Source of the DNA: a virus
Lineage: Duplodnaviria; Caudoviricetes
IMG/VR virus record: IMGVR_UViG_3300032225_001145
Span: 32,001 to 96,000 of that record
DNA: 64,000 bases
Direction: 5' to 3' (one strand)
Positions within the stretch are counted from its first letter, which is position 1, and every line of letters starts with the position of its first letter. Below are positions 1 through 64,000 of the stretch, piece after piece. The position numbers and the translations under genes were made by a program. The notes beneath the pieces were generated by a model that saw nothing but the letters and a program-made list of their open reading frames with translations, had not been told where the DNA came from and made no database searches.

Positions 1-42
1 TGTGCCGAACACGGTGCTAACTCTGCTATCTATGAGGGTTAA
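1..42 (+). CDS. 3' end of probable QueD / 6-pyruvoyl-tetrahydropterin synthase-like protein (partial)
   Basis: Frame 1 reads CAEHGANSAIYEG*, resembling the E-x-x-x-N-S-A C-terminus of QueD-like proteins; QueE lies downstream. Confidence 0.5.
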   Translation, partial: CAEHGANSAIYEG

Positions 43-44
43 AT

Positions 45-302
45 ATGCGTGAACAAAAAAAGATAAATGAAATATTAGATTTGCTACAAGAAGAATGTGG
101 TGAAGTAGTGCAGATGGTTAGCAAAGCCAGACGTTTTGGATTGGAAGAAAAACGCGAAGATCTAGTAAAAGAACTAGGCGATGTATCACTTTTAATTGAA
201 TTGTTACACGCTTATCAACTTTTTACCGAATCAGAACTACAAGAAGCTAAATTAAACAAGAGCAAAAAACTAGCTAAATGGTCCACCATCTACGAAGACT
301 AA
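45..302 (+). CDS. MazG-like nucleotide pyrophosphohydrolase domain protein
   Basis: QEECGEVVQ...KELGDV all-alpha NTP-PPase motif. Confidence 0.7.
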   Translation: MREQKKINEILDLLQEECGEVVQMVSKARRFGLEEKREDLVKELGDVSLLIELLHAYQLFTESELQEAKLNKSKKLAKWSTIYED

Positions 303-360
303 GAAATTATTAAGTACCTATATTATCCAGTAAATAGTTCTAACTGTACAAAGGATAATA

Positions 361-1188
361 ATGGCAAAGTCCAAAAACGATTACAAAATAGCGGTGCTAC
401 TTCCTACAAGAGGTAGAACTACAGCACTACAACTTAGCATTGTTAGTGTTTTCAACAGAGTGCTTGACCTAGACGATGTTCAATTATTATTAGGTTTTGA
501 TAACGATGACGAAGTTGGATTAAAATACTTTGCTGACACTATTCAACCTTGGATGGACGAAAAAGGTATTCATTATACGGTAATGCAATTCGAGCCTATG
601 GGTTATATTGGATTAAATCGTTATTATAACGGCTTGGCAGAGCAAGCATCAGCTGATTGGTTATTTGTTTGGAATGATGATGCTCTCATGGAAACAACTG
701 GGTGGGACAAAATTGTCGACAAACATACAGGCGAGTTCAAACTATTAAAAATCCATGTACACAGAGAACATCCTTATTCAATTTTTCCTATCCTACCTAA
801 AGAATGGTATGATTTATTTGGATTCATGTCTCGCCATCAAATGACTGATGCCGAGTTAAGTCAAATTGCTTATATGCTGGACTTAATGGAAATTGTGGAA
901 ATTTATGCTACTCACGATAGACACGATTTAACTGGAAGCAATGCCGACAGTACATATAAGAATCGTGTAATGCTCGAAGGTAATCCAAACAATCCAGCAG
1001 ATTTTCATCATAATTCATTTGGCAATGCTAGATTAGTAGATGCTGAAAAAATTTCCCTTCACTTAGCATCTAAAGGTAAAGATGTTAGCTTCTGGACTAA
1101 TGTTAAATTAGGCACTCAAGATCCTTTTGAAAAAATGAAAAAGAACGATATCAATAAACAAATGGTACATAGCGTATGGCAAAAATAA
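361..1188 (+). CDS. Glycosyltransferase (GT-A / family 2-like)
   Basis: LLPTRGR N-terminus, FDNDD and WNDD (DxD-like) motifs; first gene of a sugar operon. Confidence 0.75.
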   Translation: MAKSKNDYKIAVLLPTRGRTTALQLSIVSVFNRVLDLDDVQLLLGFDNDDEVGLKYFADTIQPWMDEKGIHYTVMQFEPMGYIGLNRYYNGLAEQASADWLFVWNDDALMETTGWDKIVDKHTGEFKLLKIHVHREHPYSIFPILPKEWYDLFGFMSRHQMTDAELSQIAYMLDLMEIVEIYATHDRHDLTGSNADSTYKNRVMLEGNPNNPADFHHNSFGNARLVDAEKISLHLASKGKDVSFWTNVKLGTQDPFEKMKKNDINKQMVHSVWQK

Positions 1189-2405
1189 CTGAAAGCACAC
1201 ATTTAGATCGTTGTTTAATTACAGGCGAGTTTGTCACAAAAATTTTAGATTTTGGACAGCATGCCTATGCTGATACCTTTATTGCCGAAGATCAAGTTCA
1301 TATGTCTGAACCTGTATTTCCGTTACAATTATTATTAAATCCTAGCTCAGGTCAAATACAATTAGGTTATGTTAGTGATGCCGAAGATCGTTATAACTTG
1401 TACAGTTATAGTTATACATCTTCTAATTCGCAAACAGCTAGACACCACTGGGACGAATATGCTAACACTATCAAAAACAAATACAACACCAGAGGGTTGG
1501 TAGTAGAAATTGGTAGTAATGATGCTTATCTAATTAAACAGTTTCAAGATAAAGATACTACTGTATTGGGCATTGATTCATCACAAACTATGTGTGACAT
1601 TGCCAAAGAGAAAGGTGTTGAATCTTTGGCCGCATTATTCAATATCGATACGGCTGTTGAAGTAGCAGAAGAACACGGCAAAGCCGCAGTCATCATAGCT
1701 AACAATGTATTCAACCATGCTAACGATCCTGTTAATTTTGCGTCAGGTGTTGCTCAATTATTGGATAAAGATGGTATCTTTGTTTTTGAATTACCTTATT
1801 GGGCTAGCATGATTGACAGCGGACGATTTGTTGATATGGTATACCACGAACATATTTCTTACTTTACTATCAAGAGTGCTTGGAATCTATTACAACAAGT
1901 TGGACTGGACATTGTAGATTTTGATATTGTTGACTATCACGGTGGTAGTATTAGAGTAGTTGCTAAACATACTAGTAATAATGGCATGCCATTTTTAGTG
2001 CGCGGTGCTATCGAAAATGAAACTGTTATGGGGTTATTTGATCCCGAGTTTTACGCTCAACTACAAGAGAAATTCATCAAACAGCGCAACGAGTGGTTAC
2101 TTAAATTTTATCAACTTTTAGCGGAGGAGCCCGATGCTGTTATTATTGGGGTAGGAGCAGCTGCCAAAGCTAATACTTGGTTGACTTGGCACAAATTAGA
2201 TAAGACAGTATTAAATTGTATTACTGATGCTAGCCAATTTAAACAAGGAAAATATACTCCACTAAGTCGTATTCCTATTCGTAGTGATGATGAATTTGCT
2301 CGACACGAAAAACCATACGCACTAGTATTAAGCTGGAATATAGGCGAGCCATTAAGACAAGCTCTACTAAGCATTAACCCTAACACAAGGTTTATTTCAC
2401 AATGA
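1176..2405 (+). CDS. NDP-hexose C-methyltransferase-like (class I SAM)
   Basis: VVEIGSNDA, ANNVFNH, YHEHISYF, HGGSIR, GAAAKANT, VLSWN motifs of sugar C3-methyltransferases. Confidence 0.85.
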   Translation: MAKITESTHLDRCLITGEFVTKILDFGQHAYADTFIAEDQVHMSEPVFPLQLLLNPSSGQIQLGYVSDAEDRYNLYSYSYTSSNSQTARHHWDEYANTIKNKYNTRGLVVEIGSNDAYLIKQFQDKDTTVLGIDSSQTMCDIAKEKGVESLAALFNIDTAVEVAEEHGKAAVIIANNVFNHANDPVNFASGVAQLLDKDGIFVFELPYWASMIDSGRFVDMVYHEHISYFTIKSAWNLLQQVGLDIVDFDIVDYHGGSIRVVAKHTSNNGMPFLVRGAIENETVMGLFDPEFYAQLQEKFIKQRNEWLLKFYQLLAEEPDAVIIGVGAAAKANTWLTWHKLDKTVLNCITDASQFKQGKYTPLSRIPIRSDDEFARHEKPYALVLSWNIGEPLRQALLSINPNTRFISQ

Positions 2406-2815
2406 AACATTATAACATTTACGATAACAAAGAAGAAGGCTTGGGTAAGTTTTCCGATGACCGCGGTTCTATCACTGACATTTTTTATAAATCAAATATG
2501 AATCATGCTTGTATTATTACTAATGCCGCAGGCGCTGTACGTGGTAATCACTATCATAAATTTACTACACAATATACCTATGTACTAGCAGGATCATTAA
2601 ACTACTATTCTAAGCCAGTTGATGGCGATCAGCCAGCTGATGTTTATACCGCTGTACCAGGAGATATGATTATCAGTGCTCCTAATGAAATCCATACATT
2701 AGAATCAGGCGATGACGGTAGTGTCTTTTTGGCATTTGCCGAAGGCCCGCGCGGTGGCGAAGACTACGAGAATGATACATTCCGCGTAGATTCTATTATT
2801 CCAGCACATGACTAA
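2402..2815 (+). CDS. Cupin-fold sugar epimerase/isomerase (RmlC/FdtA-like)
   Basis: DDRGSI, VRGNHYH, PNEIH cupin motifs. Confidence 0.8.
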   Translation: MKHYNIYDNKEEGLGKFSDDRGSITDIFYKSNMNHACIITNAAGAVRGNHYHKFTTQYTYVLAGSLNYYSKPVDGDQPADVYTAVPGDMIISAPNEIHTLESGDDGSVFLAFAEGPRGGEDYENDTFRVDSIIPAHD

Positions 2816-3407
2816 AAGGGTAGTTATATTCGGCGCTTCGGGCGGTATAGGCTCTGCTACTTGCGAAGCATTTAAGAATGCCGGATATATTGTTACTCCT
2901 ATTGCTGGCAGACAAATTAATTTTGTTTATTTGGCTAGCCATTCTGATGTGGATGATGTGCTAGAACAAGTAGAACCAGACATTATTGTAAATTGTGTTG
3001 GTCATTTTGACAAGACTAATAAAGAAACTCATTGTAATACATTTGATATTAATGTTGGGTCTAACTGGTCAATTATTCGACATTATATTAATAAAGAAGG
3101 TAGCAACAAACCTATAAAAATTATTATGGTAGGATCAAGCGCATATAAGTCTGGGCGTAAAGATTATATTTTATACGCCGCCAGTAAAGCAGCACTATAT
3201 AATGTATGGCAAGGTGCCTGCGAATACTTTAAAGACAGTAATATTACTTTAGGGTTGATTAATCCAGTAAGAACTCGCACCAAAATGATTGATATCAAAA
3301 CTTCAGCTATATGTTTAGAACCTGAAGATGTAGCAAAAGAAATATTAAGTATGGCATCAAACAAGAGTAATCAACTTGTTGATATGGACTATCCAGAGGA
3401 GAATTAA
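2808..3407 (+). CDS. SDR family oxidoreductase
   Basis: GASGGIG nucleotide-binding motif; YAASK catalytic motif. Confidence 0.9.
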   Translation: MTKRVVIFGASGGIGSATCEAFKNAGYIVTPIAGRQINFVYLASHSDVDDVLEQVEPDIIVNCVGHFDKTNKETHCNTFDINVGSNWSIIRHYINKEGSNKPIKIIMVGSSAYKSGRKDYILYAASKAALYNVWQGACEYFKDSNITLGLINPVRTRTKMIDIKTSAICLEPEDVAKEILSMASNKSNQLVDMDYPEEN

Positions 3408-4181
3408 ATGAAGATTGGGTTAATAGGAAAAGGTACTGTAGGTAAAGCAGTTTACGAAGGTTTGAACCATTTGGGTCACCAAATGAGTTTCTTTGATCCA
3501 GCATACGAAGGATCAACATTACAAGATGTATTAGACACAGAATGCGTTTTTATCTGTGTTCCAACTAATCAAGCATCAAATGGTGATTGCGACACAAGTA
3601 TCGTAGAAAAAGTAGTTGGTGAATTAAATGACGCTGGTTACAAAGGTCTAGTTGGTCTTAAAAGTACTTGTGTTCCAGGTACTTGCGATAAACTATCAGC
3701 GCAATACCCTAGCTTACGTATCTGTTCAGTTCCAGAATTCCTCCGTGCTAAAACAGCACTAGCCGACTTTATGTATAATCATGATTTGTTAGTAATTGGT
3801 AGTAATCGTGATGAGGATTTCATTATTGTTAAAGCTATACACGGTAAATTACCGCAAAATGTTGCTTGTGTCAAACCAGCAGAAGCAGAAGTAATTAAAT
3901 ATTTTAACAATGTAAATCATTCTGTACAGATTATTTTTGCTAATATAGCATATGATGTATGTAAGGCATTGGGAGTAGATTATAACAATGTCTACGAAGC
4001 AATTATCAAACGTGAATGTTTCAATCCAGCATATTTGATGTGCAATGATAATCTGCGTGGATTTGGCGGACATTGTTTGCCTAAGGACACAAGTGCTTGG
4101 GCTAATTTGGTCAAGAATTTAGGTTTAAATTATTCTATGATTGATGCTGTACAAGAAGATAATAAAGGTTTGTCTAAATGA
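3408..4181 (+). CDS. UDP-glucose/GDP-mannose dehydrogenase family protein (short form)
   Basis: GKGTVG, ICVPT, KSTCVPGT, PEFLR, GFGGHCLPKD. Confidence 0.9.
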   Translation: MKIGLIGKGTVGKAVYEGLNHLGHQMSFFDPAYEGSTLQDVLDTECVFICVPTNQASNGDCDTSIVEKVVGELNDAGYKGLVGLKSTCVPGTCDKLSAQYPSLRICSVPEFLRAKTALADFMYNHDLLVIGSNRDEDFIIVKAIHGKLPQNVACVKPAEAEVIKYFNNVNHSVQIIFANIAYDVCKALGVDYNNVYEAIIKRECFNPAYLMCNDNLRGFGGHCLPKDTSAWANLVKNLGLNYSMIDAVQEDNKGLSK

Positions 4182-5077
4182 GTAAAATACTTGTAACAGG
4201 TGCTAGTGGATTATTAGGTACAGAATTTTGCCGTCAGCTTAAAGAAGCTGGGCATGAAGTTTGGGCTGTAGATAATCATAGTCGTAGTACATCAATTCCG
4301 CCATGTGATCAATGGGTTAAGATGGACTTACTAAACAATGGTGCTTTTACAGGATATGTAGAATTGCCTACAGATTTTGATTATATCTATCACTATGGAG
4401 CTATCAATGGTACAACAAACTTCTATAAGATGCCTAACAAGGTATTGACGAATAACTTTATTTCTGACATTAACATTTTTGAGTTTGCTCGAAAATGCCC
4501 TAATCTCAAGCGTATTGTGTATGCGTCGAGTAGTGAAATTGTATCTGATGATCCTATGTCACCAGTTCCAGAAAACGCAGACGTGTTTATTAAAGATATT
4601 CATAACGCTCGCTGGAGTTATCGTTTGGCTAAGATTACCAGTGAAAACTATTTGGCTAATTCAGACTTACCTTATGTTATGATTCGTTACTTTAATGTTT
4701 ACGGCGAAAACTCAAAGCAAGGCCACTTCTTAGGTGATCAAATCAATAAGATTAAAAATGGTACCTTCTCTGTAATTGGAGCACAAGAAACCCGTTCATT
4801 TTGTCATGTTAGCGATGCTATTCGTGCTAGCATCTATGTAGCCGAAAATTGTAATCGTGAATTGGTTAACGTCGGAAATGATCGCGAAATATCAATTGGC
4901 GATGCTGTTAAAGTTATTGCCGCAGTAATGGGTCATCCAGATGCCGAATTTGAACAATTACCTAGCATGCCTGGTTCTGTGGCTAATCGTCGTCCAGACA
5001 TTAGCAAATTGCGTTCCATTATGCCCGACTATACTCCTATGAGTTTTGAAGAAGGTATTCGGCAAATCCTAAGTTGA
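4178..5077 (+). CDS. NAD-dependent epimerase/dehydratase
   Basis: TGASGLLG, YASSSE, YRLAK, RYFNVYG, RRPDISK. Confidence 0.9.
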   Translation: MSKILVTGASGLLGTEFCRQLKEAGHEVWAVDNHSRSTSIPPCDQWVKMDLLNNGAFTGYVELPTDFDYIYHYGAINGTTNFYKMPNKVLTNNFISDINIFEFARKCPNLKRIVYASSSEIVSDDPMSPVPENADVFIKDIHNARWSYRLAKITSENYLANSDLPYVMIRYFNVYGENSKQGHFLGDQINKIKNGTFSVIGAQETRSFCHVSDAIRASIYVAENCNRELVNVGNDREISIGDAVKVIAAVMGHPDAEFEQLPSMPGSVANRRPDISKLRSIMPDYTPMSFEEGIRQILS

Positions 5078-5102
5078 CAAATTTCCTTAGATAGTATATA
5101 AT
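5074..5102 (+). promoter_or_regulatory. Sigma70-type promoter
   Basis: TTGACA-17nt-TATAAT consensus. Confidence 0.8.
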
Positions 5103-5131
5103 ATCTAAATATACTACTCTATAGGAACACA

Positions 5132-5653
5132 ATGAAAAAAGTATTTTTAACTTGGCAGGATGTTGAAGGTTATTGCCAAGAAATCTTGCGTCAAATTCAA
5201 CAAGATGGTTGGCTCCCAGATTATGTAGTTGGACTTACCCGCGGTGGATTGGTGCCAGCCAATCTTATTAGCCAATATTTAAATATCCCAATGGAAACTC
5301 TTAAAGTAAGCCTGCGGGATGACAGTAGCCAACCCGAAAGTAACTTATGGATGGCCGAAGATGCGTTTGGTGATAATGAAAATGGCGGCAAGAAAATTCT
5401 TATTGTCGATGATATCAATGATACTGGCGCCACACTAAATTATATTAAACAAGATTGGCAAAGTAGTTGTTTATCAACTGACGAACGATGGTTGACTGAC
5501 ATTTGGGGTAATAATGTTCGTGTAGCAGTATTATATGATAACGAAGCAAGTAAATCAGAGCTTGACATTTCTTATTCTAGTGTTACAATAAACAAAGCAG
5601 AAGAAGATCAATGGATCGTCTTTCCATGGGAAAATTGGTGGAGCAATAAATGA
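5132..5653 (+). CDS. Type I phosphoribosyltransferase (purine PRT-like)
   Basis: GLTRGGLVPA, ILIVDDINDTGAT PRPP loop, WIVFPWE. Confidence 0.9.
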   Translation: MKKVFLTWQDVEGYCQEILRQIQQDGWLPDYVVGLTRGGLVPANLISQYLNIPMETLKVSLRDDSSQPESNLWMAEDAFGDNENGGKKILIVDDINDTGATLNYIKQDWQSSCLSTDERWLTDIWGNNVRVAVLYDNEASKSELDISYSSVTINKAEEDQWIVFPWENWWSNK

Positions 5654-6504
5654 GCAAATTAAAAATAGCAGAACTATTTTATAGTATTCAAGGTGAAGGT
5701 CGCTATATGGGCGTACCTAGTGTTTTCTTACGCACATTCGGTTGTAATTTTAAATGTGCTGGATTTGGTATGCCTAAAGGACAATTAAGTACAGAAGTAG
5801 AAGATATTGCTGAAGTTGTTCATTTGTATAACAAATATGAAGAATTACCACTTGTTAGTACAGGGTGTGATAGTTATGCAAGTTGGGATCCACGCTTTAA
5901 AGATCTAAGTCCATTATTGGAAACAGATCTTATTGCTGAACGAATTATGGAAATACTTCCATTCGGCCAATGGTGTACTGAACACTTAGTTATCACAGGC
6001 GGCGAGCCATTGCTAGGTTGGCAGCGAGCTTATCCAGACTTATTGAAACATCCGCTTATGTTAAATTTGCGTGAGATTACTTTTGAAACAAATGGTACTC
6101 AAAAATTAACAGCAGAGTTTAAAAACTTTTTAATTAACTGGCAATTAGACGGAGCAGGTAAACCTAGACAAGTTACATTCTCTGTCAGTGCTAAGTTAAG
6201 TTGTTCAGGCGAGTTGCGTGAAGATGCTATTAAGCCTGAAGTTGTTTGTGACTACCAAGATGTAGGTTACACTTATTTAAAATTTGTAGTAGCCACAGAG
6301 GAAGATGCCGAAGAAGCATTAACTGTAACACAACTTTATCAAACAGCTGGATTTAAAGGCCCAGTATACTTAATGCCAGTCGGTGGAGTAGAAAGTGTAT
6401 ATGCCTTAAATAATCGACGAGTAGCTGAGTTAGCTATGGCAAATGGATTACGATATAGTGATAGACTACAAGTGCCATTGTTTAAAAATGAATGGGGTAC
6501 TTAA
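5650..6504 (+). CDS. queE: 7-carboxy-7-deazaguanine synthase-like radical SAM protein
   Basis: ELFYSIQGEG, FLRTFGCNFKC...GCDS, ITGGEPL, ETNGT. Confidence 0.85.
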   Translation: MSKLKIAELFYSIQGEGRYMGVPSVFLRTFGCNFKCAGFGMPKGQLSTEVEDIAEVVHLYNKYEELPLVSTGCDSYASWDPRFKDLSPLLETDLIAERIMEILPFGQWCTEHLVITGGEPLLGWQRAYPDLLKHPLMLNLREITFETNGTQKLTAEFKNFLINWQLDGAGKPRQVTFSVSAKLSCSGELREDAIKPEVVCDYQDVGYTYLKFVVATEEDAEEALTVTQLYQTAGFKGPVYLMPVGGVESVYALNNRRVAELAMANGLRYSDRLQVPLFKNEWGT

Positions 6505-6505
6505 T

Positions 6506-6877
6506 ATGTTAGAAAAATTAAAAGGTTTGTTTAAAAAGAAAAAGATTGCATCAGTAGCACAAGAGCAAACTAAATCAGCTAAACAAATTGCTACTGATAA
6601 AGGCGAGGCATATTTTGCGGTATTAAGCATGGAACTTGATCCTAATGATATCAATAATGGCGCATTTGAATTTGATTGGAACGACAAGATGATTGCTGAT
6701 TTAGTACGGCATGGTTATATGATGAATCCTAAAGATACCGATGCTGATATTATTGACCGTTGGTTTACAGCAGTATGTCGTAATGTAGTATTAGAAACAG
6801 CAGAACAATACGAAGCTATGAACAATCGTGTAGTTAAAACTCGCGATGTAGGCGATGGCAGGAGTGAAGTAAGTTGA
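6506..6877 (+). CDS. Hypothetical protein
   Basis: ORF packed between queE and the next gene; ATG at 6506 is the likely start. Confidence 0.7.
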   Translation: MLEKLKGLFKKKKIASVAQEQTKSAKQIATDKGEAYFAVLSMELDPNDINNGAFEFDWNDKMIADLVRHGYMMNPKDTDADIIDRWFTAVCRNVVLETAEQYEAMNNRVVKTRDVGDGRSEVS

Positions 6878-7350
6878 TTTTTAATCACATACGCAGATTA
6901 ACAGACGAAGGGAAAAAAATTGGTATCACTTTTTCGACGTTTGACATGTTGCACGCAGGACATATTGCTATGTTGTCCGAAGCAAAAAATCATTGTGATT
7001 ATTTAATCTGCGGATTACAAACAGATCCTACTATTGATCGTCCCGATACTAAAAACAAACCTGTACAAAGTATTGTAGAACGACAAATCCAATTAGCCGC
7101 TTGTCGTTATGTAGACGAAGTAGTAGTTTACCAAACTGAACAAGACTTAATTGACTTGTTATTAATACTACCTATTGATATTCGTGTACTAGGCATTGAA
7201 TACGAGGACAAAGAATTTACTGGAAAAAACGAATGTTATCGTCGTGATATTGAATGTATATTCAACGGCCGTGACCATAGTTTCAGTTCCAGTAGTCTTC
7301 GCAAACGAGTAGCAGAAGCAGAAACTATCAAGGCGTTAAAACAAAAATGA
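6874..7350 (+). CDS. Cytidylyltransferase (TagD-like)
   Basis: TFDMLHAGH (HxGH), RYVDEVV, SSSSLR. Confidence 0.85.
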   Translation: MIFNHIRRLTDEGKKIGITFSTFDMLHAGHIAMLSEAKNHCDYLICGLQTDPTIDRPDTKNKPVQSIVERQIQLAACRYVDEVVVYQTEQDLIDLLLILPIDIRVLGIEYEDKEFTGKNECYRRDIECIFNGRDHSFSSSSLRKRVAEAETIKALKQK

Positions 7351-7889
7351 TGCTATATGTAAACGGTGATAGCCATACCACTGCCGCCGAAGCAGTTAAT
7401 CAATTTATTGTAGCTGGCGAAGATCAAAAGTTTTTACATTTAGGACCCTTGCCACATCCTGAAAACTTAGCAGTAAGTTGGGGGAAAATGCTGAGCTTAT
7501 CGCTTAGAGTAGCATTTCATTGTGCTGCTTATTCAAATAATACCGTAGATAAAATAATAGAAGATACAAAAAAATATATTGAAGAAAAAGGTTCTGCTGA
7601 TTTAGTAATTATACAATGGCCAGCTACCGCCCAAGACGAAGATATAATTTTTCAATTTCACCAAGAGTTACTAGATCAAAATATCAAACATATATTTTTT
7701 ACCAATACTCAAACTTTTAGCTTAGATCGGGATTGGAGTAATTGTTTTATTAGAGTTCCATACGAAAATTATATCAAAGATGAAAAAATTGATACTATTT
7801 CACCAAATTCCAAACATTTTGGCAAAGACGGACATGCTGTTTGGAACCGTTTACTTATAAATTATATCATTGCCCACAAATTCATTTGA
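7347..7889 (+). CDS. SGNH/GDSL-like hypothetical protein
   Basis: NGDSHT block I and terminal H-F-G-x-x-G-H. Confidence 0.5.
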   Translation: MMLYVNGDSHTTAAEAVNQFIVAGEDQKFLHLGPLPHPENLAVSWGKMLSLSLRVAFHCAAYSNNTVDKIIEDTKKYIEEKGSADLVIIQWPATAQDEDIIFQFHQELLDQNIKHIFFTNTQTFSLDRDWSNCFIRVPYENYIKDEKIDTISPNSKHFGKDGHAVWNRLLINYIIAHKFI

Positions 7890-7914
7890 CATTTAATACA
7901 ATTCCTGCTATACT
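7886..7914 (+). promoter_or_regulatory. Sigma70-type promoter (probably leaderless transcript)
   Basis: TTGACA-17nt-TATACT, ATG 6 nt after the -10 box. Confidence 0.75.
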
Positions 7915-7920
7915 GTTTGT

Positions 7921-8922
7921 ATGAAATATGTTCTTATAGATACCGCTAATCTTTTCTTTCGTGCTAGGCATGGGGCATTCCGTGCTAGTGATACTTGGGA
8001 AAAAATAGGATTTGCCCTCCATGTTACTTTAATGGCTGCCAACAAAATGGCTCGCAGATTTGAAGCAGATCATGTGGTTTTTGCCTTAGAAGGGCGTAGT
8101 TGGCGTAAGGACTTTTACAAACCGTACAAAGCCAATCGTACTGTAGCTAGACAAGCTCTTACAGAAGCTGAAGCGGAAGAAGATAAAATGTTTTGGGAAA
8201 CCTATGATTCCTTGACTAAATACTTGTCCGAAAAGACCAATTGTAGCGTAATACAATGCCCAACAGCAGAGGGTGATGATATTATAGCTCGTTGGATAGC
8301 ATTACATCCACAGGACGAACATGTCATTATTAGTAGCGATACTGATTTTGTTCAGTTATTAGCAAAAAATGTCAAGCAGTACAATGGAATTACCGACGAA
8401 TTACATACAGTAGAAGGAATCTTTGATGCTAAAGGAAAACAAGTCATCGACAAGAAGACTAAGGAACCTAAAACGGTGCCGGACCCACAGTGGTTACTTT
8501 TTGAGAAGTGCATGCGAGGCGATTCGTCTGACAATGTTTTTTCAGCGTTTCCTGGAGTGCGTACAAAAGGCACCAAGAACAAAGTTGGTTTACAGGAAGC
8601 GTATGCTGATAAAGACAAAAAAGGATATAACTGGAACAATATGATGTTACAGCGTTGGACGGATCCAGAAGGTGTAGAGCATAGAGTATTAGACGACTAT
8701 GTCCGTAATGTAACCTTAGTAGATTTAACCGCACAACCAGAAGAAGTAAAAGCAGTAGTAGATGCTACTATACGAGAACAAATTAGTCACAAAGATGTAG
8801 GCCAAGTAGGAGTAAGGTTTTTACAATTCTGTGGCAAGTACGAATTGAATAAGTGTAGTGAGTCAGCGGAGACATTTGGTAGTTGGTTAAATGAAACCTA
8901 TAAAGGAGTATTGAATGGTTAA
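7921..8922 (+). CDS. 5'-3' exonuclease / T4 RNase H-like flap endonuclease
   Basis: LIDTANLFFR, SWRKDFYKPYKANR, EGDDII, SSDTDFVQL, GDSSDNV. Confidence 0.9.
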   Translation: MKYVLIDTANLFFRARHGAFRASDTWEKIGFALHVTLMAANKMARRFEADHVVFALEGRSWRKDFYKPYKANRTVARQALTEAEAEEDKMFWETYDSLTKYLSEKTNCSVIQCPTAEGDDIIARWIALHPQDEHVIISSDTDFVQLLAKNVKQYNGITDELHTVEGIFDAKGKQVIDKKTKEPKTVPDPQWLLFEKCMRGDSSDNVFSAFPGVRTKGTKNKVGLQEAYADKDKKGYNWNNMMLQRWTDPEGVEHRVLDDYVRNVTLVDLTAQPEEVKAVVDATIREQISHKDVGQVGVRFLQFCGKYELNKCSESAETFGSWLNETYKGVLNG

Positions 8923-9097
8923 GGAGGCTTTACAAACAACAATCTGCATTGCATTTTGTCTTGCGTTTGTATTATGGTTTTCATGGCCAGATTATAATCA
9001 ACACATGACCGTAAGATACGATTGTAGTATAGCAGAGATTAGTCCCGACTATCCTGTAGCTGTAAAAGAAGCGTGTAGAAAAAGGATATCTAAATGA
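8915..9097 (+). CDS. Small membrane-anchored protein
   Basis: N-terminal hydrophobic stretch, two Cys; overlaps both neighbours. Confidence 0.6.
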   Translation: MVKEALQTTICIAFCLAFVLWFSWPDYNQHMTVRYDCSIAEISPDYPVAVKEACRKRISK

Positions 9098-9543
9098 GTT
9101 TAGTAGCTAAACCAGTAATTGATAAACAGTTTTGGATTTTACAAGAAGATAATAATAAAGTAGGTAACATAGAAGCCTGTGATGGTGGTTATCAAGTTAA
9201 AATTAATAATCAAATTGTAGCACAGTACAAGACCATTAAATTAGTCGAAAGAAATATTAATGTTCACTTTGAAACAGTTGCTAAACCTTCAAAAAAGAAA
9301 CCTACCAATATAGTGCACGGTTATCCAGCGGCAGGTCGTGTGTATAATCCTATGTGGGACGTTCCACAAAAGTTACCAGTCTATACTAAAACAAAGAAAA
9401 GTAAATCATGGTATGCGGCTGGCTGGTATACTGTGAGACAAGGACGCCATTGGCAAGCTCAACAAGATCCTAAATTAATCGTACTACAACGATATCCTTA
9501 CAAGGGACCATTCCTAACTGAAGAAGAGGCACAATCAAAATGA
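9094..9543 (+). CDS. Hypothetical protein
   Basis: 149-aa ORF with RBS, overlapping neighbours. Confidence 0.7.
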   Translation: MSLVAKPVIDKQFWILQEDNNKVGNIEACDGGYQVKINNQIVAQYKTIKLVERNINVHFETVAKPSKKKPTNIVHGYPAAGRVYNPMWDVPQKLPVYTKTKKSKSWYAAGWYTVRQGRHWQAQQDPKLIVLQRYPYKGPFLTEEEAQSK

Positions 9544-9914
9544 CAAATATGTTTCGCGATCAAGATAAATTCATGACCGCTTGCGAGCAAACAATCTCCG
9601 GCATGAACGACGAACAATTTAAAATGTACTGTAATTTGATTACAGAAGAATACGATGAACTTCGCGTGGCCATTGCCAACAAGAATCAAGTTGAAACATT
9701 AGATGCGTTGGTTGATATTTTAGTTGTTACCATTGGCGCTATCAATTCTATGGGCGCAGATGGCGAAGGAGCATGGCGGGAGGTCATGGCCACTAACTTT
9801 GCTAAGATTGATAGACAGTTAGGTAAAGTACGCCGTCGTGAAGATGGTAAAATCCTCAAACCAGAAGGTTGGGAACCACCTAAGTTAGAGAACTTTTTAA
9901 AGAGAGAACATTGA
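9540..9914 (+). CDS. MazG-like / PRA-PH family nucleotide pyrophosphohydrolase
   Basis: LITEEYDEL, DALVDILVV, NFAK, REDGKILKPEGW. Confidence 0.85.
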   Translation: MTNMFRDQDKFMTACEQTISGMNDEQFKMYCNLITEEYDELRVAIANKNQVETLDALVDILVVTIGAINSMGADGEGAWREVMATNFAKIDRQLGKVRRREDGKILKPEGWEPPKLENFLKREH

Positions 9915-10120
9915 GTATACACTTACAAAAATTCATTGAAAGAGTCCGGGCTAACGATGCTCGAGGCGGCAAGGATTTTGTTATGCCCATGAAGGATGCT
10001 AAGGGTATGGCAGCCGATTTAACCGAACTATTGTTAGAACTTAGGGCTTTTCAGACTGCTATTTTAAAAGAACAGCAAAATCAAGTACTAGAAATCAAGA
10101 TTGACGGTGGGAAGTTTTAA
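9911..10120 (+). CDS. Hypothetical protein
   Basis: ORF in operon. Confidence 0.6.
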   Translation: MSIHLQKFIERVRANDARGGKDFVMPMKDAKGMAADLTELLLELRAFQTAILKEQQNQVLEIKIDGGKF

Positions 10121-10150
10121 TATGAGTATATTATGGCTAAATAATATACT

Positions 10151-10438
10151 ATGTCGCGACCCAAGCCAACCATCCTAGCCGAGCTTACAAATAAGCAAAC
10201 ATACAAGACTGAGCAAGTACTTGCTTCAGAAGGTGTATGGGCTGTTTACTTTGATAGTAAACCTGTCAATCTCAAAACTTCTAATTTATTAGTTCAGTAC
10301 CCTGGACCAAAATACAAAAAAGTAAGTTTTAGCAATCCAGGTCACGCAATTAATCTTGCTAAGAAACTTAACACGCAATTTAAAACTGATAAGTTTAGCG
10401 TAGTATTACTCAAGCAAGGCGCACAAGTATATCCTTAA
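10151..10438 (+). CDS. Hypothetical protein
   Basis: ORF preceded by TAAATA-N7-ATG. Confidence 0.7.
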   Translation: MSRPKPTILAELTNKQTYKTEQVLASEGVWAVYFDSKPVNLKTSNLLVQYPGPKYKKVSFSNPGHAINLAKKLNTQFKTDKFSVVLLKQGAQVYP

Positions 10439-10450
10439 GATGGTATTACT

Positions 10451-10819
10451 GTGCGCGATAAAATCAAACTTACCGAAAAATTAGTATCACAACTTCCAGA
10501 AGAAAAACGGATTAGTGTAGAGTCCGCAAGAGTATCATGGTGGCATAATGTAAGGCCAACAGGTGGATTAAGACTAACTTCTACCGGTTGGCTTGCTCTA
10601 GCTGGAGATCTTGATTTAGAATTTTATGAATATAAAATAAAAGATCCCGTAGCATTTAATCAACATATGATATTATCATTAGATCGAAAATTACAAATGC
10701 CCTACTATATTGTAGCAACCAAAGGCATACCAAAAGCCGTGGTGTTTTTTGATAGCAAAGAAGCGGTGCTAGCCAATTTATACGGTGATTTAGAAAAGTT
10801 TCTTGACAACTATAATTAA
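10451..10819 (+). CDS. Hypothetical protein
   Basis: 122-aa ORF in operon. Confidence 0.65.
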   Translation: MRDKIKLTEKLVSQLPEEKRISVESARVSWWHNVRPTGGLRLTSTGWLALAGDLDLEFYEYKIKDPVAFNQHMILSLDRKLQMPYYIVATKGIPKAVVFFDSKEAVLANLYGDLEKFLDNYN

Positions 10820-10831
10820 CGGTGTTATACT
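10803..10831 (+). promoter_or_regulatory. Sigma70-type promoter with extended -10
   Basis: TTGACA-17nt-TATACT with TG one base upstream of the -10 box; just upstream of a tRNA. Confidence 0.8.
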
Positions 10832-10847
10832 ACACAAGTAGTAGATA

Positions 10848-10924
10848 GGGCCGGTAGCTCATTCGGTTAGAGCAGAGGACTCATAATCCTTTGGTGGAGT
10901 GTTCGAATCACTCTCGGCCCACCA
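10848..10924 (+). tRNA. tRNA with CAT anticodon, probably tRNA-Ile2 (lysidine type)
   Basis: Full cloverleaf, GA-CT-CAT-AA-TC anticodon arm, paired G1-C72, A73, CCA; lacks initiator features. Confidence 0.85.
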
Positions 10925-10939
10925 GAACTAAATAACTTT

Positions 10940-11107
10940 ATGGAACAGAACAAAAAACCCGTTGATAAGTTTTATTACTCTGAAAAAGAGTGGGATCGTT
11001 TAGGATGCGGCCCGTTGCCAGAAGAGCGTGATCGTAATAAGTTTCAAGAAGCCCACGCAAAAGGAAATCCTAAGATTGACGGCAAAGCTGTAAAAGGATA
11101 TAATTAA
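10940..11107 (+). CDS. Small hypothetical protein (55 aa)
   Basis: MEQNKKPVDKFYYSEKEW...; TAAATA-N5-ATG. Confidence 0.55.
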   Translation: MEQNKKPVDKFYYSEKEWDRLGCGPLPEERDRNKFQEAHAKGNPKIDGKAVKGYN

Positions 11108-11237
11108 AATGGGTATGTTAGGTTTATTAGTTTTCGTAGCAATACTATTATATGCTCTAATAGAATTAAAAGATTATTATAAAGATAATCAATAAAGATA
11201 TGTTTTACTACGTTTATCAGATTACTAATCTTTGTTA

Positions 11238-11586
11238 GTGGTAGGCTCAAAACAAGTATACCACAAAAAAGAATTGTAGTTTAATGCTTTGAAAGAAAGC
11301 GGTTGCGGACCCGGGGGCGGAGCCCGGCACCTCCACCATAAGCAGTTTGGTAACAGAATGTTTATGATGGGGGTGAATTAGGATCGACGTGGCAGTAAGT
11401 ATGGATAAGATCTACACAGTAGGCGATGACTGTCAATCAAGCAAATCTCGTAAATGCAAAAGCATCTACTGGCGAAGTAACTGTTTCAGCTAAGAACCTC
11501 AAGTTCCGCACTTTAGCAGCCAAAGGCCAATCTTTAGCAGTTTAATCACTGCTTAGGGCAGGACATGCCTCGTAACAGAAATCACC
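11238..11586 (+). ncRNA. ssrA: Circularly permuted (two-piece) tmRNA; outer ends approximate
   Basis: 3' half GACCCGGGGGCGGAGCCCGGCACCTCCACCA (ends 11338) precedes 5' half GGGGGTGAATTAGGATCGAC (starts 11369); 7-bp acceptor with G3:U70; tag frame 11456-11545. Confidence 0.9.
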
Positions 11587-11613
11587 AGAACCCGCTTCGG
11601 CGGGTTTCTTTTT
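11587..11613 (+). terminator. Rho-independent terminator
   Basis: AACCCGC-TTCG-GCGGGTT hairpin plus T tract. Confidence 0.9.
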
Positions 11614-11707
11614 ATCATAATGTACCAAAATCTAGCAATTTTTGCAGCCCAAGACAAAAAAACAATAAATAGTAGTTCAGCATTACAAACATAAAGGAAA
11701 TTAACGC

Positions 11708-12451
11708 ATGAAAAAAGTACTATTAGCATTATTTGCAATCGCTGGCTTTACAGCCGCTCACGCACAAGTATCAGGCAATTTAAGTTTGACTTCTGATTAT
11801 CGTTTCCGCGGTATTAGTCAATCTCAAAATGCTCCTGCCGTACAAGGTGGTGTTGACTATGCTCACTCAAGTGGTTTGTATATTGGTAACTGGAACAGTA
11901 GTGTTTCAAGCCAAGTATATACAAATGGCGCAGGTGTAGAGTCTGACTTGTATGCTGGATATAAGAAAGATATTTACAAAGGTCTAACATTAGATGTTGG
12001 TTCTTATAACTACTTCTATCCACGTGCTACAGCAACAAGAACTGGTTCAAACTTTGATACATACGAAGCTTTCGTTGGTCTAGGTTATGGTCCGGTTGCT
12101 GTTAAGTATAGTCAAACTTTAGGTAATGGTTACTTTGGTACCGTTAACGCTAAAAACACAAACTACACACAAGCTGACATTGCTCAATCATTTGAGCCAT
12201 TGAGTGCTAAGTTGAAGAATTTGAGTTTCTTAGCTCATTATGGTCGTACTAATGTTGCTAACAGTTCAAATTTGGACTACAACGACATCAATGTTGGCTT
12301 AGGTTATGCTTTGCCAAAAGATTGGTCAGTAAATGCCAAGTACTATACAAATAGTTCTATGACAAGTACTTTCCAAACAGCTAATAATGTAAATGGTCAA
12401 AAACTTTACAAAAACGCTGTTGTTGCAACATTAACCAAAACATTTGAATAA
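11708..12451 (+). CDS. TorF-family putative porin (outer-membrane beta-barrel)
   Basis: Signal peptide, SDYRFRGISQ, PAVQGG, GLYIGNWNS, DLYAGY; Phe near the C-terminus. Confidence 0.85.
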   Translation: MKKVLLALFAIAGFTAAHAQVSGNLSLTSDYRFRGISQSQNAPAVQGGVDYAHSSGLYIGNWNSSVSSQVYTNGAGVESDLYAGYKKDIYKGLTLDVGSYNYFYPRATATRTGSNFDTYEAFVGLGYGPVAVKYSQTLGNGYFGTVNAKNTNYTQADIAQSFEPLSAKLKNLSFLAHYGRTNVANSSNLDYNDINVGLGYALPKDWSVNAKYYTNSSMTSTFQTANNVNGQKLYKNAVVATLTKTFE

Positions 12452-12469
12452 TTCTTATTCTATGTAATC

Positions 12470-12493
12470 AAAAGGACCTTCGGGTCCTTTTTT
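12470..12493 (+). terminator. Rho-independent terminator
   Basis: AAAAGGACC-TTCG-GGTCCTTTTTTT. Confidence 0.9.
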
Positions 12494-12548
12494 ATTGACC
12501 ATTTAGTATCGCTATAATGATATAATTTAGTTCTTAAATAGTTACATC

Positions 12549-12803
12549 ATGCGAGCACTTTGGGATCGACATCCTGAGCTTCCTTATAGGGCTGTAGCAC
12601 CATGGCCCATCATAGAAACCAACGGGAATCTAGATTGGATCGCCGCAGTTGATACAATGGAATCTTGGCTCGAATCAACAGTTGGCAGACATTATGTCCG
12701 TTGGACTTGGACCATGTGGACATTGAATCAACCCAACTTATGCGGGGTTAGTTTTGCCCGTGATACAGATTCTACGCTATTTTTGCTAAAATGGAACCAT
12801 TAG
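12549..12803 (+). CDS. Small hypothetical protein (F-x-L-K-W C-terminal family)
   Basis: Ends LFLLKWNH; TAAATA-N8-ATG. Confidence 0.65.
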   Translation: MRALWDRHPELPYRAVAPWPIIETNGNLDWIAAVDTMESWLESTVGRHYVRWTWTMWTLNQPNLCGVSFARDTDSTLFLLKWNH

Positions 12804-12815
12804 TACAAACAAAGG

Positions 12816-12844
12816 TTGACAAACAAACATAAATACCTTACAAT
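12816..12844 (+). promoter_or_regulatory. Sigma70-type promoter of the leader transcript
   Basis: TTGACA-17nt-TACAAT. Confidence 0.8.
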
Positions 12845-12854
12845 ATACAATACT

Positions 12855-12965
12855 ATGAAAAACATTATTCATTCTTCATTATTACAGCCAACACAAGGCG
12901 GGCTAGCCTATTGGGCAGTGGATTGTGGCATGATTAATGTACTAGAAGCAAAGGGTCTTAGTTAA
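12855..12965 (+). CDS. Putative attenuator leader peptide (36 aa)
   Basis: MKNIIHSSLLQPTQGGLAYWAVDCGMINVLEAKGLS*; its last codons overlap the antiterminator strand. Confidence 0.7.
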   Translation: MKNIIHSSLLQPTQGGLAYWAVDCGMINVLEAKGLS

Positions 12966-13024
12966 TATTGTATTAATATATTTTTTAACCAAGACCCTGG
13001 AACTAAACACTCCAGGGTTTTTTT
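12952..13024 (+). promoter_or_regulatory. Transcription attenuator: mutually exclusive antiterminator and terminator
   Basis: 12952-12965 pairs with 12985-12998 (13/14 bp); terminator ACCCTGGA-N9-TCCAGGGT plus T tract shares 12994-12998. Confidence 0.75.
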
Positions 13025-13044
13025 ATTTTGAAAAGGAAAGAAAG

Positions 13045-13203
13045 ATGATAGATTATACCAAATTGAATGATCGTATTATCGAGCAGGCTTATTCGAACAT
13101 TTTGAGTCCAGAAGAAAAACGCAAACTGATCGAAGAAAAATTTAATCGGGCTGCTCAATATTATAAATCGGTACAAGCACCAATCTACCCAATTAAGGAC
13201 TAG
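13045..13203 (+). CDS. Small hypothetical protein (52 aa)
   Basis: MIDYTKLNDRIIEQAY...; AAGGA RBS; first gene after the attenuator. Confidence 0.6.
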   Translation: MIDYTKLNDRIIEQAYSNILSPEEKRKLIEEKFNRAAQYYKSVQAPIYPIKD

Positions 13204-13229
13204 ACAAAGTAGTTGAATTGTAGTATAAT
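13201..13229 (+). promoter_or_regulatory. Possible sigma70-type promoter
   Basis: TAGACA-17nt-TATAAT. Confidence 0.6.
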
Positions 13230-13398
13230 GTGTTATAGGAAACGAGATCCTGGTCTGCACGTAAAACATGGGCCAAATGGGCGGGCACTAAGATGAAACT
13301 CCTTGTGTGGGGCGAAAAATCAGTGTATAGTAAAGCGCATTGGACGATCCAAGTTATTGGAAGCAAACATCATAAGTGGCCAGTGCGTTTTACTATAT

Positions 13399-13485
13399 GC
13401 ATCGGTGGGTGAGTGGCTAAAACCATCTGACTGTAAATCAGACGCCTTAAGGGCTACGAAAGTTCGAATCTTTCCTGGTGCACCA
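13399..13485 (+). tRNA. tRNA-Tyr(GTA)
   Basis: TCTGA-CT-GTA-AA-TCAGA, long variable arm, CCA. Confidence 0.95.
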
Positions 13486-13534
13486 CTATAAAATGGTCGG
13501 CTCTTAAACATGTGCTAGTAATCTTAACAATAAC

Positions 13535-13612
13535 GGGGCGGTGGCGGAGTGGCCCAACGCAAGGGACTGCAAATCCCTAAAACCGTCAGTTCAAATCTGA
13601 CCCGCCCCTCCA
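13535..13612 (+). tRNA. tRNA-Cys(GCA)
   Basis: AGGGA-CT-GCA-AA-TCCCT, U73, CCA. Confidence 0.95.
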
Positions 13613-13616
13613 TTTT

Positions 13617-13693
13617 GGTTTGGTAGTTCAATTGGTCAGAGCACCGCCCTGTCACGGCGGAAGTTGCGAGTTCGAGTCTCGTCCAGACCGCCA
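13617..13693 (+). tRNA. tRNA-Asp(GTC)
   Basis: CCGCC-CT-GTC-AC-GGCGG, G73, CCA. Confidence 0.95.
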
Positions 13694-13856
13694 AGAATGT
13701 CGCCCGACCTAGGGGTTAATACTAGGGGTTGCTGACTCGCCATAGCAGTTAGGGTTAGGTAGATTAGACAAAAATCTCCACGCAGGTTGTAGCGGATACA
13801 ACTAACAGTGACAACTCAAGCCCGGGGCTCTACGACAATGAGTAGCCGGGCACTTC

Positions 13857-13932
13857 GCTCCCATCGTCTAGAGGCCTAGGACACGACCCTTTCACGGTCG
13901 GTACGCCGGTTCGAATCCGGCTGGGAGCGCCA
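13857..13932 (+). tRNA. tRNA-Glu(TTC)
   Basis: CGACC-CT-TTC-AC-GGTCG, CCA. Confidence 0.95.
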
Positions 13933-13950
13933 AACATTAAATAGTAATAC

Positions 13951-14025
13951 GAGTCCCTGATGTCAACGGTAGCATGTCGGTCTCCAAAACCGATCGTCGG
14001 AGTTCGAATCTCTGGGGATTCGCCA
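13951..14025 (+). tRNA. tRNA-Trp(CCA)
   Basis: TCGGT-CT-CCA-AA-ACCGA, G73, CCA. Confidence 0.95.
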
Positions 14026-14045
14026 AACAACTTTGAAAGACATTA

Positions 14046-14516
14046 ATGAAATTCAACATACCACTAATCAAAGAATTTATTGACCGACAGGGTCCCGATA
14101 CTAAGATTTATATTGGAGTGGACTCTGAACGAATTAAACGCGGTAAAGAATGGTATGCTGATTATACTGCGGCTATTGTAGTACACATTGACGGCAAGCA
14201 CGGATGTAAGTTATTTGGTGAAGTTACTCGGGAACGAGATTATGATAGAGTAGACCGACCTAATACTAGATTAATGATGGAAGTGTTCAAAGTCAGTGAA
14301 TTATATTTGAAACTTGCCGAGGTACTAGAAAACAGAACAGTAGAAGTACACTTAGATATCAATCCAGACGAAAGTTACACAAGTTCCAATGTAGTAGCAC
14401 AAGCCATTGGTTATATTAGAGGTACTTGCAATGTTGAACCCTTTGTCAAACCTCAAGCATTTGCGGCAACCTATGCCGCTGATAGAATGAAGGGTTTACG
14501 AGTAGCAAACGAATAA
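14046..14516 (+). CDS. YkuK-family RNase H-like protein
   Basis: IYIGVDSE, RLMMEV, EVHLDINP, KPQAFAATYAAD. Confidence 0.8.
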   Translation: MKFNIPLIKEFIDRQGPDTKIYIGVDSERIKRGKEWYADYTAAIVVHIDGKHGCKLFGEVTRERDYDRVDRPNTRLMMEVFKVSELYLKLAEVLENRTVEVHLDINPDESYTSSNVVAQAIGYIRGTCNVEPFVKPQAFAATYAADRMKGLRVANE

Positions 14517-14531
14517 AAATAAATATAATAT

Positions 14532-15527
14532 ATGGAAAAATTAATAGAAATAAAAAATTCAAATAATAGTATATATGTCTACTGGATTCTCACTGATTTT
14601 TGTAATCAGCATTGTACATATTGTCCGCCAAGTTTAAATAATGCAACTTACGCAAATAAACCAAATTTTATAACTGATGCTGATATCGATCGATTTATTG
14701 ACAAATTAATTGATACTAAGAAAAAAACACAAAAAAAACTGATTGTTGGTATAGCAGGTGGAGAACCCACCACTCATAATAAGTTTCCTGATATTATAAA
14801 AAGATTATGCGACTATGCTTCTATAGAAGTAGTAACTAATGGGACACGGAGCGTTAAGTGGTGGAGTGAATTGCCGGCATTGCCTGACTTAACTGTTTTG
14901 TCGTTACACCCAGAATATTATGATGCTAAAAAAATAAAAATTAATGAACTGTGTGATTTTTTAACAGAAAATAATAAAGTTATACAATTTAACTTAATGT
15001 GCCATCCAGCAATGTGGGACAAAACTATGACAATGTTTAACGATATAGCTGAAAAGTATAAACAATTTATAATTCCAAAAGTTATACAAAATATGGATAA
15101 TAGTGGCGTTATGAATAATCAAGAAAAAAAAATATATAATTATTCAGTAGAACAATTGAATTTTATCAAAAATCATCAATATAAAATACATACGACTGAT
15201 AAAACTAGAAAAGCTAGCATCAGCATATATGCCGACTCAACTTCTAAAAAATGTAATCCAAACGCATTGATGGCGGATGGGCAACATTATTTTAAGAATT
15301 GGAAATGTTCGGCAGGCAGCGAAGGAATATCTGTTTCGCCCGAAGGAAAAATTTTAGCCGGTATTTGTGGAGCTAAACAATTAGGAACTTTGCAGACTAC
15401 TTTTGAATTTCTCGATGACTATTTAAATTGCCCAAAAGTTAATTGTGCCTGCCCCGGAGACATTGTTCTTAATAAGTATGATCCAACACTGGTTAGACAA
15501 AATACTAGTGATTCTAAAATTGAATAG
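14532..15527 (+). CDS. Radical SAM protein with C-terminal SPASM/twitch-like Cys-rich domain
   Basis: CNQHCTYC, GGEPT, TNG; WKCSAG...C...CPKVNCACPGD. Confidence 0.85.
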   Translation: MEKLIEIKNSNNSIYVYWILTDFCNQHCTYCPPSLNNATYANKPNFITDADIDRFIDKLIDTKKKTQKKLIVGIAGGEPTTHNKFPDIIKRLCDYASIEVVTNGTRSVKWWSELPALPDLTVLSLHPEYYDAKKIKINELCDFLTENNKVIQFNLMCHPAMWDKTMTMFNDIAEKYKQFIIPKVIQNMDNSGVMNNQEKKIYNYSVEQLNFIKNHQYKIHTTDKTRKASISIYADSTSKKCNPNALMADGQHYFKNWKCSAGSEGISVSPEGKILAGICGAKQLGTLQTTFEFLDDYLNCPKVNCACPGDIVLNKYDPTLVRQNTSDSKIE

Positions 15528-15551
15528 TCAAGAACAGGATCTTTGTTAAAT

Positions 15552-16118
15552 TTAATTTATTATGTAATTTTTAAAGTTATCTACAACTTCTAACCAGGGC
15601 ATGTTTTTAATTTTAGGACGAAGACTAACAGCATATCGATTACCAAACCCACTTGCGCGATGCGGAACTGACGCATTTACAAGATATGCTCCAACCATCA
15701 TATCGTACACTTTAATAGGGGCAACATTTGTAGAACAACGAATCCTCTTATAACCAGATCTTAGATATTCAGGACTATCAGGTTCATCTAAAACAGGATC
15801 TAGCATTTCTTTAGTCCAGTATTCCATTCTAGCACTACCGTTGTGAATCCAGTTAATCCCCCAAACACACGGAGCAGTTGGTTCTTTAAGTTCCGTTGCT
15901 TCGTCGGAATGAATTAGGCCAATAAAATTAGGTTTATAGAAAAAGTTGAATCCTTCAAATTCTATATTATTAAAAATGAGCCATTCTGGTTTAACTAATT
16001 CTTTTGCTACCATCATTTTATGCGTAGGTTCTGTAAAATCAAACAAAGATTTTTTAGCAGAATCTAACAATATATCAGGTAGCAATGGAAAATTTAATTT
16101 ATAGACATATTCAAACAT
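15552..16118 (-). CDS. Putative Fe(II)/2OG-type oxygenase (double-stranded beta-helix)
   Basis: IHSD...INW...PHR...RYAVSLR (HxD...H...R). Confidence 0.6.
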   Translation of the reverse strand: MFEYVYKLNFPLLPDILLDSAKKSLFDFTEPTHKMMVAKELVKPEWLIFNNIEFEGFNFFYKPNFIGLIHSDEATELKEPTAPCVWGINWIHNGSARMEYWTKEMLDPVLDEPDSPEYLRSGYKRIRCSTNVAPIKVYDMMVGAYLVNASVPHRASGFGNRYAVSLRPKIKNMPWLEVVDNFKNYIIN

Positions 16119-16163
16119 AAGATATTTATGTAAAATCTTATACCAAATACTTACATGAGTGTG

Positions 16164-16745
16164 TTAGTATAATTGTGTAATAGTATCAATTAATAATGAA
16201 TAATTAGACGGTACGGGTGTCTTTTTTGAAGGCGATTTGAATTCAGAAAAATCTTCATAGTATAATTCTACATCAGCTGAAATTTTAGACAAAATATTTT
16301 CTTCTATTTTAACTCGATTCATAGCATATCTAATTTTTCCAAGATCGATTTCAATATTAGTATTTACTAGATCAGCTTCGGTATAGTATTCCCATTTTTG
16401 CCTATAGTATCCAACATAGTAGCTAGCCATTTGTTCTATAGTATTTCTGCGAGACATTTTAATTCTAAAAACCTGATCTGAAAACATCGTAGCAATAATC
16501 TCCGACGGATAAGTTTTAATACTAGATCCTAGTAATTTTAAAATATAATCATTCTTTTTTTCAACCATAGTATGATTTAGAAATTTTTTCATATAATCGG
16601 AATCAGGAAAATTGCTTGGCTCATTATAGTAATCAAGCCCAGGATAAAGTTTTCCTAAATGATAACCTAAAGCAGTACTACCAGTTCTTGGACTAGCAAT
16701 TATTACTATAGGTTTTTTTGTTATATTATTTAAACCAGAAACCAT
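16164..16745 (-). CDS. Sulfotransferase-like protein
   Basis: IASPRTGST PAPS-binding loop, NEP, R-x-N..Q..S, YYED. Confidence 0.7.
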   Translation of the reverse strand: MVSGLNNITKKPIVIIASPRTGSTALGYHLGKLYPGLDYYNEPSNFPDSDYMKKFLNHTMVEKKNDYILKLLGSSIKTYPSEIIATMFSDQVFRIKMSRRNTIEQMASYYVGYYRQKWEYYTEADLVNTNIEIDLGKIRYAMNRVKIEENILSKISADVELYYEDFSEFKSPSKKTPVPSNYSLLIDTITQLY

Positions 16746-17664
16746 ATTTGTTTACCAATTTCATATAAAATTCAGCAGCATTGTGCAATTGTGTTCGAAC
16801 TATTATTCTTTCAAACCAATCCATTGATTTATCAACCCCAAAATACTCATAAAATTTTATCATTAATAAATTATATTTTTTAATTTCAGCTATGTCAGCT
16901 TTTTTATATTCTTCTTTATGTACTACCAGATGCTGTGGTAATCTTGGTTTAGAATAATTTATTTTTTTGTTGTTGGACCATTCTTTTGGATAGCCAACAC
17001 AAATTCCAAATATTGGTAATACTTTTTTTGGCAATTTAAGTTCGTCAGTTAAATCTATTGTTTTAATTGATCCACAGTACATTGTACCTAATCCCATAGA
17101 CTCGGCCGATAAACAAAATGTTTGTGCGGATATGATAGCATCACAAATAGATCTTATTTCATAACTACCATAACAAAATGCCTCTTGAGATTTTATTGTT
17201 TTGTCTTCGGAGTATAATGTTTTTACTTCAGAATCATTTAATATTGTATTAACTCGACTTAAATCTACACACCAAACAACAAATAGGTCGCATTCCATTA
17301 CAGCATTATAATTACCACTATCACTTCCTGATGTTACATTTAGTTTACCGTCTTTTAATGTACTGACGGTTAATCCCATGTTAGATCGTTTACGCGGCGA
17401 ATTAAAAAATATTTTTTCTCGATTTTCTTTAGATTCTATAACAATAGCAGACCAGGTTTGAAACATAGAACTAGTCGGTGCCGATTGCGCAGCGGCAAAT
17501 AATTTTTCTACTAGTAAAGGATCTATTTTTTGATCAGTAAATCTTCTTACTGTTTTTCTTTTAATAATATTTTCTATAAATTCGTTAGCTGGAAAAGTGT
17601 TGTCTATACCCCCACCATATCTTTGTTGGAACCCAGATAATTCTTGATCGTATAAATTATTCAT
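16726..17664 (-). CDS. Nitroreductase family (NfsA-like flavoprotein)
   Basis: RKTVRRF, AAQSAPTS, AESMGLG, PIFGICVGYP, KPRLP. Confidence 0.9.
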   Translation of the reverse strand: MNNLYDQELSGFQQRYGGGIDNTFPANEFIENIIKRKTVRRFTDQKIDPLLVEKLFAAAQSAPTSSMFQTWSAIVIESKENREKIFFNSPRKRSNMGLTVSTLKDGKLNVTSGSDSGNYNAVMECDLFVVWCVDLSRVNTILNDSEVKTLYSEDKTIKSQEAFCYGSYEIRSICDAIISAQTFCLSAESMGLGTMYCGSIKTIDLTDELKLPKKVLPIFGICVGYPKEWSNNKKINYSKPRLPQHLVVHKEEYKKADIAEIKKYNLLMIKFYEYFGVDKSMDWFERIIVRTQLHNAAEFYMKLVNKYGFWFK

Positions 17665-17760
17665 TATATAAATCTCTAGATTTTAATATAAATAATGTAT
17701 TGCATACTCGACATACGGAAATTTTCATAGTATTATTTAGTACAGGATGCAAAAGATAGT

Positions 17761-18309
17761 TTAATTTATAAAGACAGCTAATCTTTTCTTGGCCTCATTC
17801 ATAGTAAGTCTGTTATGATTATTAGCGCAATTAATCACTAAACTAATACATATTCGTTCTTCGATTAAATTAATTATATTATGTGGCAATCCTACTTGAA
17901 CCAAACTAGGGCTACTGATATGTTCTTCGACCGTAAAATTAACCTCAGACAAATCATAAACATAGAGAGTAGTTCCTATCGGATTATAAATAACTTGTTT
18001 ATGAATATCTGGCTTGACAGTAAACCATTGCATTACACTATCTTTACCTCCAATCACCCAATTAATTTTTACATAATCACCGAGCCCAGCGTCGCTATGT
18101 ATTAGCGGTTTGCAGTTTGGTTTACGATAAAAAACTTCTGCAAATCCTATTGATATGTTATAAGACTTTAGAGATTCAACAAGTGTTGGATTAATATCGA
18201 TGTTGACATCAAGCGACAAATGCCCAGTTTTTTTTATAGCATTGATAGTTTTTGCTATGTTATTAAGTGGAAAAATAGATAAATTTAAAGGTTGGCAGTA
18301 TTCGTTCAT
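17761..18309 (-). CDS. Putative Fe(II)/2OG-type oxygenase
   Basis: IHSD...KINW...PHNI...RICISL. Confidence 0.6.
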   Translation of the reverse strand: MNEYCQPLNLSIFPLNNIAKTINAIKKTGHLSLDVNIDINPTLVESLKSYNISIGFAEVFYRKPNCKPLIHSDAGLGDYVKINWVIGGKDSVMQWFTVKPDIHKQVIYNPIGTTLYVYDLSEVNFTVEEHISSPSLVQVGLPHNIINLIEERICISLVINCANNHNRLTMNEAKKRLAVFIN

Positions 18310-18474
18310 ATAGATATATTTACTGATATGTTAATGCTGTAACCCAGGCAATATGATATATTAGAGAAACTTGTAAAGTTGAGCCGCTTGTTAAACCTTG
18401 AGCACTTGCGGCCACTTATGCCGCAGATAGGATAAAAAGTTTACAAGTAGTTAATAAGTCAGTGTAAATATTAG

Positions 18475-19020
18475 TTATTCTAAAATTGAATAATCACGAA
18501 CAGCATCTTTTTTAAATCTTATAGTAAGATAATATCGATTTTTATCACTAAGATTTATAGCCGAGTGAACTTGTACATTATTAAAAATGTAAATACCGCC
18601 TTCAACTAACTGAGCTACTATAGATTTTAAATCGTTATCTTCGCCGTTACGCCACATCGCGGCAACTTTATCATTTGTAATAATAGGAATTTGTATTTTT
18701 ATAATGTTGTCTTGCATTGATCCATAATTTACTGCATTATAATCTGCATGCTCAACCAAATAAGTATGAGGATACATACAAGCAAAATTAGTTTGTAGGT
18801 TACCCTCCGAATCAAAAAACTTTGCTAGCTCTTTGTAAACTTTGTTAATTATATTCTGGTGATTTACAGTGAGCTGGCGTCTGCTCTTACTAACTTTAAT
18901 AACATTAGCGTGAAAATCAGGAACAGCAAAATATTCTTGTTCGGGCGCTATTATTTTTAATTCTTCTAGTAACGACTGAGATAGACTGCCAATAAGTTTG
19001 TAACTATATGGATGTTGCAT
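18475..19020 (-). CDS. Aspartyl/asparaginyl beta-hydroxylase-like oxygenase
   Basis: EHAD...QIPIITN...VHSAIN...RYYL. Confidence 0.75.
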   Translation of the reverse strand: MQHPYSYKLIGSLSQSLLEELKIIAPEQEYFAVPDFHANVIKVSKSRRQLTVNHQNIINKVYKELAKFFDSEGNLQTNFACMYPHTYLVEHADYNAVNYGSMQDNIIKIQIPIITNDKVAAMWRNGEDNDLKSIVAQLVEGGIYIFNNVQVHSAINLSDKNRYYLTIRFKKDAVRDYSILE

Positions 19021-19022
19021 AA

Positions 19023-19865
19023 TTATATGAAATTAAAAGTTAATCTTTTAAGCAATCTAGAACCGTTAACAGTTTCCCGTTTATGGACATTGAACCAATT
19101 ATCGTAAACAACAATATCACCTAGTTGCCATACATGTTTATAAAGTGTGTTAGATTTACTTTCTAATAATGTATATGTATTGAGCATAAACGCATCTATT
19201 TCTTTAGCTGTTAAAGTTATATTATTTTTTAACACACTATTAATCCAAGCCTTATTATTTTTGCCAGGATGATCGTAACAGTTTAGGTTAGGACTAGATT
19301 TATTTGTTTTAGGATTAATTTTAAGAAATGGAAGTTTTTTTAATCTTGTTCCAGGAATATACATGTCTTGAAACATTATTTCGTAACTGTCAAAGTTATT
19401 TTTCTCGTCCTGCGTAAGTTGATCCCATGCTAGTTCAAGATTTAACCAAGTCGTATCACCAGATCCGTCCTCAGTATTTTTAACCATGTATAACGCTCTG
19501 CCAGGATAGCTTAGTTCATTGACATGTGGCATATCGGCGTGGTATGCCATGTAGTCATTTTTAAACATATTATTGTTGGACTGAAAATAACTTACAGGTT
19601 TTAATGTGTCTTGTTTAATAGTCGAATCATTACCTTGTGAAATAAAAGATTTTTTATAGTCATCACGAGACCATACAGTACCAAATTTTTGTCCTAACGA
19701 ATAAAATTCGTCATCGGTTAAATTAGGACCAAGACCCCTAATAACAATTAGGTTTCTATCAAGGAGTAGATCGGTTAATAATTTGTTATCAATAGACATA
19801 AACTCCTGAAAAGAGTCTACATGCGTTATACTAGCCCAAGATTCGAAAATATTTTCAGTTTTCAT
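19023..19865 (-). CDS. TauD/TfdA-family dioxygenase
   Basis: YHAD, GDTTW, HVWQLGDIVVYDNWFNVHKR, RLLKR; start placed at 19865. Confidence 0.85.
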   Translation of the reverse strand: MKTENIFESWASITHVDSFQEFMSIDNKLLTDLLLDRNLIVIRGLGPNLTDDEFYSLGQKFGTVWSRDDYKKSFISQGNDSTIKQDTLKPVSYFQSNNNMFKNDYMAYHADMPHVNELSYPGRALYMVKNTEDGSGDTTWLNLELAWDQLTQDEKNNFDSYEIMFQDMYIPGTRLKKLPFLKINPKTNKSSPNLNCYDHPGKNNKAWINSVLKNNITLTAKEIDAFMLNTYTLLESKSNTLYKHVWQLGDIVVYDNWFNVHKRETVNGSRLLKRLTFNFI

Positions 19866-19995
19866 GGTTATATTTACCAGCAAATATTTTACTCAAAAAA
19901 TTTGATTATAATAGAATAATACTATATAATAATTGTAAAAATATCTTATAAGACGTTAGACTTATAATTGTAACAATTTATTGAGAACTTCTATT

Positions 19996-20319
19996 ATGAA
20001 ACACTATGTAGTAAGATTAAATGTTCAACCATGTGAACAACAATTTATGTGGAGAATTTGGGAGGATGGAATTGAAATCAAAAATGCTAGTAGCGTTTTT
20101 ATTAATGTTCCTAGCTATACGGAAAAAACTTTAGAATCTGAACCAGATAGATTTGGAAGATTTGAAAGGAATAACATAGCTTGTGACGGACATGCTACCT
20201 GGGAAGATTCTATTTTAAAAATAAACGGGAGTGTGGAGAAACAGGTATACTCAGCAGATTTAAAATCTGCCGACGCAAGTCATGGCGGTTCGACCCCGCC
20301 CATTCCTACCAAAATGTAA
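19996..20319 (+). CDS. Hypothetical protein whose frame runs through tRNA-Leu
   Basis: MKHYVVRLN...NIACDGH; no stop until past the tRNA. Confidence 0.55.
   Translation: MKHYVVRLNVQPCEQQFMWRIWEDGIEIKNASSVFINVPSYTEKTLESEPDRFGRFERNNIACDGHATWEDSILKINGSVEKQVYSADLKSADASHGGSTPPIPTKM
20227..20311 (+). tRNA. tRNA-Leu(TAA)
   Basis: GCAGA-TT-TAA-AA-TCTGC, long variable arm, A73, CCA. Confidence 0.9.
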
Positions 20320-20328
20320 AGTTTTAAC

Positions 20329-20402
20329 GCGGGATTAGTTTAATGGTAAAACAGCAGATTTCCAATCTTCGGTCAAGAGTTCGATTCTCTTATCCCGCTC
20401 CA
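20329..20402 (+). tRNA. tRNA-Gly(TCC)
   Basis: GCGGGA acceptor, TT-TCC-AA loop, U73, CCA. Confidence 0.9.
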
Positions 20403-20423
20403 ATTTAAAAGTAAAGTTTCAAA

Positions 20424-20497
20424 GCGGGTATGGTGTAATGGTAACCCGAATCCTTGCCAAGGATTAGTTGAGAGTTCGATTCTCTCTACCCGCTCCA
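20424..20497 (+). tRNA. tRNA-Gly(GCC)
   Basis: AATCC-TT-GCC-AA-GGATT, U73, CCA. Confidence 0.92.
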
Positions 20498-20609
20498 TGT
20501 AATGCGGACCCGTCAAACATTCCGCATCCGCTGTCAACGAAAACGGGATGGGCTGTTGGCACGGGGTTTGATAGTTTTCCTGACAACCGAAAAACTATCA
20601 CCAGTCAAT

Positions 20610-20685
20610 GGTAACTGTAGTTCAATGGTAGAATCCAGGATTGTGATTCCTGTTGTTGTGGGTTCGAGTCCCATCAGTTACCCCA
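20610..20685 (+). tRNA. tRNA-His(GTG)
   Basis: G-1:C73, CAGGA-TT-GTG-AT-TCCTG, CCA. Confidence 0.95.
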
Positions 20686-20913
20686 AATTATATATTTTTG
20701 ATAATATTGTTGTCAACTTAATGTCAACTTCAAGCGTTAATATAGTATGCTAGGAGGCATTATGTTAACAACTACAAAACCTAATTACGAAGATCCCAAA
20801 GTAGGATACTCTACGCAAGATTCATATTTGCGAATGAAATGTCCTGACTGTGATAAACGACGTAGCGGGCCTTGTAGTCATCCCAGCATACTTAACCTAA
20901 AAGGAAATTCAAA

Positions 20914-21090
20914 ATGAAATCATTATTCTTAATTGTAGCCAGTGTATTCGCATTATCGGCCGTTGCCGCAGACGCTCCTAAGGCTCCAGCAGCACCAGCT
21001 AAAGTAGAAAGTAAAAAGGACGCACAGCCTTCCAAAAGCACCGCGCCTGCTGTCAAAGAAACAAAAACAGCGACTCCAGCTTCTAAGTAA
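20914..21090 (+). CDS. Small secreted Ala/Pro/Lys-rich protein (58 aa)
   Basis: MKSLFLIVASVFALSAVA-ADAPKAPAAPAK...; signal peptide, AAGGA RBS. Confidence 0.75.
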   Translation: MKSLFLIVASVFALSAVAADAPKAPAAPAKVESKKDAQPSKSTAPAVKETKTATPASK

Positions 21091-21361
21091 TTTTAAGTTT
21101 GAAGATTCAGACGATGACTTCTACGAGGATACTCCGGATATCCATGTAGGACGTTGTCGTCCTGAAATTATCAAAATTGATATTGTTGATAACGATATTG
21201 ATTTATCCGACGATATTAAAATTAGATTAGCTGTAGCCAGATTGAAGGCGCTGAAGAAATATGAAGAGATTTGGGGCTAGTACTTCAAATCTCTTCATTT
21301 TTACAAAAAAATATGGATAAAACTTTTAGTAATATCCCAAATATATCAACTAAATATTTCT

Positions 21362-21901
21362 ATGTTTAAAAAATTAAAAAATACCTTTACTTTTAATGAT
21401 TATCAAACCCTAGAAAATCAAGTACAGTATGGAAAAGTCAGAGAAGATGGGTTTTATGGAATTTCGTATGATGTCGTAACAATTGGATCGAATATTAAAT
21501 TGTTCGAAGTAATACCTGAACAATATCGGAATAAATTTGCATTATTATCTATGGAGATAAATTGTCATATCAGGCCACATACTGATAGCGGAATTTTAGC
21601 TACAATTAATTTTTATATAGAATCACAAAATGCTATTACAAAATTTTATTCAATTAAATCAAATAATCCTACGACTTCAAAAATTGAAAATCAAACTAAT
21701 GGATCACTTTTTGAGTTATCCGATTTAGATGAACAAGACAGTTTTGTAGCTAAAGACGGCGAAGCATTTATTTTAGATGTAACTAATCCACATGCAGTAG
21801 CTTGTACCAAATACGGTATTAGAAAAGCATTGGTATTACAAACCAAAGAATTTTCATACGATGAAGTTTGTAAAATGCTTGAAGAAACAAATAATCTATA
21901 A
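21362..21901 (+). CDS. Putative Fe(II)/2OG-type oxygenase
   Basis: PHTD...INFY...PHAV...RKALVL. Confidence 0.6.
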   Translation: MFKKLKNTFTFNDYQTLENQVQYGKVREDGFYGISYDVVTIGSNIKLFEVIPEQYRNKFALLSMEINCHIRPHTDSGILATINFYIESQNAITKFYSIKSNNPTTSKIENQTNGSLFELSDLDEQDSFVAKDGEAFILDVTNPHAVACTKYGIRKALVLQTKEFSYDEVCKMLEETNNL

Positions 21902-21929
21902 ATTTTGTTAACAAAGAAAGGAGGCTTAT

Positions 21930-22496
21930 ATGCCAAGTGTATTCTTAGTAAGCGACACGCACTTTGGACACACAGGTGTATGCCGCTTCACACGTGACGA
22001 TGGTGTTACAAAACTTCGCCCATGGGACTCATCTGAGGAAATGGACGAAGCTATGGTCAAGGCCTGGAACGAACGGGTAAAGCCCACCGACAAGGTCTAC
22101 CATTTAGGAGATGTAGTTATGAGCCGTCGGAGTCTTGGTATTATGTCAAGACTTAACGGCGACAAAGTTTTAATTCGTGGTAACCACGATATCTTTAAAG
22201 ATGAGGATTACCGTGCTCATTTTAGAGAACTTAGAGCTTATCACGTTATGAACGGAATGATTTTAAGTCATATTCCTATTCACGAAGAGTCGTTAGGCCG
22301 TTTCGGAGTAAACATCCACGGTCACACTCATGCCAATAGAGTTATGAAAGATGGAAAAATTGATGTACGCTACCATTGTGTTTGCGTAGAACAAACTCCC
22401 GACTATGCTCCAATTCTCTTTGAAGATGTTATTAAACGAATCAAAGACGAAGGTGGAGAGATTGGTTTTAGGAATGGCAATGGTCCCACAATGTAA
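21930..22496 (+). CDS. Calcineurin-like metallophosphoesterase
   Basis: SDTHFGH, HLGDV, GNHD, SHIP, HGHTH. Confidence 0.92.
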   Translation: MPSVFLVSDTHFGHTGVCRFTRDDGVTKLRPWDSSEEMDEAMVKAWNERVKPTDKVYHLGDVVMSRRSLGIMSRLNGDKVLIRGNHDIFKDEDYRAHFRELRAYHVMNGMILSHIPIHEESLGRFGVNIHGHTHANRVMKDGKIDVRYHCVCVEQTPDYAPILFEDVIKRIKDEGGEIGFRNGNGPTM

Positions 22497-22544
22497 CAGT
22501 TGTGGGACTTTTATTAAACTAAATATCAATATGGAAAATTTATA

Positions 22545-24041
22545 ATGTATGATTGCGTTTTACTGTGCGGTTCAAAAAATGAAATTGCTGGACGAAATAT
22601 TGCAGGATATCGTCTGAGGACGGCAGCCGAACGAGCAGGATACTCGTGTTTAGTATTAGATTGTGCTACCGCAATGACTGCCAAAGATTTAGAAGTTGTA
22701 TTGGATCACACAATATCTGATAAAACATTAATGTTAGGTATTAGTACAGTCTGGTTAGATTCTAACGGACCGTTTGGTGTTCCTGGTAGTACCGAATGGA
22801 TTAATGAAGATTTTTTCAATCGAATCAAAACTAAATTTCCAAAATTAACAATCGTCGCTGGCGGCAATGGGCTTCTTAAATTAAAAGGTTCTGTTGAAAT
22901 ATATAATGCAGCACAGTGGCATGTCACTGGATTTAGCGATGATAGTTTTCCAAAATTATTAATGATGTTAGACGGAAAGCCAAATCACAATTTAAAATAT
23001 TTTGTAGATTTCAAAGGTAAGAAAACTGTTGACAGTAACGCAACCTATAAAATAGAAAATCCAAATAATATCGAAACAATACTGGTTAAAGATGACGGAT
23101 TCCTTGCTCATCAACCAATTCCATTAGAAGTAAGTAGAGGTTGTATTTTTAGATGCGCTTTCTGCAATCATCCTTTTACCGGAGCTAAAGATGCCGATAG
23201 TTATATCCGGACTCCAGAGAGTATCGCATCAGAATTACGCCGTAACTACGAATTATTTGGCACGACTAGATATTCTTTAATGGACGATACATTTAACGAT
23301 AGTATAGAAAAATTAGATAGATTAGAAAAAGCAATTGAATTAGCTAAATTGCCGAACTTTGAATTCCAATGTTATTTAAAACCTGAATTACTAGTAACCA
23401 AACCTGGCATGATAGACCAATTAAAAAGATTGGGCTTAATGGGCGCATTTGCTGGAATAGAAAGTTTAAATAATCGAGCAAGAAAAGAAATGAATAAAGG
23501 CATGGATATAGATCGTGTTTTAGATGCTATGTCAACATTAAAAAGTAAAAATTCTAAAGCAAAAATTTATGCAGGAATGATCGTGGGATTACCAGGAGAC
23601 ACAGTAGAAGATGTAGGGAAATGGCAGGAGCTTTTTATAAAAAATCAAACTACATTATTCCAAGGATGGGAGTATAATTCTTTAGGAATTTATAGTCCAA
23701 CGGATCGAGACAAAAAAAATATGCTTTTAAGCCCTATGGAAAAAGATCCAGAAAAATATGGATACCAAATTGTTAATGTTAGTGATTCAGGTTACAATTT
23801 TTGGCGGAATGAACATATGGATACCGGCATAGCTTATTCCTTAGCCGCTCGGTTAAATGTAGAATCAAGATTTATAACAACAGCAGCTGGATGGAATGTA
23901 GCCTCGGCTTGGCATTTAAATGAAACCGAAGAAAATATAGCTACTAAAACTTTAAATAAATTAGAATTAGGTCGACGACTTTTGGAACAAGCTAAAAATA
24001 GAGCGTCATTAGTTGCCACTAAGATTATTTCATCTAGTTAA
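22545..24041 (+). CDS. Radical SAM protein of B12-dependent type
   Basis: EVSRGCIFRCAFC, DDTFND, GIESL, IVGLPGDT; N-terminal Rossmann-like region. Confidence 0.8.
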   Translation: MYDCVLLCGSKNEIAGRNIAGYRLRTAAERAGYSCLVLDCATAMTAKDLEVVLDHTISDKTLMLGISTVWLDSNGPFGVPGSTEWINEDFFNRIKTKFPKLTIVAGGNGLLKLKGSVEIYNAAQWHVTGFSDDSFPKLLMMLDGKPNHNLKYFVDFKGKKTVDSNATYKIENPNNIETILVKDDGFLAHQPIPLEVSRGCIFRCAFCNHPFTGAKDADSYIRTPESIASELRRNYELFGTTRYSLMDDTFNDSIEKLDRLEKAIELAKLPNFEFQCYLKPELLVTKPGMIDQLKRLGLMGAFAGIESLNNRARKEMNKGMDIDRVLDAMSTLKSKNSKAKIYAGMIVGLPGDTVEDVGKWQELFIKNQTTLFQGWEYNSLGIYSPTDRDKKNMLLSPMEKDPEKYGYQIVNVSDSGYNFWRNEHMDTGIAYSLAARLNVESRFITTAAGWNVASAWHLNETEENIATKTLNKLELGRRLLEQAKNRASLVATKIISSS

Positions 24042-24079
24042 CTTATATTATAACACCCGATAATATATTAAAATACTAA

Positions 24080-24649
24080 CTAGGATAAGTTGTTGATATA
24101 TTTAGATTTAATCCAATTTCGATACTTGTTAAAAATTGTCATAGGATCGTCTTTAATTACTTTTTCAAAATCAAGAGTTATGGACAATACATATCTGTCA
24201 TCGGGTCCACTTATCGCGCCGTGATAGGCTTGTGTATTCAAAAGATAATATGTATCTAATTTATATTCTAACGGAATAATATTAAAAAGCAAATCGTGTT
24301 GTTTGCCAACCCTAAAATAAGTTTTGTTATCTAGCCCTTCAGATAAAACCATATTAATAGATACTGGCCTACCTATATCTGTATGGAAAGTATAAAAACA
24401 ATTCGGTTCCATCTTATAAATTCTAAATCCGCTTGCCGGAGTATTTAACTCTGTGTGGATTGTATTTAAAACAGGATCTTCTGTTATAAACTCTGTAGGC
24501 AGTATTGTTTGTAAAAATGAAAACTGTGGGATATATCCTCTTTGTACAAAATCTTTAGAAGACTTAGCATATTCTAAAATTTTAGCCCTATTTACCGATT
24601 TGACAGGTATAGGCATATAACATTCTTCTTGATTAAATTTATCTTTCAT
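24080..24649 (-). CDS. Putative Fe(II)/2OG-type oxygenase
   Basis: FHTD...SINM...YHGA...RYVLSI. Confidence 0.65.
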   Translation of the reverse strand: MKDKFNQEECYMPIPVKSVNRAKILEYAKSSKDFVQRGYIPQFSFLQTILPTEFITEDPVLNTIHTELNTPASGFRIYKMEPNCFYTFHTDIGRPVSINMVLSEGLDNKTYFRVGKQHDLLFNIIPLEYKLDTYYLLNTQAYHGAISGPDDRYVLSITLDFEKVIKDDPMTIFNKYRNWIKSKYINNLS

Positions 24650-24672
24650 GTTTTTATTTATAAGTTAGTTAT

Positions 24673-24749
24673 ACCTTGGTAGACAAATTGGAAAAGTCGT
24701 TGCTTCAAGAGAGCAAAAGTTATGAGTTCGAATCTCATCCAAGGTACCA
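24673..24749 (+). tRNA. Atypical tRNA, probably Leu (anticodon AAG or CAA), short variable loop
   Basis: ACCTTGG/CCAAGGT acceptor, A73, CCA, GTTCGAATC; loop TCAAGAG closed by TTGCT/AGCAA. Confidence 0.75.
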
Positions 24750-24770
24750 TTATATACTAAATAAATCACT

Positions 24771-25397
24771 ATGAATATAATTTGCGGTCCCAAAGACGAC
24801 CAACGAACCGTAATAATAACTCTACCTGAAAAGAAATCCCGAATAGCTGTACTTGTTAGCGGTGGCTTAGATAGTGCTATATTATATTATCTATTACTAC
24901 TAGAAAATAAATTAAGAGGTAACCTACACGAAATAGTTCCTATCTCTATTATGCGTAAAGAAGGATCAAAATATTTCAGTAGTTTAGTTATTGGACACGT
25001 AAATCAAGCCTTCCAATTACCCTATAATGATCCAATGATTGTCGGTGACAATACTTTGCCAGAGGAAGAACAAGTAAAGTCTGGAGTTAATCAAGCAATT
25101 GATCTAGGATTTAATATTGTATATGCCGGAGTTATAGAACAACTACCTCAACATATGGTAAACTGGCAACCTATACCTAGCAAAGAAACTGCTAGGTTTA
25201 AAACACCTTTCCAGTCTATTAACAAAAGTCATATTATAGATATAATTACTAAATTTAAACAGGAACCTTTATTTTATATAACACATAGTTGTGCCGGCGA
25301 GCAATCGCAAGTCGGCAGATGTAAAGGTTGCAACGGCTGTAACGAAAGAAGTTGGGGATTCGATCAGCTAAAGATAATCGATCCTGGAACTATATAG
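24771..25397 (+). CDS. QueC-like PP-loop ATPase
   Basis: VSGGLDS; THSC...RCKGCNGCNER Zn-binding tail. Confidence 0.7.
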   Translation: MNIICGPKDDQRTVIITLPEKKSRIAVLVSGGLDSAILYYLLLLENKLRGNLHEIVPISIMRKEGSKYFSSLVIGHVNQAFQLPYNDPMIVGDNTLPEEEQVKSGVNQAIDLGFNIVYAGVIEQLPQHMVNWQPIPSKETARFKTPFQSINKSHIIDIITKFKQEPLFYITHSCAGEQSQVGRCKGCNGCNERSWGFDQLKIIDPGTI

Positions 25398-25917
25398 CAA
25401 TATCTGGATTAAATCGCACACTAAGAATCATCCTAACATGATTTGAAAAATTAACAACCTTATGTGGTTTATCAATGTTTACAATTATTGGATGCTCAAT
25501 TTTGATAATTTTTGCTAAATTTGGGCCATGTTGCCAATCGATGTCTAAGTAAGTAAGTCCTTGACTATCTTTAATATTTAACGAATATATTCCTTCGTAC
25601 CAAGACATTTCGGCGTCGCTGTCAGTAATAGGAATATTTAAAGCCCAGTCTGGATGATTTAAACGAGTGGGTGATAAACCATCTATATGTATAGAGCTTT
25701 CTGTTTTAGGTCCCTGTATAAAAAGTATGGCATTAGTTATTTTATGTTCCTTACCAGTCAACAACTTAACATCAGGCAAAAGGTGAGTGGACAACCATTT
25801 TTTTTCTTCATTAGATAATATTATCTGTTTTTGATCTATTATTACTTTTAATTTCTCTTTAAACTTTTCTTGAATTATATTCCAATTAGAAATAGAGATT
25901 GGGCGATGATATTCCAT
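25390..25917 (-). CDS. Putative Fe(II)/2OG-type oxygenase
   Basis: IHID...LNIPI...PHKVVN...RMILSVRF; start placed at 25917. Confidence 0.65.
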   Translation of the reverse strand: MEYHRPISISNWNIIQEKFKEKLKVIIDQKQIILSNEEKKWLSTHLLPDVKLLTGKEHKITNAILFIQGPKTESSIHIDGLSPTRLNHPDWALNIPITDSDAEMSWYEGIYSLNIKDSQGLTYLDIDWQHGPNLAKIIKIEHPIIVNIDKPHKVVNFSNHVRMILSVRFNPDIAI

Positions 25918-25925
25918 ACACATAT

Positions 25926-26507
25926 TTATTGTAACGAAATAGATGTAATAGGTGGCTGACTAAAATCTGCTTCACAACTCCACGGCAATAGTCTTAAACT
26001 AATACCAATAGCTATCTTATCGCCCTCATTGATAAGATTGTGCCATTGTTCTATGTTAGCTATAAAAGGATTAGTACAATATATTTCTTCAAGTACTCGT
26101 GTATCTTCTTTTTTTACATTTGGCACAGGATTAAATCTTTTATCTTCTCCATAACTGAATACTCCAGCTGGATTAGTCACTTCGTGCCATCCCCATTTTA
26201 TTTGTTCACAATTTTTCAAAGGTAATATAATAGTTTGATGAGCTTGATGGAGTTTATTAGTTACTTCTGGCCTATGATCAGAGTGAATCATAATTGAAGA
26301 TTTTGGCAGAAAATATATTAATAATATATTATGTCGATCGTATAATTTTTCGTCAACATTTAATAATTTTAAAATATTAAGTTGTACATCATCGGGTATT
26401 TTTCCAACATAGCCTATTTTTGGATTTTGAATATCTGGTGCTGAAATTAACGAAAGAATTTCTTGTGTTGGTGGGTTGGACCAATTAACTAGTTTATAGT
26501 ATGACAT
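25926..26507 (-). CDS. Putative Fe(II)/2OG-type oxygenase
   Basis: IHSD...WHNLIN...ISLR. Confidence 0.55.
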   Translation of the reverse strand: MSYYKLVNWSNPPTQEILSLISAPDIQNPKIGYVGKIPDDVQLNILKLLNVDEKLYDRHNILLIYFLPKSSIMIHSDHRPEVTNKLHQAHQTIILPLKNCEQIKWGWHEVTNPAGVFSYGEDKRFNPVPNVKKEDTRVLEEIYCTNPFIANIEQWHNLINEGDKIAIGISLRLLPWSCEADFSQPPITSISLQ

Positions 26508-26568
26508 AGTAATATATTTAGCGGCGCAAAGATTGTTTATAAATATCTACTTATTAAAAGGAAAACAC

Positions 26569-27027
26569 ATGGGTACTATTACTATTTTGGGCAAGGAATT
26601 AACTAAACAAAATCAAACTTGTGAAGTTAAATTAGCTCAAAGTATAGTCAATACCCCAGTTGTTCCATTTTTTTTAAAAAACTTTGCGGAGTTGATTGAA
26701 CAAGGATACACCTATTCGGCTATGTCTGGCTCAAATCAAAGCAAGGCCATTTATGTAGAAATTAATGGAACTATTATTGCTCATATTGTATTTGACATAC
26801 TAAAAGATGCGTATAACACAGCATGGATAGTGTTTAGTTGCGTGGATAAAAATTATAGAAATCAAGGCATTTATAAAATTATGCATAGGCATTTTGAAAT
26901 AGAGGCAAAAAAATTAGGCTCAATTAAAATAGCAAGTTCTGTACACTTAGACAATAAAACTCGACAAGCTAGTTGCAAAAGTGTCGGGATGATCCCTGCC
27001 TATTATCGTATGGAAAAAGACATATAA
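26569..27027 (+). CDS. GNAT-family acetyltransferase
   Basis: VDKNYRNQGIY acetyl-CoA motif A; VHLDN; AAGGA RBS before 26569. Confidence 0.8.
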   Translation: MGTITILGKELTKQNQTCEVKLAQSIVNTPVVPFFLKNFAELIEQGYTYSAMSGSNQSKAIYVEINGTIIAHIVFDILKDAYNTAWIVFSCVDKNYRNQGIYKIMHRHFEIEAKKLGSIKIASSVHLDNKTRQASCKSVGMIPAYYRMEKDI

Positions 27028-28080
27028 ATGAATAAAAAACTCATTTGGGCTGCATGGGGAAATTTAAACATAGATGATAAACCCTACAGAAACAGTTATT
27101 CTAAAGTAGCATATCGATTTGAATTTCCAGTAGATAGATTTAACTTATTAAACACTCTAGAATTGGATTGTGAGAATATTGTCAAGGCACCAATTTATAA
27201 TTTGTCTAATATAACTCAAGATCACCGTGACAGATTTTTTGATGCGATCGAGCAAACTACCGATGAATTGTTTAGAATAGCAGAAGATAGAATAATATAC
27301 ATTGCCTATAGTGGTGGAGTTGATAGCACCTTAGTATTATGCGCTATACGACAACATCCAAAATATAAAGATAAACTAGAGCAAGGCCAGATCAAAATAG
27401 TATTGAATAGTTTTAGCATTGAAGAATACCCAAGATTTTTTTACAATACAATATTACCTGAAATTCCATTTGAATTTATAGATTATGAAAAAATAATGGC
27501 GGACGAAAACGCATTCCTAGTTACGGGCGAAATGGGAGATCATATCACTACCAGCAGCGATATTATTAATTTTATCAACAATGATATTAATTTAGATTTT
27601 AATAGTCATTGGACTAATTTAATCCCCTATGTCAAATCTATCGATGGATCTGATTTTTTCTTGGAAATGTTATATGGTATACAAAAAAAATCTTTTTTTG
27701 AAATATCAAGCGTTAATCAATTAATGTGGTGGTATAGCCAATGTTTTGTTTATCAAGCTATATTAGTGAATCCGTATATATGGTCATCATTAAATGCTAT
27801 AGATACATTGCCAACCGATCAAAAAGTATATAGATTTTTTTATAGTGATATTATAAACACATTCAGTTACGAATATATAAGCACCAATCCCTCTATAAAT
27901 TCTTACGAACAAGGTAAAAAATGGTTTAAAGAATACATTGTTAATTATACTAACGATGATTCTTATTATAATAAAATTAAAATTTTTAGCCAGCGACATA
28001 GTCTTCGATTCTTAAATAAAAGTCAAATTTATTTACAGGACGGCAAATTTAGCGCATTATTAACAAATGAAAAATTATGA
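27028..28080 (+). CDS. PP-loop ATPase (asparagine synthetase C-domain-like)
   Basis: AYSGGVDST, LVTGEMGD. Confidence 0.75.
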   Translation: MNKKLIWAAWGNLNIDDKPYRNSYSKVAYRFEFPVDRFNLLNTLELDCENIVKAPIYNLSNITQDHRDRFFDAIEQTTDELFRIAEDRIIYIAYSGGVDSTLVLCAIRQHPKYKDKLEQGQIKIVLNSFSIEEYPRFFYNTILPEIPFEFIDYEKIMADENAFLVTGEMGDHITTSSDIINFINNDINLDFNSHWTNLIPYVKSIDGSDFFLEMLYGIQKKSFFEISSVNQLMWWYSQCFVYQAILVNPYIWSSLNAIDTLPTDQKVYRFFYSDIINTFSYEYISTNPSINSYEQGKKWFKEYIVNYTNDDSYYNKIKIFSQRHSLRFLNKSQIYLQDGKFSALLTNEKL

Positions 28081-28673
28081 CTACTAACTCAATTCTAAAT
28101 AAATTATTAGTTGATCAAGCTACTGAACAAGTAATATGGATAGCGCCTGGGCCAAATTCTGTGTTGCCAATGTTAGATTCGAATTTAAATTATAGAATAT
28201 ATTTTGGTCTTATATCAACTGATCTTTATCAAGAATATAATCGGTTTAGATTATTTTATGATGTCGCTGCACGATCACTTACAGTAATGGATGGTCCGCC
28301 CACAGTTGACAAAGAAAAGTTAGTATTGCTTAGATATCGATGTCAGGTTTTCCATATCTTAAACAGTACCTTTAATGTTTTTATCGAACGAATGAATCTG
28401 CCAAATAGCAAATACATAGAATCAATTAACGACATTACGCGAAATTCTTGGATAACCGTTTATCAAGAAACTTTTTCATGCTCAAAAGAAGAAGCTAGTA
28501 AATTATTAGATTTTAAGATAACCGAATATCAAAAATCAACTTTTATGATTGAATCTGCTAGATTCAAAATGATATCCGAAATAACAAAAGCTAAAAGCGT
28601 CGACGAATTAAAATTTATTTACGACACTAACAATATCAAAGTATTTAATGTGAATAGTATAAAATTATTTTGA
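28077..28673 (+). CDS. Hypothetical protein
   Basis: 198-aa ORF coupled to the PP-loop gene. Confidence 0.65.
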   Translation: MTTNSILNKLLVDQATEQVIWIAPGPNSVLPMLDSNLNYRIYFGLISTDLYQEYNRFRLFYDVAARSLTVMDGPPTVDKEKLVLLRYRCQVFHILNSTFNVFIERMNLPNSKYIESINDITRNSWITVYQETFSCSKEEASKLLDFKITEYQKSTFMIESARFKMISEITKAKSVDELKFIYDTNNIKVFNVNSIKLF

Positions 28674-28688
28674 TTATATCCGTTAAGG

Positions 28689-28717
28689 TTGACTGTATAA
28701 ACAAATTCATATATAAT
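28689..28717 (+). promoter_or_regulatory. Sigma70-type promoter
   Basis: TTGACT-17nt-TATAAT. Confidence 0.7.
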
Positions 28718-28742
28718 GTAACTTATTAATAAAGGAACCGTT

Positions 28743-28913
28743 ATGTCAAAACCACCAAAACAACAAACTACATCCGATTTACAGCGTACACTGGCTGGTC
28801 AATGGAGCAAAACCGAAAAGCGAGCAGAAGCAAGTCGACAAATAATGGCTAGTAAAAAAAAGACACACGAAGTTATTAAAGCATTCCGTAACGCACAAAT
28901 TTTAGCACGATAA
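28743..28913 (+). CDS. Small basic protein (56 aa)
   Basis: MSKPPKQQTTSDLQRTLAGQW...; AAGGA RBS. Confidence 0.6.
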   Translation: MSKPPKQQTTSDLQRTLAGQWSKTEKRAEASRQIMASKKKTHEVIKAFRNAQILAR

Positions 28914-28932
28914 ACAACTACAAAGGTATAAT

Positions 28933-29232
28933 ATGAAATTAGTAGCTCAACCATTAACTGGCGATAAAATTGTTCCACGATTAGTTCAATCTAAATACGA
29001 CCCAACTAATACAGTAGGTCGGACTTCAGAAGCGGCTGCCAAAGTCGTTGGACGCTACGAATTAATCGCAATAGGTGCTGCTCGCATCCGTGAATTGCGT
29101 TCAGGTCACGCTAGACGAGTTAAATCATCTTACGGTGATTTGGTTACAGTACTTCTAGAAATTGAAGCTGGCGAAATTGATGCTGGCGAATATTTGTTAA
29201 AGTCTACAGCACCACTAAAGAAATATAAGTAA
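28933..29232 (+). CDS. rpoZ: RNA polymerase omega subunit-like protein
   Basis: RYELIAIGAARIREL...VTVLLEIEAGEI fits the omega pattern RF.LV..AA.RARQL...AL.EI..G.I. Confidence 0.7.
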   Translation: MKLVAQPLTGDKIVPRLVQSKYDPTNTVGRTSEAAAKVVGRYELIAIGAARIRELRSGHARRVKSSYGDLVTVLLEIEAGEIDAGEYLLKSTAPLKKYK

Positions 29233-29244
29233 GTCAAGAAGTTA

Positions 29245-29337
29245 GGAGAGCTGGCCGAGCGGTCGAAGGCACCCGCCTACTAAGCGGGCATGGACCTAAA
29301 CAGTCCATCTGGGGTTCGAATCCCTAGCTCTCCGCCA
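29245..29337 (+). tRNA. tRNA-Ser(ACT)
   Basis: CCCGC-CT-ACT-AA-GCGGG, long variable arm, G73, CCA. Confidence 0.92.
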
Positions 29338-29394
29338 AGAATTTTTGCCTAGTATATGACTATTAATAAGTAAAATTATAACAAAGGAATACAC

Positions 29395-29634
29395 ATGGCA
29401 ACTAAAGGTGGCAATCAAAAAACTCGCAAAGCAGATCCGATGCGTACTAAGAATGGCAAAGAGCGTTTGGGTCCGTTAAACATTACTCAATTAGAAAAAT
29501 TATTATCTAATGCCCGAAAAAAACATATCGCTAAAATTCATCGTAGAATTAATGTATTGAAAAGTCGACCAGGATTCGTCAAAGCAGTAGAAGTATCTGC
29601 AGCAGAAGCCGCAGTGGTGGAGTCGTTGCTGTAA
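29395..29634 (+). CDS. Small basic hypothetical protein
   Basis: Lys/Arg-rich 79 aa, AAGGA RBS. Confidence 0.7.
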   Translation: MATKGGNQKTRKADPMRTKNGKERLGPLNITQLEKLLSNARKKHIAKIHRRINVLKSRPGFVKAVEVSAAEAAVVESLL

Positions 29635-29648
29635 AGTAGTAAACCTGT

Positions 29649-29721
29649 GCCCTTATAGCTCAGTTGGTAGAGCACCGGTTTTGTAAACCGGTTGTCCCGT
29701 GTTCGAATCATGGTGGGGGCA
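29649..29721 (+). tRNA. tRNA-Thr(TGT)
   Basis: CCGGT-TT-TGT-AA-ACCGG; CCA not directly encoded (A-TA-CCA). Confidence 0.9.
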
Positions 29722-29733
29722 TACCAGTATTAT

Positions 29734-29809
29734 TCCGGTCAAGCAAACACGGTGTAGGCGGAGGACTGTTAATCCTTGAAGCCTGGTTCGATTCCAGGGA
29801 CCGGAGCCA
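29734..29809 (+). tRNA. tRNA-Asn(GTT)
   Basis: AGGA-CT-GTT-AA-TCCT, U1-A72, G73, CCA. Confidence 0.92.
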
Positions 29810-29827
29810 AAAAAAGAGGAAAGAAAA

Positions 29828-29995
29828 ATGTCAAAATTATCAGAAACATTAGCAAAAGCATTAGCTAAGAAGCAAGGTAAGACTCATGTGGACGGCAGTG
29901 ATGCTGGTTCTACAGTAGAAAAGAAAGTTAAAGTAAAACCGTCAGCCGGTCCGGCTAAAAAGCCGCCGACCCGTAGTGCTGGTCGCGGTCGCTAA
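29828..29995 (+). CDS. Small basic protein (55 aa)
   Basis: MSKLSETLAKALAKKQG...PPTRSAGRGR*; GAGGA RBS. Confidence 0.65.
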   Translation: MSKLSETLAKALAKKQGKTHVDGSDAGSTVEKKVKVKPSAGPAKKPPTRSAGRGR

Positions 29996-30595
29996 TTATA
30001 ATCCAAATAATGCTTTTTTAGCATCATCGAAATAAAAATTTGCTACATCGTTTACTCGGAGAGTTAATACCATCCTTCGGTTAATAGATTGGCTATTGTC
30101 AAAATCATGCCAGATATCAGTATTGAATAATATGCACTCGTTAGGTTTTGCTGTCATGGATTTAAGGGGTATGTGTTTACTTTTGTCAAAACCCTTAGCT
30201 TCTCTAGACAACGGCCATTGCCAATCTAATCCCTCGAGCGGATATTTAGACAACTCATCGTCACTATACCAGCTAGTCACACAAGTATCGTCTAAAATTT
30301 CTACTGTATAATTTAGGCTTATCCTAGTATGCACTCCATCTTTATGTGCCCGATAATATCTACCTCCCTTAGTGACAAACATGGATGCTCTATCCTGGTT
30401 TAAATCTAGACTCTGTGACAATGGCGTAGTAGCTAATATTTCTTGTCGGATTTCTTCTGGAAACTTATAATGCTTAAATGTTTGTTCAAATTCTACTCCT
30501 TCCATACCTTTTTTACAGATATCGATAATCTTGTCAAGGCCATCGTGAGTGAATCTAATATAGTAAGGGCTACAATCTTCAATTATGGTGTACAT
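29996..30595 (-). CDS. Putative Fe(II)/2OG-type oxygenase (paralog of 40486-41100)
   Basis: MYTIIEDCSPYYIRF; AHKD...WHDF...RMVLTLR. Confidence 0.65.
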   Translation of the reverse strand: MYTIIEDCSPYYIRFTHDGLDKIIDICKKGMEGVEFEQTFKHYKFPEEIRQEILATTPLSQSLDLNQDRASMFVTKGGRYYRAHKDGVHTRISLNYTVEILDDTCVTSWYSDDELSKYPLEGLDWQWPLSREAKGFDKSKHIPLKSMTAKPNECILFNTDIWHDFDNSQSINRRMVLTLRVNDVANFYFDDAKKALFGL

Positions 30596-30649
30596 CCAAA
30601 TATTTAGTGTTTGATTGACGAGCAATTGATATTCAGTTATACTTGCAGT

Positions 30650-30829
30650 ATGATTAAATTAGAAGAAGCCTGTGAAGTCATTTATCTTTTTGCGGATGCT
30701 AACCAAACTGATCCGCTTACGGGTATTGAGCTTATGGTCAAGTATTTTAAGAAATTGAGCCAAAAAGAACGGCAATCTTTGGTGGTTTTTATGGATGCAA
30801 CTAAGGTAGTTGACAAAGAATTAATTTAA
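30650..30829 (+). CDS. Small hypothetical protein
   Basis: ATG 6 nt after TTGACG-17nt-TATACT. Confidence 0.55.
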   Translation: MIKLEEACEVIYLFADANQTDPLTGIELMVKYFKKLSQKERQSLVVFMDATKVVDKELI

Positions 30830-30838
30830 TCGTATAAT
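30810..30838 (+). promoter_or_regulatory. Sigma70-type promoter
   Basis: TTGACA-17nt-TATAAT. Confidence 0.85.
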
Positions 30839-30892
30839 AGCACTTATAGTAGTATTTTTATTGTAGTTTAACTTTAAAAGGAAACACAGCCC

Positions 30893-31978
30893 ATGTCAGA
30901 AACAAGACAAGTCACCACCGTACAAGCCAAACGTAGTTTGCTCAAGGCTTTTAATCACAAGCGTCCGTTATTTTTATGGGGCCCTCCAGGTATTGGTAAA
31001 TCAGAATTGGTAGCCGACATTGCTGAAGAATTAGGCGGCTATATGATTGACCTTCGATTAGGTCAGATGGAACCCACAGACATTCGTGGTATTCCGTTTT
31101 ATAATAAAGAAGTTGGCAAAATGGATTGGGCTGAACCAATCGATTTGCCAGACGAAGAACTAGCTAGCCAGTATCCAATCGTAGTATTGTTTATGGATGA
31201 AATGAATTCTGCGGCGCCTAGTGTTCAAGCTGCGGCTTATCAGCTTATTTTGAATCGTCGTATTGGCAAGTATAAACTGCCAGACAATGTTGTAATGGTT
31301 GCCGCTGGTAATCGTGAGTCGGACAAAGGTGTTACATATCGTATGCCTACTCCACTGGCCAATCGTTTCATTCACCAAGAGATGAAGGTAGACTTTGCTT
31401 CTTGGCAGGATTGGGCAGTTACTCATAATATCCATAAAGATATTATTGGTTACTTAGGCTCTAATAAACAGGACTTATACGACTTTGATCCAAAGAGTTC
31501 TAGTCGTGCGTTTGCTACTCCTCGTAGTTGGTCTTTTGTAAGCGAAATTTTGTCAGACGATGATGGTGACGAAGAAACAATTACCAATTTAATCTCTGGT
31601 ACTATCGGCGAAGGACTGGCTATTAAGTTTAATGGTCACCGTAAAATTTCAGGTCGTATGCCTAAACCAGAAGATATTTTGTCTGGTAAAGTAACTACCC
31701 TGGATGTCAAAGAAGTGTCAGCTATGTATTCTTTGGTTATTAGTATGTGCTATGAACTCAAAGATGCTGTGGAGAAAAAAGTATCTGACAAAGACTTCCA
31801 CACTATGTCAGATTACTTCTTTGCTTATATGATGAAGAACTTTGAAACTGAGTTAGTGGTCATGGGTGCTCGTATTGCGTTAACCGTGTACAATCTTCCA
31901 TTCCAACCAACTAAGTTGAAGAACTTTGATGAGTTCCATAAGAAGTACGGCAAGTATATTCTGTCAGCTTCGGCGTAA
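30893..31978 (+). CDS. MoxR-like AAA+ ATPase
   Basis: GPPGIGKS Walker A, LFMDE Walker B, AAGNR, LANRF, TPRSW. Confidence 0.9.
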   Translation: MSETRQVTTVQAKRSLLKAFNHKRPLFLWGPPGIGKSELVADIAEELGGYMIDLRLGQMEPTDIRGIPFYNKEVGKMDWAEPIDLPDEELASQYPIVVLFMDEMNSAAPSVQAAAYQLILNRRIGKYKLPDNVVMVAAGNRESDKGVTYRMPTPLANRFIHQEMKVDFASWQDWAVTHNIHKDIIGYLGSNKQDLYDFDPKSSSRAFATPRSWSFVSEILSDDDGDEETITNLISGTIGEGLAIKFNGHRKISGRMPKPEDILSGKVTTLDVKEVSAMYSLVISMCYELKDAVEKKVSDKDFHTMSDYFFAYMMKNFETELVVMGARIALTVYNLPFQPTKLKNFDEFHKKYGKYILSASA

Positions 31979-31986
31979 TAGCTAAC

Positions 31987-32044
31987 AGGAGGGTGGTGTA
32001 GTAGTTGTACACAGGGCTGTGTTCGCACCGCCCTCCTACCTTTT
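31987..32044 (+). terminator. GC-rich hairpin / probable terminator
   Basis: AGGAGGGTGGTG pairs with CACCGCCCTCCT, followed by short T run. Confidence 0.5.
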
Positions 32045-32051
32045 ATAACTT

Positions 32052-32804
32052 ATGACTATACCTAATATTATTGTAAAATCTGTACATGGACCAATGATTG
32101 TTAATGAAAACGATCAATACATTGGTCAGTCTATACGACAGCTAGGAGCATGGGCACAAGACGATATCGATTTGATTGCCAGTTTTTGTGATATCATATT
32201 AGACAATAAACCTAAGATGGTATTATATGATGTTGGTGCTAACATTGGTACCCATAGTATAGCGTTGGCTAAGAAGTATGGCAATTGCATCTCCGTTAGA
32301 TCTTTTGAGGCGCAAAGACAAATATATTATATGCTATGCGGTAATGTTGCCATTAATGGACTAGACAACGTTATATGTGAGTATCTCGCTGTAAGTGATA
32401 GGCCAGATGAAACTATCGACATAGCATTGCCCGATTATAATACCGTTAATAACTTCGGTGGAGTAGAATTAATCAAGATTGAGCATAGTGATAATCAAAA
32501 TATGATTAAACCCAATACCGAATCCGTAGTAACCTGTACTCTAGACAGCTTTGACGAAGCTGTTGATTTTATTAAGATAGATGTAGAAGGTATGGAGCAT
32601 TTGGCATTGGAAGGTGCTAGGCAAATATTAGCCGAACATAGACCTGTTTGTTTTGTGGAGATAATGAAAACAGATCAAAATCGTGTTAAACAAATATTTA
32701 AAGAATTAAATTATATTGCCTATGCTTATAAACAAGATGATTGGATCTTTTGCCCAGCGGAGAGCGATTTTGAATTGAATGGAGTCGATACCGTTGATTT
32801 ATGA
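32052..32804 (+). CDS. FkbM-family methyltransferase
   Basis: YDVGANIG, SFEAQ, NNFGG, FIKIDVEGME. Confidence 0.9.
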   Translation: MTIPNIIVKSVHGPMIVNENDQYIGQSIRQLGAWAQDDIDLIASFCDIILDNKPKMVLYDVGANIGTHSIALAKKYGNCISVRSFEAQRQIYYMLCGNVAINGLDNVICEYLAVSDRPDETIDIALPDYNTVNNFGGVELIKIEHSDNQNMIKPNTESVVTCTLDSFDEAVDFIKIDVEGMEHLALEGARQILAEHRPVCFVEIMKTDQNRVKQIFKELNYIAYAYKQDDWIFCPAESDFELNGVDTVDL

Positions 32805-35167
32805 TTTGAATCCTATTAACAATGAGCATTTTAAATATAATATTAAAATACCCATGATGCTTGATTTTCATCGGGTAAGACAATGGTTGTCTCTCACTTA
32901 CGGTTATAGCGATGAATATGACGACCATCCTTCCAACAAGCATTGGGCATTTATAATTAGGTTAAGTAACAATGTAGTATATTTAAAAGGCGAAGAAGAA
33001 GTTGCTTGGTTCAAAATTAAGTACGGTGAGACATTATGAATTACTACTACGAAGTTCCCGAAGGTACCAGTGTACTTGGACGGCCGGGTGGCGGTTACTA
33101 TTACCAAGCTCATTGTAGTCCAGCGCAAGGTGGCAGTCTAAATCATCTTGTACATAATCAGGCAGTAAATGCTAGCACCCGGGTATGGTTGGAAAATGCT
33201 AATGGAGTTACGCTGGTCAAAACACTACCCAATGATACTAGTTGGGGGCAGATTGACGAAAGAGAATTTGTCATGATAAAACTTAGAGCTAGGAATTTAG
33301 TAGGATGATTTGTCGGCCTGGAACTCCAGCTCAATTAAAGACTAATAGATTTCAATTAACTATTAGCCCTATGAGTGGATCACCAGGATTAATGGTCTTG
33401 GATCATATGTACTGGATAGAAAACGAACGAGAAATACTTAATTGGATGAACGAAGCATTACCGCGAGGTATTGACCATATTGAAGGAATGACTATACGAT
33501 TTGATAATGATTTTGATCGTATTAACTTTTTAATGAAGTGGGGGCCATGAAAACGCAACACGATTACTGGAAGGAAGATGATGTGCGTATTTGGCAGGAA
33601 ATAAATCATAGTAAATGGCGTGTGTGGTTCGCTTGGCATCCAGTGAAAGTAAACGATGTGTGGGTTTGGGGTAAAATAGTTTATCGTAAACCTGTTCTCA
33701 AAACTTATGCCGCAATAGACGATTGGGCTGGCTACGAGTACGGAACTATATTAGATGTATTAAAGGAAAAATAATGGAAAGAGACTTACAAGAAGATATG
33801 AAAAATTCTTCTTGGTTCATGGAAAAGATTAAAGAAGATCGCTATGCCCAAAATATCTATGCCGCATTGTGTAATATGCGCTGGCAGCCGCAAGATGTTT
33901 GGCCTGTACTTAAAGATGAGTACTGGACTTGTTCTTGGCGTAGTGCTGGCGGTGTTGTAGCTGAATTACAAGGACACGGTGACTATTTAAATTGGTATTG
34001 CTCAGGTATGGGCGGGCTGGCTACATATAACGGGGAAGAAGGCGAACAAACTATGTTGGCCAAGAAACATGTTCCCGAAGGTACTGTTACAGATGAAGTG
34101 GCCGAAGACTTATTAAAATTAGGATGGGCGGCAAGCCCTTGGCCTGATGACAAACAATAACCTTTATGCTAATACAGCCGCAAGATTAAATACTATCATA
34201 GGGGATAGTAAAACTATTTGGCTACAAATTATATCTGCTAAAAGAGAGTTTGATACTACAACCCATCCACAGGCTGAGTTTTATTCTTGGCTCGATCAAA
34301 ACTACGGGGTTAAATTAAAATTAACACCCAATGGTGAAATGAGTTTGGAAAATGATATTACCGATGAGCAAAAATATCTTCTTTTTATGTTAAAGCATAG
34401 TAGCAAATGAGATTTAACAAAAAATATAGCCAGCCAATGTTAGATAACTTAGTACAAACCCGTGGGTGGGGTAAAGTTAAATATAGGCCCGCTAGGTTTG
34501 AATATGCTGGGGAGAATCGTAGTCCAGAAGTTGAATGGACCGAAGAACATTGTAAAAAAGATGTACAGTACAGAGATGGGTGTTTTTATTTTGCAGATCC
34601 TGCCGAAGCCACAGCGTTTGCATTGGTGTGGATCAAATGAGTCTTAAACCCGGACACTGGAATACTAACTATCCGTCGGGAAAATGGGAACATAGTATCC
34701 CAAAAGAATTTGCTGACTTAGATGAAATTTTATCTTGGTGTCGCCGTGAATTTATCGACCATGCTACTTGTATGCGGTATATTGAATACGATGATAGATT
34801 TCATTTTATATTTTATGACAATCAAGATTATGTAGCATTTTTGTTGAGGTGGGCATGACTGTAGAAACGATTAAAGGATTATTTGTTGAAGATACAAATT
34901 AAACGCAATTTAGTTATTTTCGAAGATCCATACGAATGGACCTTTGTTAGAGATCAAGTCAAAAAAGATTTTGGAGATCAAATTTTTGCTATTTCTTGGA
35001 GGCTCAAACGCGAACTTGGCTTTACTGTTAGGCATCACAAAGCATTAGTTCCGTGGCACGAAGATAGTACTAGATTCAGCTATGCGGATCAAATACATTT
35101 AGATTTCTATAACGAATCTATGTTATCCTGGTTTGTACTTAAATATATAAATGTAGAGCAAAATTAA
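32779..35167 (+). other. Array of nine small hypothetical CDSs (32779-33039, 33036-33308, 33305-33550, 33547-33774, 33774-34160, 34147-34410, 34407-34640, 34637-34858, 34883-35167)
   Basis: Overlapping start/stop codons; most share a C-terminal F-x-[LIM]-[KR]-[WY]-like motif. Confidence 0.7.
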
Positions 35168-35194
35168 CCCTATTTTTGCCCTGAAATTTGCCAG

Positions 35195-35223
35195 TTGACA
35201 AACAATTCATTTAATAGTATAAT
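35195..35223 (+). promoter_or_regulatory. Sigma70-type promoter
   Basis: TTGACA-17nt-TATAAT. Confidence 0.85.
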
Positions 35224-35254
35224 AGTAGTATAGTTAATAATAAAGGACACTTAA

Positions 35255-36547
35255 ATGGCTACAGCAAGCACTACTAATAATTCCAAAGAAGCTGATAAGT
35301 TCAAAGACTTACTAGGCCCTATGGATTCCAAATTGGATGCCCAAGTACGCGAAAAACTTATTACAGCTCGTGTGGGCTTATTACTCCGTGCTAGTTTTTT
35401 TGGTAATTTGGCTACTCGTTTAAAATTGGTTAACGCAGATGAATGGCTTACTACAGCCGCTACAGATGGCCGTAACTTTTATTATAATAGTCGTTTTATT
35501 GATATGCTTCGTCCAAAAGAAATTGAATTCTTATTTGGGCACGAAGTATTACATTGTGTATATGACCACATGGGTCGGCGAGGTGATCGTAATCCGCAAC
35601 TTTGGAATATTGCCGACGACTATTGTGTAAACGGCGATTTGATTAAACATCGTGTCGGAGAAAAAATTACCACAGTACCTTGCTTGTATGATCACAAATA
35701 TGACGGCATGTGTGCAGAAGAAGTCTACGACATTTTATATGAAAATGCCGAAAAAATTGATATCAATTCGTTGGTTGAAAAACTACTCGACGACCACTTA
35801 GAAGGAGAAGGAGAAGGCGAAGGTGGTGACGGAGATGATAATGGTAAATCTGGCGGTAGCGGTAAACCAAAATTATCTCAAGCAGAAAAAGATGCTATTC
35901 GTGACGAAATTAAAGAAGCGGTACTGGCGGCCGCTGCGGCATCAGATAACGCTGGAAACTTGCCAGCGGGAGTTAAGCGTCTTATCCAAGACATGACAGC
36001 ACCCAAAATGAATTGGCGTGAGCTATTGCGTATGCAACTTGAGTCTACTATTAAATCCGATTTTACTTGGATGCGAGCAAGTCGCAGGGGCTGGCATATG
36101 GATGCGGTAATGCCAGGTATGCAACTTGATCCAATGATTGATATTGCTATTAGTATTGATGCTTCGGGCAGTATGCTTGATAAAATGCTTAAAGACTTCT
36201 TAGCTGAAGTACAAGGCATTATGGATTCTTTCCCAGCATATAGAATCCATATTCTGACTTTTGACACACAAGTTTATAACCCACAACAATATGATAGCGA
36301 AAACTTAGATACCATCTGCGACTACGAAGTACACGGTGGCGGCGGCACAGATTTTGACTGTGTGTTTGATTACTTTAAAGAAAATGATATCCAACCTAAG
36401 CGTCATATTATGTTTACAGACGGTTATCCAAACGGCAGTTGGGGTGATGAAAACTATTGCGATACAGTATTCATTATGCATGGCACTACAAGTATTGTTC
36501 CCCCATTTGGACAATATGCTTATTACGAAGAAGAGAAAACACACTAA
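35255..36547 (+). CDS. Metallopeptidase-like + VWA domain protein (MoxR partner)
   Basis: TAATDG, HEVLH, DASGSM MIDAS, GGGTDF, FTDGY. Confidence 0.88.
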   Translation: MATASTTNNSKEADKFKDLLGPMDSKLDAQVREKLITARVGLLLRASFFGNLATRLKLVNADEWLTTAATDGRNFYYNSRFIDMLRPKEIEFLFGHEVLHCVYDHMGRRGDRNPQLWNIADDYCVNGDLIKHRVGEKITTVPCLYDHKYDGMCAEEVYDILYENAEKIDINSLVEKLLDDHLEGEGEGEGGDGDDNGKSGGSGKPKLSQAEKDAIRDEIKEAVLAAAAASDNAGNLPAGVKRLIQDMTAPKMNWRELLRMQLESTIKSDFTWMRASRRGWHMDAVMPGMQLDPMIDIAISIDASGSMLDKMLKDFLAEVQGIMDSFPAYRIHILTFDTQVYNPQQYDSENLDTICDYEVHGGGGTDFDCVFDYFKENDIQPKRHIMFTDGYPNGSWGDENYCDTVFIMHGTTSIVPPFGQYAYYEEEKTH

Positions 36548-36556
36548 GGAACAATT

Positions 36557-36718
36557 ATGAATAAATTTAAATTATGGTATCTTAACAATCGAACTGAAAT
36601 CACTTGGTTTTTAATGGGTTGGTTAGTATTAGCTGGAATTCAAGATTTGAGTCACGAAAACTATATTGGTGCTTTAATTTCATTTGGGTTGGCGTATATT
36701 AACTATAAACTCAAATAA
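36557..36718 (+). CDS. Small membrane protein (53 aa)
   Basis: Two hydrophobic segments, AAGGA RBS. Confidence 0.6.
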   Translation: MNKFKLWYLNNRTEITWFLMGWLVLAGIQDLSHENYIGALISFGLAYINYKLK

Positions 36719-36736
36719 ACCCAACCCAATTTTACC

Positions 36737-36767
36737 AAAATGCCCCATAAAAGGGGCATTTTATTTT
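36737..36767 (+). terminator. Rho-independent terminator
   Basis: AAAATGCCCC-ATAAAA-GGGGCATTTT plus T tract. Confidence 0.8.
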
Positions 36768-36798
36768 TAGTAGTACCTATTCTACATTAAATATCTAT

Positions 36799-37056
36799 AT
36801 GGAAAATTCAACTCAAATTACCGTAGCGGATCTTGGCGCCCTTCATGGCATCGTAGATCTTGCGGCTTCCCGCGGGGCATTCCGTGGTGCCGAATTAACT
36901 CAAGTTGGTGCTATCTATGATAAGCTCACAACTTTTCTAAATGATGTAATGGCACAAGCTAAAGCAGCCGCTGAAGCTAATGCTACTACCGAAACTGGAG
37001 AAACAAGTACACCCGATGTCGCTGCGCCAGTTAGCGACACACCACAAGGAGAATAA
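36799..37056 (+). CDS. Hypothetical protein
   Basis: 85-aa ORF, TAAATA-N5-ATG. Confidence 0.7.
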   Translation: MENSTQITVADLGALHGIVDLAASRGAFRGAELTQVGAIYDKLTTFLNDVMAQAKAAAEANATTETGETSTPDVAAPVSDTPQGE

Positions 37057-37057
37057 C

Positions 37058-37810
37058 ATGGCACAGATTAAACACGTAGGTAGAAACGGTGACCGTAAGG
37101 TCCTAGTATTATATCGTGAAGTTCCAGGTGACGAGCACATGTGCTTGGTAGTCTATCCTGAAATTTTAAATGCTTCATGGCAGGATGCGATTCAAAAGGT
37201 TGTAGAAAGTGATGTTGGTCAACAGGCTATTCAATTAGCTGATGCTTTACATCGTTCTTTCTTGCCAGATGGTCGTCCTATTCTTGAAACACTACACACC
37301 GAGCGTATGATTAAAAAAATTCGTTGCTCTGATGTGATTATGACTCCTAGCACAAACGCAAGTGTTCGTTTAGATGAACTTAATAAGTTAGTCAACGAAA
37401 TGAACAAAGGCGCAGAAGCTATGAAGAAGATGGAAGAGAATGAAGCATCACGAGGTATGGTTGATCCACAAGTTAAACGTGCTGCCGAAGCCAAGTATAA
37501 AGAAGAGCAACTTTCTAAACAACAAGCTGCTGAATCTCGTTATCAAACTCCAGCTACACTTAGCGCACCGCAAGATGGTGTGTTAAGTGATCGTGCTATT
37601 GCCGCTAATATGTTAGCACAAGCTAAAAAGATGGAGCAAGAAGCTACTGCTATGATTTCAGAAGCCGCTCGTATGAAGAAAGACGCTGAGCGTATGGTGC
37701 CAGGAGTTAATCCAGCAGAAGCTACTTGGACTCCAGCAGAACCAGAGGCTCCTAAGCGTCGTGGCCGTCCACCTAAAGCAGAAGCCGCGGTGAGCGATGC
37801 TGCCAATTGA
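37058..37810 (+). CDS. Hypothetical coiled-coil protein with C-terminal AT-hook
   Basis: AGGAG RBS before 37058; PKRRGRPPK motif. Confidence 0.75.
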   Translation: MAQIKHVGRNGDRKVLVLYREVPGDEHMCLVVYPEILNASWQDAIQKVVESDVGQQAIQLADALHRSFLPDGRPILETLHTERMIKKIRCSDVIMTPSTNASVRLDELNKLVNEMNKGAEAMKKMEENEASRGMVDPQVKRAAEAKYKEEQLSKQQAAESRYQTPATLSAPQDGVLSDRAIAANMLAQAKKMEQEATAMISEAARMKKDAERMVPGVNPAEATWTPAEPEAPKRRGRPPKAEAAVSDAAN

Positions 37811-38099
37811 TGAGTTGGTTGACCAGTGGGAAATTATTGTTAAAGAAGTAAACAAAACAGATGTACCACTGGAGTGCATTAAAAAAATCATAATTAAGTT
37901 AAACGATGGCAAGCAACGCACCATTAACTTACATACACTTATCAAACAAGGTTTACAAATTGAAGATATCGAAGCATTAGTTTCCAGAACATTTGCCGAA
38001 ATGGATGCCGAGATTAAAGATGTTGACTTTGTTGTAGATATTAAAAGTGTTGCGGCATTAGTCCAACCCGAAACAGATAAGATATTGGGCAAACTTTAG
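37797..38099 (+). CDS. Hypothetical protein
   Basis: 100-aa ORF in operon. Confidence 0.7.
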   Translation: MLPIDELVDQWEIIVKEVNKTDVPLECIKKIIIKLNDGKQRTINLHTLIKQGLQIEDIEALVSRTFAEMDAEIKDVDFVVDIKSVAALVQPETDKILGKL

Positions 38100-38135
38100 G
38101 TTGTAAAAAACCTAAAGTTGTGCTACAATATCAGT

Positions 38136-38375
38136 ATGATTGAAATCAATTTTCATAGTTTTAGTATGGGTGATGTAGATGACCCCGAACTTTATGCGGC
38201 GTTTCCACTAGGCGAATTTATGGAAACCGAAAAAGGAAAGTGGATCAAATCTAATTGTTTGGATCCACGATATATTATTCGGCCAGACCCAGCTACCTAC
38301 GGCAATCGAGTATTTGTCTACGGCAAGGTTGATGAAAAACTAGCTACAGAATATTATTTAAAGTGGGCTAAATGA
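38136..38375 (+). CDS. Small hypothetical protein (L-K-W C-terminal family)
   Basis: Ends EYYLKWAK. Confidence 0.65.
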   Translation: MIEINFHSFSMGDVDDPELYAAFPLGEFMETEKGKWIKSNCLDPRYIIRPDPATYGNRVFVYGKVDEKLATEYYLKWAK

Positions 38376-39322
38376 AAATACTTGTAACTGGCGGCTTGGG
38401 ATTTATAGGACATAATGTAGTTCGTATACTCGAAAGCTTCCGCCACGACTGTGCTATTATAGACAATCAAACAGACTATGGCATTATACCTAAAAGCGAA
38501 TTAGATTATCTAATGACCGAACGACTATGTAGAATTCAAACTCGCGATATTGCTATAGCAGATATTTCTAAACCATTTGATGGCAGTATATTTGAAGGGG
38601 TAGATGTTGTTATACATTTGGCTAGTTTTCCTAGACAAAAAGTAGTTAATAAAAATCCTACTCTGGGCAGTAGAATAATGATCGAAGGATTACTAAATTT
38701 ATTAGAACTGAGCGTCAAACATAAAGTAAAGAAATTTGTTTATGTTAGTAGCAGCATGGTGTATGGCAATTTTAATAGACAGGCTATGTATGATGGTATT
38801 GACGAAAGTAGTGACTGCAAACCTATAGGCCAATATGGTATTATGAAGTTAGCTGGAGAATGGCTAGTACAAGATTATAGTAGACAACATAGATTAGATT
38901 ACACTATTGTCCGTCCTAGCGCAGTATACGGACCATATGACGTCGAAGATAGAGTAATTAGCAAGTTTTTGACACAAGCTATACGAGGTGAAGAATTAAC
39001 AGTCAACGGCATCGACGATGCATTAGATTTTACTTATATCGACGATGCCGCTATGGGCATAGCTTTATCTGCTATTAGTGATGATACAAAAAATACTATC
39101 TATAATATAGCTCGAGGAAAATCACATACCTTAGCAGAGGCCGCAAATTTAATAGTTGATATGGTGGGGAAGGGCTCTGTGTGTGTTAAAAATCGAGATA
39201 CATCGTTCCCAATTCGCGGGCAATTAAACATTATGCGAGCTAAAACAGATTTTGGTTATTACCCCACAGTTGATTTAGTTAACGGATTAAAAGAATACTA
39301 TGACTGGCTTCAACGTGCTTGA
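38372..39322 (+). CDS. NAD-dependent epimerase/dehydratase
   Basis: TGGLGFIG, SSSMVYG, YGIMK, RPSAVYGP, DFTYIDD. Confidence 0.92.
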   Translation: MKILVTGGLGFIGHNVVRILESFRHDCAIIDNQTDYGIIPKSELDYLMTERLCRIQTRDIAIADISKPFDGSIFEGVDVVIHLASFPRQKVVNKNPTLGSRIMIEGLLNLLELSVKHKVKKFVYVSSSMVYGNFNRQAMYDGIDESSDCKPIGQYGIMKLAGEWLVQDYSRQHRLDYTIVRPSAVYGPYDVEDRVISKFLTQAIRGEELTVNGIDDALDFTYIDDAAMGIALSAISDDTKNTIYNIARGKSHTLAEAANLIVDMVGKGSVCVKNRDTSFPIRGQLNIMRAKTDFGYYPTVDLVNGLKEYYDWLQRA

Positions 39323-40511
39323 TGTTTATCAAATCCCCAAAGAAGAAGTTGAAAAAATTGAATGGCAAGGTGATTATAAAGATTACGATTATAATCTTTT
39401 TAGGTTGGGAACCGGACATAAAGAATTTATAATAGTTAATCCAGCTTTTGAAAATTATAAAATTAAATCAATTCCATACGATAGTAATCGCTGTATTGTA
39501 TGGAAATATAAAAATCAATGGATAGCAAAATATTTTAATGCGTTATGGGATATAGAAAAACGCTATGCTGAAATTGAAGTCGAAATTGATTTTGAAGTTG
39601 AATGGATTAGAAATCCTGAAATAGACTCTATAATAGTTTTTGAAAATGATCCTACCGTAAACGCCGTGTACGATTTATACGATTTGAATTACGAAATGGT
39701 ATGGTATGTAGATCCTAAATTAACCGATAATAGAATTTGGGCATTCAAAGGAAAATTAAAAGATTATAAGATAGTGGGTACCAAAGATATGGGATATGTT
39801 TCCATAACTGGATCGAATCAACTAGACGTTATTTTTATTAGTTACAATGAACCTAATGCTGAAAAAAATTGGCTAAGAGTTTTAGAAAAATCGCCTAAAG
39901 CATTTCGTGTCAACGGTATAACAGGAATTGTTAACGCTCATAAATGCGCAGCTGAACTTGCTACTACAGATATGTTTTATGTTATTGACGGCGATGCCTA
40001 TCTAACAGATGACTGGAGTTTTGAATATCAACCTAGTATATTTGATCGAGATTGTGTACATGTTTGGCGCAGTCGTAATCCTGTTAATGATTTAGAATAC
40101 GGATACGGCGGAGTTAAATTATTGCCAAGACAATTAACTTTGGATGTAGATCCAAATTGTGTAGACATGACTACTAGTATCAGCTCTAGATTTAAACCTA
40201 TGAATAAAGTAAGCAATATTACTGAGTTTAATACCAACGAATTTAATACTTTTCGTAGTGCCTTTAGAGAATGTGCTAAACTATCTAGCAATATTTTAAA
40301 AAGGCAACTAGCTCGAGAAAGCAGTAAAAGACTTAATATTTGGTGTACTGTCGGAGACGATAAGCCCTTCGGTGAGTGGGCAATAAAAGGCGCCAATGCC
40401 GGCAAAGAGTTTGGGTGCGATAATCAAAAAAATCTTACCGCTTTACAAAAAATAAATGATGACGAATTTATACAAAAACAATTTGCTATAAGTCAAAAAT
40501 TAATTTCTTAA
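39300..40511 (+). CDS. Glycosyltransferase-like protein (paralog of 50685-51617)
   Basis: DVIFISYNEPNA, AHK, IDGD, YGYGGV, FRSAFRE. Confidence 0.65.
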   Translation: MTGFNVLDVYQIPKEEVEKIEWQGDYKDYDYNLFRLGTGHKEFIIVNPAFENYKIKSIPYDSNRCIVWKYKNQWIAKYFNALWDIEKRYAEIEVEIDFEVEWIRNPEIDSIIVFENDPTVNAVYDLYDLNYEMVWYVDPKLTDNRIWAFKGKLKDYKIVGTKDMGYVSITGSNQLDVIFISYNEPNAEKNWLRVLEKSPKAFRVNGITGIVNAHKCAAELATTDMFYVIDGDAYLTDDWSFEYQPSIFDRDCVHVWRSRNPVNDLEYGYGGVKLLPRQLTLDVDPNCVDMTTSISSRFKPMNKVSNITEFNTNEFNTFRSAFRECAKLSSNILKRQLARESSKRLNIWCTVGDDKPFGEWAIKGANAGKEFGCDNQKNLTALQKINDDEFIQKQFAISQKLIS

Positions 40512-41100
40512 CATCATCAAAATATATATCATTGTTTATAAGTCTAAGCGTTAATATTTTCCGACTATTATCTAGGCTTTTATTATAAAAAGTATGATAG
40601 ATATCTACATTTATAAGTACTGCTTCGTTAGGCTGTGCGACTAAAGTTTTTACTTGAGGATATTCTGCAGCGTTGCGCCAATCTCTTAAAATATTTCTTG
40701 TAGTAATACCAGTAATATGCTCAGTACTATTACTACTAACAGGCCAATCTTTAAACTGTTCATCATTGTACCAACCAGTTATACATTTATCATCTAATAT
40801 CTGTAAAGGAATGTTAATACTTACTCGGTTGTCGTAGCCATCTTTATGTATACCGGCTCCGCCGTCGGGCCATGTATTAAATATCCAAAATCTATTCAAT
40901 TTTAAAGGAGTAATATCTTTAAATGGCAATTTTTCATTAATTGATATTGCTGTGTCTCGAGAAAGATATTCGGTTTGATACCCGGCGGCTTTTACTATGT
41001 TCGCTAAAGGTTGCTTAGATACAAAGTCAATTATATCTGATAGTCCGTCCCATTTAAATCTTATATAATAAGGACTACAGTCTTCTATAATGGTATACAT
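40486..41100 (-). CDS. Putative Fe(II)/2OG-type oxygenase
   Basis: MYTIIEDCSPYYIRF; IHKD...YHTF...RKILTLR. Confidence 0.65.
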   Translation of the reverse strand: MYTIIEDCSPYYIRFKWDGLSDIIDFVSKQPLANIVKAAGYQTEYLSRDTAISINEKLPFKDITPLKLNRFWIFNTWPDGGAGIHKDGYDNRVSINIPLQILDDKCITGWYNDEQFKDWPVSSNSTEHITGITTRNILRDWRNAAEYPQVKTLVAQPNEAVLINVDIYHTFYNKSLDNSRKILTLRLINNDIYFDDVKKLIFDL

Positions 41101-41115
41101 TTTATTAAATATTCT

Positions 41116-41727
41116 TTATTCTAATATTGCGTCAAAAATACAAACTATTCTGTCAACTGCTGTTTCATTTGTTATACTGTGTGGCACATGGTTATTAATC
41201 CAGTATAATTTACCCAATTCCAACTCAATGACTTCTTCTCTTACTATGAGCGAAGAACTTTTATCACAACTTATTATATATTGAAAACGATCATGTATTT
41301 CATAATAATTTCCTGAATCAATATGAGATTTTACACTTCCGCCCGCAAACAATCTACTTATCATAATTCTACCTAATAATATATTAGAGACTCCTTTTTC
41401 TATTAATGACCTTGTAAACCAGTCTACTAGTTCTTGGAAGATGGGATGCAAGTCGTACTCAGACATATTTGTAGCTGGCAGGAAATCGTTCCATTCTTTG
41501 TCAGTAACCGGCTTCGGTAGACCAGCGTTTAAATCAATATATCTTAAAAAAATTGCTTCGGTATCGCGCAAATATTTGTTTGTACGTTGTCTGCCAGTTC
41601 TTAATTTCCACCATTTTTCATTTTCAGAATTGTTTAACACATCTGTTAATCTTTTAGCAAGGTCTTGATTCTCGTTAATAAACAGGTAATTACTTTCCAC
41701 TGGTGCTAATTTAAAAGGTGAAAACAT
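41116..41727 (-). CDS. Aspartyl/asparaginyl beta-hydroxylase-like oxygenase
   Basis: RIMISRL, SHIDSG, WINNHVPHSITN, DRIVCIFD. Confidence 0.8.
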   Translation of the reverse strand: MFSPFKLAPVESNYLFINENQDLAKRLTDVLNNSENEKWWKLRTGRQRTNKYLRDTEAIFLRYIDLNAGLPKPVTDKEWNDFLPATNMSEYDLHPIFQELVDWFTRSLIEKGVSNILLGRIMISRLFAGGSVKSHIDSGNYYEIHDRFQYIISCDKSSSLIVREEVIELELGKLYWINNHVPHSITNETAVDRIVCIFDAILE

Positions 41728-41771
41728 ATAAAAATCTCCTACAGTATTTATACCATACTAAATATCACACC

Positions 41772-42962
41772 ATGAAAAATAATATTGGCTTTTATGTTGT
41801 CAACGGTGTTAGATATTCAAATAAAATACAAGCAATTTTAGAGGCCCAAAAAACTCTAGCAGATATTTCATGGGAATTTTATAACGATGAGTTCAATAAA
41901 ATAAATTGGCAAGAAGAACCTACTGCTAGTTTAGAAGAGCTATACAAAATTAGATGTCAACAAATACGCAACGAATATGATTACATAGTTGTTATGTGTA
42001 GCGGAGGAGCAGATAGCACTAATGTGATTAGAAGTTTTTTAAATAACAATATTCATGTTGACGAAATTGTAGGTGCTTGCCCTATGTCTGGTTTAAAGAA
42101 TTGGGATTGGGATGCCACTAATAAATCGGTATCTAATACCATCACTGAAACCAAATATGCTTTACTTCCATTAATGCATGAGATCGCTACAAAGTATCCA
42201 GCGACTAAAGTTACTCAGCTTGATTATTTCGAGTATATGACTGAATATAAAACCGACGAATGGCTTTATGAATGCCAAGACTGGGTCAATCCTGTCATAA
42301 ATGCTAAAGGTAAATTAGATAAACTAAAACATCTCGTAGCTTTGGCTGATCAAGGTAAGCGGATTGGTATAGTATGGGGAATAGACAAACCTATACTTAG
42401 ATATCGAGCAGGCGGATCAATGCTTACTATGATAACAGATATAGGCGTAAATAACGCTGTACAACCCTTTGAAACAAATTATCCAAATGTAGATCGTATT
42501 TTATTTTATTGGGGACCAGAGTTACCTTCTATGCTTGTAAAACAGAGTCACGTGCTTGCTCGACATATTCACAAGAAAGAAAATCATTGGCTAGCAAACA
42601 TAATAAAAGACCTAAGTACCAATAAATTTTGGGTTGACCATGCTAATAATTTACACAATGATTTTGATTGGGATTATACAAGAGCCTTTACTCCGTTTAT
42701 CTATCCAAATACTTATGATAAAAACACATTTCAATGTAGCAAATCTGCCCAGACATTTTTACCGCCTCAGCATGATTGGTTTAACATATTACACAAAAAT
42801 ACCTATATGCATCAAATGGTAGAAAGTGATTTTGCTTTATTTTATAAAAGTCTAAATCCTAAATATCTTAATTTTAAAAAAAATGGTTTTATAAAATTTG
42901 ATATTACATTTAATATCGGACACTACTCAAAATTTTTAGACATGCCTAATCTAATACAATAA
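41772..42962 (+). CDS. PP-loop ATPase-like protein
   Basis: MCSGGADSTN, GIDKP; start placed at 41772 after TAAATA. Confidence 0.7.
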   Translation: MKNNIGFYVVNGVRYSNKIQAILEAQKTLADISWEFYNDEFNKINWQEEPTASLEELYKIRCQQIRNEYDYIVVMCSGGADSTNVIRSFLNNNIHVDEIVGACPMSGLKNWDWDATNKSVSNTITETKYALLPLMHEIATKYPATKVTQLDYFEYMTEYKTDEWLYECQDWVNPVINAKGKLDKLKHLVALADQGKRIGIVWGIDKPILRYRAGGSMLTMITDIGVNNAVQPFETNYPNVDRILFYWGPELPSMLVKQSHVLARHIHKKENHWLANIIKDLSTNKFWVDHANNLHNDFDWDYTRAFTPFIYPNTYDKNTFQCSKSAQTFLPPQHDWFNILHKNTYMHQMVESDFALFYKSLNPKYLNFKKNGFIKFDITFNIGHYSKFLDMPNLIQ

Positions 42963-42975
42963 CAGATTAAAATGA

Positions 42976-43917
42976 TTAGTGTCCTTGTAAATTTTTGATC
43001 ATTTGTTTATAAGATAATGTGAACTCTGCATCACTAAAAGGAAATTGCTCTATAAGTTTTGCTTTTACAGATCGTTCTACAAATGCTAAATTTTCAAAAC
43101 CTGTATATTTTTTCCTGTCAGCGATATCAGATTCAGGATAATGTTTTTGATACAATGCGTGTTTAATATCAGCATTAGACGATAATGGATTTTCATTTTC
43201 TAATTTAGAATTTACCAATTCAAGAATAATAGGATCAGTGAGATACGCTAACATTTGCTCAGGCGTATATTGATGAAATCCTGGTACTCCTTTAATGCCC
43301 GAAAACATCCAATACTTATACCAAGACACAATTACTTCTCTTTCTCTAAACCACCACTCCCCAAATTGACCGTAAATGAACGGTTCTCCTTGGCCTAATA
43401 CTACAAAGCCGTCTAGTTGTTTTGCTAACCACATTGTACATGCTAACATAGGGCTACGAGTTTGACTAAGTGTTACTATTTCTTGGAATTCCGTTGAATC
43501 CCAAAAATCAATAGGATTTAAGATATATTCTTTTTTAGGAATGTTGTATTTTTCACAAAACATGTCAGCATATCTACATTCTTCGTAATTTAATATTTTA
43601 TCACTATTTTTAATTTTATATTTTAATACTGCAGCCACAAAAGGAACGTTAGCTTCAAGAAAACTTCTAGCGGCAACTTCACTATCTGCTCCACCTGATA
43701 ATAAAAGATAAATTGTTTCATTTTTCGCAGACTCTTGAATTAGCAAAGCCGCCCTCTTATTTGCTTTGTTAATTGATAAATTTTCAGAAGCTATTCCGTA
43801 CTCACATTGCCATTTTTGATTATCTCCGGTTCGCGGAACATACCACTGCCCATCGTATCCAAATTTAAAATGATTCATAAATGTATAGGCAGGCGAGATA
43901 TCACAATAAGTATTCAT
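42976..43917 (-). CDS. PP-loop ATPase-like protein (paralog of 46596-47513)
   Basis: LLSGGADSE, GQGEP, YTPE, KYTGFE. Confidence 0.7.
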   Translation of the reverse strand: MNTYCDISPAYTFMNHFKFGYDGQWYVPRTGDNQKWQCEYGIASENLSINKANKRAALLIQESAKNETIYLLLSGGADSEVAARSFLEANVPFVAAVLKYKIKNSDKILNYEECRYADMFCEKYNIPKKEYILNPIDFWDSTEFQEIVTLSQTRSPMLACTMWLAKQLDGFVVLGQGEPFIYGQFGEWWFREREVIVSWYKYWMFSGIKGVPGFHQYTPEQMLAYLTDPIILELVNSKLENENPLSSNADIKHALYQKHYPESDIADRKKYTGFENLAFVERSVKAKLIEQFPFSDAEFTLSYKQMIKNLQGH

Positions 43918-43963
43918 ATGAATTCTATTTATAAGCTGAACAGTATGGTACTAAATAATTTTA

Positions 43964-44779
43964 ATGAGGGAAATAATGATTGATTTTAAAAAATTTTATA
44001 ATGTTGTTTTTTATGACAGCAATATGAACTCTATTAATATAAAAGAAGCTACTCTAGAAATAGCCAGAACTTGCGATTTCGTGCCAAAGTATGATTTTAG
44101 TCAAGTACCAGATTTACCATTACATGAACTTGTTATTAAATTAATCAATGAACTCCCTGAAGGATTTACATTTGTAAAAACAAATCCTGATTTACTTAAT
44201 ATTTCACTCGAAAATATTTGCAAAAAAATTAGGCCTGATATAAAATTTATTGTACCTTATGGAAATCTAGAGAAAGAATGGTACGATTGGGCTGTGCCTA
44301 ATTTACTACTACATGAATCTAACCAAGCACATGAATTATATACTGTGTGTAAATTAGCAGACAAAGGCATACCAGCAGGATTAGTCGGACCATTTTTTGC
44401 ACTTCAAGATCGTGGAGTAATGTCAAAAAATACATCTGGTTTTAATGCTGTTGCTCCAAATTGGCAAATTGCAGACATCTATACCACCATACCAATTAGA
44501 CTATTAGCCGAATACCGTCCAGAAATTTTATATCCTAATTTTTGTTTATTATTATCAAAAGCATTTTTAAAATTTTTAGATGTTGATAATAATTGGAGGA
44601 TTTATAGATCGTTGACTGTAGATAGATTCTTCCCCGTTAATTTGGCATTTGCCTTAGATCCTATAGCTAATCATGATTTTAGAACAGTGGCTAGTCAGAT
44701 AGATTATCCAAGATATCCTGGAATAATAAAAAGAGAAAAATATGAGATGTATATACCAATTAGTACTATATTAACTTAA
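43964..44779 (+). CDS. Hypothetical protein
   Basis: 271-aa ORF, TAAATA-N6-ATG. Confidence 0.65.
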   Translation: MREIMIDFKKFYNVVFYDSNMNSINIKEATLEIARTCDFVPKYDFSQVPDLPLHELVIKLINELPEGFTFVKTNPDLLNISLENICKKIRPDIKFIVPYGNLEKEWYDWAVPNLLLHESNQAHELYTVCKLADKGIPAGLVGPFFALQDRGVMSKNTSGFNAVAPNWQIADIYTTIPIRLLAEYRPEILYPNFCLLLSKAFLKFLDVDNNWRIYRSLTVDRFFPVNLAFALDPIANHDFRTVASQIDYPRYPGIIKREKYEMYIPISTILT

Positions 44780-44875
44780 AATTTTATTTTTGCTGGGGTA
44801 TTCACTATTCTTAAAAATCTTAAAGGCTGTTAATGGCAAATAAGACTAAATAATTAATTAATAGGAGTTATTAAA

Positions 44876-45181
44876 ATGCCCGTGACCTTAACAAGTGCCT
44901 CTACTAAGCCAAGCAATGTAAAATGGTTTCCGTATAGTTCTGATGATAATCAGTTACTAATTAATAATCTAAACAAATGGACTAAAGCACAACCTGGTTT
45001 TATTAGCCAAACATCAGAAAATCTTTCAGCCGATGCCAGCAATACAACATATATTTGGGATAGCATAGAAAATTATGCAGCGTGGTATACAGCTCGTGAA
45101 AAGCGTCCAGAACAGATAGCTAGAGCAGCATACAATAGTACAAACAACATCATTTCTACATTAAATGAAACGATTAGCTAA
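44876..45181 (+). CDS. Small hypothetical protein (possible dimeric alpha/beta barrel)
   Basis: AGGAG RBS; PGFIS...YIWDSIENY pattern. Confidence 0.6.
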   Translation: MPVTLTSASTKPSNVKWFPYSSDDNQLLINNLNKWTKAQPGFISQTSENLSADASNTTYIWDSIENYAAWYTAREKRPEQIARAAYNSTNNIISTLNETIS

Positions 45182-45751
45182 TTTAAAATTTTTCATATTA
45201 TTGTGCCAAACTATTTGTCCATTATCTGTTAGATAATGTAACATAACCCATTGTTTCATACTTTCTGGATCTTCTACATAGCAAGGTCCATTTAACGCAT
45301 ATTTTGTAGGTTCTAAGATAAATTCAGCATTACAATTAATTTTGATTAGTTTTGAATATTCTTCAAATCCCTTTAAGTTAAATGCCCTACTAATGAAGAC
45401 ACAATCTAATCCAATCAATTTTGCTTTTGCTAATTGTATAGGCAAGCAATAAGTTGTGTTAAGAAATTTAGCACCGCCAGTAAATTTTCCAGTATGCCTA
45501 TAGTCTGGGTGGATCCACATTCTTGTACTGACTCTACCAATTCCGTTACCCCACCAATTTGTATTGACTTGTAAGGCGCTAAAGCATATAATTATATTAT
45601 TGACTATCACTACAGGAAACGAGACAAAATTTCGTGGATCTATATCAATGTAATTATATTTTAAATCATCGGTTGTTGTTAACAAATATTGTTGAAATTG
45701 GTTCCATAATACCTCATCAAACAAGGTAGAAAAGTCAATAATTTTTATCAT
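45161..45751 (-). CDS. GNAT-like hypothetical protein
   Basis: RVSTRMWIHPDYR; LDCVFISR; start placed at 45751. Confidence 0.5.
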   Translation of the reverse strand: MIKIIDFSTLFDEVLWNQFQQYLLTTTDDLKYNYIDIDPRNFVSFPVVIVNNIIICFSALQVNTNWWGNGIGRVSTRMWIHPDYRHTGKFTGGAKFLNTTYCLPIQLAKAKLIGLDCVFISRAFNLKGFEEYSKLIKINCNAEFILEPTKYALNGPCYVEDPESMKQWVMLHYLTDNGQIVWHNNMKNFKLANRFI

Positions 45752-45777
45752 CGTGAAATATTTACTTAAATACATCC

Positions 45778-46599
45778 ATGCCTAAAACTAATTCCTTCCT
45801 TAACTATATCCTTTATCCTACCCATGCTATTGCTTGGTTAGGTACAATCCTTTATTTGATATTTTTTGATTTTACTTGGGTTAATTTTTTACAAGTATTA
45901 ATTGGATGGATTATAATCGAAGGATTGGGCGTTGCAGTTATACTACACAGATATGTAAGCCATAGAGCCGTTGAATTACGCCCAGGATTAAAACCAATTT
46001 TACTTTGGATCAGCTGTTTGAGTTTACAAGGTAGTCCATTGGGTTGGGCCGCTGTACATCGCGGTAGTCATCATAGATATTCTGATACTGAAAAAGATGC
46101 TCATGCTCCTAGTAGAGGCAAATGGTATGCGTGGCATAGTTGGTTACACGATTGGGACGAATATTTTAATCCTAAGTATGCTATTGATCTTGTAAAGGAT
46201 CCTATGCACATGTGGTTTGCTAAAAATTATAATTGGATTATATTAGTTACTTACATCATAGTTGGGTTGATATCATGGCAGTTGTTATTATTTGGATTTA
46301 TTGTTCCTGCCGCAATAAGTTTGTATATGGAAAGTAATATCAATGTATTTTGCCATACACCAGGATACGGTTATAGAAACTTTGACACTAAAGACGATAG
46401 TCAAAATGTTCCGTTACTTGGGTGGATTACTTGGGGCCAAGGTTGGCATAATAATCATCATGCTAAAGCAAGTTCATACGATTTTGGAACATCGGTAAGC
46501 GGCAATAAAAAAGAATGGGATTTTAGCCTTATCTTTTTACCATTGATTGCTACTAAAGAAAGCAGAAAACAAATATTCGACGGACGCAAAGTTCAATGA
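45778..46599 (+). CDS. Membrane fatty-acid (acyl-CoA delta-9-like) desaturase
   Basis: Three His boxes HRYVSH, HRGSHH, HNNHH; YRNFDTKDDS; TM segments. Confidence 0.92.
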   Translation: MPKTNSFLNYILYPTHAIAWLGTILYLIFFDFTWVNFLQVLIGWIIIEGLGVAVILHRYVSHRAVELRPGLKPILLWISCLSLQGSPLGWAAVHRGSHHRYSDTEKDAHAPSRGKWYAWHSWLHDWDEYFNPKYAIDLVKDPMHMWFAKNYNWIILVTYIIVGLISWQLLLFGFIVPAAISLYMESNINVFCHTPGYGYRNFDTKDDSQNVPLLGWITWGQGWHNNHHAKASSYDFGTSVSGNKKEWDFSLIFLPLIATKESRKQIFDGRKVQ

Positions 46600-47513
46600 A
46601 TTTTACCTATCAAAATCATCTGAAATATTCTATAGATGGCAGAGAGTATGGTTATCGAGAAACTGAGATTGATAAATTTGAAGTTAGGCTAGGCGCGGTA
46701 GACCCTGATCAATATAGAACTAGTTCTTTTGAAAACGAACTTCATAGAACCGCCCAACTCATACAAGAAGATTTTGGCAAAGATTTGATTTTATTTTTAT
46801 CTGGTGGAACCGATAGCGAAATAGTATTGCGGAATTTTATTCATAATGGGTTTAAGCCTAGGTGTGCTATGATAGCATTTAAAAATGGACATAACGAAGG
46901 CGAAGTATACGAAGCTAAAGCAATAGCACACGAATTAGATGTAAAATTAGATATAATAGAGTTTGATGTTGAAGATTTTTTCTTTTCGGGAGAAGCTACA
47001 GAGTTCGGAGAAAAAATACAAAGTACACAAATAACTTATATCATGGTGTACAATCAGATTTTAAAATTAGGTGCTCCGGCAGTCATGGGAGGTGAGGCAG
47101 GACTTACCCGTTCTGTGAGTAAAGACGGTAGTTTTTGGTATTATGCGTTTAGAGAAAACGAAGATGCTAGCGCAATGCGCTTTAGTTTAAAATATAATAT
47201 TCCATTAGTTAATGAATATTTTAGTTATACTCCCGAGTTACTACTATATTACTTAGAATCAGACGGTGTAAAAAGTTTAGTTACAGAAAAATACAATTAT
47301 AAATTAACTGCAGCTTCATCTAAAAATAAAATTTTAGCAACATTATATCCTAACTTTAGAAGAAAACCAAAAAGACATGGTTTTGAAAGTCTTATTGCAT
47401 TTAATGGACAAGCCTACGACCATATTGGGTTTAATCAGATTAAACGATTAGAACCTAGCCTAGACGGTATACCATATGAACAAGCTGTGAAACAACTAAG
47501 AGGCGAAGAATGA
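46596..47513 (+). CDS. PP-loop ATPase-like protein
   Basis: FLSGGTDSE, MGGE, YTPE, KRHGFE. Confidence 0.7.
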   Translation: MNFTYQNHLKYSIDGREYGYRETEIDKFEVRLGAVDPDQYRTSSFENELHRTAQLIQEDFGKDLILFLSGGTDSEIVLRNFIHNGFKPRCAMIAFKNGHNEGEVYEAKAIAHELDVKLDIIEFDVEDFFFSGEATEFGEKIQSTQITYIMVYNQILKLGAPAVMGGEAGLTRSVSKDGSFWYYAFRENEDASAMRFSLKYNIPLVNEYFSYTPELLLYYLESDGVKSLVTEKYNYKLTAASSKNKILATLYPNFRRKPKRHGFESLIAFNGQAYDHIGFNQIKRLEPSLDGIPYEQAVKQLRGEE

Positions 47514-48109
47514 AAATTATAGAACTAAATCAATCCCACATGGGAAAAACTCAACATTTGTTTAAATCTAAAAATTTTATGGGTACAGATGTACAAACAA
47601 GTTATTTCGTTCCCACTGAACATAATCCCATGGGTGCCATTTACTATAGCGCCTTCCAACGTACTTACCTTACTGGGTTAGCAAGTTACAAGGCTCTTGG
47701 ATTAGAAGATGACGAAGGCAATATTGTAGGTTACATATCTTTTTATTTAAGTCCAAATGAACCAGTTTGGTATGGCACTATGATTCGTTCAGCTCGGAAT
47801 AAAGAATATGTACGACAATTATTAGATGCTGCTATGGAATACAATGAAAAATTAGGGCGTTATAAATTTTATACATTATGGTCCGCAAAACATGCTAAAT
47901 TATTAAGACGATTTGCTTTTAGTAGCGAAGCTACACAACGCTATGATCATTTTGACGAATGCTTAATTCCTGCTAAAACTAAATGTATCTATCAAAATTA
48001 TTGGACTATATTATTCAGTCGCATTTTATTACCAACAGATACTATTGTAAGGTGTACCTATCTAAAACGCGAATATAGGAAAGATATTCCTATTGGCGGT
48101 TTTTTATAA
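47510..48109 (+). CDS. GNAT-like hypothetical protein
   Basis: IVGYISFY...WY...RQLLDAAMEY pattern. Confidence 0.45.
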   Translation: MKIIELNQSHMGKTQHLFKSKNFMGTDVQTSYFVPTEHNPMGAIYYSAFQRTYLTGLASYKALGLEDDEGNIVGYISFYLSPNEPVWYGTMIRSARNKEYVRQLLDAAMEYNEKLGRYKFYTLWSAKHAKLLRRFAFSSEATQRYDHFDECLIPAKTKCIYQNYWTILFSRILLPTDTIVRCTYLKREYRKDIPIGGFL

Positions 48110-49159
48110 TTGATTGAACAACAATATTTGATTTAGTTCTTCTTTTGTATATTCTGATCTTAAGTTTCCAGATTCTGCGCCTAACCCTCTTATTGGCACC
48201 ATCTCAACGGACAATAAATGTCTTGGAAGATTATACTGTTTCATAACTTGGTTGATTTCGTCAGCTAGTTCAATTGCTTGATCGATGATTCCAGGTTTGG
48301 CCATGAGCTTAACAATAAACTGTGTTAAATTTTTTGTACCTAGAGATAACTTATTAGCAATAGCAGATACATTTTTTATGAATAATTCTTTTTTCATAAA
48401 CTCAAAATGTGCGCTGAATATTAATATATTATAATTGTCACAATTTTTCTCCCAGTACTTAGAGCCCTGACTTCCGTTTGACACTAACATAGTCCATTGA
48501 TTTTTACTACTGAGATATTGTATAAAAGGTTCAAAGTCAGGATTTAGTGTTGGTTCACCCCCGCCAAAGTACCAACGGATAGGATTACCATCACTCCAAT
48601 TATCGATAGCATAATTGGCTGTTTTAATTAATGTGTCCAAACTTTTATGTGGATCTGTTGTGTTATGTACATCGGGCCAGCAATAACTACAATTATAATT
48701 ACACTGGCGGCCTATATCCCATAGTATTTGTTTAGGTACTTTATGAGTAAACTTTACAGCATCGATGCTGTTAATATCGATAAACTTCTGATCAAGATCT
48801 GTAGTATGTTCATTTATAAAATCAATAGCAGATGAATTTTTATATTTTGTTACTACTATATCAGAACCGCAACCACAAGATTCGTAAGGACATATAACAG
48901 TTTCTTTAGGTATGGTAAAATTTTGATTAATATTACCTAAATGTCCCCATGCTGGTTTATTATTTTTTAAAAGCCACTTGCCTACACCGCCAGAGCAATT
49001 ACCATTCCACACATTACCGTCAAAATCTATGTATAAACTTTGGATTCCAGTACTGCATGCCCATCCTTGAAATTTATTTAATTTAGCAGTAACAATATCT
49101 TCTATACTTGCCAGCACTTTACGATTGTCGTCAGTAAGTATGACTAATTGTTTAGCCAT
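48104..49159 (-). CDS. Radical SAM protein with N-terminal (permuted) SPASM/twitch-like domain
   Basis: WACSTG...C...CPYESCGCGSD precedes CNYNCSYC, GGEPT, SNG. Confidence 0.8.
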   Translation of the reverse strand: MAKQLVILTDDNRKVLASIEDIVTAKLNKFQGWACSTGIQSLYIDFDGNVWNGNCSGGVGKWLLKNNKPAWGHLGNINQNFTIPKETVICPYESCGCGSDIVVTKYKNSSAIDFINEHTTDLDQKFIDINSIDAVKFTHKVPKQILWDIGRQCNYNCSYCWPDVHNTTDPHKSLDTLIKTANYAIDNWSDGNPIRWYFGGGEPTLNPDFEPFIQYLSSKNQWTMLVSNGSQGSKYWEKNCDNYNILIFSAHFEFMKKELFIKNVSAIANKLSLGTKNLTQFIVKLMAKPGIIDQAIELADEINQVMKQYNLPRHLLSVEMVPIRGLGAESGNLRSEYTKEELNQILLFNQL

Positions 49160-50108
49160 CCTTATATTCCTTAGTACTCATAATATCAAAGTTACAGTGG
49201 CACATTTTTTTAGTACAGCGTATTGGGTCAGTTGGCAAAGTTAAATTAGTATCGAAGATATTGCCAATGGACCCGCCTTCGAGGCACCAACCACGAGAAA
49301 TTTTACCGCGCTGATCTACAATTAATTGTTCAACTCCGGCGTAACAGTCCCAGCCCGACCAATCATTTGCTTTTTCGTTAATAAATCTATGGGCACTTAC
49401 TACCAACGATTCGCCGCTGGGGTACAACATTTTCATTGCTCCCCTATAGTAATCAAATGATTTAGTAAATTTAATATGCTTACTAATCAACTCATGCTGG
49501 TCGTCTATGACTTTCTTTTGTTCGGGAGTATAGTCATATAGCACTTCGCCAAAGTCATGAATAAGCGGCTGTAATGCCATAGAAATATTGCCTAACTCCT
49601 TAATCTTGTTAGCAATCTCAAAACAAAAATCAAATTTTGTAGGATCCATCATGATATTAACATGTGTCCTTACATCATTGTTTAATGCTTTAACAACTTC
49701 AACGAAATGATCAGCATCTGCAAATTCAGGATGAAAACTCAAACACACATGATCAAAATATTGTTTATGTTCATTCCAATATCTTAAAGTCCTAGATCCG
49801 TTGGATATAAGTCCTACCTTCACACCTTGCTCTGTACAGTACCGACATATATCTATAAAGTGTTTATATAAAGTTACTTCACCACCAGTAAATTCAAAAT
49901 AAAGTTTTTTATTAGGATGAGTGGCTTTTACTGTTTGTATAAAATTTTTAATTGTATCTGGAGTTGGCCAAGGATTAGTTCCGTTGTGTAAATTTTCTGG
50001 GCAATAACTACAACTAAAATTACATGTATTGCCTAAACACCAATTAACTACAAACCATTCTGTGTTAAAAGGGTTAGCATGTTCTAATTTATAATATTTT
50101 TTTTGCAT
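49152..50108 (-). CDS. Radical SAM protein with C-terminal SPASM/twitch-like domain
   Basis: CNFSCSYC, TGGEVT, SNG; WDCYAG...WC...CTKKMCHCNFD. Confidence 0.85.
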   Translation of the reverse strand: MQKKYYKLEHANPFNTEWFVVNWCLGNTCNFSCSYCPENLHNGTNPWPTPDTIKNFIQTVKATHPNKKLYFEFTGGEVTLYKHFIDICRYCTEQGVKVGLISNGSRTLRYWNEHKQYFDHVCLSFHPEFADADHFVEVVKALNNDVRTHVNIMMDPTKFDFCFEIANKIKELGNISMALQPLIHDFGEVLYDYTPEQKKVIDDQHELISKHIKFTKSFDYYRGAMKMLYPSGESLVVSAHRFINEKANDWSGWDCYAGVEQLIVDQRGKISRGWCLEGGSIGNIFDTNLTLPTDPIRCTKKMCHCNFDIMSTKEYKDG

Positions 50109-50116
50109 TGTGATCT

Positions 50117-50713
50117 TTATTTAATTCCAATTATCATATATCTAGTAAATTGCCATTCAGGATAAACAAACAATTTTTCGCCTTGATATAATATCTTAGC
50201 AAGCGGGTAATGAGTTATAAACTCGTCTAATGTAGCAGAATGTACAATATGATCGTCGTGCGGCATATTATTACCTTGTAATATTACTCGTGTGCCCGAT
50301 GGGATCTGACTAAACCATTCCATACTTTCAAAATGCTCTGTACTAGTGTTTATAATTAAATCAAGTATTCCGCTGTCGTACTCTGTAGTCTGACTAAGGC
50401 GAGGATTATTACAATCTTCAGTAAATGCTTTGAACTGCCATTCTTTAATAACCCAATTTTCATTTATCATATCAGCAATGGCTTCACAACTAGGATCAAT
50501 ATCGTAACTATATATTTTTCTTACTTGAAATTTTTTGCGACTTAACAATAAAAATGCTGTTAGTCCGTACCAGCCGCCAAAAATTCGTGTTAAGTCAGAA
50601 GACCATTCTAACTTTTCTAGTTCTTCGCATAACCATAATTTACTATCTATCTGACCGTTTGAAAAAGCATCTTTATCTAACATTTTACCAACTTTCTTGT
50701 TGTCGAATAACAT
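50117..50713 (-). CDS. Class I SAM-dependent methyltransferase-like
   Basis: IFGGWYG, YDIDP, INTSTEH, RYMIIG. Confidence 0.7.
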   Translation of the reverse strand: MLFDNKKVGKMLDKDAFSNGQIDSKLWLCEELEKLEWSSDLTRIFGGWYGLTAFLLLSRKKFQVRKIYSYDIDPSCEAIADMINENWVIKEWQFKAFTEDCNNPRLSQTTEYDSGILDLIINTSTEHFESMEWFSQIPSGTRVILQGNNMPHDDHIVHSATLDEFITHYPLAKILYQGEKLFVYPEWQFTRYMIIGIK

Positions 50714-51617
50714 CCATCTCGCACACCATTATGCCTTTATTGTGTCGTTCAGTTAGGTAATGTTGTTTAAAAAATTTACTAGCATTTTCGTCTAACATTA
50801 CCATAGGCAAATCTAATTGAGTGGTTAGCTCTGTAGCGATTCTTCCTGCTATTTGTTCAGGATTGTGTCCGTCAATTGTATCATAAATTAATTTAAGTGC
50901 GTCAAAGTTCTGTACTTCCTTGTAGTCCCAATTAGGATTTAACATTAACATATAAGTACCCATTCTAGCACCTAGTATAGCATAAATTCCATTTTCAACA
51001 TCGCGCCCAACATTATGCCAGATTGTTAAATTATTTAAATTACGATTATTAACTTTAAAATCTTCTAATGTAGGTTTACGGCCGCGATCCAAACACATCT
51101 TAACCCCTTCACGGAAACCTGCTCGCCATGCTTGATAAGGACTAGCGTTAGGATATGTTGTTGAGTAACAGTCCCACATAGCAATATATTTAGGATAGAA
51201 ACAAAATTCTACATCATTCTCAGGACTACCATCACTATTTTCGTGAGTTTTCATATTGTGTATGAAATTTTTAGTCCAGCAACTAACTCCACCATTACCA
51301 TACATTAGTCCGTTAATTATATTACGGGCTTTCCAACGAAAAACACAATCTTCACTTGTATCATCAACAGTTAATGTAAGATCAAAAAAACTATCGTCTG
51401 GAATATTATCACCATCAATTAATATAAATCTATCTGTAATAGACGCATCGGCCGCTGCTTTATGTGCGGCGTCTGATCCTTTTATGCCATCTATACGGTT
51501 AGCCCACGGCACCATGTTTTTAATTTGAGCCCAATTTTCTTCTTTGTTAGGTTCGTCATATGACAAATATACACAATCTAATTCTGCTATATCTATTTTT
51601 TTCACTTCATACTCCAC
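50685..51617 (-). CDS. Glycosyltransferase-like protein
   Basis: DCVYLSYDEPN, AAHK, IDGDN, YGNGGV, AWRAGFREG. Confidence 0.65.
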   Translation of the reverse strand: MEYEVKKIDIAELDCVYLSYDEPNKEENWAQIKNMVPWANRIDGIKGSDAAHKAAADASITDRFILIDGDNIPDDSFFDLTLTVDDTSEDCVFRWKARNIINGLMYGNGGVSCWTKNFIHNMKTHENSDGSPENDVEFCFYPKYIAMWDCYSTTYPNASPYQAWRAGFREGVKMCLDRGRKPTLEDFKVNNRNLNNLTIWHNVGRDVENGIYAILGARMGTYMLMLNPNWDYKEVQNFDALKLIYDTIDGHNPEQIAGRIATELTTQLDLPMVMLDENASKFFKQHYLTERHNKGIMVCEMDVIRQQESW

Positions 51618-51919
51618 TTAATATTAGGCTCACTATCTTGTACTACTATAGAAATATCATCTGGATGACACGGAGTCCCGTTTTTGTCAGGATATAGTCT
51701 CCTAACTATTGATGTTTCTATTAATACTATCTTACCATCGACTACCCTAAAATATTTAGGCGGATCTACATATTCTTCTCTAGTAATATCTATATAGTTA
51801 CCTGGTAAATCTTCTTGGCTAAAAAATAATGGCGCACCTTGGTCGTCGTAATACAATCTATATAATATAGATTTTGTCTCTACTGTCTTAAATGCTGACC
51901 AAAATTCCTGTTCATTCAT
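51602..51919 (-). CDS. Hypothetical protein
   Basis: 105-aa ORF in operon. Confidence 0.65.
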   Translation of the reverse strand: MNEQEFWSAFKTVETKSILYRLYYDDQGAPLFFSQEDLPGNYIDITREEYVDPPKYFRVVDGKIVLIETSIVRRLYPDKNGTPCHPDDISIVVQDSEPNIKWSMK

Positions 51920-52193
51920 CTTTTAATCCGTGATGTGGTTTATCGATATCTTGAAATAGCCGTTTTTCTTGAGCTGTTAACTTATCTTTGGTCGTTTTAT
52001 TGTGTCTAGGACTGGCACACATTGGACAATTTGATACCCCGCAGTCCATTGCGTGGTGTTTAGCAAGACGATGCGGCTCTGCTATAGATTTAGTTAATCC
52101 ATATGTTTTAGCAATTTTTAATTGTTTCTTAATAGCATTCCATGCCTTGTGTAAACGCTTGCTATGCTTAAATTTATCGTTATCGTTACTCAT
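51912..52193 (-). CDS. Small basic protein with Cys/His motif
   Basis: HHAMDCGVSNCPMC. Confidence 0.65.
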   Translation of the reverse strand: MSNDNDKFKHSKRLHKAWNAIKKQLKIAKTYGLTKSIAEPHRLAKHHAMDCGVSNCPMCASPRHNKTTKDKLTAQEKRLFQDIDKPHHGLKDE

Positions 52194-52911
52194 TTGCTAG
52201 TTCCTTTATATGATAATGTAATAAACCCCACTGTGCTATAGTATTAATCCTAACGCCAGGATTGCTATATTCTACTACTAATTCTTTAGTCCAATCTTCA
52301 CCTATAGTACCTATAATATGTTTTTTCATGTGTACTATAGTAGGACCTAGATTGACTGGCAATGTTACAGTTTCCTCTCCTAATATCACAGCCGCAATAC
52401 CATAGACTACATCGGTAGTTGGCTCAGGATCGGGAAATTTTAATATAGATTTATAAGTTTCCCACTTCTCAAATATATCTTTAACTAGTTGAAAAAATTG
52501 TTTAGCGGTAGTACCCTTTTGCCAGTAAGTGATAGCATTGTAAACATCTGGGAGATTGTTATTATCAAATATTTTACGATAATATCTTGACTTACCAGAC
52601 TGGTCATAAAAATCTCTACACCCTTGGCTAATGACCACTTCTCGGTTAGCAAATAAATCCCACCAATGGTCGATTGGACTAGCACACAACATATCAGCCT
52701 CTAATTTAATAGTTTGTTCATACGGGCTAGCATCATAACATTGCCAATCGTTAGCAAACCCAGAAAATTTTCCATAAGGTAGCATATCTTCTGTTAGTAT
52801 AGTTATATTAGCATCAGGATGCCATTGTTTTATACTATCGGCGAGCTTGGTAGCACATTTTACATAAATGTCTCCTATTGCCGGAATAAGATAACCTTGT
52901 TTAATCGGCAA
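52186..52911 (-). CDS. Putative nucleotide-sugar transferase (GT-A-like)
   Basis: SPYEQTIKLEADM, HMK; paralog of next gene. Confidence 0.55.
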   Translation of the reverse strand: MPIKQGYLIPAIGDIYVKCATKLADSIKQWHPDANITILTEDMLPYGKFSGFANDWQCYDASPYEQTIKLEADMLCASPIDHWWDLFANREVVISQGCRDFYDQSGKSRYYRKIFDNNNLPDVYNAITYWQKGTTAKQFFQLVKDIFEKWETYKSILKFPDPEPTTDVVYGIAAVILGEETVTLPVNLGPTIVHMKKHIIGTIGEDWTKELVVEYSNPGVRINTIAQWGLLHYHIKELANE

Positions 52912-53695
52912 TTAAATCTCCTAAATGTTTTTTACCCATGGCATGAAAATCTTGGGATAAAGTAATGTATCTTGGTTTGCTATCGGGTGTTAGAAAATCT
53001 ATGCGATAATTATCTTCGTTTATTTGAGATAATTTATGCACTGGTGTTAAAGATGCTAGACTCCAAGGAATACCTTTGTGATCTATTGTATGACCGTTAA
53101 CCATATTCAGTGCTATACTCAAAGCAAAATCATTTCTGTATGTTGGATGCACAATATTATATAGATCCTTATAATGTTGCCAATTATTTTTTATCATAGT
53201 CATCGAAGCGAAAATTAACTCAGCTTCTTTAGATCTTCTAAACATCATTACAGTTGCCCACCACATTGGCATATTATAATGACCAAAATTATTAAGCTCA
53301 TCAAAGTTATCTAGATTAGTAACGTCGTATGCTGTCTTGTGCGCTAGAAAATTTTCTTTCATAGCGATTACTTTTTTGAGCTCATTGCTTGCCACTACAT
53401 AGTCCGCATCTAATACTAGAGTTTGTGACCATGGCGTTAGTTCATACGCATCTACACGGTTGCCGTTAAACCATGTAACATTATGTTCTTGATCAGCAAA
53501 TTTTCTAATATCTCCATTGTAGGGTTTAGCTGGAATAACTTGTTCAAAAAAATAATTATTAGGAACTATTTGATCTGTTACTACTGCTACAGGTAATTGT
53601 AAATGTCTGCGAATATTTTTAGCCGACCAATTAGCCATAGCAAGATAATCTATGTGTTCATTATTAAAAGCAAAAATTAATACACCTGATGTCAT
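52901..53695 (-). CDS. Putative nucleotide-sugar transferase (GT-A-like)
   Basis: TPWSQTLVLDADY (DxD), RNDFAL, HAMGK. Confidence 0.6.
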   Translation of the reverse strand: MTSGVLIFAFNNEHIDYLAMANWSAKNIRRHLQLPVAVVTDQIVPNNYFFEQVIPAKPYNGDIRKFADQEHNVTWFNGNRVDAYELTPWSQTLVLDADYVVASNELKKVIAMKENFLAHKTAYDVTNLDNFDELNNFGHYNMPMWWATVMMFRRSKEAELIFASMTMIKNNWQHYKDLYNIVHPTYRNDFALSIALNMVNGHTIDHKGIPWSLASLTPVHKLSQINEDNYRIDFLTPDSKPRYITLSQDFHAMGKKHLGDLIAD

Positions 53696-54000
53696 CTATT
53701 TTTGCTTAGTTGTGTGTATTCTTCGAACCACGACTTCATAGTTTCTTGCCAACGTGTTTGTGCCAATTTTAATAACTCTTTGTGATCAGCTATAACCGGC
53801 GTCTCGTACAAATCAAGTAGGTATATCCCTTGCTGACCTTCGGCCGCGGTTAATATATTAATTAGTTCAGGTCCAGCTTTAAACATTCCACCGTTGTAAG
53901 CAAAAACAAGTTTACTTTGGTATTTTTCTTTGAGGGTTCTTTTAGCTGCCGCATGATCAAATCGGGCGCGGCCGTGAGCGATTAAATTATCAGTATCCAT
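53692..54000 (-). CDS. Hypothetical protein
   Basis: 102-aa ORF heading the GT operon. Confidence 0.65.
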   Translation of the reverse strand: MDTDNLIAHGRARFDHAAAKRTLKEKYQSKLVFAYNGGMFKAGPELINILTAAEGQQGIYLLDLYETPVIADHKELLKLAQTRWQETMKSWFEEYTQLSKNR

Positions 54001-54032
54001 ACGATTATTATACTAGAAAAACAGAAAAAAGT

Positions 54033-54052
54033 AAAGGGGATTAACCCCTTTT
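54033..54052. terminator. Hairpin terminator (possibly bidirectional)
   Basis: AAAGGGG-ATTAA-CCCCTTT flanked by A and T runs. Confidence 0.65.
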
Positions 54053-54066
54053 GGTAATACTAAATT

Positions 54067-55014
54067 TTATGATAAAGATGTTGCTACTGTAGAAGCGACA
54101 GTTGGTGCGCCCCAAACATTTGCCAAATGTGTAGTTTCTGGTGGGAAATATGTTACTACTGTTGCAGGAGCACTTCCAAAAGAAATGCCAGTGGTTGCTG
54201 TGCCGCCGCTAATATTTACAGCTGAATTGCCAGCTGGGCTATGCCAAGTTGTAACAAGAGTAAGAATAGGAGCCGCATAAGCCGCTGTAATTTGTATATA
54301 ATCACCAGAATAAGTATAACCTGAAGGATATTGCTTATAAATTATAGCAGGCGTAGATGTTAGTTGAGCAAATCCTGTGCTAGTTGCTAACACAGTTGGA
54401 GTGCCGTTGCCGCCAACTTTAGTAGTGCCTGTATACGTTACACCGTTAATTGTTTTACTTGCTCCAGTACTTGTCAAATAAATTGTGCCAGCTGTCGTAG
54501 CAAGCGTATTCCAAGTTGCGTCGGCTGCATTGCCTGTGGAGGTTTTGCTGAATTGAACTTTAATAGTTGCGCCTGCATTAAAGAAATAAGTTGCCGCGTT
54601 AGCATTAGCAAAAGTAACAGTATCAGTGAATGTTATTGTCCAAGCTGAAGTTCCAGATCCAGCACCAGACAATGCACTGGCATTACCTGTCCATCCAGTA
54701 AATTGAGTACCTTGAGTAGCCGCATTAAATTTATTAGTAGTAATATTAGCGATATCATTACCTAAATTATTTAAAACTATAATTGTGTTGCCTACTTGAG
54801 GATTAGTTCTTGTTGTGATAGATGTGCCTTGATGGCTAGCACTATTACTAACATGGGCATTTAAATTTGCCCAAGAATTAGCAGTGACCGTGTTTCCAAT
54901 AGATACGTTAGCTGTAGCTGATTGGCCGTAGCTTGTATTCCATACGGCATTTACATTGCCATTAAAGCCATTATAATCTGCCGCTTGTACTACGCCGCCG
55001 GTAACATACGTCAT
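54067..55014 (-). CDS. Virion structural protein (tail/fibre-like)
   Basis: Thr/Ala/Gly/Asn-rich beta-structured composition within structural block. Confidence 0.6.
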   Translation of the reverse strand: MTYVTGGVVQAADYNGFNGNVNAVWNTSYGQSATANVSIGNTVTANSWANLNAHVSNSASHQGTSITTRTNPQVGNTIIVLNNLGNDIANITTNKFNAATQGTQFTGWTGNASALSGAGSGTSAWTITFTDTVTFANANAATYFFNAGATIKVQFSKTSTGNAADATWNTLATTAGTIYLTSTGASKTINGVTYTGTTKVGGNGTPTVLATSTGFAQLTSTPAIIYKQYPSGYTYSGDYIQITAAYAAPILTLVTTWHSPAGNSAVNISGGTATTGISFGSAPATVVTYFPPETTHLANVWGAPTVASTVATSLS

Positions 55015-55028
55015 CAGTATTTCCTATT

Positions 55029-56321
55029 TTATTTGATAGTGACAATAGCTTCAACAGTACCTAAGCCAGCGTCTAGCTTATCTACTAACGAACGACCAAT
55101 AACATTAAATGCTGTTGCTTCGCCTGCTTTAGCAGCTCTTGCCATACCGTTACCAGCAGACACTAACCGATCGCCTTTACTAACAACGCCTGTAACTTGA
55201 ACTGGTACCCGACCTGTCATAGCTACTGGTGGATGAGTTGCGTCATTGCCAGCGCCATTATTCATCAAGTAAGCAGCTTGTGTACTGATAACTCCGAATA
55301 CGGAATCACTTAACTCTGTATTAGATTTTGTAATTTCTGCTGTGCCGCCTAACTCAACTACTGTGCCTGGAGCATATTCTGTATCAGCTTCAAATCTTTC
55401 TGCTACGTCAGCATAGTTAGCCGTAATTCCATATTGACTACTAACAATACCAGTTGATCCAGCAATAAACAATGCTGAAGATACAACGCCACCTACATTT
55501 ACATTGAACGAAACATTTCCGTTTAATTGTTTATTAGTTAAGGTAGCTTGTGTACTAGTAGCAGTATCCAATGTAAATGAGCTATTAGCGCCAATTGCTA
55601 AACCATTATTGTTAAGGACTCTAACTGTGCCAGTAGTCGATGTGTTAGCATCGGTACGCATAAATGAATTAGCGTATAAACCGCTTAATGTCTGTGCGCT
55701 AGTTGCGGTACCATTATACAATGGTACTTGACCTGTTGTAAGAATCGTTGCTAATGTAATGCCAGGTTTAACCGTAGGAAATCCTGCTATTGCCGTTTGT
55801 GGTGTGAAGGTGGCGTCTTGTGAAATAATTCCAACAATTTGATTTTCTACATATAATTCAACTACAACGTGAGAAGTTGAAGTATTGTCTACGATAGTAT
55901 TAGCAATAGCGCCAGTAATACCAGTTGTCTGATTGTAAATTGGACCTACTAATAACCATGTTGACCCTGTCCAAACATAAAGTTGTTGAGCAGTAGTATT
56001 ATACCATAAATCGCCTTGGCTATTATTTGTTGGAGCAGTACTAGCTGCTTGTGAACCACCCAACGATTTCCAACCTACGCTATTACGAACTTGTAAAACG
56101 CCCGTTGTTGTGTTAAACCATAGTTGGCCTACCAAAGGATTTGTAGGAGCTGTGCTGTTAGCAGCATTTTCCAATAAATGTACAAAATTATCATCTAAAA
56201 ACTGACCGTAACCAGCATAATTTTTGCCCACCAAAGTTTGTGAACAGGCAACTGAATTGATTGTTCCATTTGGTATGGTAGCTAATATGTTACCATTCGT
56301 TAGTGTAATTGTATATGACAT
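55029..56321 (-). CDS. Tail fibre-like protein with C-terminal chaperone-like domain
   Basis: LVGKNYAGYG, GQLWFNT/GDLWYNT repeats, YADVAERF...GRVPV...GDRLVS. Confidence 0.7.
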   Translation of the reverse strand: MSYTITLTNGNILATIPNGTINSVACSQTLVGKNYAGYGQFLDDNFVHLLENAANSTAPTNPLVGQLWFNTTTGVLQVRNSVGWKSLGGSQAASTAPTNNSQGDLWYNTTAQQLYVWTGSTWLLVGPIYNQTTGITGAIANTIVDNTSTSHVVVELYVENQIVGIISQDATFTPQTAIAGFPTVKPGITLATILTTGQVPLYNGTATSAQTLSGLYANSFMRTDANTSTTGTVRVLNNNGLAIGANSSFTLDTATSTQATLTNKQLNGNVSFNVNVGGVVSSALFIAGSTGIVSSQYGITANYADVAERFEADTEYAPGTVVELGGTAEITKSNTELSDSVFGVISTQAAYLMNNGAGNDATHPPVAMTGRVPVQVTGVVSKGDRLVSAGNGMARAAKAGEATAFNVIGRSLVDKLDAGLGTVEAIVTIK

Positions 56322-56370
56322 TTATTTTACTCCGTCCTTTGTATTATTTATGGCCATTTAATATGTATAT

Positions 56371-56979
56371 TTATGCGGCACTTAAATTTGTTAATGTCTG
56401 TATTCTAAGGGTGTAATCTATCTGAATTTGACGATTTAAACTCTTTTGCACAGGATGGAAAATAACATGGGTGATTAGGAACAAATTGGTGGCAGAACCG
56501 TTCCAACATTGTAATCCTAGCTCATCAAACACATATTCTCCATTAAAATTGGTACTATTATCAAACGCTTGTTGTCCAGCAGGCTGACCATAGTCTAATA
56601 AACAAGAAACCAATATATCTGTATAAGGATTTCCCGATGTATGTAATACCGTCATTTTGTTATTTGCCGGGTCTAAATTTGAGGCAGAATTTTGATCCAC
56701 CACTTGAGCATAAGTTTCGTTATACAAACTAGCATTTTGCCCTGTTACATTAGGTGGCAAATATGTAATAACACCCGTTGGGTCTACCGCTGATCCACCA
56801 TTACCAAAAGCCATAGTGTAAATCCAGCCTTTTCCTTGATCGCTAAGGGTATTAGCCATAGCAATTGAAATATTTTCATAATTAATGGCATTCTTTTTAT
56901 CTACTAAAACTTCACCAGTGGTTGGATCAGTAATTTTAATAAATCCTTCAATTTTAGCTAAACCGGGTTGAATAATCAT
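56371..56979 (-). CDS. Putative baseplate/tail structural protein
   Basis: MAFGNGG, FDELGL, THVIFHPVQKS; structural block. Confidence 0.55.
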   Translation of the reverse strand: MIIQPGLAKIEGFIKITDPTTGEVLVDKKNAINYENISIAMANTLSDQGKGWIYTMAFGNGGSAVDPTGVITYLPPNVTGQNASLYNETYAQVVDQNSASNLDPANNKMTVLHTSGNPYTDILVSCLLDYGQPAGQQAFDNSTNFNGEYVFDELGLQCWNGSATNLFLITHVIFHPVQKSLNRQIQIDYTLRIQTLTNLSAA

Positions 56980-57113
56980 GCTTTCTGCTCCACAAATACT
57001 TTGCGTGTTTTTGGGTCGTAAATTTTTATAAACCCGTCAACTGTAACTGACCCTGTATCGTTAGGTCTTTTTTGAGGTTGAACTTGCTGCTGATTAGGTG
57101 TTTTATTTTCCAT
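56976..57113 (-). CDS. Small protein (45 aa)
   Basis: MENKTPNQQQ...VDGFIKIYDPKTRKVFVEQKA*; TAAATA-N7-ATG; ATGA overlap with next gene. Confidence 0.65.
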   Translation of the reverse strand: MENKTPNQQQVQPQKRPNDTGSVTVDGFIKIYDPKTRKVFVEQKA

Positions 57114-57155
57114 TGTACTGTATTTATTATGATTAATATCCGCCATGTATTTACC

Positions 57156-60100
57156 TTAAATTCCGCCCCTTAAAAACAGGGCCATTGGATTGTTTGTTAT
57201 TTGTAGGGGAACTCCGTCCGAAGCTGTATCTACGCCAGGATTATACCAGCTTGTACCTTTACGAACAAATATGCTAACTTCTGTTCCTGCGTCCGGGGCT
57301 GTAACAAAAATAACCACAACAGGATCTAAATTAGATAAAGTATATCCACTAGTTTGTAATGTGCCGCCTAAATAAACTTCTACAGCTCGACTATTACTTG
57401 CCGCACCAGGATCATACTCACCATTAATTCCGTCAGTAGAATATAAAGTACTATCATATGGTGTAGATGCTACCCATTCGTTAGCGTTATTAACTACAAG
57501 TGTTGATGTGAATACTTTTGTCGAGCCATCTCCTAAGAAAGACTCACTTTCAATATAATCCTGATATTGTGCTGGCAATAAATTGCCACGACCCATATCA
57601 TATACATACGCACCAACAGCGTGTGAATCTGCGCCAGTGCCTGCTGTGCCGCGCAGTAAACTACTAATTGTGTTATCAGTTAAATCAATATCACGATACA
57701 TAATGCGTTCGCCATCAATAGTCACAACACCCCATACATTGGCAGCAAAATCAGGAATACTTAATGCGCTAGCATTAACTACATGAATAATATCATCTGT
57801 GGCGCTGACCGCTTGTGCTACAGTAGTTGTAGTAGCAGATGTCATACGATAAGTGGCTTGCATGCCGCGCATGTCTTGGAATATTCTAAACTCCATAGCT
57901 TCTGGCACTACCGAGCTAGTGACATTAATTACCATAAGAATATCTCCAGTGCCAATTACTCCGCTATTCAATGTTAAAATATTTCCTTCTATTGTATAAT
58001 CTATGTAAGGACTTAATACTCTACAGTTACTATCAACATGTTTTAAAAATACCCAAGCACGAGCTGCATCTGTGTAAGATTGATACAACACAAAATCATT
58101 TTCAGAAATTGTTATTCCTTCTTGATAACTATAGGATCCTGGATCATCATTTTGTACTGCCGAGGAATATAAAGTGGTATCAAATCCTTCTTCAATTACA
58201 ATACCTTCTGTGATTGTAACTGGGCCAACAAATATTTGTGTGGATAATCTTTGTTCTCTAGTATCGTTAAATGTAGTTACAGAAATAACTTGTCCATTGT
58301 CTGGTACTATTCCAGTTCCTGGAATAAATGACAATGTTCGTGCTACGGGATCAATAGTATATTGAGCCAATTCGTCTACAGCGATATAAATTTCAGTCCC
58401 TGCAGCTGGTGGCGTGTCAAATAAAACAAATTTAGTATTAATGTCGAGATCATACGGTGCGATTGAATAATTATCGCCAAGACTATCTCCACTAAATCCG
58501 GTATAAACTCCTAAAGTATAATCTGTTGGGTTTATTTGTAATATTCCATCAACATAAACTTTAACATTAGAATCAGATATCGTTGTGTAATCTATGCCTG
58601 TGCGTTCTGGGAATGCATATCCGTTGGTATTACCATCGCCTACATATGGAACACCAGCTGAACCTATTGCGGTTACTCCGCCAATAGTAACCATTGCTAC
58701 TAGTGGATTAGTATATTCTAAATTTATTGTTGGATCTAACTCGTAATCATCATATTGACCAGTAACGGCCATTAAATATTGTGTAGTTGGTACGCTCCAA
58801 CTATAATTTGTAGTTACATCATTGATTGTAGTAGGTCCAATTGCTACCAAACTAATAAAATCTGTTGAATTATAAGTATTATCAAAGTTAATTAATGTTG
58901 TACCAAATGTCACGCTAGCATTGTCAATAAATGTAAATGCCGTAGTAGTTGTGCCGTTAACAAATACAGCAATTTCTTGTATTAATTCATACTGTACAGG
59001 AATTACTAAACTATTTCCTACCTCAGCGCCGTTGTAAACATTTTTGTATAGCTGATTTCCACCACCTAATTCATAGACATATATTGCTAAACGATCGCCA
59101 TCAGCAACTAATAGTGAAGAATTGGAAATAGTAATTGTTTGATTGACCCAATCTATTGTATAGTCATACCCTTGGGATAAATCATATCCTTGCGTAGTAT
59201 CCGTAATTTCTATAGCAACAGGGTATGGCTGTAATCCTGCAAAACTTATAGTTGGATTACTATTATCGTAGATAACTTGTAATGTAACTTGTGGGAACCC
59301 GTGTCCTAATCCTTGCCAATCTGCCCCTGGAGTTGTATAAACACGGAAATCCAATGTGTCAAACTCAATTCCTGGCACTAATTCTTCAGGAGCATGACTT
59401 TCATAGACATCTACATATTTGCCACCGTCTATATTAATATCTGAAACTGCTGTTCCTGTTGGTATTGGGCCGGTTTCCAATGTTCCATAGAAACTTCGGA
59501 ATATAGTATTAAGTATACCTAAATCATATGTTGGTTGTCCGTTAGCATCAAGAGAAATATTGTCATATACATTAATATCAAAATTGCCACGGTCAAACCC
59601 TGTGTCTTGATTAAATGTTACTGCTGATACTTGTACTCCTGGATAATCTATGCCGTCAATTAACAATGGTAAATTAAGCCCTGGATTGTTGACTGTGCTT
59701 ACATAATAACCTTGTGTACGGTTAACTCCGCTTAATATGCCGGGGTTTACTATAGTCCACTCTGCGGGATCAAAAACAGAATTTTGTACATACCCGTCTG
59801 TTCCGTTGGCCGCATATACAACATTATTATGTCGAACTTGCGTTCCGTTAATGTATTTGACTAGTACTGTACCGTTTAATTGTCCGTTATATCCAGCCCC
59901 GGTATAGGTAGTAGGATAAGTTAAATTGATTGTTGAACAAGATGATACTGAATAAGTTCCGTTTAGTGCTGAAACCGATACACCGTTTATGGAAATACTA
60001 TTGCCGTCGGAGAAAGGTATCGAAGTTTGTTCATATTCGAATGTTGCTGTCGCAATGCCATTAGATGCTACTACATTTGTTAAATCTATAATAATAAATT

Positions 60101-63100
60101 CTGTAGGAGTCCAATCAACAATATCTGATTGATATTCGTATCGATCGTATTTTAATGTTAAGTTTAACGAGCGTACTGAAGGATTGCCCATAATTGAAAC
60201 AGCACGAGCTATTTGTCCAACAAATTGTAAAATAACAGTTCCATTTGTTACTGTGACTGTATTAGTAATAGCTGTTCCAGTACCAGATCCAGTGCCAGTA
60301 GCTATAAAGACTATGCCTGATTGGTTACTATCAGCACCAATTGCTGTAAAATCAGTAGTGCCTACAAATTGAATTGTATATGTTGATCCTATAATAAAAT
60401 TGCCTGCGTTAATAATTCTAGTAATAGGTTCTGCATTACCTAATGTTCCTGCGGTAGTAACTTTGTAGATAGTATTTTCAGAAGTTATGATAGATTCATT
60501 TGATACAACAGTTAGTCCTGCTGACCAAAGAGTTGGTTCTTCTGGCAAGCCGCCGCCACTAATAGTTATGACAGCATCTGTAGTATATCCTGAGCCAGGA
60601 TTATTAATAGTAATTCCAATAACTTGCCCTGAAGTGTTGATAATGGCTGTCATTGACGCTTGTTCGACACAAGTACCAGTAACTGTGACCACTGGCGTAG
60701 AAGTATATCCAGCACCGCCAATAGGAATAGTTACAGCGTCAACACTTAACAAATAATTTTGATACCATTGGCTATACAAACTTGGATATTGCCAAATTTG
60801 TGCGTTAGGAGCTGTATTACTTGCCGACGAATGGCTAGTGGTGATAGCCTCAGTATATGGAGTTAATATTGGGCTTACAAATTGCGGATCAGAAAGTGTC
60901 GAATCCCAATAAGCCGGCAAATCGTAGTCTGTAATATCGCCTAAGAAATCATCTTCGCCGGTATAAATTAAATTAAATTGTCTAACTTGTACGTGATAAG
61001 GTTTAACTTCCTGGAAATATTTAAGAACAAAATTTTGATCTCCAGAAAGATATGATTGATACGGCAATAACGAACGAATTTTATGATTAACATCAACATA
61101 ACTAGTTTTAATTAACCAAGACGGATCAATAAACTGACTATACACATAGTTAAATATTAATATTAAACTACTATTACGCTCATATTCTAAATCTTCAACA
61201 TAAATTTCTTCGTTTAAAGCACGGAGGATATATCTAGTTTCTACTTGCGGAGTCTCGTCAAAATATTGAGAATCAAAAACTTGAGCATCGAACCCAAAAT
61301 TTCCAACGGTATAATTCCATAAATCTTCTTTAAAAGCTATAGTGCCATCTTCTAATCCCACACGAGTCCAACCAATATATGGATCTGGTCCTGAACGCTT
61401 ATAAATTTCAAATTTACCTGCGCCGTTGCTGACGACTCTTACTGAACTGCCAACAGGAGCTGTTTCTAAACTTAATGTTGATAGTTGTCCGTAATTTTGT
61501 ACGGCAGCCACTGGGGCTATAGAAGAATTATAACCTGGCAAATACCAATTGACATAATACCAATATTCTGGTGTATCGTAACTTTGTACTTGATGTAAAT
61601 CTAAGGTTTGCGGAGCAGTAATTTCATATATAGTCCAACGACCGTTTTGGGAACTATCTGATAACACCAAATACTTGTAACCAACTGGTATTGAGGCAAG
61701 ATTCTGATAGCCTAATATTTCTAAATTAGCTACTTTAGTATTCCAAACTATAGTAGTTGCTGACCCTGTACCAGATCCACTGCCGGTCGCAACAAAACTT
61801 ACTCCTGCTGTGTTACTACTAGCACCAATCGTTGTAAAATTAGTAGTGCCTACAGTTAATATAGTGTAAGTTGTTCCTATAACAAAATTTCCAGCTGTCA
61901 CAGTAACATCTGAAGTAGGAATTGGTTCAGAACTATTCAATAAATTAAAACTACGAGTTTCTGAAATTGGGTATTGTGCCAATACTGTATTAGCACGACC
62001 TAAATAATTTTCTAATGCTGTAAATCTATCGTCAAACATACTTTGACGAGGACGGAATTGAACTCCGTATTTCATACCAGGACTTAATAAAGGATCGGGT
62101 ACTGGATTGCCTACTGTGTCAAGACCGCACATACTATCTAAAAATTTACGATATAAATTTGTATTCAAGAAAGACGAATCTATACCGTCTGTAATAATTT
62201 GGTATTCTTGATGTATTACCGCATCTGTGATTTCTCTATCAAATCCAATACTTAAAATAGTATTTGAAGCATTTAATAAATTTTGTGCATTATAAATTGC
62301 TATAGTAGAAGCATTAAGACCGGCTATGTAAGGTAATCCACTACTTCTAGGATCAAGTATATAACTAGACACAGCAGTTGGACTTAATGTTTTTCCTGAT
62401 CCAGTTGCCACCGTAGTAATTCCTTTTACCCAGAAATAATATAGTGTAGTAAAGATATTATTTTGTCCTAACTGACTAGAAATAACATAGCTTGTTGTAC
62501 TTAATGGTGTACCGGTGCCGGTATAATTTGACGGAGGGTTTGCACTTTCAACCCATTGATAGATGTCTACTTTACTTCCTGGGAATGTTTGTCCCCACCG
62601 GCGACTAGCATAAACTATGTCATCCTGATTTGGATCAATGAATCTAACAGTATCGGTATCCCACCACATTTGTCCAATATGTTCTTTGCTCCAAGTTTGT
62701 CCATTATTGTGTACAGATCCTTGATTATATTGAGCCGGATCTACTGCGCCAATATAATCGATGTTACTACGAGCTATTCCTAATATTTTTCCTTGTAGTG
62801 GATCAAAGAAATCAAAATATGTTTGATATTGTCCTGTTATGGTAGTATTAACTCCAGCAGATTGTTCGCCGTTATAAGAAAAAACGCCGTTAATTCCATA
62901 TACATCAACGACTGGTTGTTGAGTTCTTATTGGTTTCCAAGATGGGGTGTTGTCAGGATTTTGAAATACTGCAGCGTAGCCTGCCGAAGTAGTGTTATTA
63001 ACTGTTCCGCCAGTGGCACCGACCATTAATTTTCCAGTGACATAACTTACAGATGTTCCAAATCTATCACCCGATTTAATACTTACATTTTTAGTATTGA

Positions 63101-64000
63101 TATAAATTTGTTGACCAAATGCAAACTGACCAGGATTATTAATACTCTTATTGCTACTTGGGAAATAATCATAGGTATACGCTACTCCTCCATTAATAAT
63201 TGGATTGTAAAAGGTTGTACTGTGTTCGTCAAAATATGTTTGACCGGCATCGAATGTTGTTGGTTCGTATACATTTCCATTAGGAGATCCAACAATTAAG
63301 TTAACAGCTGAAGTATCTATACTTAAACTAGCACCAAACTGTCCATTAAATACTGGCGCAGGACTTAATATTTGTTGAGTGAGTACAAAAGTATTAAATC
63401 CTAATTGATTGAATACTGACGATACTGTGCCAGGTAATACCGTGATATAATTATAAGGGATACCACCATTTATATTTTTAACTGATATAGTTAAACGACC
63501 CGAAATAATTGTTATCTTTCTACCAGCTAACGGAGCATACAAGAAATAAATATTTTGTGTAGCGTTGTCGTAGGTATAATCTGTGCCAGCAGTTTGTTTT
63601 ATATTATCTATATAAACTACAGTAGTATAAGAACTAGCAGAAGAATATAAATCTCCTATATAGAATATTTTTGTACTACCATCACCTAAAAATTCTAAAT
63701 TAGATGTTGTAGATGCTAGCACATTTGGAATATTAGCAGCATTTATTGCAGCCGCAAAACCTTCTATTGTGTTATTAGCGCCAGAAGGTACAGTTACTTG
63801 AGTATCATTTATTCTTAAGGTGCCGCCAGCGGTTAATGTTGGGTTAGCTATAGTAGAAGTTGTAATTCCATACACTCTAGACTGATTTACTTGGTGATCA
63901 ACTGAGCCAGCAAGGTCAAGTCTGGTACTATCAAACGGGGCGCCGAGATATAAACTACAATTTAACGGGCAGGAGTCAATAGCAAATCCATACTGAGCAT
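57156..64000 (-). CDS. Giant virion protein (baseplate wedge/tail-like), 5'-truncated by window
   Basis: >2270 aa; frame stays open to base 64000; FG-GAP-like repeats, GAGYTS/PGSGYT and GDG.T..F modules, EVKPYH. Confidence 0.75.
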   Translation of the reverse strand, partial: AQYGFAIDSCPLNCSLYLGAPFDSTRLDLAGSVDHQVNQSRVYGITTSTIANPTLTAGGTLRINDTQVTVPSGANNTIEGFAAAINAANIPNVLASTTSNLEFLGDGSTKIFYIGDLYSSASSYTTVVYIDNIKQTAGTDYTYDNATQNIYFLYAPLAGRKITIISGRLTISVKNINGGIPYNYITVLPGTVSSVFNQLGFNTFVLTQQILSPAPVFNGQFGASLSIDTSAVNLIVGSPNGNVYEPTTFDAGQTYFDEHSTTFYNPIINGGVAYTYDYFPSSNKSINNPGQFAFGQQIYINTKNVSIKSGDRFGTSVSYVTGKLMVGATGGTVNNTTSAGYAAVFQNPDNTPSWKPIRTQQPVVDVYGINGVFSYNGEQSAGVNTTITGQYQTYFDFFDPLQGKILGIARSNIDYIGAVDPAQYNQGSVHNNGQTWSKEHIGQMWWDTDTVRFIDPNQDDIVYASRRWGQTFPGSKVDIYQWVESANPPSNYTGTGTPLSTTSYVISSQLGQNNIFTTLYYFWVKGITTVATGSGKTLSPTAVSSYILDPRSSGLPYIAGLNASTIAIYNAQNLLNASNTILSIGFDREITDAVIHQEYQIITDGIDSSFLNTNLYRKFLDSMCGLDTVGNPVPDPLLSPGMKYGVQFRPRQSMFDDRFTALENYLGRANTVLAQYPISETRSFNLLNSSEPIPTSDVTVTAGNFVIGTTYTILTVGTTNFTTIGASSNTAGVSFVATGSGSGTGSATTIVWNTKVANLEILGYQNLASIPVGYKYLVLSDSSQNGRWTIYEITAPQTLDLHQVQSYDTPEYWYYVNWYLPGYNSSIAPVAAVQNYGQLSTLSLETAPVGSSVRVVSNGAGKFEIYKRSGPDPYIGWTRVGLEDGTIAFKEDLWNYTVGNFGFDAQVFDSQYFDETPQVETRYILRALNEEIYVEDLEYERNSSLILIFNYVYSQFIDPSWLIKTSYVDVNHKIRSLLPYQSYLSGDQNFVLKYFQEVKPYHVQVRQFNLIYTGEDDFLGDITDYDLPAYWDSTLSDPQFVSPILTPYTEAITTSHSSASNTAPNAQIWQYPSLYSQWYQNYLLSVDAVTIPIGGAGYTSTPVVTVTGTCVEQASMTAIINTSGQVIGITINNPGSGYTTDAVITISGGGLPEEPTLWSAGLTVVSNESIITSENTIYKVTTAGTLGNAEPITRIINAGNFIIGSTYTIQFVGTTDFTAIGADSNQSGIVFIATGTGSGTGTAITNTVTVTNGTVILQFVGQIARAVSIMGNPSVRSLNLTLKYDRYEYQSDIVDWTPTEFIIIDLTNVVASNGIATATFEYEQTSIPFSDGNSISINGVSVSALNGTYSVSSCSTINLTYPTTYTGAGYNGQLNGTVLVKYINGTQVRHNNVVYAANGTDGYVQNSVFDPAEWTIVNPGILSGVNRTQGYYVSTVNNPGLNLPLLIDGIDYPGVQVSAVTFNQDTGFDRGNFDINVYDNISLDANGQPTYDLGILNTIFRSFYGTLETGPIPTGTAVSDINIDGGKYVDVYESHAPEELVPGIEFDTLDFRVYTTPGADWQGLGHGFPQVTLQVIYDNSNPTISFAGLQPYPVAIEITDTTQGYDLSQGYDYTIDWVNQTITISNSSLLVADGDRLAIYVYELGGGNQLYKNVYNGAEVGNSLVIPVQYELIQEIAVFVNGTTTTAFTFIDNASVTFGTTLINFDNTYNSTDFISLVAIGPTTINDVTTNYSWSVPTTQYLMAVTGQYDDYELDPTINLEYTNPLVAMVTIGGVTAIGSAGVPYVGDGNTNGYAFPERTGIDYTTISDSNVKVYVDGILQINPTDYTLGVYTGFSGDSLGDNYSIAPYDLDINTKFVLFDTPPAAGTEIYIAVDELAQYTIDPVARTLSFIPGTGIVPDNGQVISVTTFNDTREQRLSTQIFVGPVTITEGIVIEEGFDTTLYSSAVQNDDPGSYSYQEGITISENDFVLYQSYTDAARAWVFLKHVDSNCRVLSPYIDYTIEGNILTLNSGVIGTGDILMVINVTSSVVPEAMEFRIFQDMRGMQATYRMTSATTTTVAQAVSATDDIIHVVNASALSIPDFAANVWGVVTIDGERIMYRDIDLTDNTISSLLRGTAGTGADSHAVGAYVYDMGRGNLLPAQYQDYIESESFLGDGSTKVFTSTLVVNNANEWVASTPYDSTLYSTDGINGEYDPGAASNSRAVEVYLGGTLQTSGYTLSNLDPVVVIFVTAPDAGTEVSIFVRKGTSWYNPGVDTASDGVPLQITNNPMALFLRGGI

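Follow-up and report, generated by a model that had tools for sequence, protein, structure and literature searches.

A probable ribosome-dependent transcription attenuator ahead of the tRNA genes of uncultured lake phages

The locus and its relatives

The DNA analyzed here, a stretch of 64,000 nt referred to as the window, comes from a phage genome of 124,971 bp that is represented by a single contig. On one strand of the window a promoter (P1) is followed by a short ORF, two overlapping hairpins, the gene for a 52-residue protein (ORF2), a structured RNA (RNA X), and a block of tRNA genes (Table 1). A permuted tmRNA and a tRNA-Met are located upstream (ARAGORN, Rfam). A preliminary description of the sequence had proposed a leader-peptide attenuator upstream of the tRNA block. 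The consensus promoter, the nearly leaderless 36-codon ORF, the 13/14-bp helix formed by its last codons, the terminator that shares five bases with this helix, and the succession of tRNA genes were all found as this proposal had them, and the module heads the tRNA array in nearly all relatives.

Table 1. Features of the candidate attenuator and of the genes behind it
Feature	Positions	Strand	Remarks
Promoter P1, sigma-70 type (TTGACA, 17-nt spacer, TACAAT)	12816-12844	+	11/12 consensus matches
Leader ORF, 36 codons and stop, nearly leaderless	12855-12965	+	-10 box ends 10 nt before the ATG; lacks a Shine-Dalgarno sequence
Trp codon TGG	12912-12914	+	besides the start codon, sole position invariant across 61 variants
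Antiterminator 5' arm (last codons and stop codon of the leader)	12952-12965	+	13/14 positions pair with 12985-12998
Antiterminator 3' arm (last five bases start the terminator stem)	12985-12998	+	pairs with 12952-12965
Intrinsic terminator, 8-bp stem (11 bp with flanking A-U pairs), 9-nt loop, seven T	12994-13024	+	-14.3 kcal/mol
ORF2, 52-aa protein, strong Shine-Dalgarno sequence, first gene behind the candidate attenuator	13045-13203	+	conserved in all relatives, dN/dS 0.26
Promoter-like site P2 (TAGACA, 17-nt spacer, TATAAT), overlaps the ORF2 stop codon	13201-13229	+	11/12 consensus matches
RNA X, conserved and structured non-coding RNA, flanked by ORF2 and the tRNA block	13233-13398	+	in 55/57 relatives
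tRNA block (Tyr, Cys, Asp, Glu, Trp)	13399-14025	+	ARAGORN and Rfam

As queries for IMG/VR we used the 84-aa protein encoded upstream, followed by alignments of ORF2. These searches returned more than 80 uncultured viral contigs that contain the module, some of them longer than 300 kb, with 61 distinct versions of the leader. The carriers are about 60 related, uncultured lake phages. No relative was found among GenBank phages, where matches are to tRNAs only, and a search of bacterial and archaeal genomes returned no ORF2 homologue. A promoter is present at the position of P1 in all 61 variants (10-12 of 12 consensus matches), with a spacer of 17 nt in all but one.

The predicted structure of ORF2 is a helical hairpin (pLDDT 86), and the protein has no match in Pfam, PHROGs, the protein atlas, or, by Foldseek, the PDB. 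No separate ORF2 promoter is present between the leader terminator and the ORF2 Shine-Dalgarno sequence. RNA X shows compensatory changes in 16 of its 18 predicted pairs but corresponds to no Rfam family, with chance-level matches only for the window and one distant relative. The relatives have a same-strand tRNA array at the same position, which contains up to 37 tRNAs and most often starts with tRNA-Tyr.

A terminator-like site between ORF2 and the first tRNA is present in one of 57 relatives and absent from the other 56, and in 39 of the 57 the module is not separated from the first tRNA by any strong promoter. In the family overall, the putative switch thus heads a tRNA operon. A promoter located after RNA X and before the first tRNA is found in 14/57 relatives, and a P2-type promoter before RNA X in 4/57 variants only, including the window (two further variant groups). 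The preliminary description had cautioned that this second site might drive the tRNAs on its own, a caveat that holds for the phage studied here: its tRNAs are probably also served by their own promoter and, as this site lies behind the switch, they may be made largely independently of it.

The leader reading frame

The leader ORF of the window extends from ATG (12855) to TAA (12965), and its 36 sense codons comprise 29 distinct codons for 18 amino acids, with no run of a single amino acid of the kind known from trp and his leaders. All this agrees with the preliminary description, as does the presence of the Tyr-Trp-x-x-Asp-Cys stretch, which reads Tyr-Trp-Ala-Val-Asp-Cys (12909-12926). The frame is open in all 61 variants and ranges in length from 32 to 53 codons. 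In 21 of the variants the start codon follows the -10 box by 6-11 nt, making them leaderless; the others have a 45-60-nt leader that carries a 5' hairpin and an A-rich stretch. Shuffling yields an ORF of such size and placement by chance with a frequency of 2-8% per lineage. Fisher's combined p for the open frame in 18 lineages is 3e-9, a value that, like the other p-values in this work, is optimistic because the compared lineages share ancestry.

The encoded peptide drifts and is barely constrained. Its dN/dS is 0.68, versus 0.26 for ORF2 in the same genomes, and differences between leaders are spread evenly over the three codon positions (0.40, 0.33, and 0.39) with no periodicity; ORF2 has a clear excess of differences at third positions. 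A conserved GGGT motif forms part of the antiterminator 5' arm. Its reading frame is not the same in all relatives, and this part of the ORF is thus constrained as RNA and not as peptide. RNAalifold returned no shared structure for the body of the ORF, which argues against an aptamer in this region. An open frame that has no conserved product and ends at a fixed position of the switch has the look of a regulatory leader peptide.

We considered two other roles for the peptide. A RiPP precursor, brought to mind by a double Gly in the peptide and by a radical SAM gene at 14532, was rejected given the near-neutral drift and a C-terminal part that is constrained as RNA in varying frames. An arrest peptide resembling TnaC or SecM is unsupported, as the distance from the Trp to the stop codon varies between 10 and 33 residues and the variants share no common arrest motif.

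Competing hairpins and the predicted switch

The terminator stem is formed by bases 12994-13001 and 13011-13018, and bases 12994-12998 are common to this stem and to the antiterminator helix. A simple terminator scan missed the leader terminator because its 9-nt loop exceeds the loop limit of the scan. An intrinsic terminator, recognizable by a G+C-rich stem-loop and a following U run, is present in the window and in all 61 variants. The stop codon of the ORF is located inside the antiterminator hairpin in every variant, and the antiterminator 3' arm invariably overlaps the terminator 5' arm, the overlap measuring 4-12 nt with a median of 7. In 59 of the 61 variants the antiterminator is the more stable of the two hairpins (medians are -23.7 versus -13.9 kcal/mol). 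The distance from the stop codon to the terminator is confined to 17-32 nt, and that from the start of the hairpin to the stop codon ranges from 8 to 50 nt. Conservation in relatives had been set beforehand as a test of the proposal; the ORF and both competing helices are kept throughout.

The fold of the window alone scores z = -2.3 compared with shuffled sequences. MAFFT alignments of the antiterminator region, analyzed with RNAalifold, were poor and out of register, and we thus used an alignment-free arm-swap test in which every 5' half is paired with every 3' half across 17 lineages. Cognate arms sum to -378 kcal/mol, compared with -246 ± 16 kcal/mol for swapped arms (z = -8.2), and none of 100,000 permutations reached the observed value. 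The arms differ in sequence between lineages and yet keep their complementarity. In the part of the helix that can be aligned, 98.8% of cells are paired; 20 sequences have A-U as the outermost pair, and 13 have G-C. The bases shared by the two hairpins form standard pairs with both of their partners. The helix described for the window thus co-varies in its relatives.

Constrained folding, a check suggested along with the original proposal, returned the two states that had been envisaged. In the free RNA, or with a ribosome placed at the start codon or at the Trp codon, the antiterminator forms 13 of its 14 pairs and the terminator 3 of 8. With a ribosome placed at the stop codon, the antiterminator has no pairs, and the terminator has all 8. 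Pairing of upstream sequence to the antiterminator 5' arm is weak (the median of the best duplexes is -9.4 kcal/mol), and we could detect no anti-antiterminator when comparing the upstream ORF with the 5' arm, cognate combinations being weaker than swapped ones (z = +4.4). Read-through would thus be the default of the module, and transcription should terminate only with a ribosome positioned at the end of the leader. We identified no pause site.

These features can be put together as follows. Host RNA polymerase would start at P1 and transcribe the short ORF. If the polymerase makes the 3' arm before any ribosome has come to the end of the ORF, the antiterminator would form and block the terminator, and transcription would continue through ORF2 and RNA X to the tRNA genes. 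A ribosome that has arrived at the stop codon would hold the 5' arm open, such that the terminator folds and transcription ends at about position 13024. As the position of the ribosome would select the fold, output should fall when translation is fast and rise when it is slow or failing, which would place the products behind the switch in a negative feedback with translation capacity. The constrained folds predict a rise in read-through when ribosomes are slowed on the leader ORF.

We consider it likely that the module is a ribosome-dependent transcription attenuator with read-through as its default state. This assignment draws on sequence comparison, that is, on two mutually exclusive folds, their co-variation, an open frame, and a fixed geometry between stop codon and terminator. 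The logic of ribosome-coupled attenuation put forward in the preliminary description is thus supported by an architecture that is conserved and co-varies in 61 variants and by the constrained folds. We infer that ribosomes read the leader ORF, that they determine which fold is adopted in vivo, and that a physiological signal slows them. For termination, the ribosome would have to be no more than about 45 nt from the polymerase, which seems demanding for a leaderless ORF that has no Shine-Dalgarno sequence.

Candidate signals, alternatives, and known systems

The preliminary description had the leader sample many tRNAs and match the Tyr, Cys, Asp, Glu, and Trp genes behind it. We found no support for this notion. 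Leader composition and the first tRNA block agree in 415 residues compared with 410 expected (z = 0.28; 36 informative loci), Asp is depleted around the Trp (0.2-fold), and a single Trp is invariant. Among the properties for which homologous leaders were to be compared, stem co-variation and ORF position have thus held up, and a correlation of leader codons with tRNA content has not.

The likeliest site of sensing or pausing is the invariant Trp codon; if one codon is read out, UGG would be that codon. It is located 37 nt upstream of the antiterminator 5' arm in the window and at least 19 nt upstream in 60 of the 61 variants, and a ribosome stalled there would thus leave the arm free. Within five residues of the Trp, Cys is enriched six-fold and Ser two-fold, Tyr is found at background level, and charged residues are depleted; the surrounding peptide is uncharged and hydrophobic. 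An Asp-Arg pair ten codons after the Trp is kept in 43 variants. The nascent chain may play a role.

The switch could operate as described above but sense only charged tRNA-Trp, a narrower reading that we regard as possible but somewhat unlikely. A ribosome waiting at UGG would free the antiterminator, scarcity of Trp-tRNA, be it from starvation or from cleavage of tRNA-Trp, would result in more read-through, and the tRNA-Trp encoded downstream by the phage would close the loop. The invariance of the codon in otherwise drifting peptides and its distance from the arm are in line with this reading, and so are the presence of tRNA-Trp in nearly all arrays for which enough sequence is available and the enrichment of Cys next to the Trp, given that tRNAs for Trp and Cys are usually among the scarcest in bacteria. 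Yet there is one codon and not a run as in the known amino-acid leaders, and the Trp sits at an almost constant distance from the start codon (codon 17-25 in 59/61), which a sensing codon would not need. Its uncharged, hydrophobic surroundings could point to a nascent-peptide role instead, and several other tRNAs are at least as constant in the arrays as tRNA-Trp.

At 8-9 nt, the terminator loop is unusually large, and most of the 61 variants keep it in the form A-Y-TAAA-M-AC on a stem that varies. This conservation suggests that another factor may also act on the switch. A loop of RNA X carries a TAAAACA core that resembles the terminator loop, and one factor, possibly ORF2, may bind both. 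Taken further, a trans-acting factor and not the ribosome alone would set the fold, and ORF2, a small basic protein always encoded 3' of the switch, would be the likeliest candidate: it would bind the terminator loop and the similar loop of RNA X and favor termination, an autoregulation that can be likened to TRAP, PyrR, or ribosomal-protein leaders and in which the leader ORF is a helper at most. We think that such a mechanism is improbable, since it leaves an open ORF whose stop codon is always found inside the antiterminator unexplained, our searches assigned ORF2 to no RNA-binding fold or family, and the conservation of the loop may reflect common ancestry.

We can largely dismiss a stand-alone small gene for a micro-protein or an sRNA, with ORF2 and the tRNAs expressed from other signals and with hairpins whose overlap has no regulatory meaning: the unit does have its own strong promoter and a structured, terminator-like 3' end, a promoter-like site follows ORF2 in the window, and the peptide is conserved in part (around the Trp and at Asp-Arg), but ORF2 has no promoter of its own behind the terminator, the dN/dS and the variable length of the peptide speak against a functional protein, an sRNA would not maintain an open frame, and next to an overlapping antiterminator that is nearly always the more stable hairpin, the terminator could hardly ever form if that hairpin were not opened.

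The putative ribosome-dependent attenuator shares with the enterobacterial amino-acid leaders (trpL, hisL, thrL, leuL, pheL, and ilvL) a short leader ORF directly behind the promoter, and an antiterminator and an intrinsic terminator that have a strand in common, the position of the ribosome deciding between the two folds. Those leaders contain a run of regulatory codons, whereas the phage leader has no run and a single invariant Trp codon. They also contain a 1:2 anti-antiterminator or pause hairpin, which the phage module does not have. In trp-type leaders this upstream helix captures the antiterminator 5' arm when nothing is translated. The untranslated state should therefore be reversed: an untranslated trp leader terminates, and an untranslated phage leader should read through. 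The targets are different as well, being biosynthetic enzymes in one case and a 52-aa protein, RNA X, and tRNA genes in the other. Rfam models for Thr_leader (19.1 bits; gathering threshold 55), His_leader (18.1 bits; 49), and the trpB motif (22.9 bits; 59) all score below threshold.

Attenuators that respond to inhibition of translation are known from Firmicutes resistance-gene leaders (vmlR, bmrCD, and lmo0919) and from the Tn916 tet(M) leader, which contains rare codons. The tet(M) leader has reportedly been proposed to read the aminoacyl-tRNA pool. As would be the case in the phage module, a short ORF reports the movement of ribosomes in these systems, and a slowed ribosome shifts the choice between terminator and antiterminator. 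Their sequences, hosts, and targets are different, and they usually contain an extra upstream helix that is broken by the stalled ribosome, whereas a missing or late ribosome would suffice for read-through in the phage. T-box riboswitches likewise tie the choice between terminator and antiterminator to tRNA status, but they bind uncharged tRNA directly and do not need translation. The phage antiterminator is a plain hairpin that has no T-box bulge, and a search with the T-box model (RF00230) returned no match on 1.1 kb at E values up to 10.

Our literature search returned no attenuator located before tRNA arrays or before the tRNA genes of phages. The closest system found in print is the trn tRNA array (L-array) of Anabaena sp. 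PCC 7120, which is induced by translational stress (PMC8421152) and controlled at its promoter, where direct repeats are bound by the ribbon-helix-helix repressor TrcR (PMC10272220). Like the phage arrays, it is an accessory multi-tRNA array, and its expression increases when translation is impaired, as we predict here for the phage. It is a cellular plasmid array and not a phage one, and its paper mentions no leader peptide or terminator.

Taken together, the features of the locus are confirmed, and their interpretation as an attenuator is well supported by comparison. The device would act as a reporter of how promptly ribosomes translate, and the module probably ties the supply of its products to the translation state of the infected cell. 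The role of tRNA genes in phages continues to be debated, and the proposals include codon compensation, survival of host tRNA decay, and escape from defenses that cut tRNAs (PMC10264068, PMC11555353, PMC11464382). A more elaborate scheme, tentative and in our estimate rather doubtful as a whole, would have the decay of host tRNAs or cuts by defense nucleases make ribosomes lag, above all at UGG, such that ORF2, RNA X, and the tRNAs are made until restored decoding closes the switch. ORF2 and RNA X would then be a possible new protein-RNA pair for tRNA maturation, repair, or protection that feeds back on the terminator loop. The 52-aa protein and the structured RNA that accompany the switch are two uncharacterized partners worth study. 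If the ribosome-dependent attenuator is real, its output would rise when ribosomes slow, and the phage would make these products on demand. It would also extend leader-peptide attenuation beyond amino-acid and resistance genes, with an inverted default and in a large group of uncultured lake phages.

A structured RNA behind ORF2

The region between ORF2, the 52-aa protein gene directly behind the putative attenuator, and the first tRNA contains a conserved structured RNA, here termed RNA X, which is found at this position in 55 of 57 relatives (just after ORF2 in loci L066 and L069, for example). Alignment A8 defines three invariant motifs (AACGAG, GGGCGG, and GAT), and 16 of the 18 predicted base pairs show compensatory changes. 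A long hairpin stops 1 nt short of tRNA-Tyr. A search against Rfam returned no family match for RNA X. ORF2 encodes a small basic protein and is present wherever RNA X occurs; this constant co-occurrence raises the possibility of a protein-RNA pair.

Features in the region of the proposed attenuator and tRNAs and elsewhere in the window
Feature	Position	Remarks
tRNA-Met	10848-10924	upstream of attenuator module
tmRNA, permuted (two-piece)	11227-11636	upstream of attenuator module
Outer-membrane-type protein	11708-12451	247 aa, signal peptide; Pfam Gcw_chp, E = 2e-47
Attenuator terminator loop	13002-13010	8-9 nt; equivalent loop in relatives
RNA X	13233-13398	~170 nt; alignment A8
Spacer	13694-13856	163 nt; between tRNA-Asp and tRNA-Glu
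tRNA-Ser, anticodon ACT	29245-29337	ARAGORN call

Terminator loop and leader 5′ ends

Although the stem varies, most of the 61 leader variants preserve a terminator loop of the pattern A-Y-TAAA-M-AC; one loop of RNA X (13256-13268) has a similar core, TAAAACA. In variants that are not leaderless (L061-L107 and similar loci), a short hairpin with co-varying arms opens the transcript and is followed by an A-rich stretch with an AAGGA motif. This motif is weak and distant, and a normal Shine-Dalgarno sequence is thus absent there too.

Other RNA genes and the host

The tRNA-Asp/tRNA-Glu spacer matches neither a tRNA nor an Rfam family; related contigs L001 and L002 retain a gap of equal size. A decayed tRNA is one candidate for what the spacer contains, a different small RNA another. 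tRNA-Met and tmRNA each have their own consensus promoter (10803 and 11076, respectively), and several relatives repeat the gene order tRNA-Met, tmRNA, attenuator module, tRNA array. The tRNA-Ser anticodon is of an unusual, unmodified-A34 type. Because the phage encodes a Gcw_chp outer-membrane-type protein, there is a hint that its host is proteobacterial.

Follow-up and report, generated by a model that had tools for sequence, protein, structure and literature searches.

Enzyme-rich stretch of a phage genome

The stretch between positions 14532 and 50108 of the analysed window (64,000 nucleotides in all) raises the question of what so many apparent tailoring enzymes act upon and whether they act together. 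The original prediction described them as a diversifying modification system with no visible substrate, most plausibly decorating virion proteins or glycans. All of the ORFs it listed are present in the window and are named here by their first coordinate (Table 1); G and L numbers denote related phage records. Our analysis shows that an uncultured phage with a genome of about 350-380 kb has its hyperplastic accessory zone here, and that the zone is a mosaic of two layers, conserved modules and variable units, not a single pathway. The zone is dense in Fe(II)/2OG oxygenases, ATP-dependent ligases and radical-SAM enzymes, and represents a variation on dioxygenase arrays that have been familiar in large cyanophages for years.

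Table 1. Positions of the features discussed, in window coordinates
Feature	Coordinates	Strand	Evidence
Radical SAM, C-terminal Cys-rich (twitch/SPASM-like) extension	14532..15527	+	PF04055 4e-12; CNQHCTYC at residue 24
Direct repeat, 57 nt, family D1	15500..15556 and 18466-18522		86% identity; repeat search
Small Fe(II)/2OG dioxygenase, TAAATA upstream	15552..16118	-	family HMM 2.6e-12; HSD at residue 70
Stf0-like sulfotransferase candidate	16164..16745	-	PAPS-loop motifs
Nitroreductase-family flavoenzyme	16726..17664	-	PF00881 2e-19; NfsA-like 2e-38, below cut-off
Small Fe(II)/2OG dioxygenase	17761..18309	-	family HMM 1.8e-27
Small dioxygenase, also Asp/Arg beta-hydroxylase match	18475..19020	-	PF05118 26.7 bits (cut-off 22.6); family HMM 1.6e-11
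TauD/TfdA-family Fe(II)/2OG dioxygenase	19023..19883	-	PF02668 8e-17
Four tRNA genes inside island	20227..20685	+	ARAGORN
Small Fe(II)/2OG dioxygenase, sole + strand oxygenase gene	21362..21901	+	family HMM 2.2e-34
B12-binding (class B, methylase-type) radical SAM	22545..24041	+	PF04055 1.6e-19
Small Fe(II)/2OG dioxygenase, single inserted gene, TAAATA upstream	24080..24649	-	family HMM 2.4e-12
Additional tRNA genes	starts 24673, 29245, 29648, 29734		ARAGORN
QueC-like PP-loop enzyme	24771..25397	+	SGGLDS at residue 30; C-x9-C-x2-C-x2-C tail
Small Fe(II)/2OG dioxygenase, modelled member	25390..25923	-	AF2 model; family HMM
Small Fe(II)/2OG dioxygenase	25926..26507	-	family HMM 2.2e-13
GNAT acetyltransferase, 27028 directly downstream	26533..27027	+	PF00583 3e-09
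PP-loop-motif protein	27028..28080	+	SGGVDS at residue 95
Small Fe(II)/2OG dioxygenase, single inserted gene	29996..30625	-	family HMM 3.9e-78
FkbM-family methyltransferase	32052..32804	+	PF05050 7e-15
NAD-dependent sugar epimerase/dehydratase, then DxD protein 39300	38372..40511	+	PF01370 9e-41
Small Fe(II)/2OG dioxygenase	40486..41100	-	family HMM 6.3e-61
Asp/Arg beta-hydroxylase-family dioxygenase	41116..41727	-	PF05118 28.2 bits (cut-off 22.6)
PP-loop protein, subfamily A (about 400 aa)	41772..42962	+	SGGADS
PP-loop protein, subfamily B, single inserted gene	42976..43917	-	SGGADS
Conserved module: divergent gene 45161 and coupled operon 45778-46596-47510	45161..48109		
Two radical SAM paralogues, 3' end of tail operon	48104..50108	-	PF04055; Cys maps

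A family of small Fe(II)/2OG dioxygenases

All 11 proteins proposed to be HxD..H oxygenases are encoded by genuine Fe(II)/2OG-oxygenase-type genes, as judged from profiles, motif conservation and a structural model. Nine of them constitute one family of about 180-210 residues that is mostly missed by Pfam and PHROGs. The TauD-like character of 19023 was borne out (62.4 bits; cut-off 27), and 18475 and 41116 matched Asp_Arg_Hydrox above cut-off; the remaining eight gave no Pfam or PHROG match even at E ≤ 10. A family HMM built solely from external metagenome proteins was searched against the 125-kb record. It matched nine window ORFs (15552, 17761, 18475, 21362, 24080, 25390, 25926, 29996 and 40486; E 4e-78 to 2e-11) and nothing further in that record, and eight of the nine still matched when their own subfamily was taken out of the profile. 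No match to this HMM was obtained with 41116, which hence lies outside the small family. By BLAST, 29996 and 40486 are paralogues, and the true start of the former is likely at about position 30595.

An alignment of 150 members shows no variation at H79, D81 and H154 and ≥90% conservation at N96 and R164. The family accounts for 2,991 metagenome clusters at E ≤ 1e-3; it was not encountered outside phage-like metagenome sequence and gave no tblastn match among 50,697 GenBank phage records. The Pfam family most often matched was PF05118 (11 of 150 members), and the majority of members score under every Pfam threshold.

The AF2 model of 25390 (pLDDT 92.6, pTM 0.88) confidently predicts a double-stranded beta-helix (DSBH) fold. 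VIA-align Z-scores of 11.9, 11.6 and 11.1 were determined with 6n1f, the PBCV-1 prolyl hydroxylase 5c5t and AlkB, respectively, a tie between AlkB and hydroxylases of either free amino acids or proteins; the top Foldseek matches were free-amino-acid hydroxylases. With protein hydroxylases of the prolyl-4-hydroxylase/PHD and Asp/Asn beta-hydroxylase types (such as PBCV-1 vCPH 5c5t and PF05118), the family shares the DSBH fold, the H-x-D..H triad and, about 10 positions past the distal His, a basic residue. By contrast with those hydroxylases, the island proteins are far smaller and lack any peptide-binding or accessory domain; they are bare catalytic domains in which no substrate-docking module is visible.

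Accompanying enzymes

The four radical SAM enzymes expected (14532, 22545, 48104 and 49152) were all recovered, each with CxxxCxxC. The first is a paralogue of the last two, is not present in G1 and is 55% identical in L003/L004. Matches of 22545, which is 60% identical in L003/L004, were to the PhpK and lipid-ladder B12 radical-SAM families, every one below cut-off. A Cys-rich auxiliary domain lies N-terminally in 48104 and C-terminally in 49152 (86% identical in G1); the presence of such domains in these paralogues favours the surface tailoring proposed below.

The nitroreductase call was confirmed for 16726, which is found at 55% identity in G5 and is missing from G1. The sulfotransferase call stands as far as PAPS-loop motifs carry it: PRTGST and RRN..Q..S are invariant across 20 homologues of 16164 and align with both PAPS loops of Stf0 (1tex), with a weak profile match (E 0.089) and no match in Pfam or PHROGs. 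The best structural match of this candidate, a weak one, is a sugar sulfotransferase, which speaks against the surface tailoring proposed below. One of two methyltransferases was located (the FkbM-family 32052); a second was not identified, unless the B12 radical-SAM enzyme 22545 was meant.

Five SGGxDS PP-loop ATPases had been proposed. The motif is present in all five (24771, 27028, 41718, 42976 and 46596; for the third, the start at 41772 is likely to be preferred over 41718), and the PP-loop fold is shown only for 46596. No family match among Pfam and PHROG profiles was found for 27028, and its alignment with the 46596 family is restricted to the motif region. The subfamily A protein is found only in phages, in Uroviricota-only atlas clusters without a Pfam family, and G1 holds three paralogues of it. 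Subfamily B protein 42976 is a BLAST paralogue of 46596 (28% identical).

With its SGGLDS motif, its Cys tail and a PF06508 score of 33.5 bits (cut-off 22), 24771 is the probable 7-cyano-7-deazaguanine synthase; it is 79% identical in G1. The genes for FolE, QueD and QueE lie to its left, so the description of the enzymes as having no visible substrate does not hold for this one. Nor does it hold for 45778, a Delta9-type membrane desaturase (FA_desaturase 2e-16, three His boxes, TM segments). At least two of the enzymes clearly have their place outside surface tailoring, QueC in deazaguanine synthesis and the desaturase in lipid metabolism.

The desaturase gene is translationally coupled to 46596 and 47510, and this module is retained in G1 and L006. 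Structure prediction for 46596 (pLDDT 91.8) gave a PP-loop fold of the asparagine-synthetase type, asparagine synthetases and beta-lactam synthetase having Z-scores of 15.7, 14.8 and 14.8 and no other PP-loop enzyme exceeding 10.7. The protein is classed as an AsnB-like PP-loop ligase, and it lacks a glutaminase domain. Its 756 homologues (60-93% identity) lie on contigs of up to 379 kb. As to the three GNAT-like proteins claimed, 26533 is secure, 47510 falls just under cut-off (19.3 against 20.7 bits) and the third, perhaps 45161, is unsupported.

Two layers of different conservation

Comparison with a syntenic 133-kb relative resolved conserved modules and AT-richer, variably present units, chiefly oxygenases. 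The conserved layer comprises the QueC-like enzyme, which completes the FolE-QueD-QueE route to 7-deazaguanine; the coupled desaturase, AsnB-like ligase and GNAT operon; the sugar epimerase followed by a DxD-motif protein; and the radical-SAM gene with which the tail operon ends. Both members of the epimerase pair are conserved in relatives, and 39300 has a DGD motif and a paralogue, 50685, in the tail operon. Two of the enzymes in these modules therefore have visible substrates.

The second layer consists of AT-richer, rapidly diverging units, each one to six genes long and variable among related phages. Its main component is the multigene family of minimal dioxygenases with an intact H-x-D..H..R centre, and it also includes two PP-loop subfamilies and the twitch-type radical-SAM paralogues. 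The expected insertion of many single genes against the main direction was only partly borne out, in four singles, two pairs and one six-gene block. A cassette of four genes (2,966 bp) is flanked by the 57-nt repeat, which arose as a duplicate of the 3' end from an 18475-like gene.

Oxygenase genes have a GC content of 31.8% compared with 37.1% (p=1.4e-5), and their orthologues are 34-47% identical, whereas the remaining shared genes reach a median of 78%. The dioxygenase family is multi-copy in every related record, with seven profile matches in the 133-kb record, nine in a 24.7-kb record (eight within 10 kb) and four, four and three in others, counts that include a few weak or fragmentary matches. 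At least 11 deep subfamilies are present, with orthologues across genomes, and the subset differs from record to record. The 17761 clade is shared with G1, G5 and L005, 25926 has orthologues in G1 and G5, and those of 15552 in the same two records adjoin a sulfotransferase-like gene. Two associations recur, GNAT with PP-loop and oxygenase with sulfotransferase and nitroreductase. The diversifying trait is upheld by the varying subsets, alongside low identity and AT-richness; the interpretation as a whole is only partly upheld because, as the mosaic relationship to the 133-kb relative shows, this is not one system.

Possible targets

TAAATA lies upstream of 34 of 145 genes, where about 2.8 would be expected. 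These include virion genes and seven of the 11 oxygenase genes, and in this phage as in G1 and G5 most oxygenase units have the motif ahead of their first gene. All but one of the 11 oxygenase genes lie on the minus strand and so run in the direction of the tail operon. Given that non-structural genes also carry TAAATA, the late timing proposed from putative promoters is an assumption. The adjoining tail operon encodes a Ser/Thr/Asn-rich fibre-like protein and proteins with a glycosyltransferase-like DxD motif; tail genes do adjoin the island, but the supposed glycosyltransferases have no family match. The left half of the island sits among tRNA genes, about 30 kb from this operon.

On the basis of the motif common to virion genes and of the tail-operon orientation, we tentatively propose late, stand-alone tailoring enzymes that modify the phage's own surface proteins or their glycans, a plausible reading held with limited confidence. 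Most units have their own promoter-like TAAATA, from which the enzymes would be expressed late. The oxygenases would hydroxylate side chains of fibre proteins, of a 5,277-aa giant protein or of their glycans. The sulfotransferase might then sulfate, and the DxD proteins glycosylate, the hydroxylated targets; AsnB-like ligases with GNAT partners may amidate or acylate them, and radical-SAM enzymes could cross-link them. Variable sets of enzymes would thereby give related phages different surface chemistries. A precedent is the proposal that tail-collar and collagen-like proteins are modified by dioxygenases together with sulfotransferases (Iyer et al. 2010, PMC2938197). Thus, motif and orientation fit the late decoration of virions originally predicted, but the search for a substrate revealed no collagen-like repeats, other tandem repeats or Cys-His tails, and no collagen-like or EGF-like substrate is encoded near the oxygenases.

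It is possible, although somewhat less probable than surface tailoring, that the island is a genome spot where unrelated auxiliary or host-takeover genes pile up, each with a different host metabolite, lipid or protein and no common target; membrane lipid desaturation, amino-acid hydroxylation, 2OG drawdown and redox chemistry are possible roles. The mosaic structure, uneven conservation, scattered tRNA genes and Foldseek ranking of the oxygenase model are consistent with this, as are the lipid-type His boxes of 45778, since phage lipid desaturases have precedent (PMC5776448), and the metabolic or repair roles assigned to multi-copy 2OG oxygenases near cyanomyovirus tRNA genes (PMC3037559). 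Functional linkage is nevertheless suggested by 9-11 paralogues of a single fold, by both recurring gene associations and by the motif and orientation in common with virion genes.

Enzymes that modify tRNA typically have PP-loop or radical-SAM folds. Elaboration of 7-deazaguanine in phage DNA, or modification of phage tRNAs, by the PP-loop, radical-SAM and oxygenase proteins would accord with the QueC-like enzyme near FolE, QueD and QueE, with the eight tRNA genes between 14532 and 50108 (ARAGORN; 14 and one tmRNA in the whole window) and with the AlkB score that ties with protein hydroxylases. We regard it as improbable: the other four PP-loop proteins have no above-cut-off tRNA or queuosine family match, 46596 is clearly nearest asparagine and beta-lactam synthetases and not MnmA, TilS or QueC, Pfam profiles detected no THUMP, PUA or other RNA-binding domain, and variable oxygenase presence poorly fits an essential DNA modification.

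Clavam, carbapenem and tabtoxin are made with a kit of this sort, an AsnB/beta-lactam-synthetase-like ligase plus 2OG oxygenases and a GNAT; lasso-peptide cyclases, too, include homologues of AsnB. A RiPP-like or small-molecule product is nonetheless very unlikely: 46596, without a glutaminase domain, matches beta-lactam and carbapenam synthetases at Z 13-14.8, and a TauD/clavaminate-type oxygenase, twitch/SPASM-like radical-SAM enzymes and a nitroreductase are at hand, but asparagine synthetases score equal or higher, the genes are scattered and individually variable, not a single cluster, and no RRE/PqqD domain, YcaO, lasso protease, crotonase, CEAS-like gene or, as originally noted, precursor peptide was seen.

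Comparison with known systems

The island has its closest parallel in Synechococcus phage Syn9, where an array of 10 dioxygenases (gp45-gp54) lies behind a fibre gene (Iyer, Abhiman, de Souza & Aravind 2010, PMC2938197). Each is a large tailed phage that carries, near its fibre genes, about 10 small Fe(II)/2OG dioxygenase genes divergent from one another, and the island, like the neighbourhoods of Iyer et al., is linked to sulfotransferase and acetyltransferase genes. By contrast with the single tandem array of Syn9, the island genes are spread over 26 kb in short units opposite the backbone strand and are accompanied by expanded PP-loop and radical-SAM paralogues; neither a tryptophan halogenase nor a JmjC member is visible, and only gp52 of Syn9 matches the family profile, weakly (E 5e-5, 12.9 bits). 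T4-like cyanomyoviruses also have multi-copy 2OG-Fe(II) oxygenases in hyperplastic regions (Sullivan et al. 2010, PMC3037559), with one to five or more per genome, of about 190-240 aa, in variable tRNA-bearing hot-spots; the phage lineage and sequence family differ, and copy number is higher here.

The 46596 model aligns over ~250 residues, including the SGGxDS loop, with asparagine synthetase B, beta-lactam and carbapenam synthetases (Z 13-15.7). It differs from them in that the protein, at only 305 aa, has no Ntn glutaminase domain and no Pfam Asn_synthase match; that its gene is coupled to those of a membrane desaturase and of a GNAT-like protein also sets it apart. Similarly, 45778 resembles cyanophage lipid desaturases (Roitman et al., PMC5776448) in being a phage membrane desaturase with three His boxes, but differs in its translational coupling to ligase and GNAT-like genes, which suggests a pathway and not a lone metabolic gene.

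Conserved Modules and a Variable Layer in the Island

Comparison with a related 133-kb record (G1), syntenic with the record under study but inverted, shows that the island is mosaic, with conserved modules beside a variable layer that contains a fast-turning multigene oxygenase family. Genes common to the two records have a median identity of 78%. The enzymes retained in or absent from G1 are listed in the table; at the positions of the missing genes, G1 carries other genes, among them three paralogues of the PP-loop gene 41718. Where an oxygenase has an orthologue in G1, identity falls to 34-47%.

Every one of the related records holds several oxygenase copies (7, 9, 4, 4 and 3 profile matches, including a few that are weak or fragments); the record with nine is a 24.7-kb fragment, in which eight of the copies lie inside 10 kb. 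The oxygenase maximum-likelihood tree resolves at least 11 deep subfamilies with cross-genome orthologues, each genome holding its own subset. At 31.8% and 31.5%, the oxygenase genes and the other variable genes have a lower GC content than the rest (37.1%); a Mann-Whitney test of the oxygenase genes versus every other gene gave p = 1.4e-5. Rapid turnover of the oxygenase family is demonstrated inside one 350-380 kb phage lineage. A 57-nt direct repeat (86% identity between the copies) consists of the 3' terminus of an oxygenase gene resembling 18475, present in duplicate. The two copies enclose four genes, a cassette of 2,966 bp; one copy overlaps the stop region of the radical SAM gene 14532, and the arrangement looks like a recombination scar of gene insertion.

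Features of the window, with the fate of each enzyme gene in G1 (percentage, identity; genes named by start coordinate)
Position	Feature	G1
14532-15527	radical SAM, C-terminal Cys-rich auxiliary domain	absent
15500-15556	57-nt direct repeat, first copy	
15552-16118	small-family oxygenase	
16164	sulfotransferase-like	
16726	nitroreductase	absent
17761	small-family oxygenase	
18466-18522	57-nt direct repeat, second copy	
18475	small-family oxygenase	absent
19023	TauD oxygenase	
21362	small-family oxygenase	absent
22545	radical SAM	absent
24080-24649	small-family oxygenase	absent
24771	QueC-like, PP-loop	79%
25390	small-family oxygenase	absent
25926	small-family oxygenase	
26533	GNAT	
27028	PP-loop	absent
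28077		absent
29996	small-family oxygenase	
30810-30838	sigma-70 consensus TTGACA-17-TATAAT	
30893	MoxR-type AAA ATPase, plus strand	96%
32052	FkbM methyltransferase	absent
35255	DUF2201 VWA/metallopeptidase	85%
38372	epimerase	76%
39300	paralogue of 50685	
40486	small-family oxygenase	
41116	oxygenase	
41718 (probable true start 41772)	PP-loop	
42976	PP-loop, paralogue of 46596	absent
43964		absent
45161		75%
45778	desaturase	82%
46596	AsnB-like ligase, PP-loop	79%
47510	GNAT-like	73%
48104-49159	radical SAM, N-terminal Cys-rich auxiliary domain	absent
49152-50108	radical SAM, C-terminal Cys-rich auxiliary domain	86%
	metallophosphatase	78%
50117-55014	genes of the tail operon, minus strand	
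57156-63998 and beyond	giant ORF	69%

A Small Fe(II)/2OG Oxygenase Family

The original prediction counted 11 HxD...H oxygenases in the window, and the count was right: nine proteins form a small family, and the other two, 41116 and 19023 (a TauD protein confirmed by Pfam), fall outside it according to the family HMM. The cut-off of the Asp/Arg hydroxylase family PF05118 (22.6 bits) was passed by 18475 (26.7 bits) and 41116 (28.2 bits) alone; the other eight small candidates remained below the gathering threshold, with no match or 12 bits. For eight of the HxD...H proteins, Pfam and PHROG searches gave nothing up to E = 10, so that their oxygenase identity needed another kind of test.

Alignment of the ten small candidates with MAFFT revealed a common H-x-D, a distal His and an Arg 8-10 residues after it. 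When the resulting profile was run against 1.84 billion proteins, 2,991 cluster representatives were obtained at E ≤ 1e-3, including 404 at E ≤ 1e-10, and nearly all were of 170-215 aa. The triad (H79, D81 and H154) is invariant across 150 aligned sequences and present in 10/10 window proteins, while N96 and R164 (distal His +10) are conserved in ≥90% of the 150. By analogy with P4H/PHD enzymes, R164 would be the basic residue that binds the 2OG C5 carboxylate. Pfam recognized few of these 150 members (Asp_Arg_Hydrox, 11; 2OG-FeII_Oxy_5, 3; JmjC, 1; Cupin_2, 1). The locus delimits a large oxygenase family, ∼3,000 clusters at 50% identity, that is mostly unrecognized by Pfam and PHROGs.

Built from 140 external sequences alone, an HMM recovered the nine ORFs of the window, at E values from 4e-78 to 2e-11, and matched no further ORF in the record. 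With its own close relatives removed from the profile, each of 8/9 window proteins still matched (E ≤ 7e-9); 25926 is tied to the family through intermediates only. External members include one on a 260-kb contig. In the metagenome proteins P0013 (556 aa), P0043 and P0119 (383 aa), two to three small-oxygenase domains are arranged in tandem on one polypeptide.

Since the profile of 150 family members matched no PDB sequence at E ≤ 1, the fold was demonstrated by structure. The AF2 model of 25390 (pLDDT 92.6, pTM 0.88) gave 81 matches in the PDB at E ≤ 1e-3, nearly all to 2OG oxygenases or other cupin-fold dioxygenases. Structural alignment gave Z scores of 10.6-11.9 over 126-173 residues. The best Z was 11.9, to 6n1f (rmsd 3.3, 149 residues aligned); the PBCV-1 prolyl hydroxylase gave 11.6 and AlkB 11.1. 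In a viral structure library, the closest entries were unnamed uncultured Caudovirales proteins and then cyanophage and giant-virus 2OG oxygenases. The triad, the putative 2OG-binding residue and the DSBH fold predicted for 25390 place the small family in the Fe(II)/2OG dioxygenase superfamily.

PP-loop Proteins and Conserved Modules

The SGGxDS loop proposed for five proteins was confirmed in all of them. The adenine-nucleotide α-hydrolase fold was demonstrated for 46596 by its model; 42976 is the paralogue of this protein, and the Pfam PP-loop matches of both are weak. The proteins 27028 and 41718 are assigned by motif only. The latter falls in phage-only clusters without a Pfam family. In hhalign comparisons, 27028 and 41718 aligned to the 46596 family over the PP-loop region only.

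The remaining protein, 24771, combines SGGLDS with a C-terminal four-Cys zinc-site spacing (C-x9-C-x2-C-x2-C). It passed the Pfam QueC cut-off (33.5 bits against 22) and did not reach that of the NCBIfam equivalog TIGR00364 (22.3 bits against 150.3), and it is therefore termed QueC-like, its function being predicted. GTP cyclohydrolase I (FolE) and a PTPS/QueD homologue are encoded directly left of the window, and QueE at 5650. Given that FolE, QueD and QueE occur in the same record, 7-carboxy-7-deazaguanine would be the obvious substrate of 24771, and the view that the tailoring enzymes have no visible substrate fails for this protein. The genes for GTP cyclohydrolase I and QueD flank one that encodes an HhH-GPD (OGG-like) protein of 142 aa (L022:11850-12278, likewise outside the window on its left); the 558-aa protein upstream of this region had no Pfam match at 1e-3.

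Conservation of 46596 across the lineage is evident from 756 homologues at 60-93% identity. The model of the protein (pLDDT 91.8) most resembles asparagine, β-lactam and carbapenam synthetases in their synthetase domains (Z 13.0-15.7, ∼250 residues aligned), LarE, NadE, TilS and QueC scoring well below these (Z at most 10.7). Only the synthetase domain aligns: the Ntn glutaminase domain of asparagine synthetase B is absent from this 305-aa protein, as is an N-terminal Cys. The neighboring desaturase 45778 has Δ9-type His boxes (HRYVSH, HRGSHH and HNNHH) and hydrophobic/membrane segments, and scores 60.8 bits against a PF00487 cut-off of 29.7. The desaturase/ligase/GNAT unit, together with the divergent 45161, is present in G1 and in a more distant related record, L006; no PDB sequence relatives of 45161 or 47510 were found. 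The QueC-like gene, the desaturase-ligase-GNAT operon and the radical SAM gene at the tail operon are conserved modules separable for study.

Radical SAM, Sulfotransferase, and Other Enzymes

Four radical SAM enzymes had been proposed besides QueE, and each (14532, 22545, 48104 and 49152) was borne out by a PF04055 match and CxxxCxxC. Three of them (14532, 48104 and 49152) are paralogues with a Cys-rich auxiliary domain, a candidate SPASM/twitch extension; all NCBIfam matches lie far under the cut-offs. The position of this domain (C..C..CxxxxCxC) differs among the three (table), a domain permutation inside one family.

In 16164, for which neither Pfam nor PHROG gave a match, both PAPS-binding loops (5'-PSB and 3'-PB) are invariant in 20 homologues, with a weak Stf0 alignment (E = 0.089). 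Pfam upheld the nitroreductase (16726), and of the GNAT-like assignments it supported 26533, the match of 47510 being weak. The FkbM methyltransferase 32052 and the epimerase 38372 were also confirmed by Pfam. PHROG searches with the tail-operon neighbors, 39300, 43964, 45161 and 28077 gave nothing.

Putative Late Transcription and Candidate Targets

Of the 145 genes of the record, 34 have a TAAATA hexamer no more than 40 nt upstream (∼2.8 expected), usually starting 10-14 nt before the ATG, as upstream of 15552, 24080, 45778 and 55029; genes so preceded have no clear Shine-Dalgarno sequence. The hexamer looks similar to the T4-type late promoter TATAAATA. If TAAATA is a -10 element of this type, the mRNAs would be nearly leaderless. 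The motif stands ahead of virion genes and of 7/11 oxygenase genes (counting a copy that overlaps the 25390 start codon), and in G1 and another related record, G5, it precedes the first gene in most oxygenase units. Scans for sigma-70 promoters and terminators stayed at chance level. A perfect sigma-70 consensus is found ahead of the MoxR-type gene 30893, which is paired at a distance with the DUF2201 gene 35255.

Ten of the 11 oxygenase genes lie on the minus strand, as does the tail operon, which starts at 50117. This operon encodes a Ser/Thr/Asn/Gly-rich fibre-like protein (54067) beside sugar- and methyltransferase-like proteins recognized by motif only. DxD motifs make 50685, 52186 and 52901 glycosyltransferase-like, without a family match; 52186 and 52901 are a paralogue pair. 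A methyltransferase-like motif, likewise without a family match, is present in 50117.

The variable enzymes may be read, tentatively and ahead of all three rivals, as stand-alone enzymes, made late, that tailor virion proteins or glycans. Searches for signs of a substrate found no collagen-like G-x-y runs, CHxS/HxS repeats, RGRR tails, Cys-rich tails or DNA tandem repeats, and a six-frame regex search of the whole 125-kb record found no protein with a Cys-His-x-Ser (CHxS)-repeat tail. That the enzymes are unrelated accessory genes is somewhat less likely. Besides the desaturase/ligase/GNAT unit, two small linkages recur, an oxygenase adjoining a sulfotransferase-like gene, often with a nitroreductase (G1 and G5), and a GNAT beside a PP-loop gene (26533/27028 and 46596/47510; also G1 and L006). 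Nucleic-acid modification is unlikely. The tied Z scores of 6n1f, the PBCV-1 prolyl hydroxylase and AlkB mean that the fold gives no pointer to substrate. A RiPP or small-molecule product is very improbable, no precursor peptide or RRE domain having been detected by Pfam, NCBIfam and motif searches, which short precursors could escape.

An extended form of the virion-tailoring reading, in itself improbable, is that the small dioxygenases, two phage-only PP-loop ligase subfamilies and the twitch-type radical SAM paralogues constitute a combinatorial system of virion-surface diversification. Phages would draw on a common pool of tailoring enzymes, each with its own subset, and fibre or coat residues would be altered post-translationally, changing adsorption or escaping host recognition. 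Such a system would do by chemistry what is achieved elsewhere by diversifying the sequences of receptor-binding proteins. More generally, targets among virion proteins or glycans would imply enzyme-based surface variation in phages, and host metabolites as targets would point to a large repertoire of viral metabolic genes as yet unexplored.

Relation to Known Phage Oxygenase Arrays

It has been known since 2005-2010 that large aquatic phages can carry arrays of divergent 2OG dioxygenases; to our knowledge, the substrate of such an array has never been demonstrated. No study of the expression timing of phage oxygenase arrays was found in the literature. One to five 2OG-Fe(II) oxygenase genes occur in 14/16 cyanomyoviruses, which also have variable hot-spots near tRNA genes (Sullivan et al. 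2010, PMC3037559). Syn9 has 10 tandem dioxygenases from at least five families, in an array that comes after a fibre gene, and dioxygenase-sulfotransferase-acetyltransferase neighborhoods were predicted to modify tail-collar or collagen-like proteins (Iyer et al. 2010, PMC2938197). Phage lipid desaturases have been described as well (PMC5776448). An oxygenase array in a large phage, and with it this kind of island, is therefore already known. New here are the phage lineage, the sequence family to which the oxygenases belong, their dispersed arrangement in units tagged by the putative TAAATA promoter, and the accompanying PP-loop and radical SAM expansions. As in the Syn9 cluster, there are several diverse dioxygenases per phage (11 in the window and 3-9 in related records). 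Unlike that cluster, the scanned window ORFs gave no Pfam match to tryptophan halogenase or JmjC, and gp52 alone among the Syn9 proteins matches the small family, weakly.

Source Record and Phage Size

Megablast of the whole window (GC ∼36%) against GenBank phages gave no DNA-level match, and tblastn with two oxygenases gave none either. Across 185,579 prokaryote genomes, nothing was found with the largest oxygenase subfamily, and the 46596 ligase family produced a single match, on a 4-kb contig (CAITDW010000132.1) binned in a Candidatus Saccharibacteria MAG. What it encodes is the C terminus of a ligase resembling 46596 (76% identity). The contig is probably a misbinned phage fragment; the binning was therefore not taken as a host clue.

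The window spans bases 32001-96000 of an IMG/VR virus record that is 124,971 bp long and 36% complete (CheckV). Metagenome contigs with homologues of its genes reach 333-379 kb, which puts the size of this giant phage at roughly 350 kb. At the right end of the window, and continuing past it (genome 89156-104989), a single ORF of 5,277 aa corresponds to a 5,004-aa protein of G1 and presumably encodes a giant virion or fibre protein.
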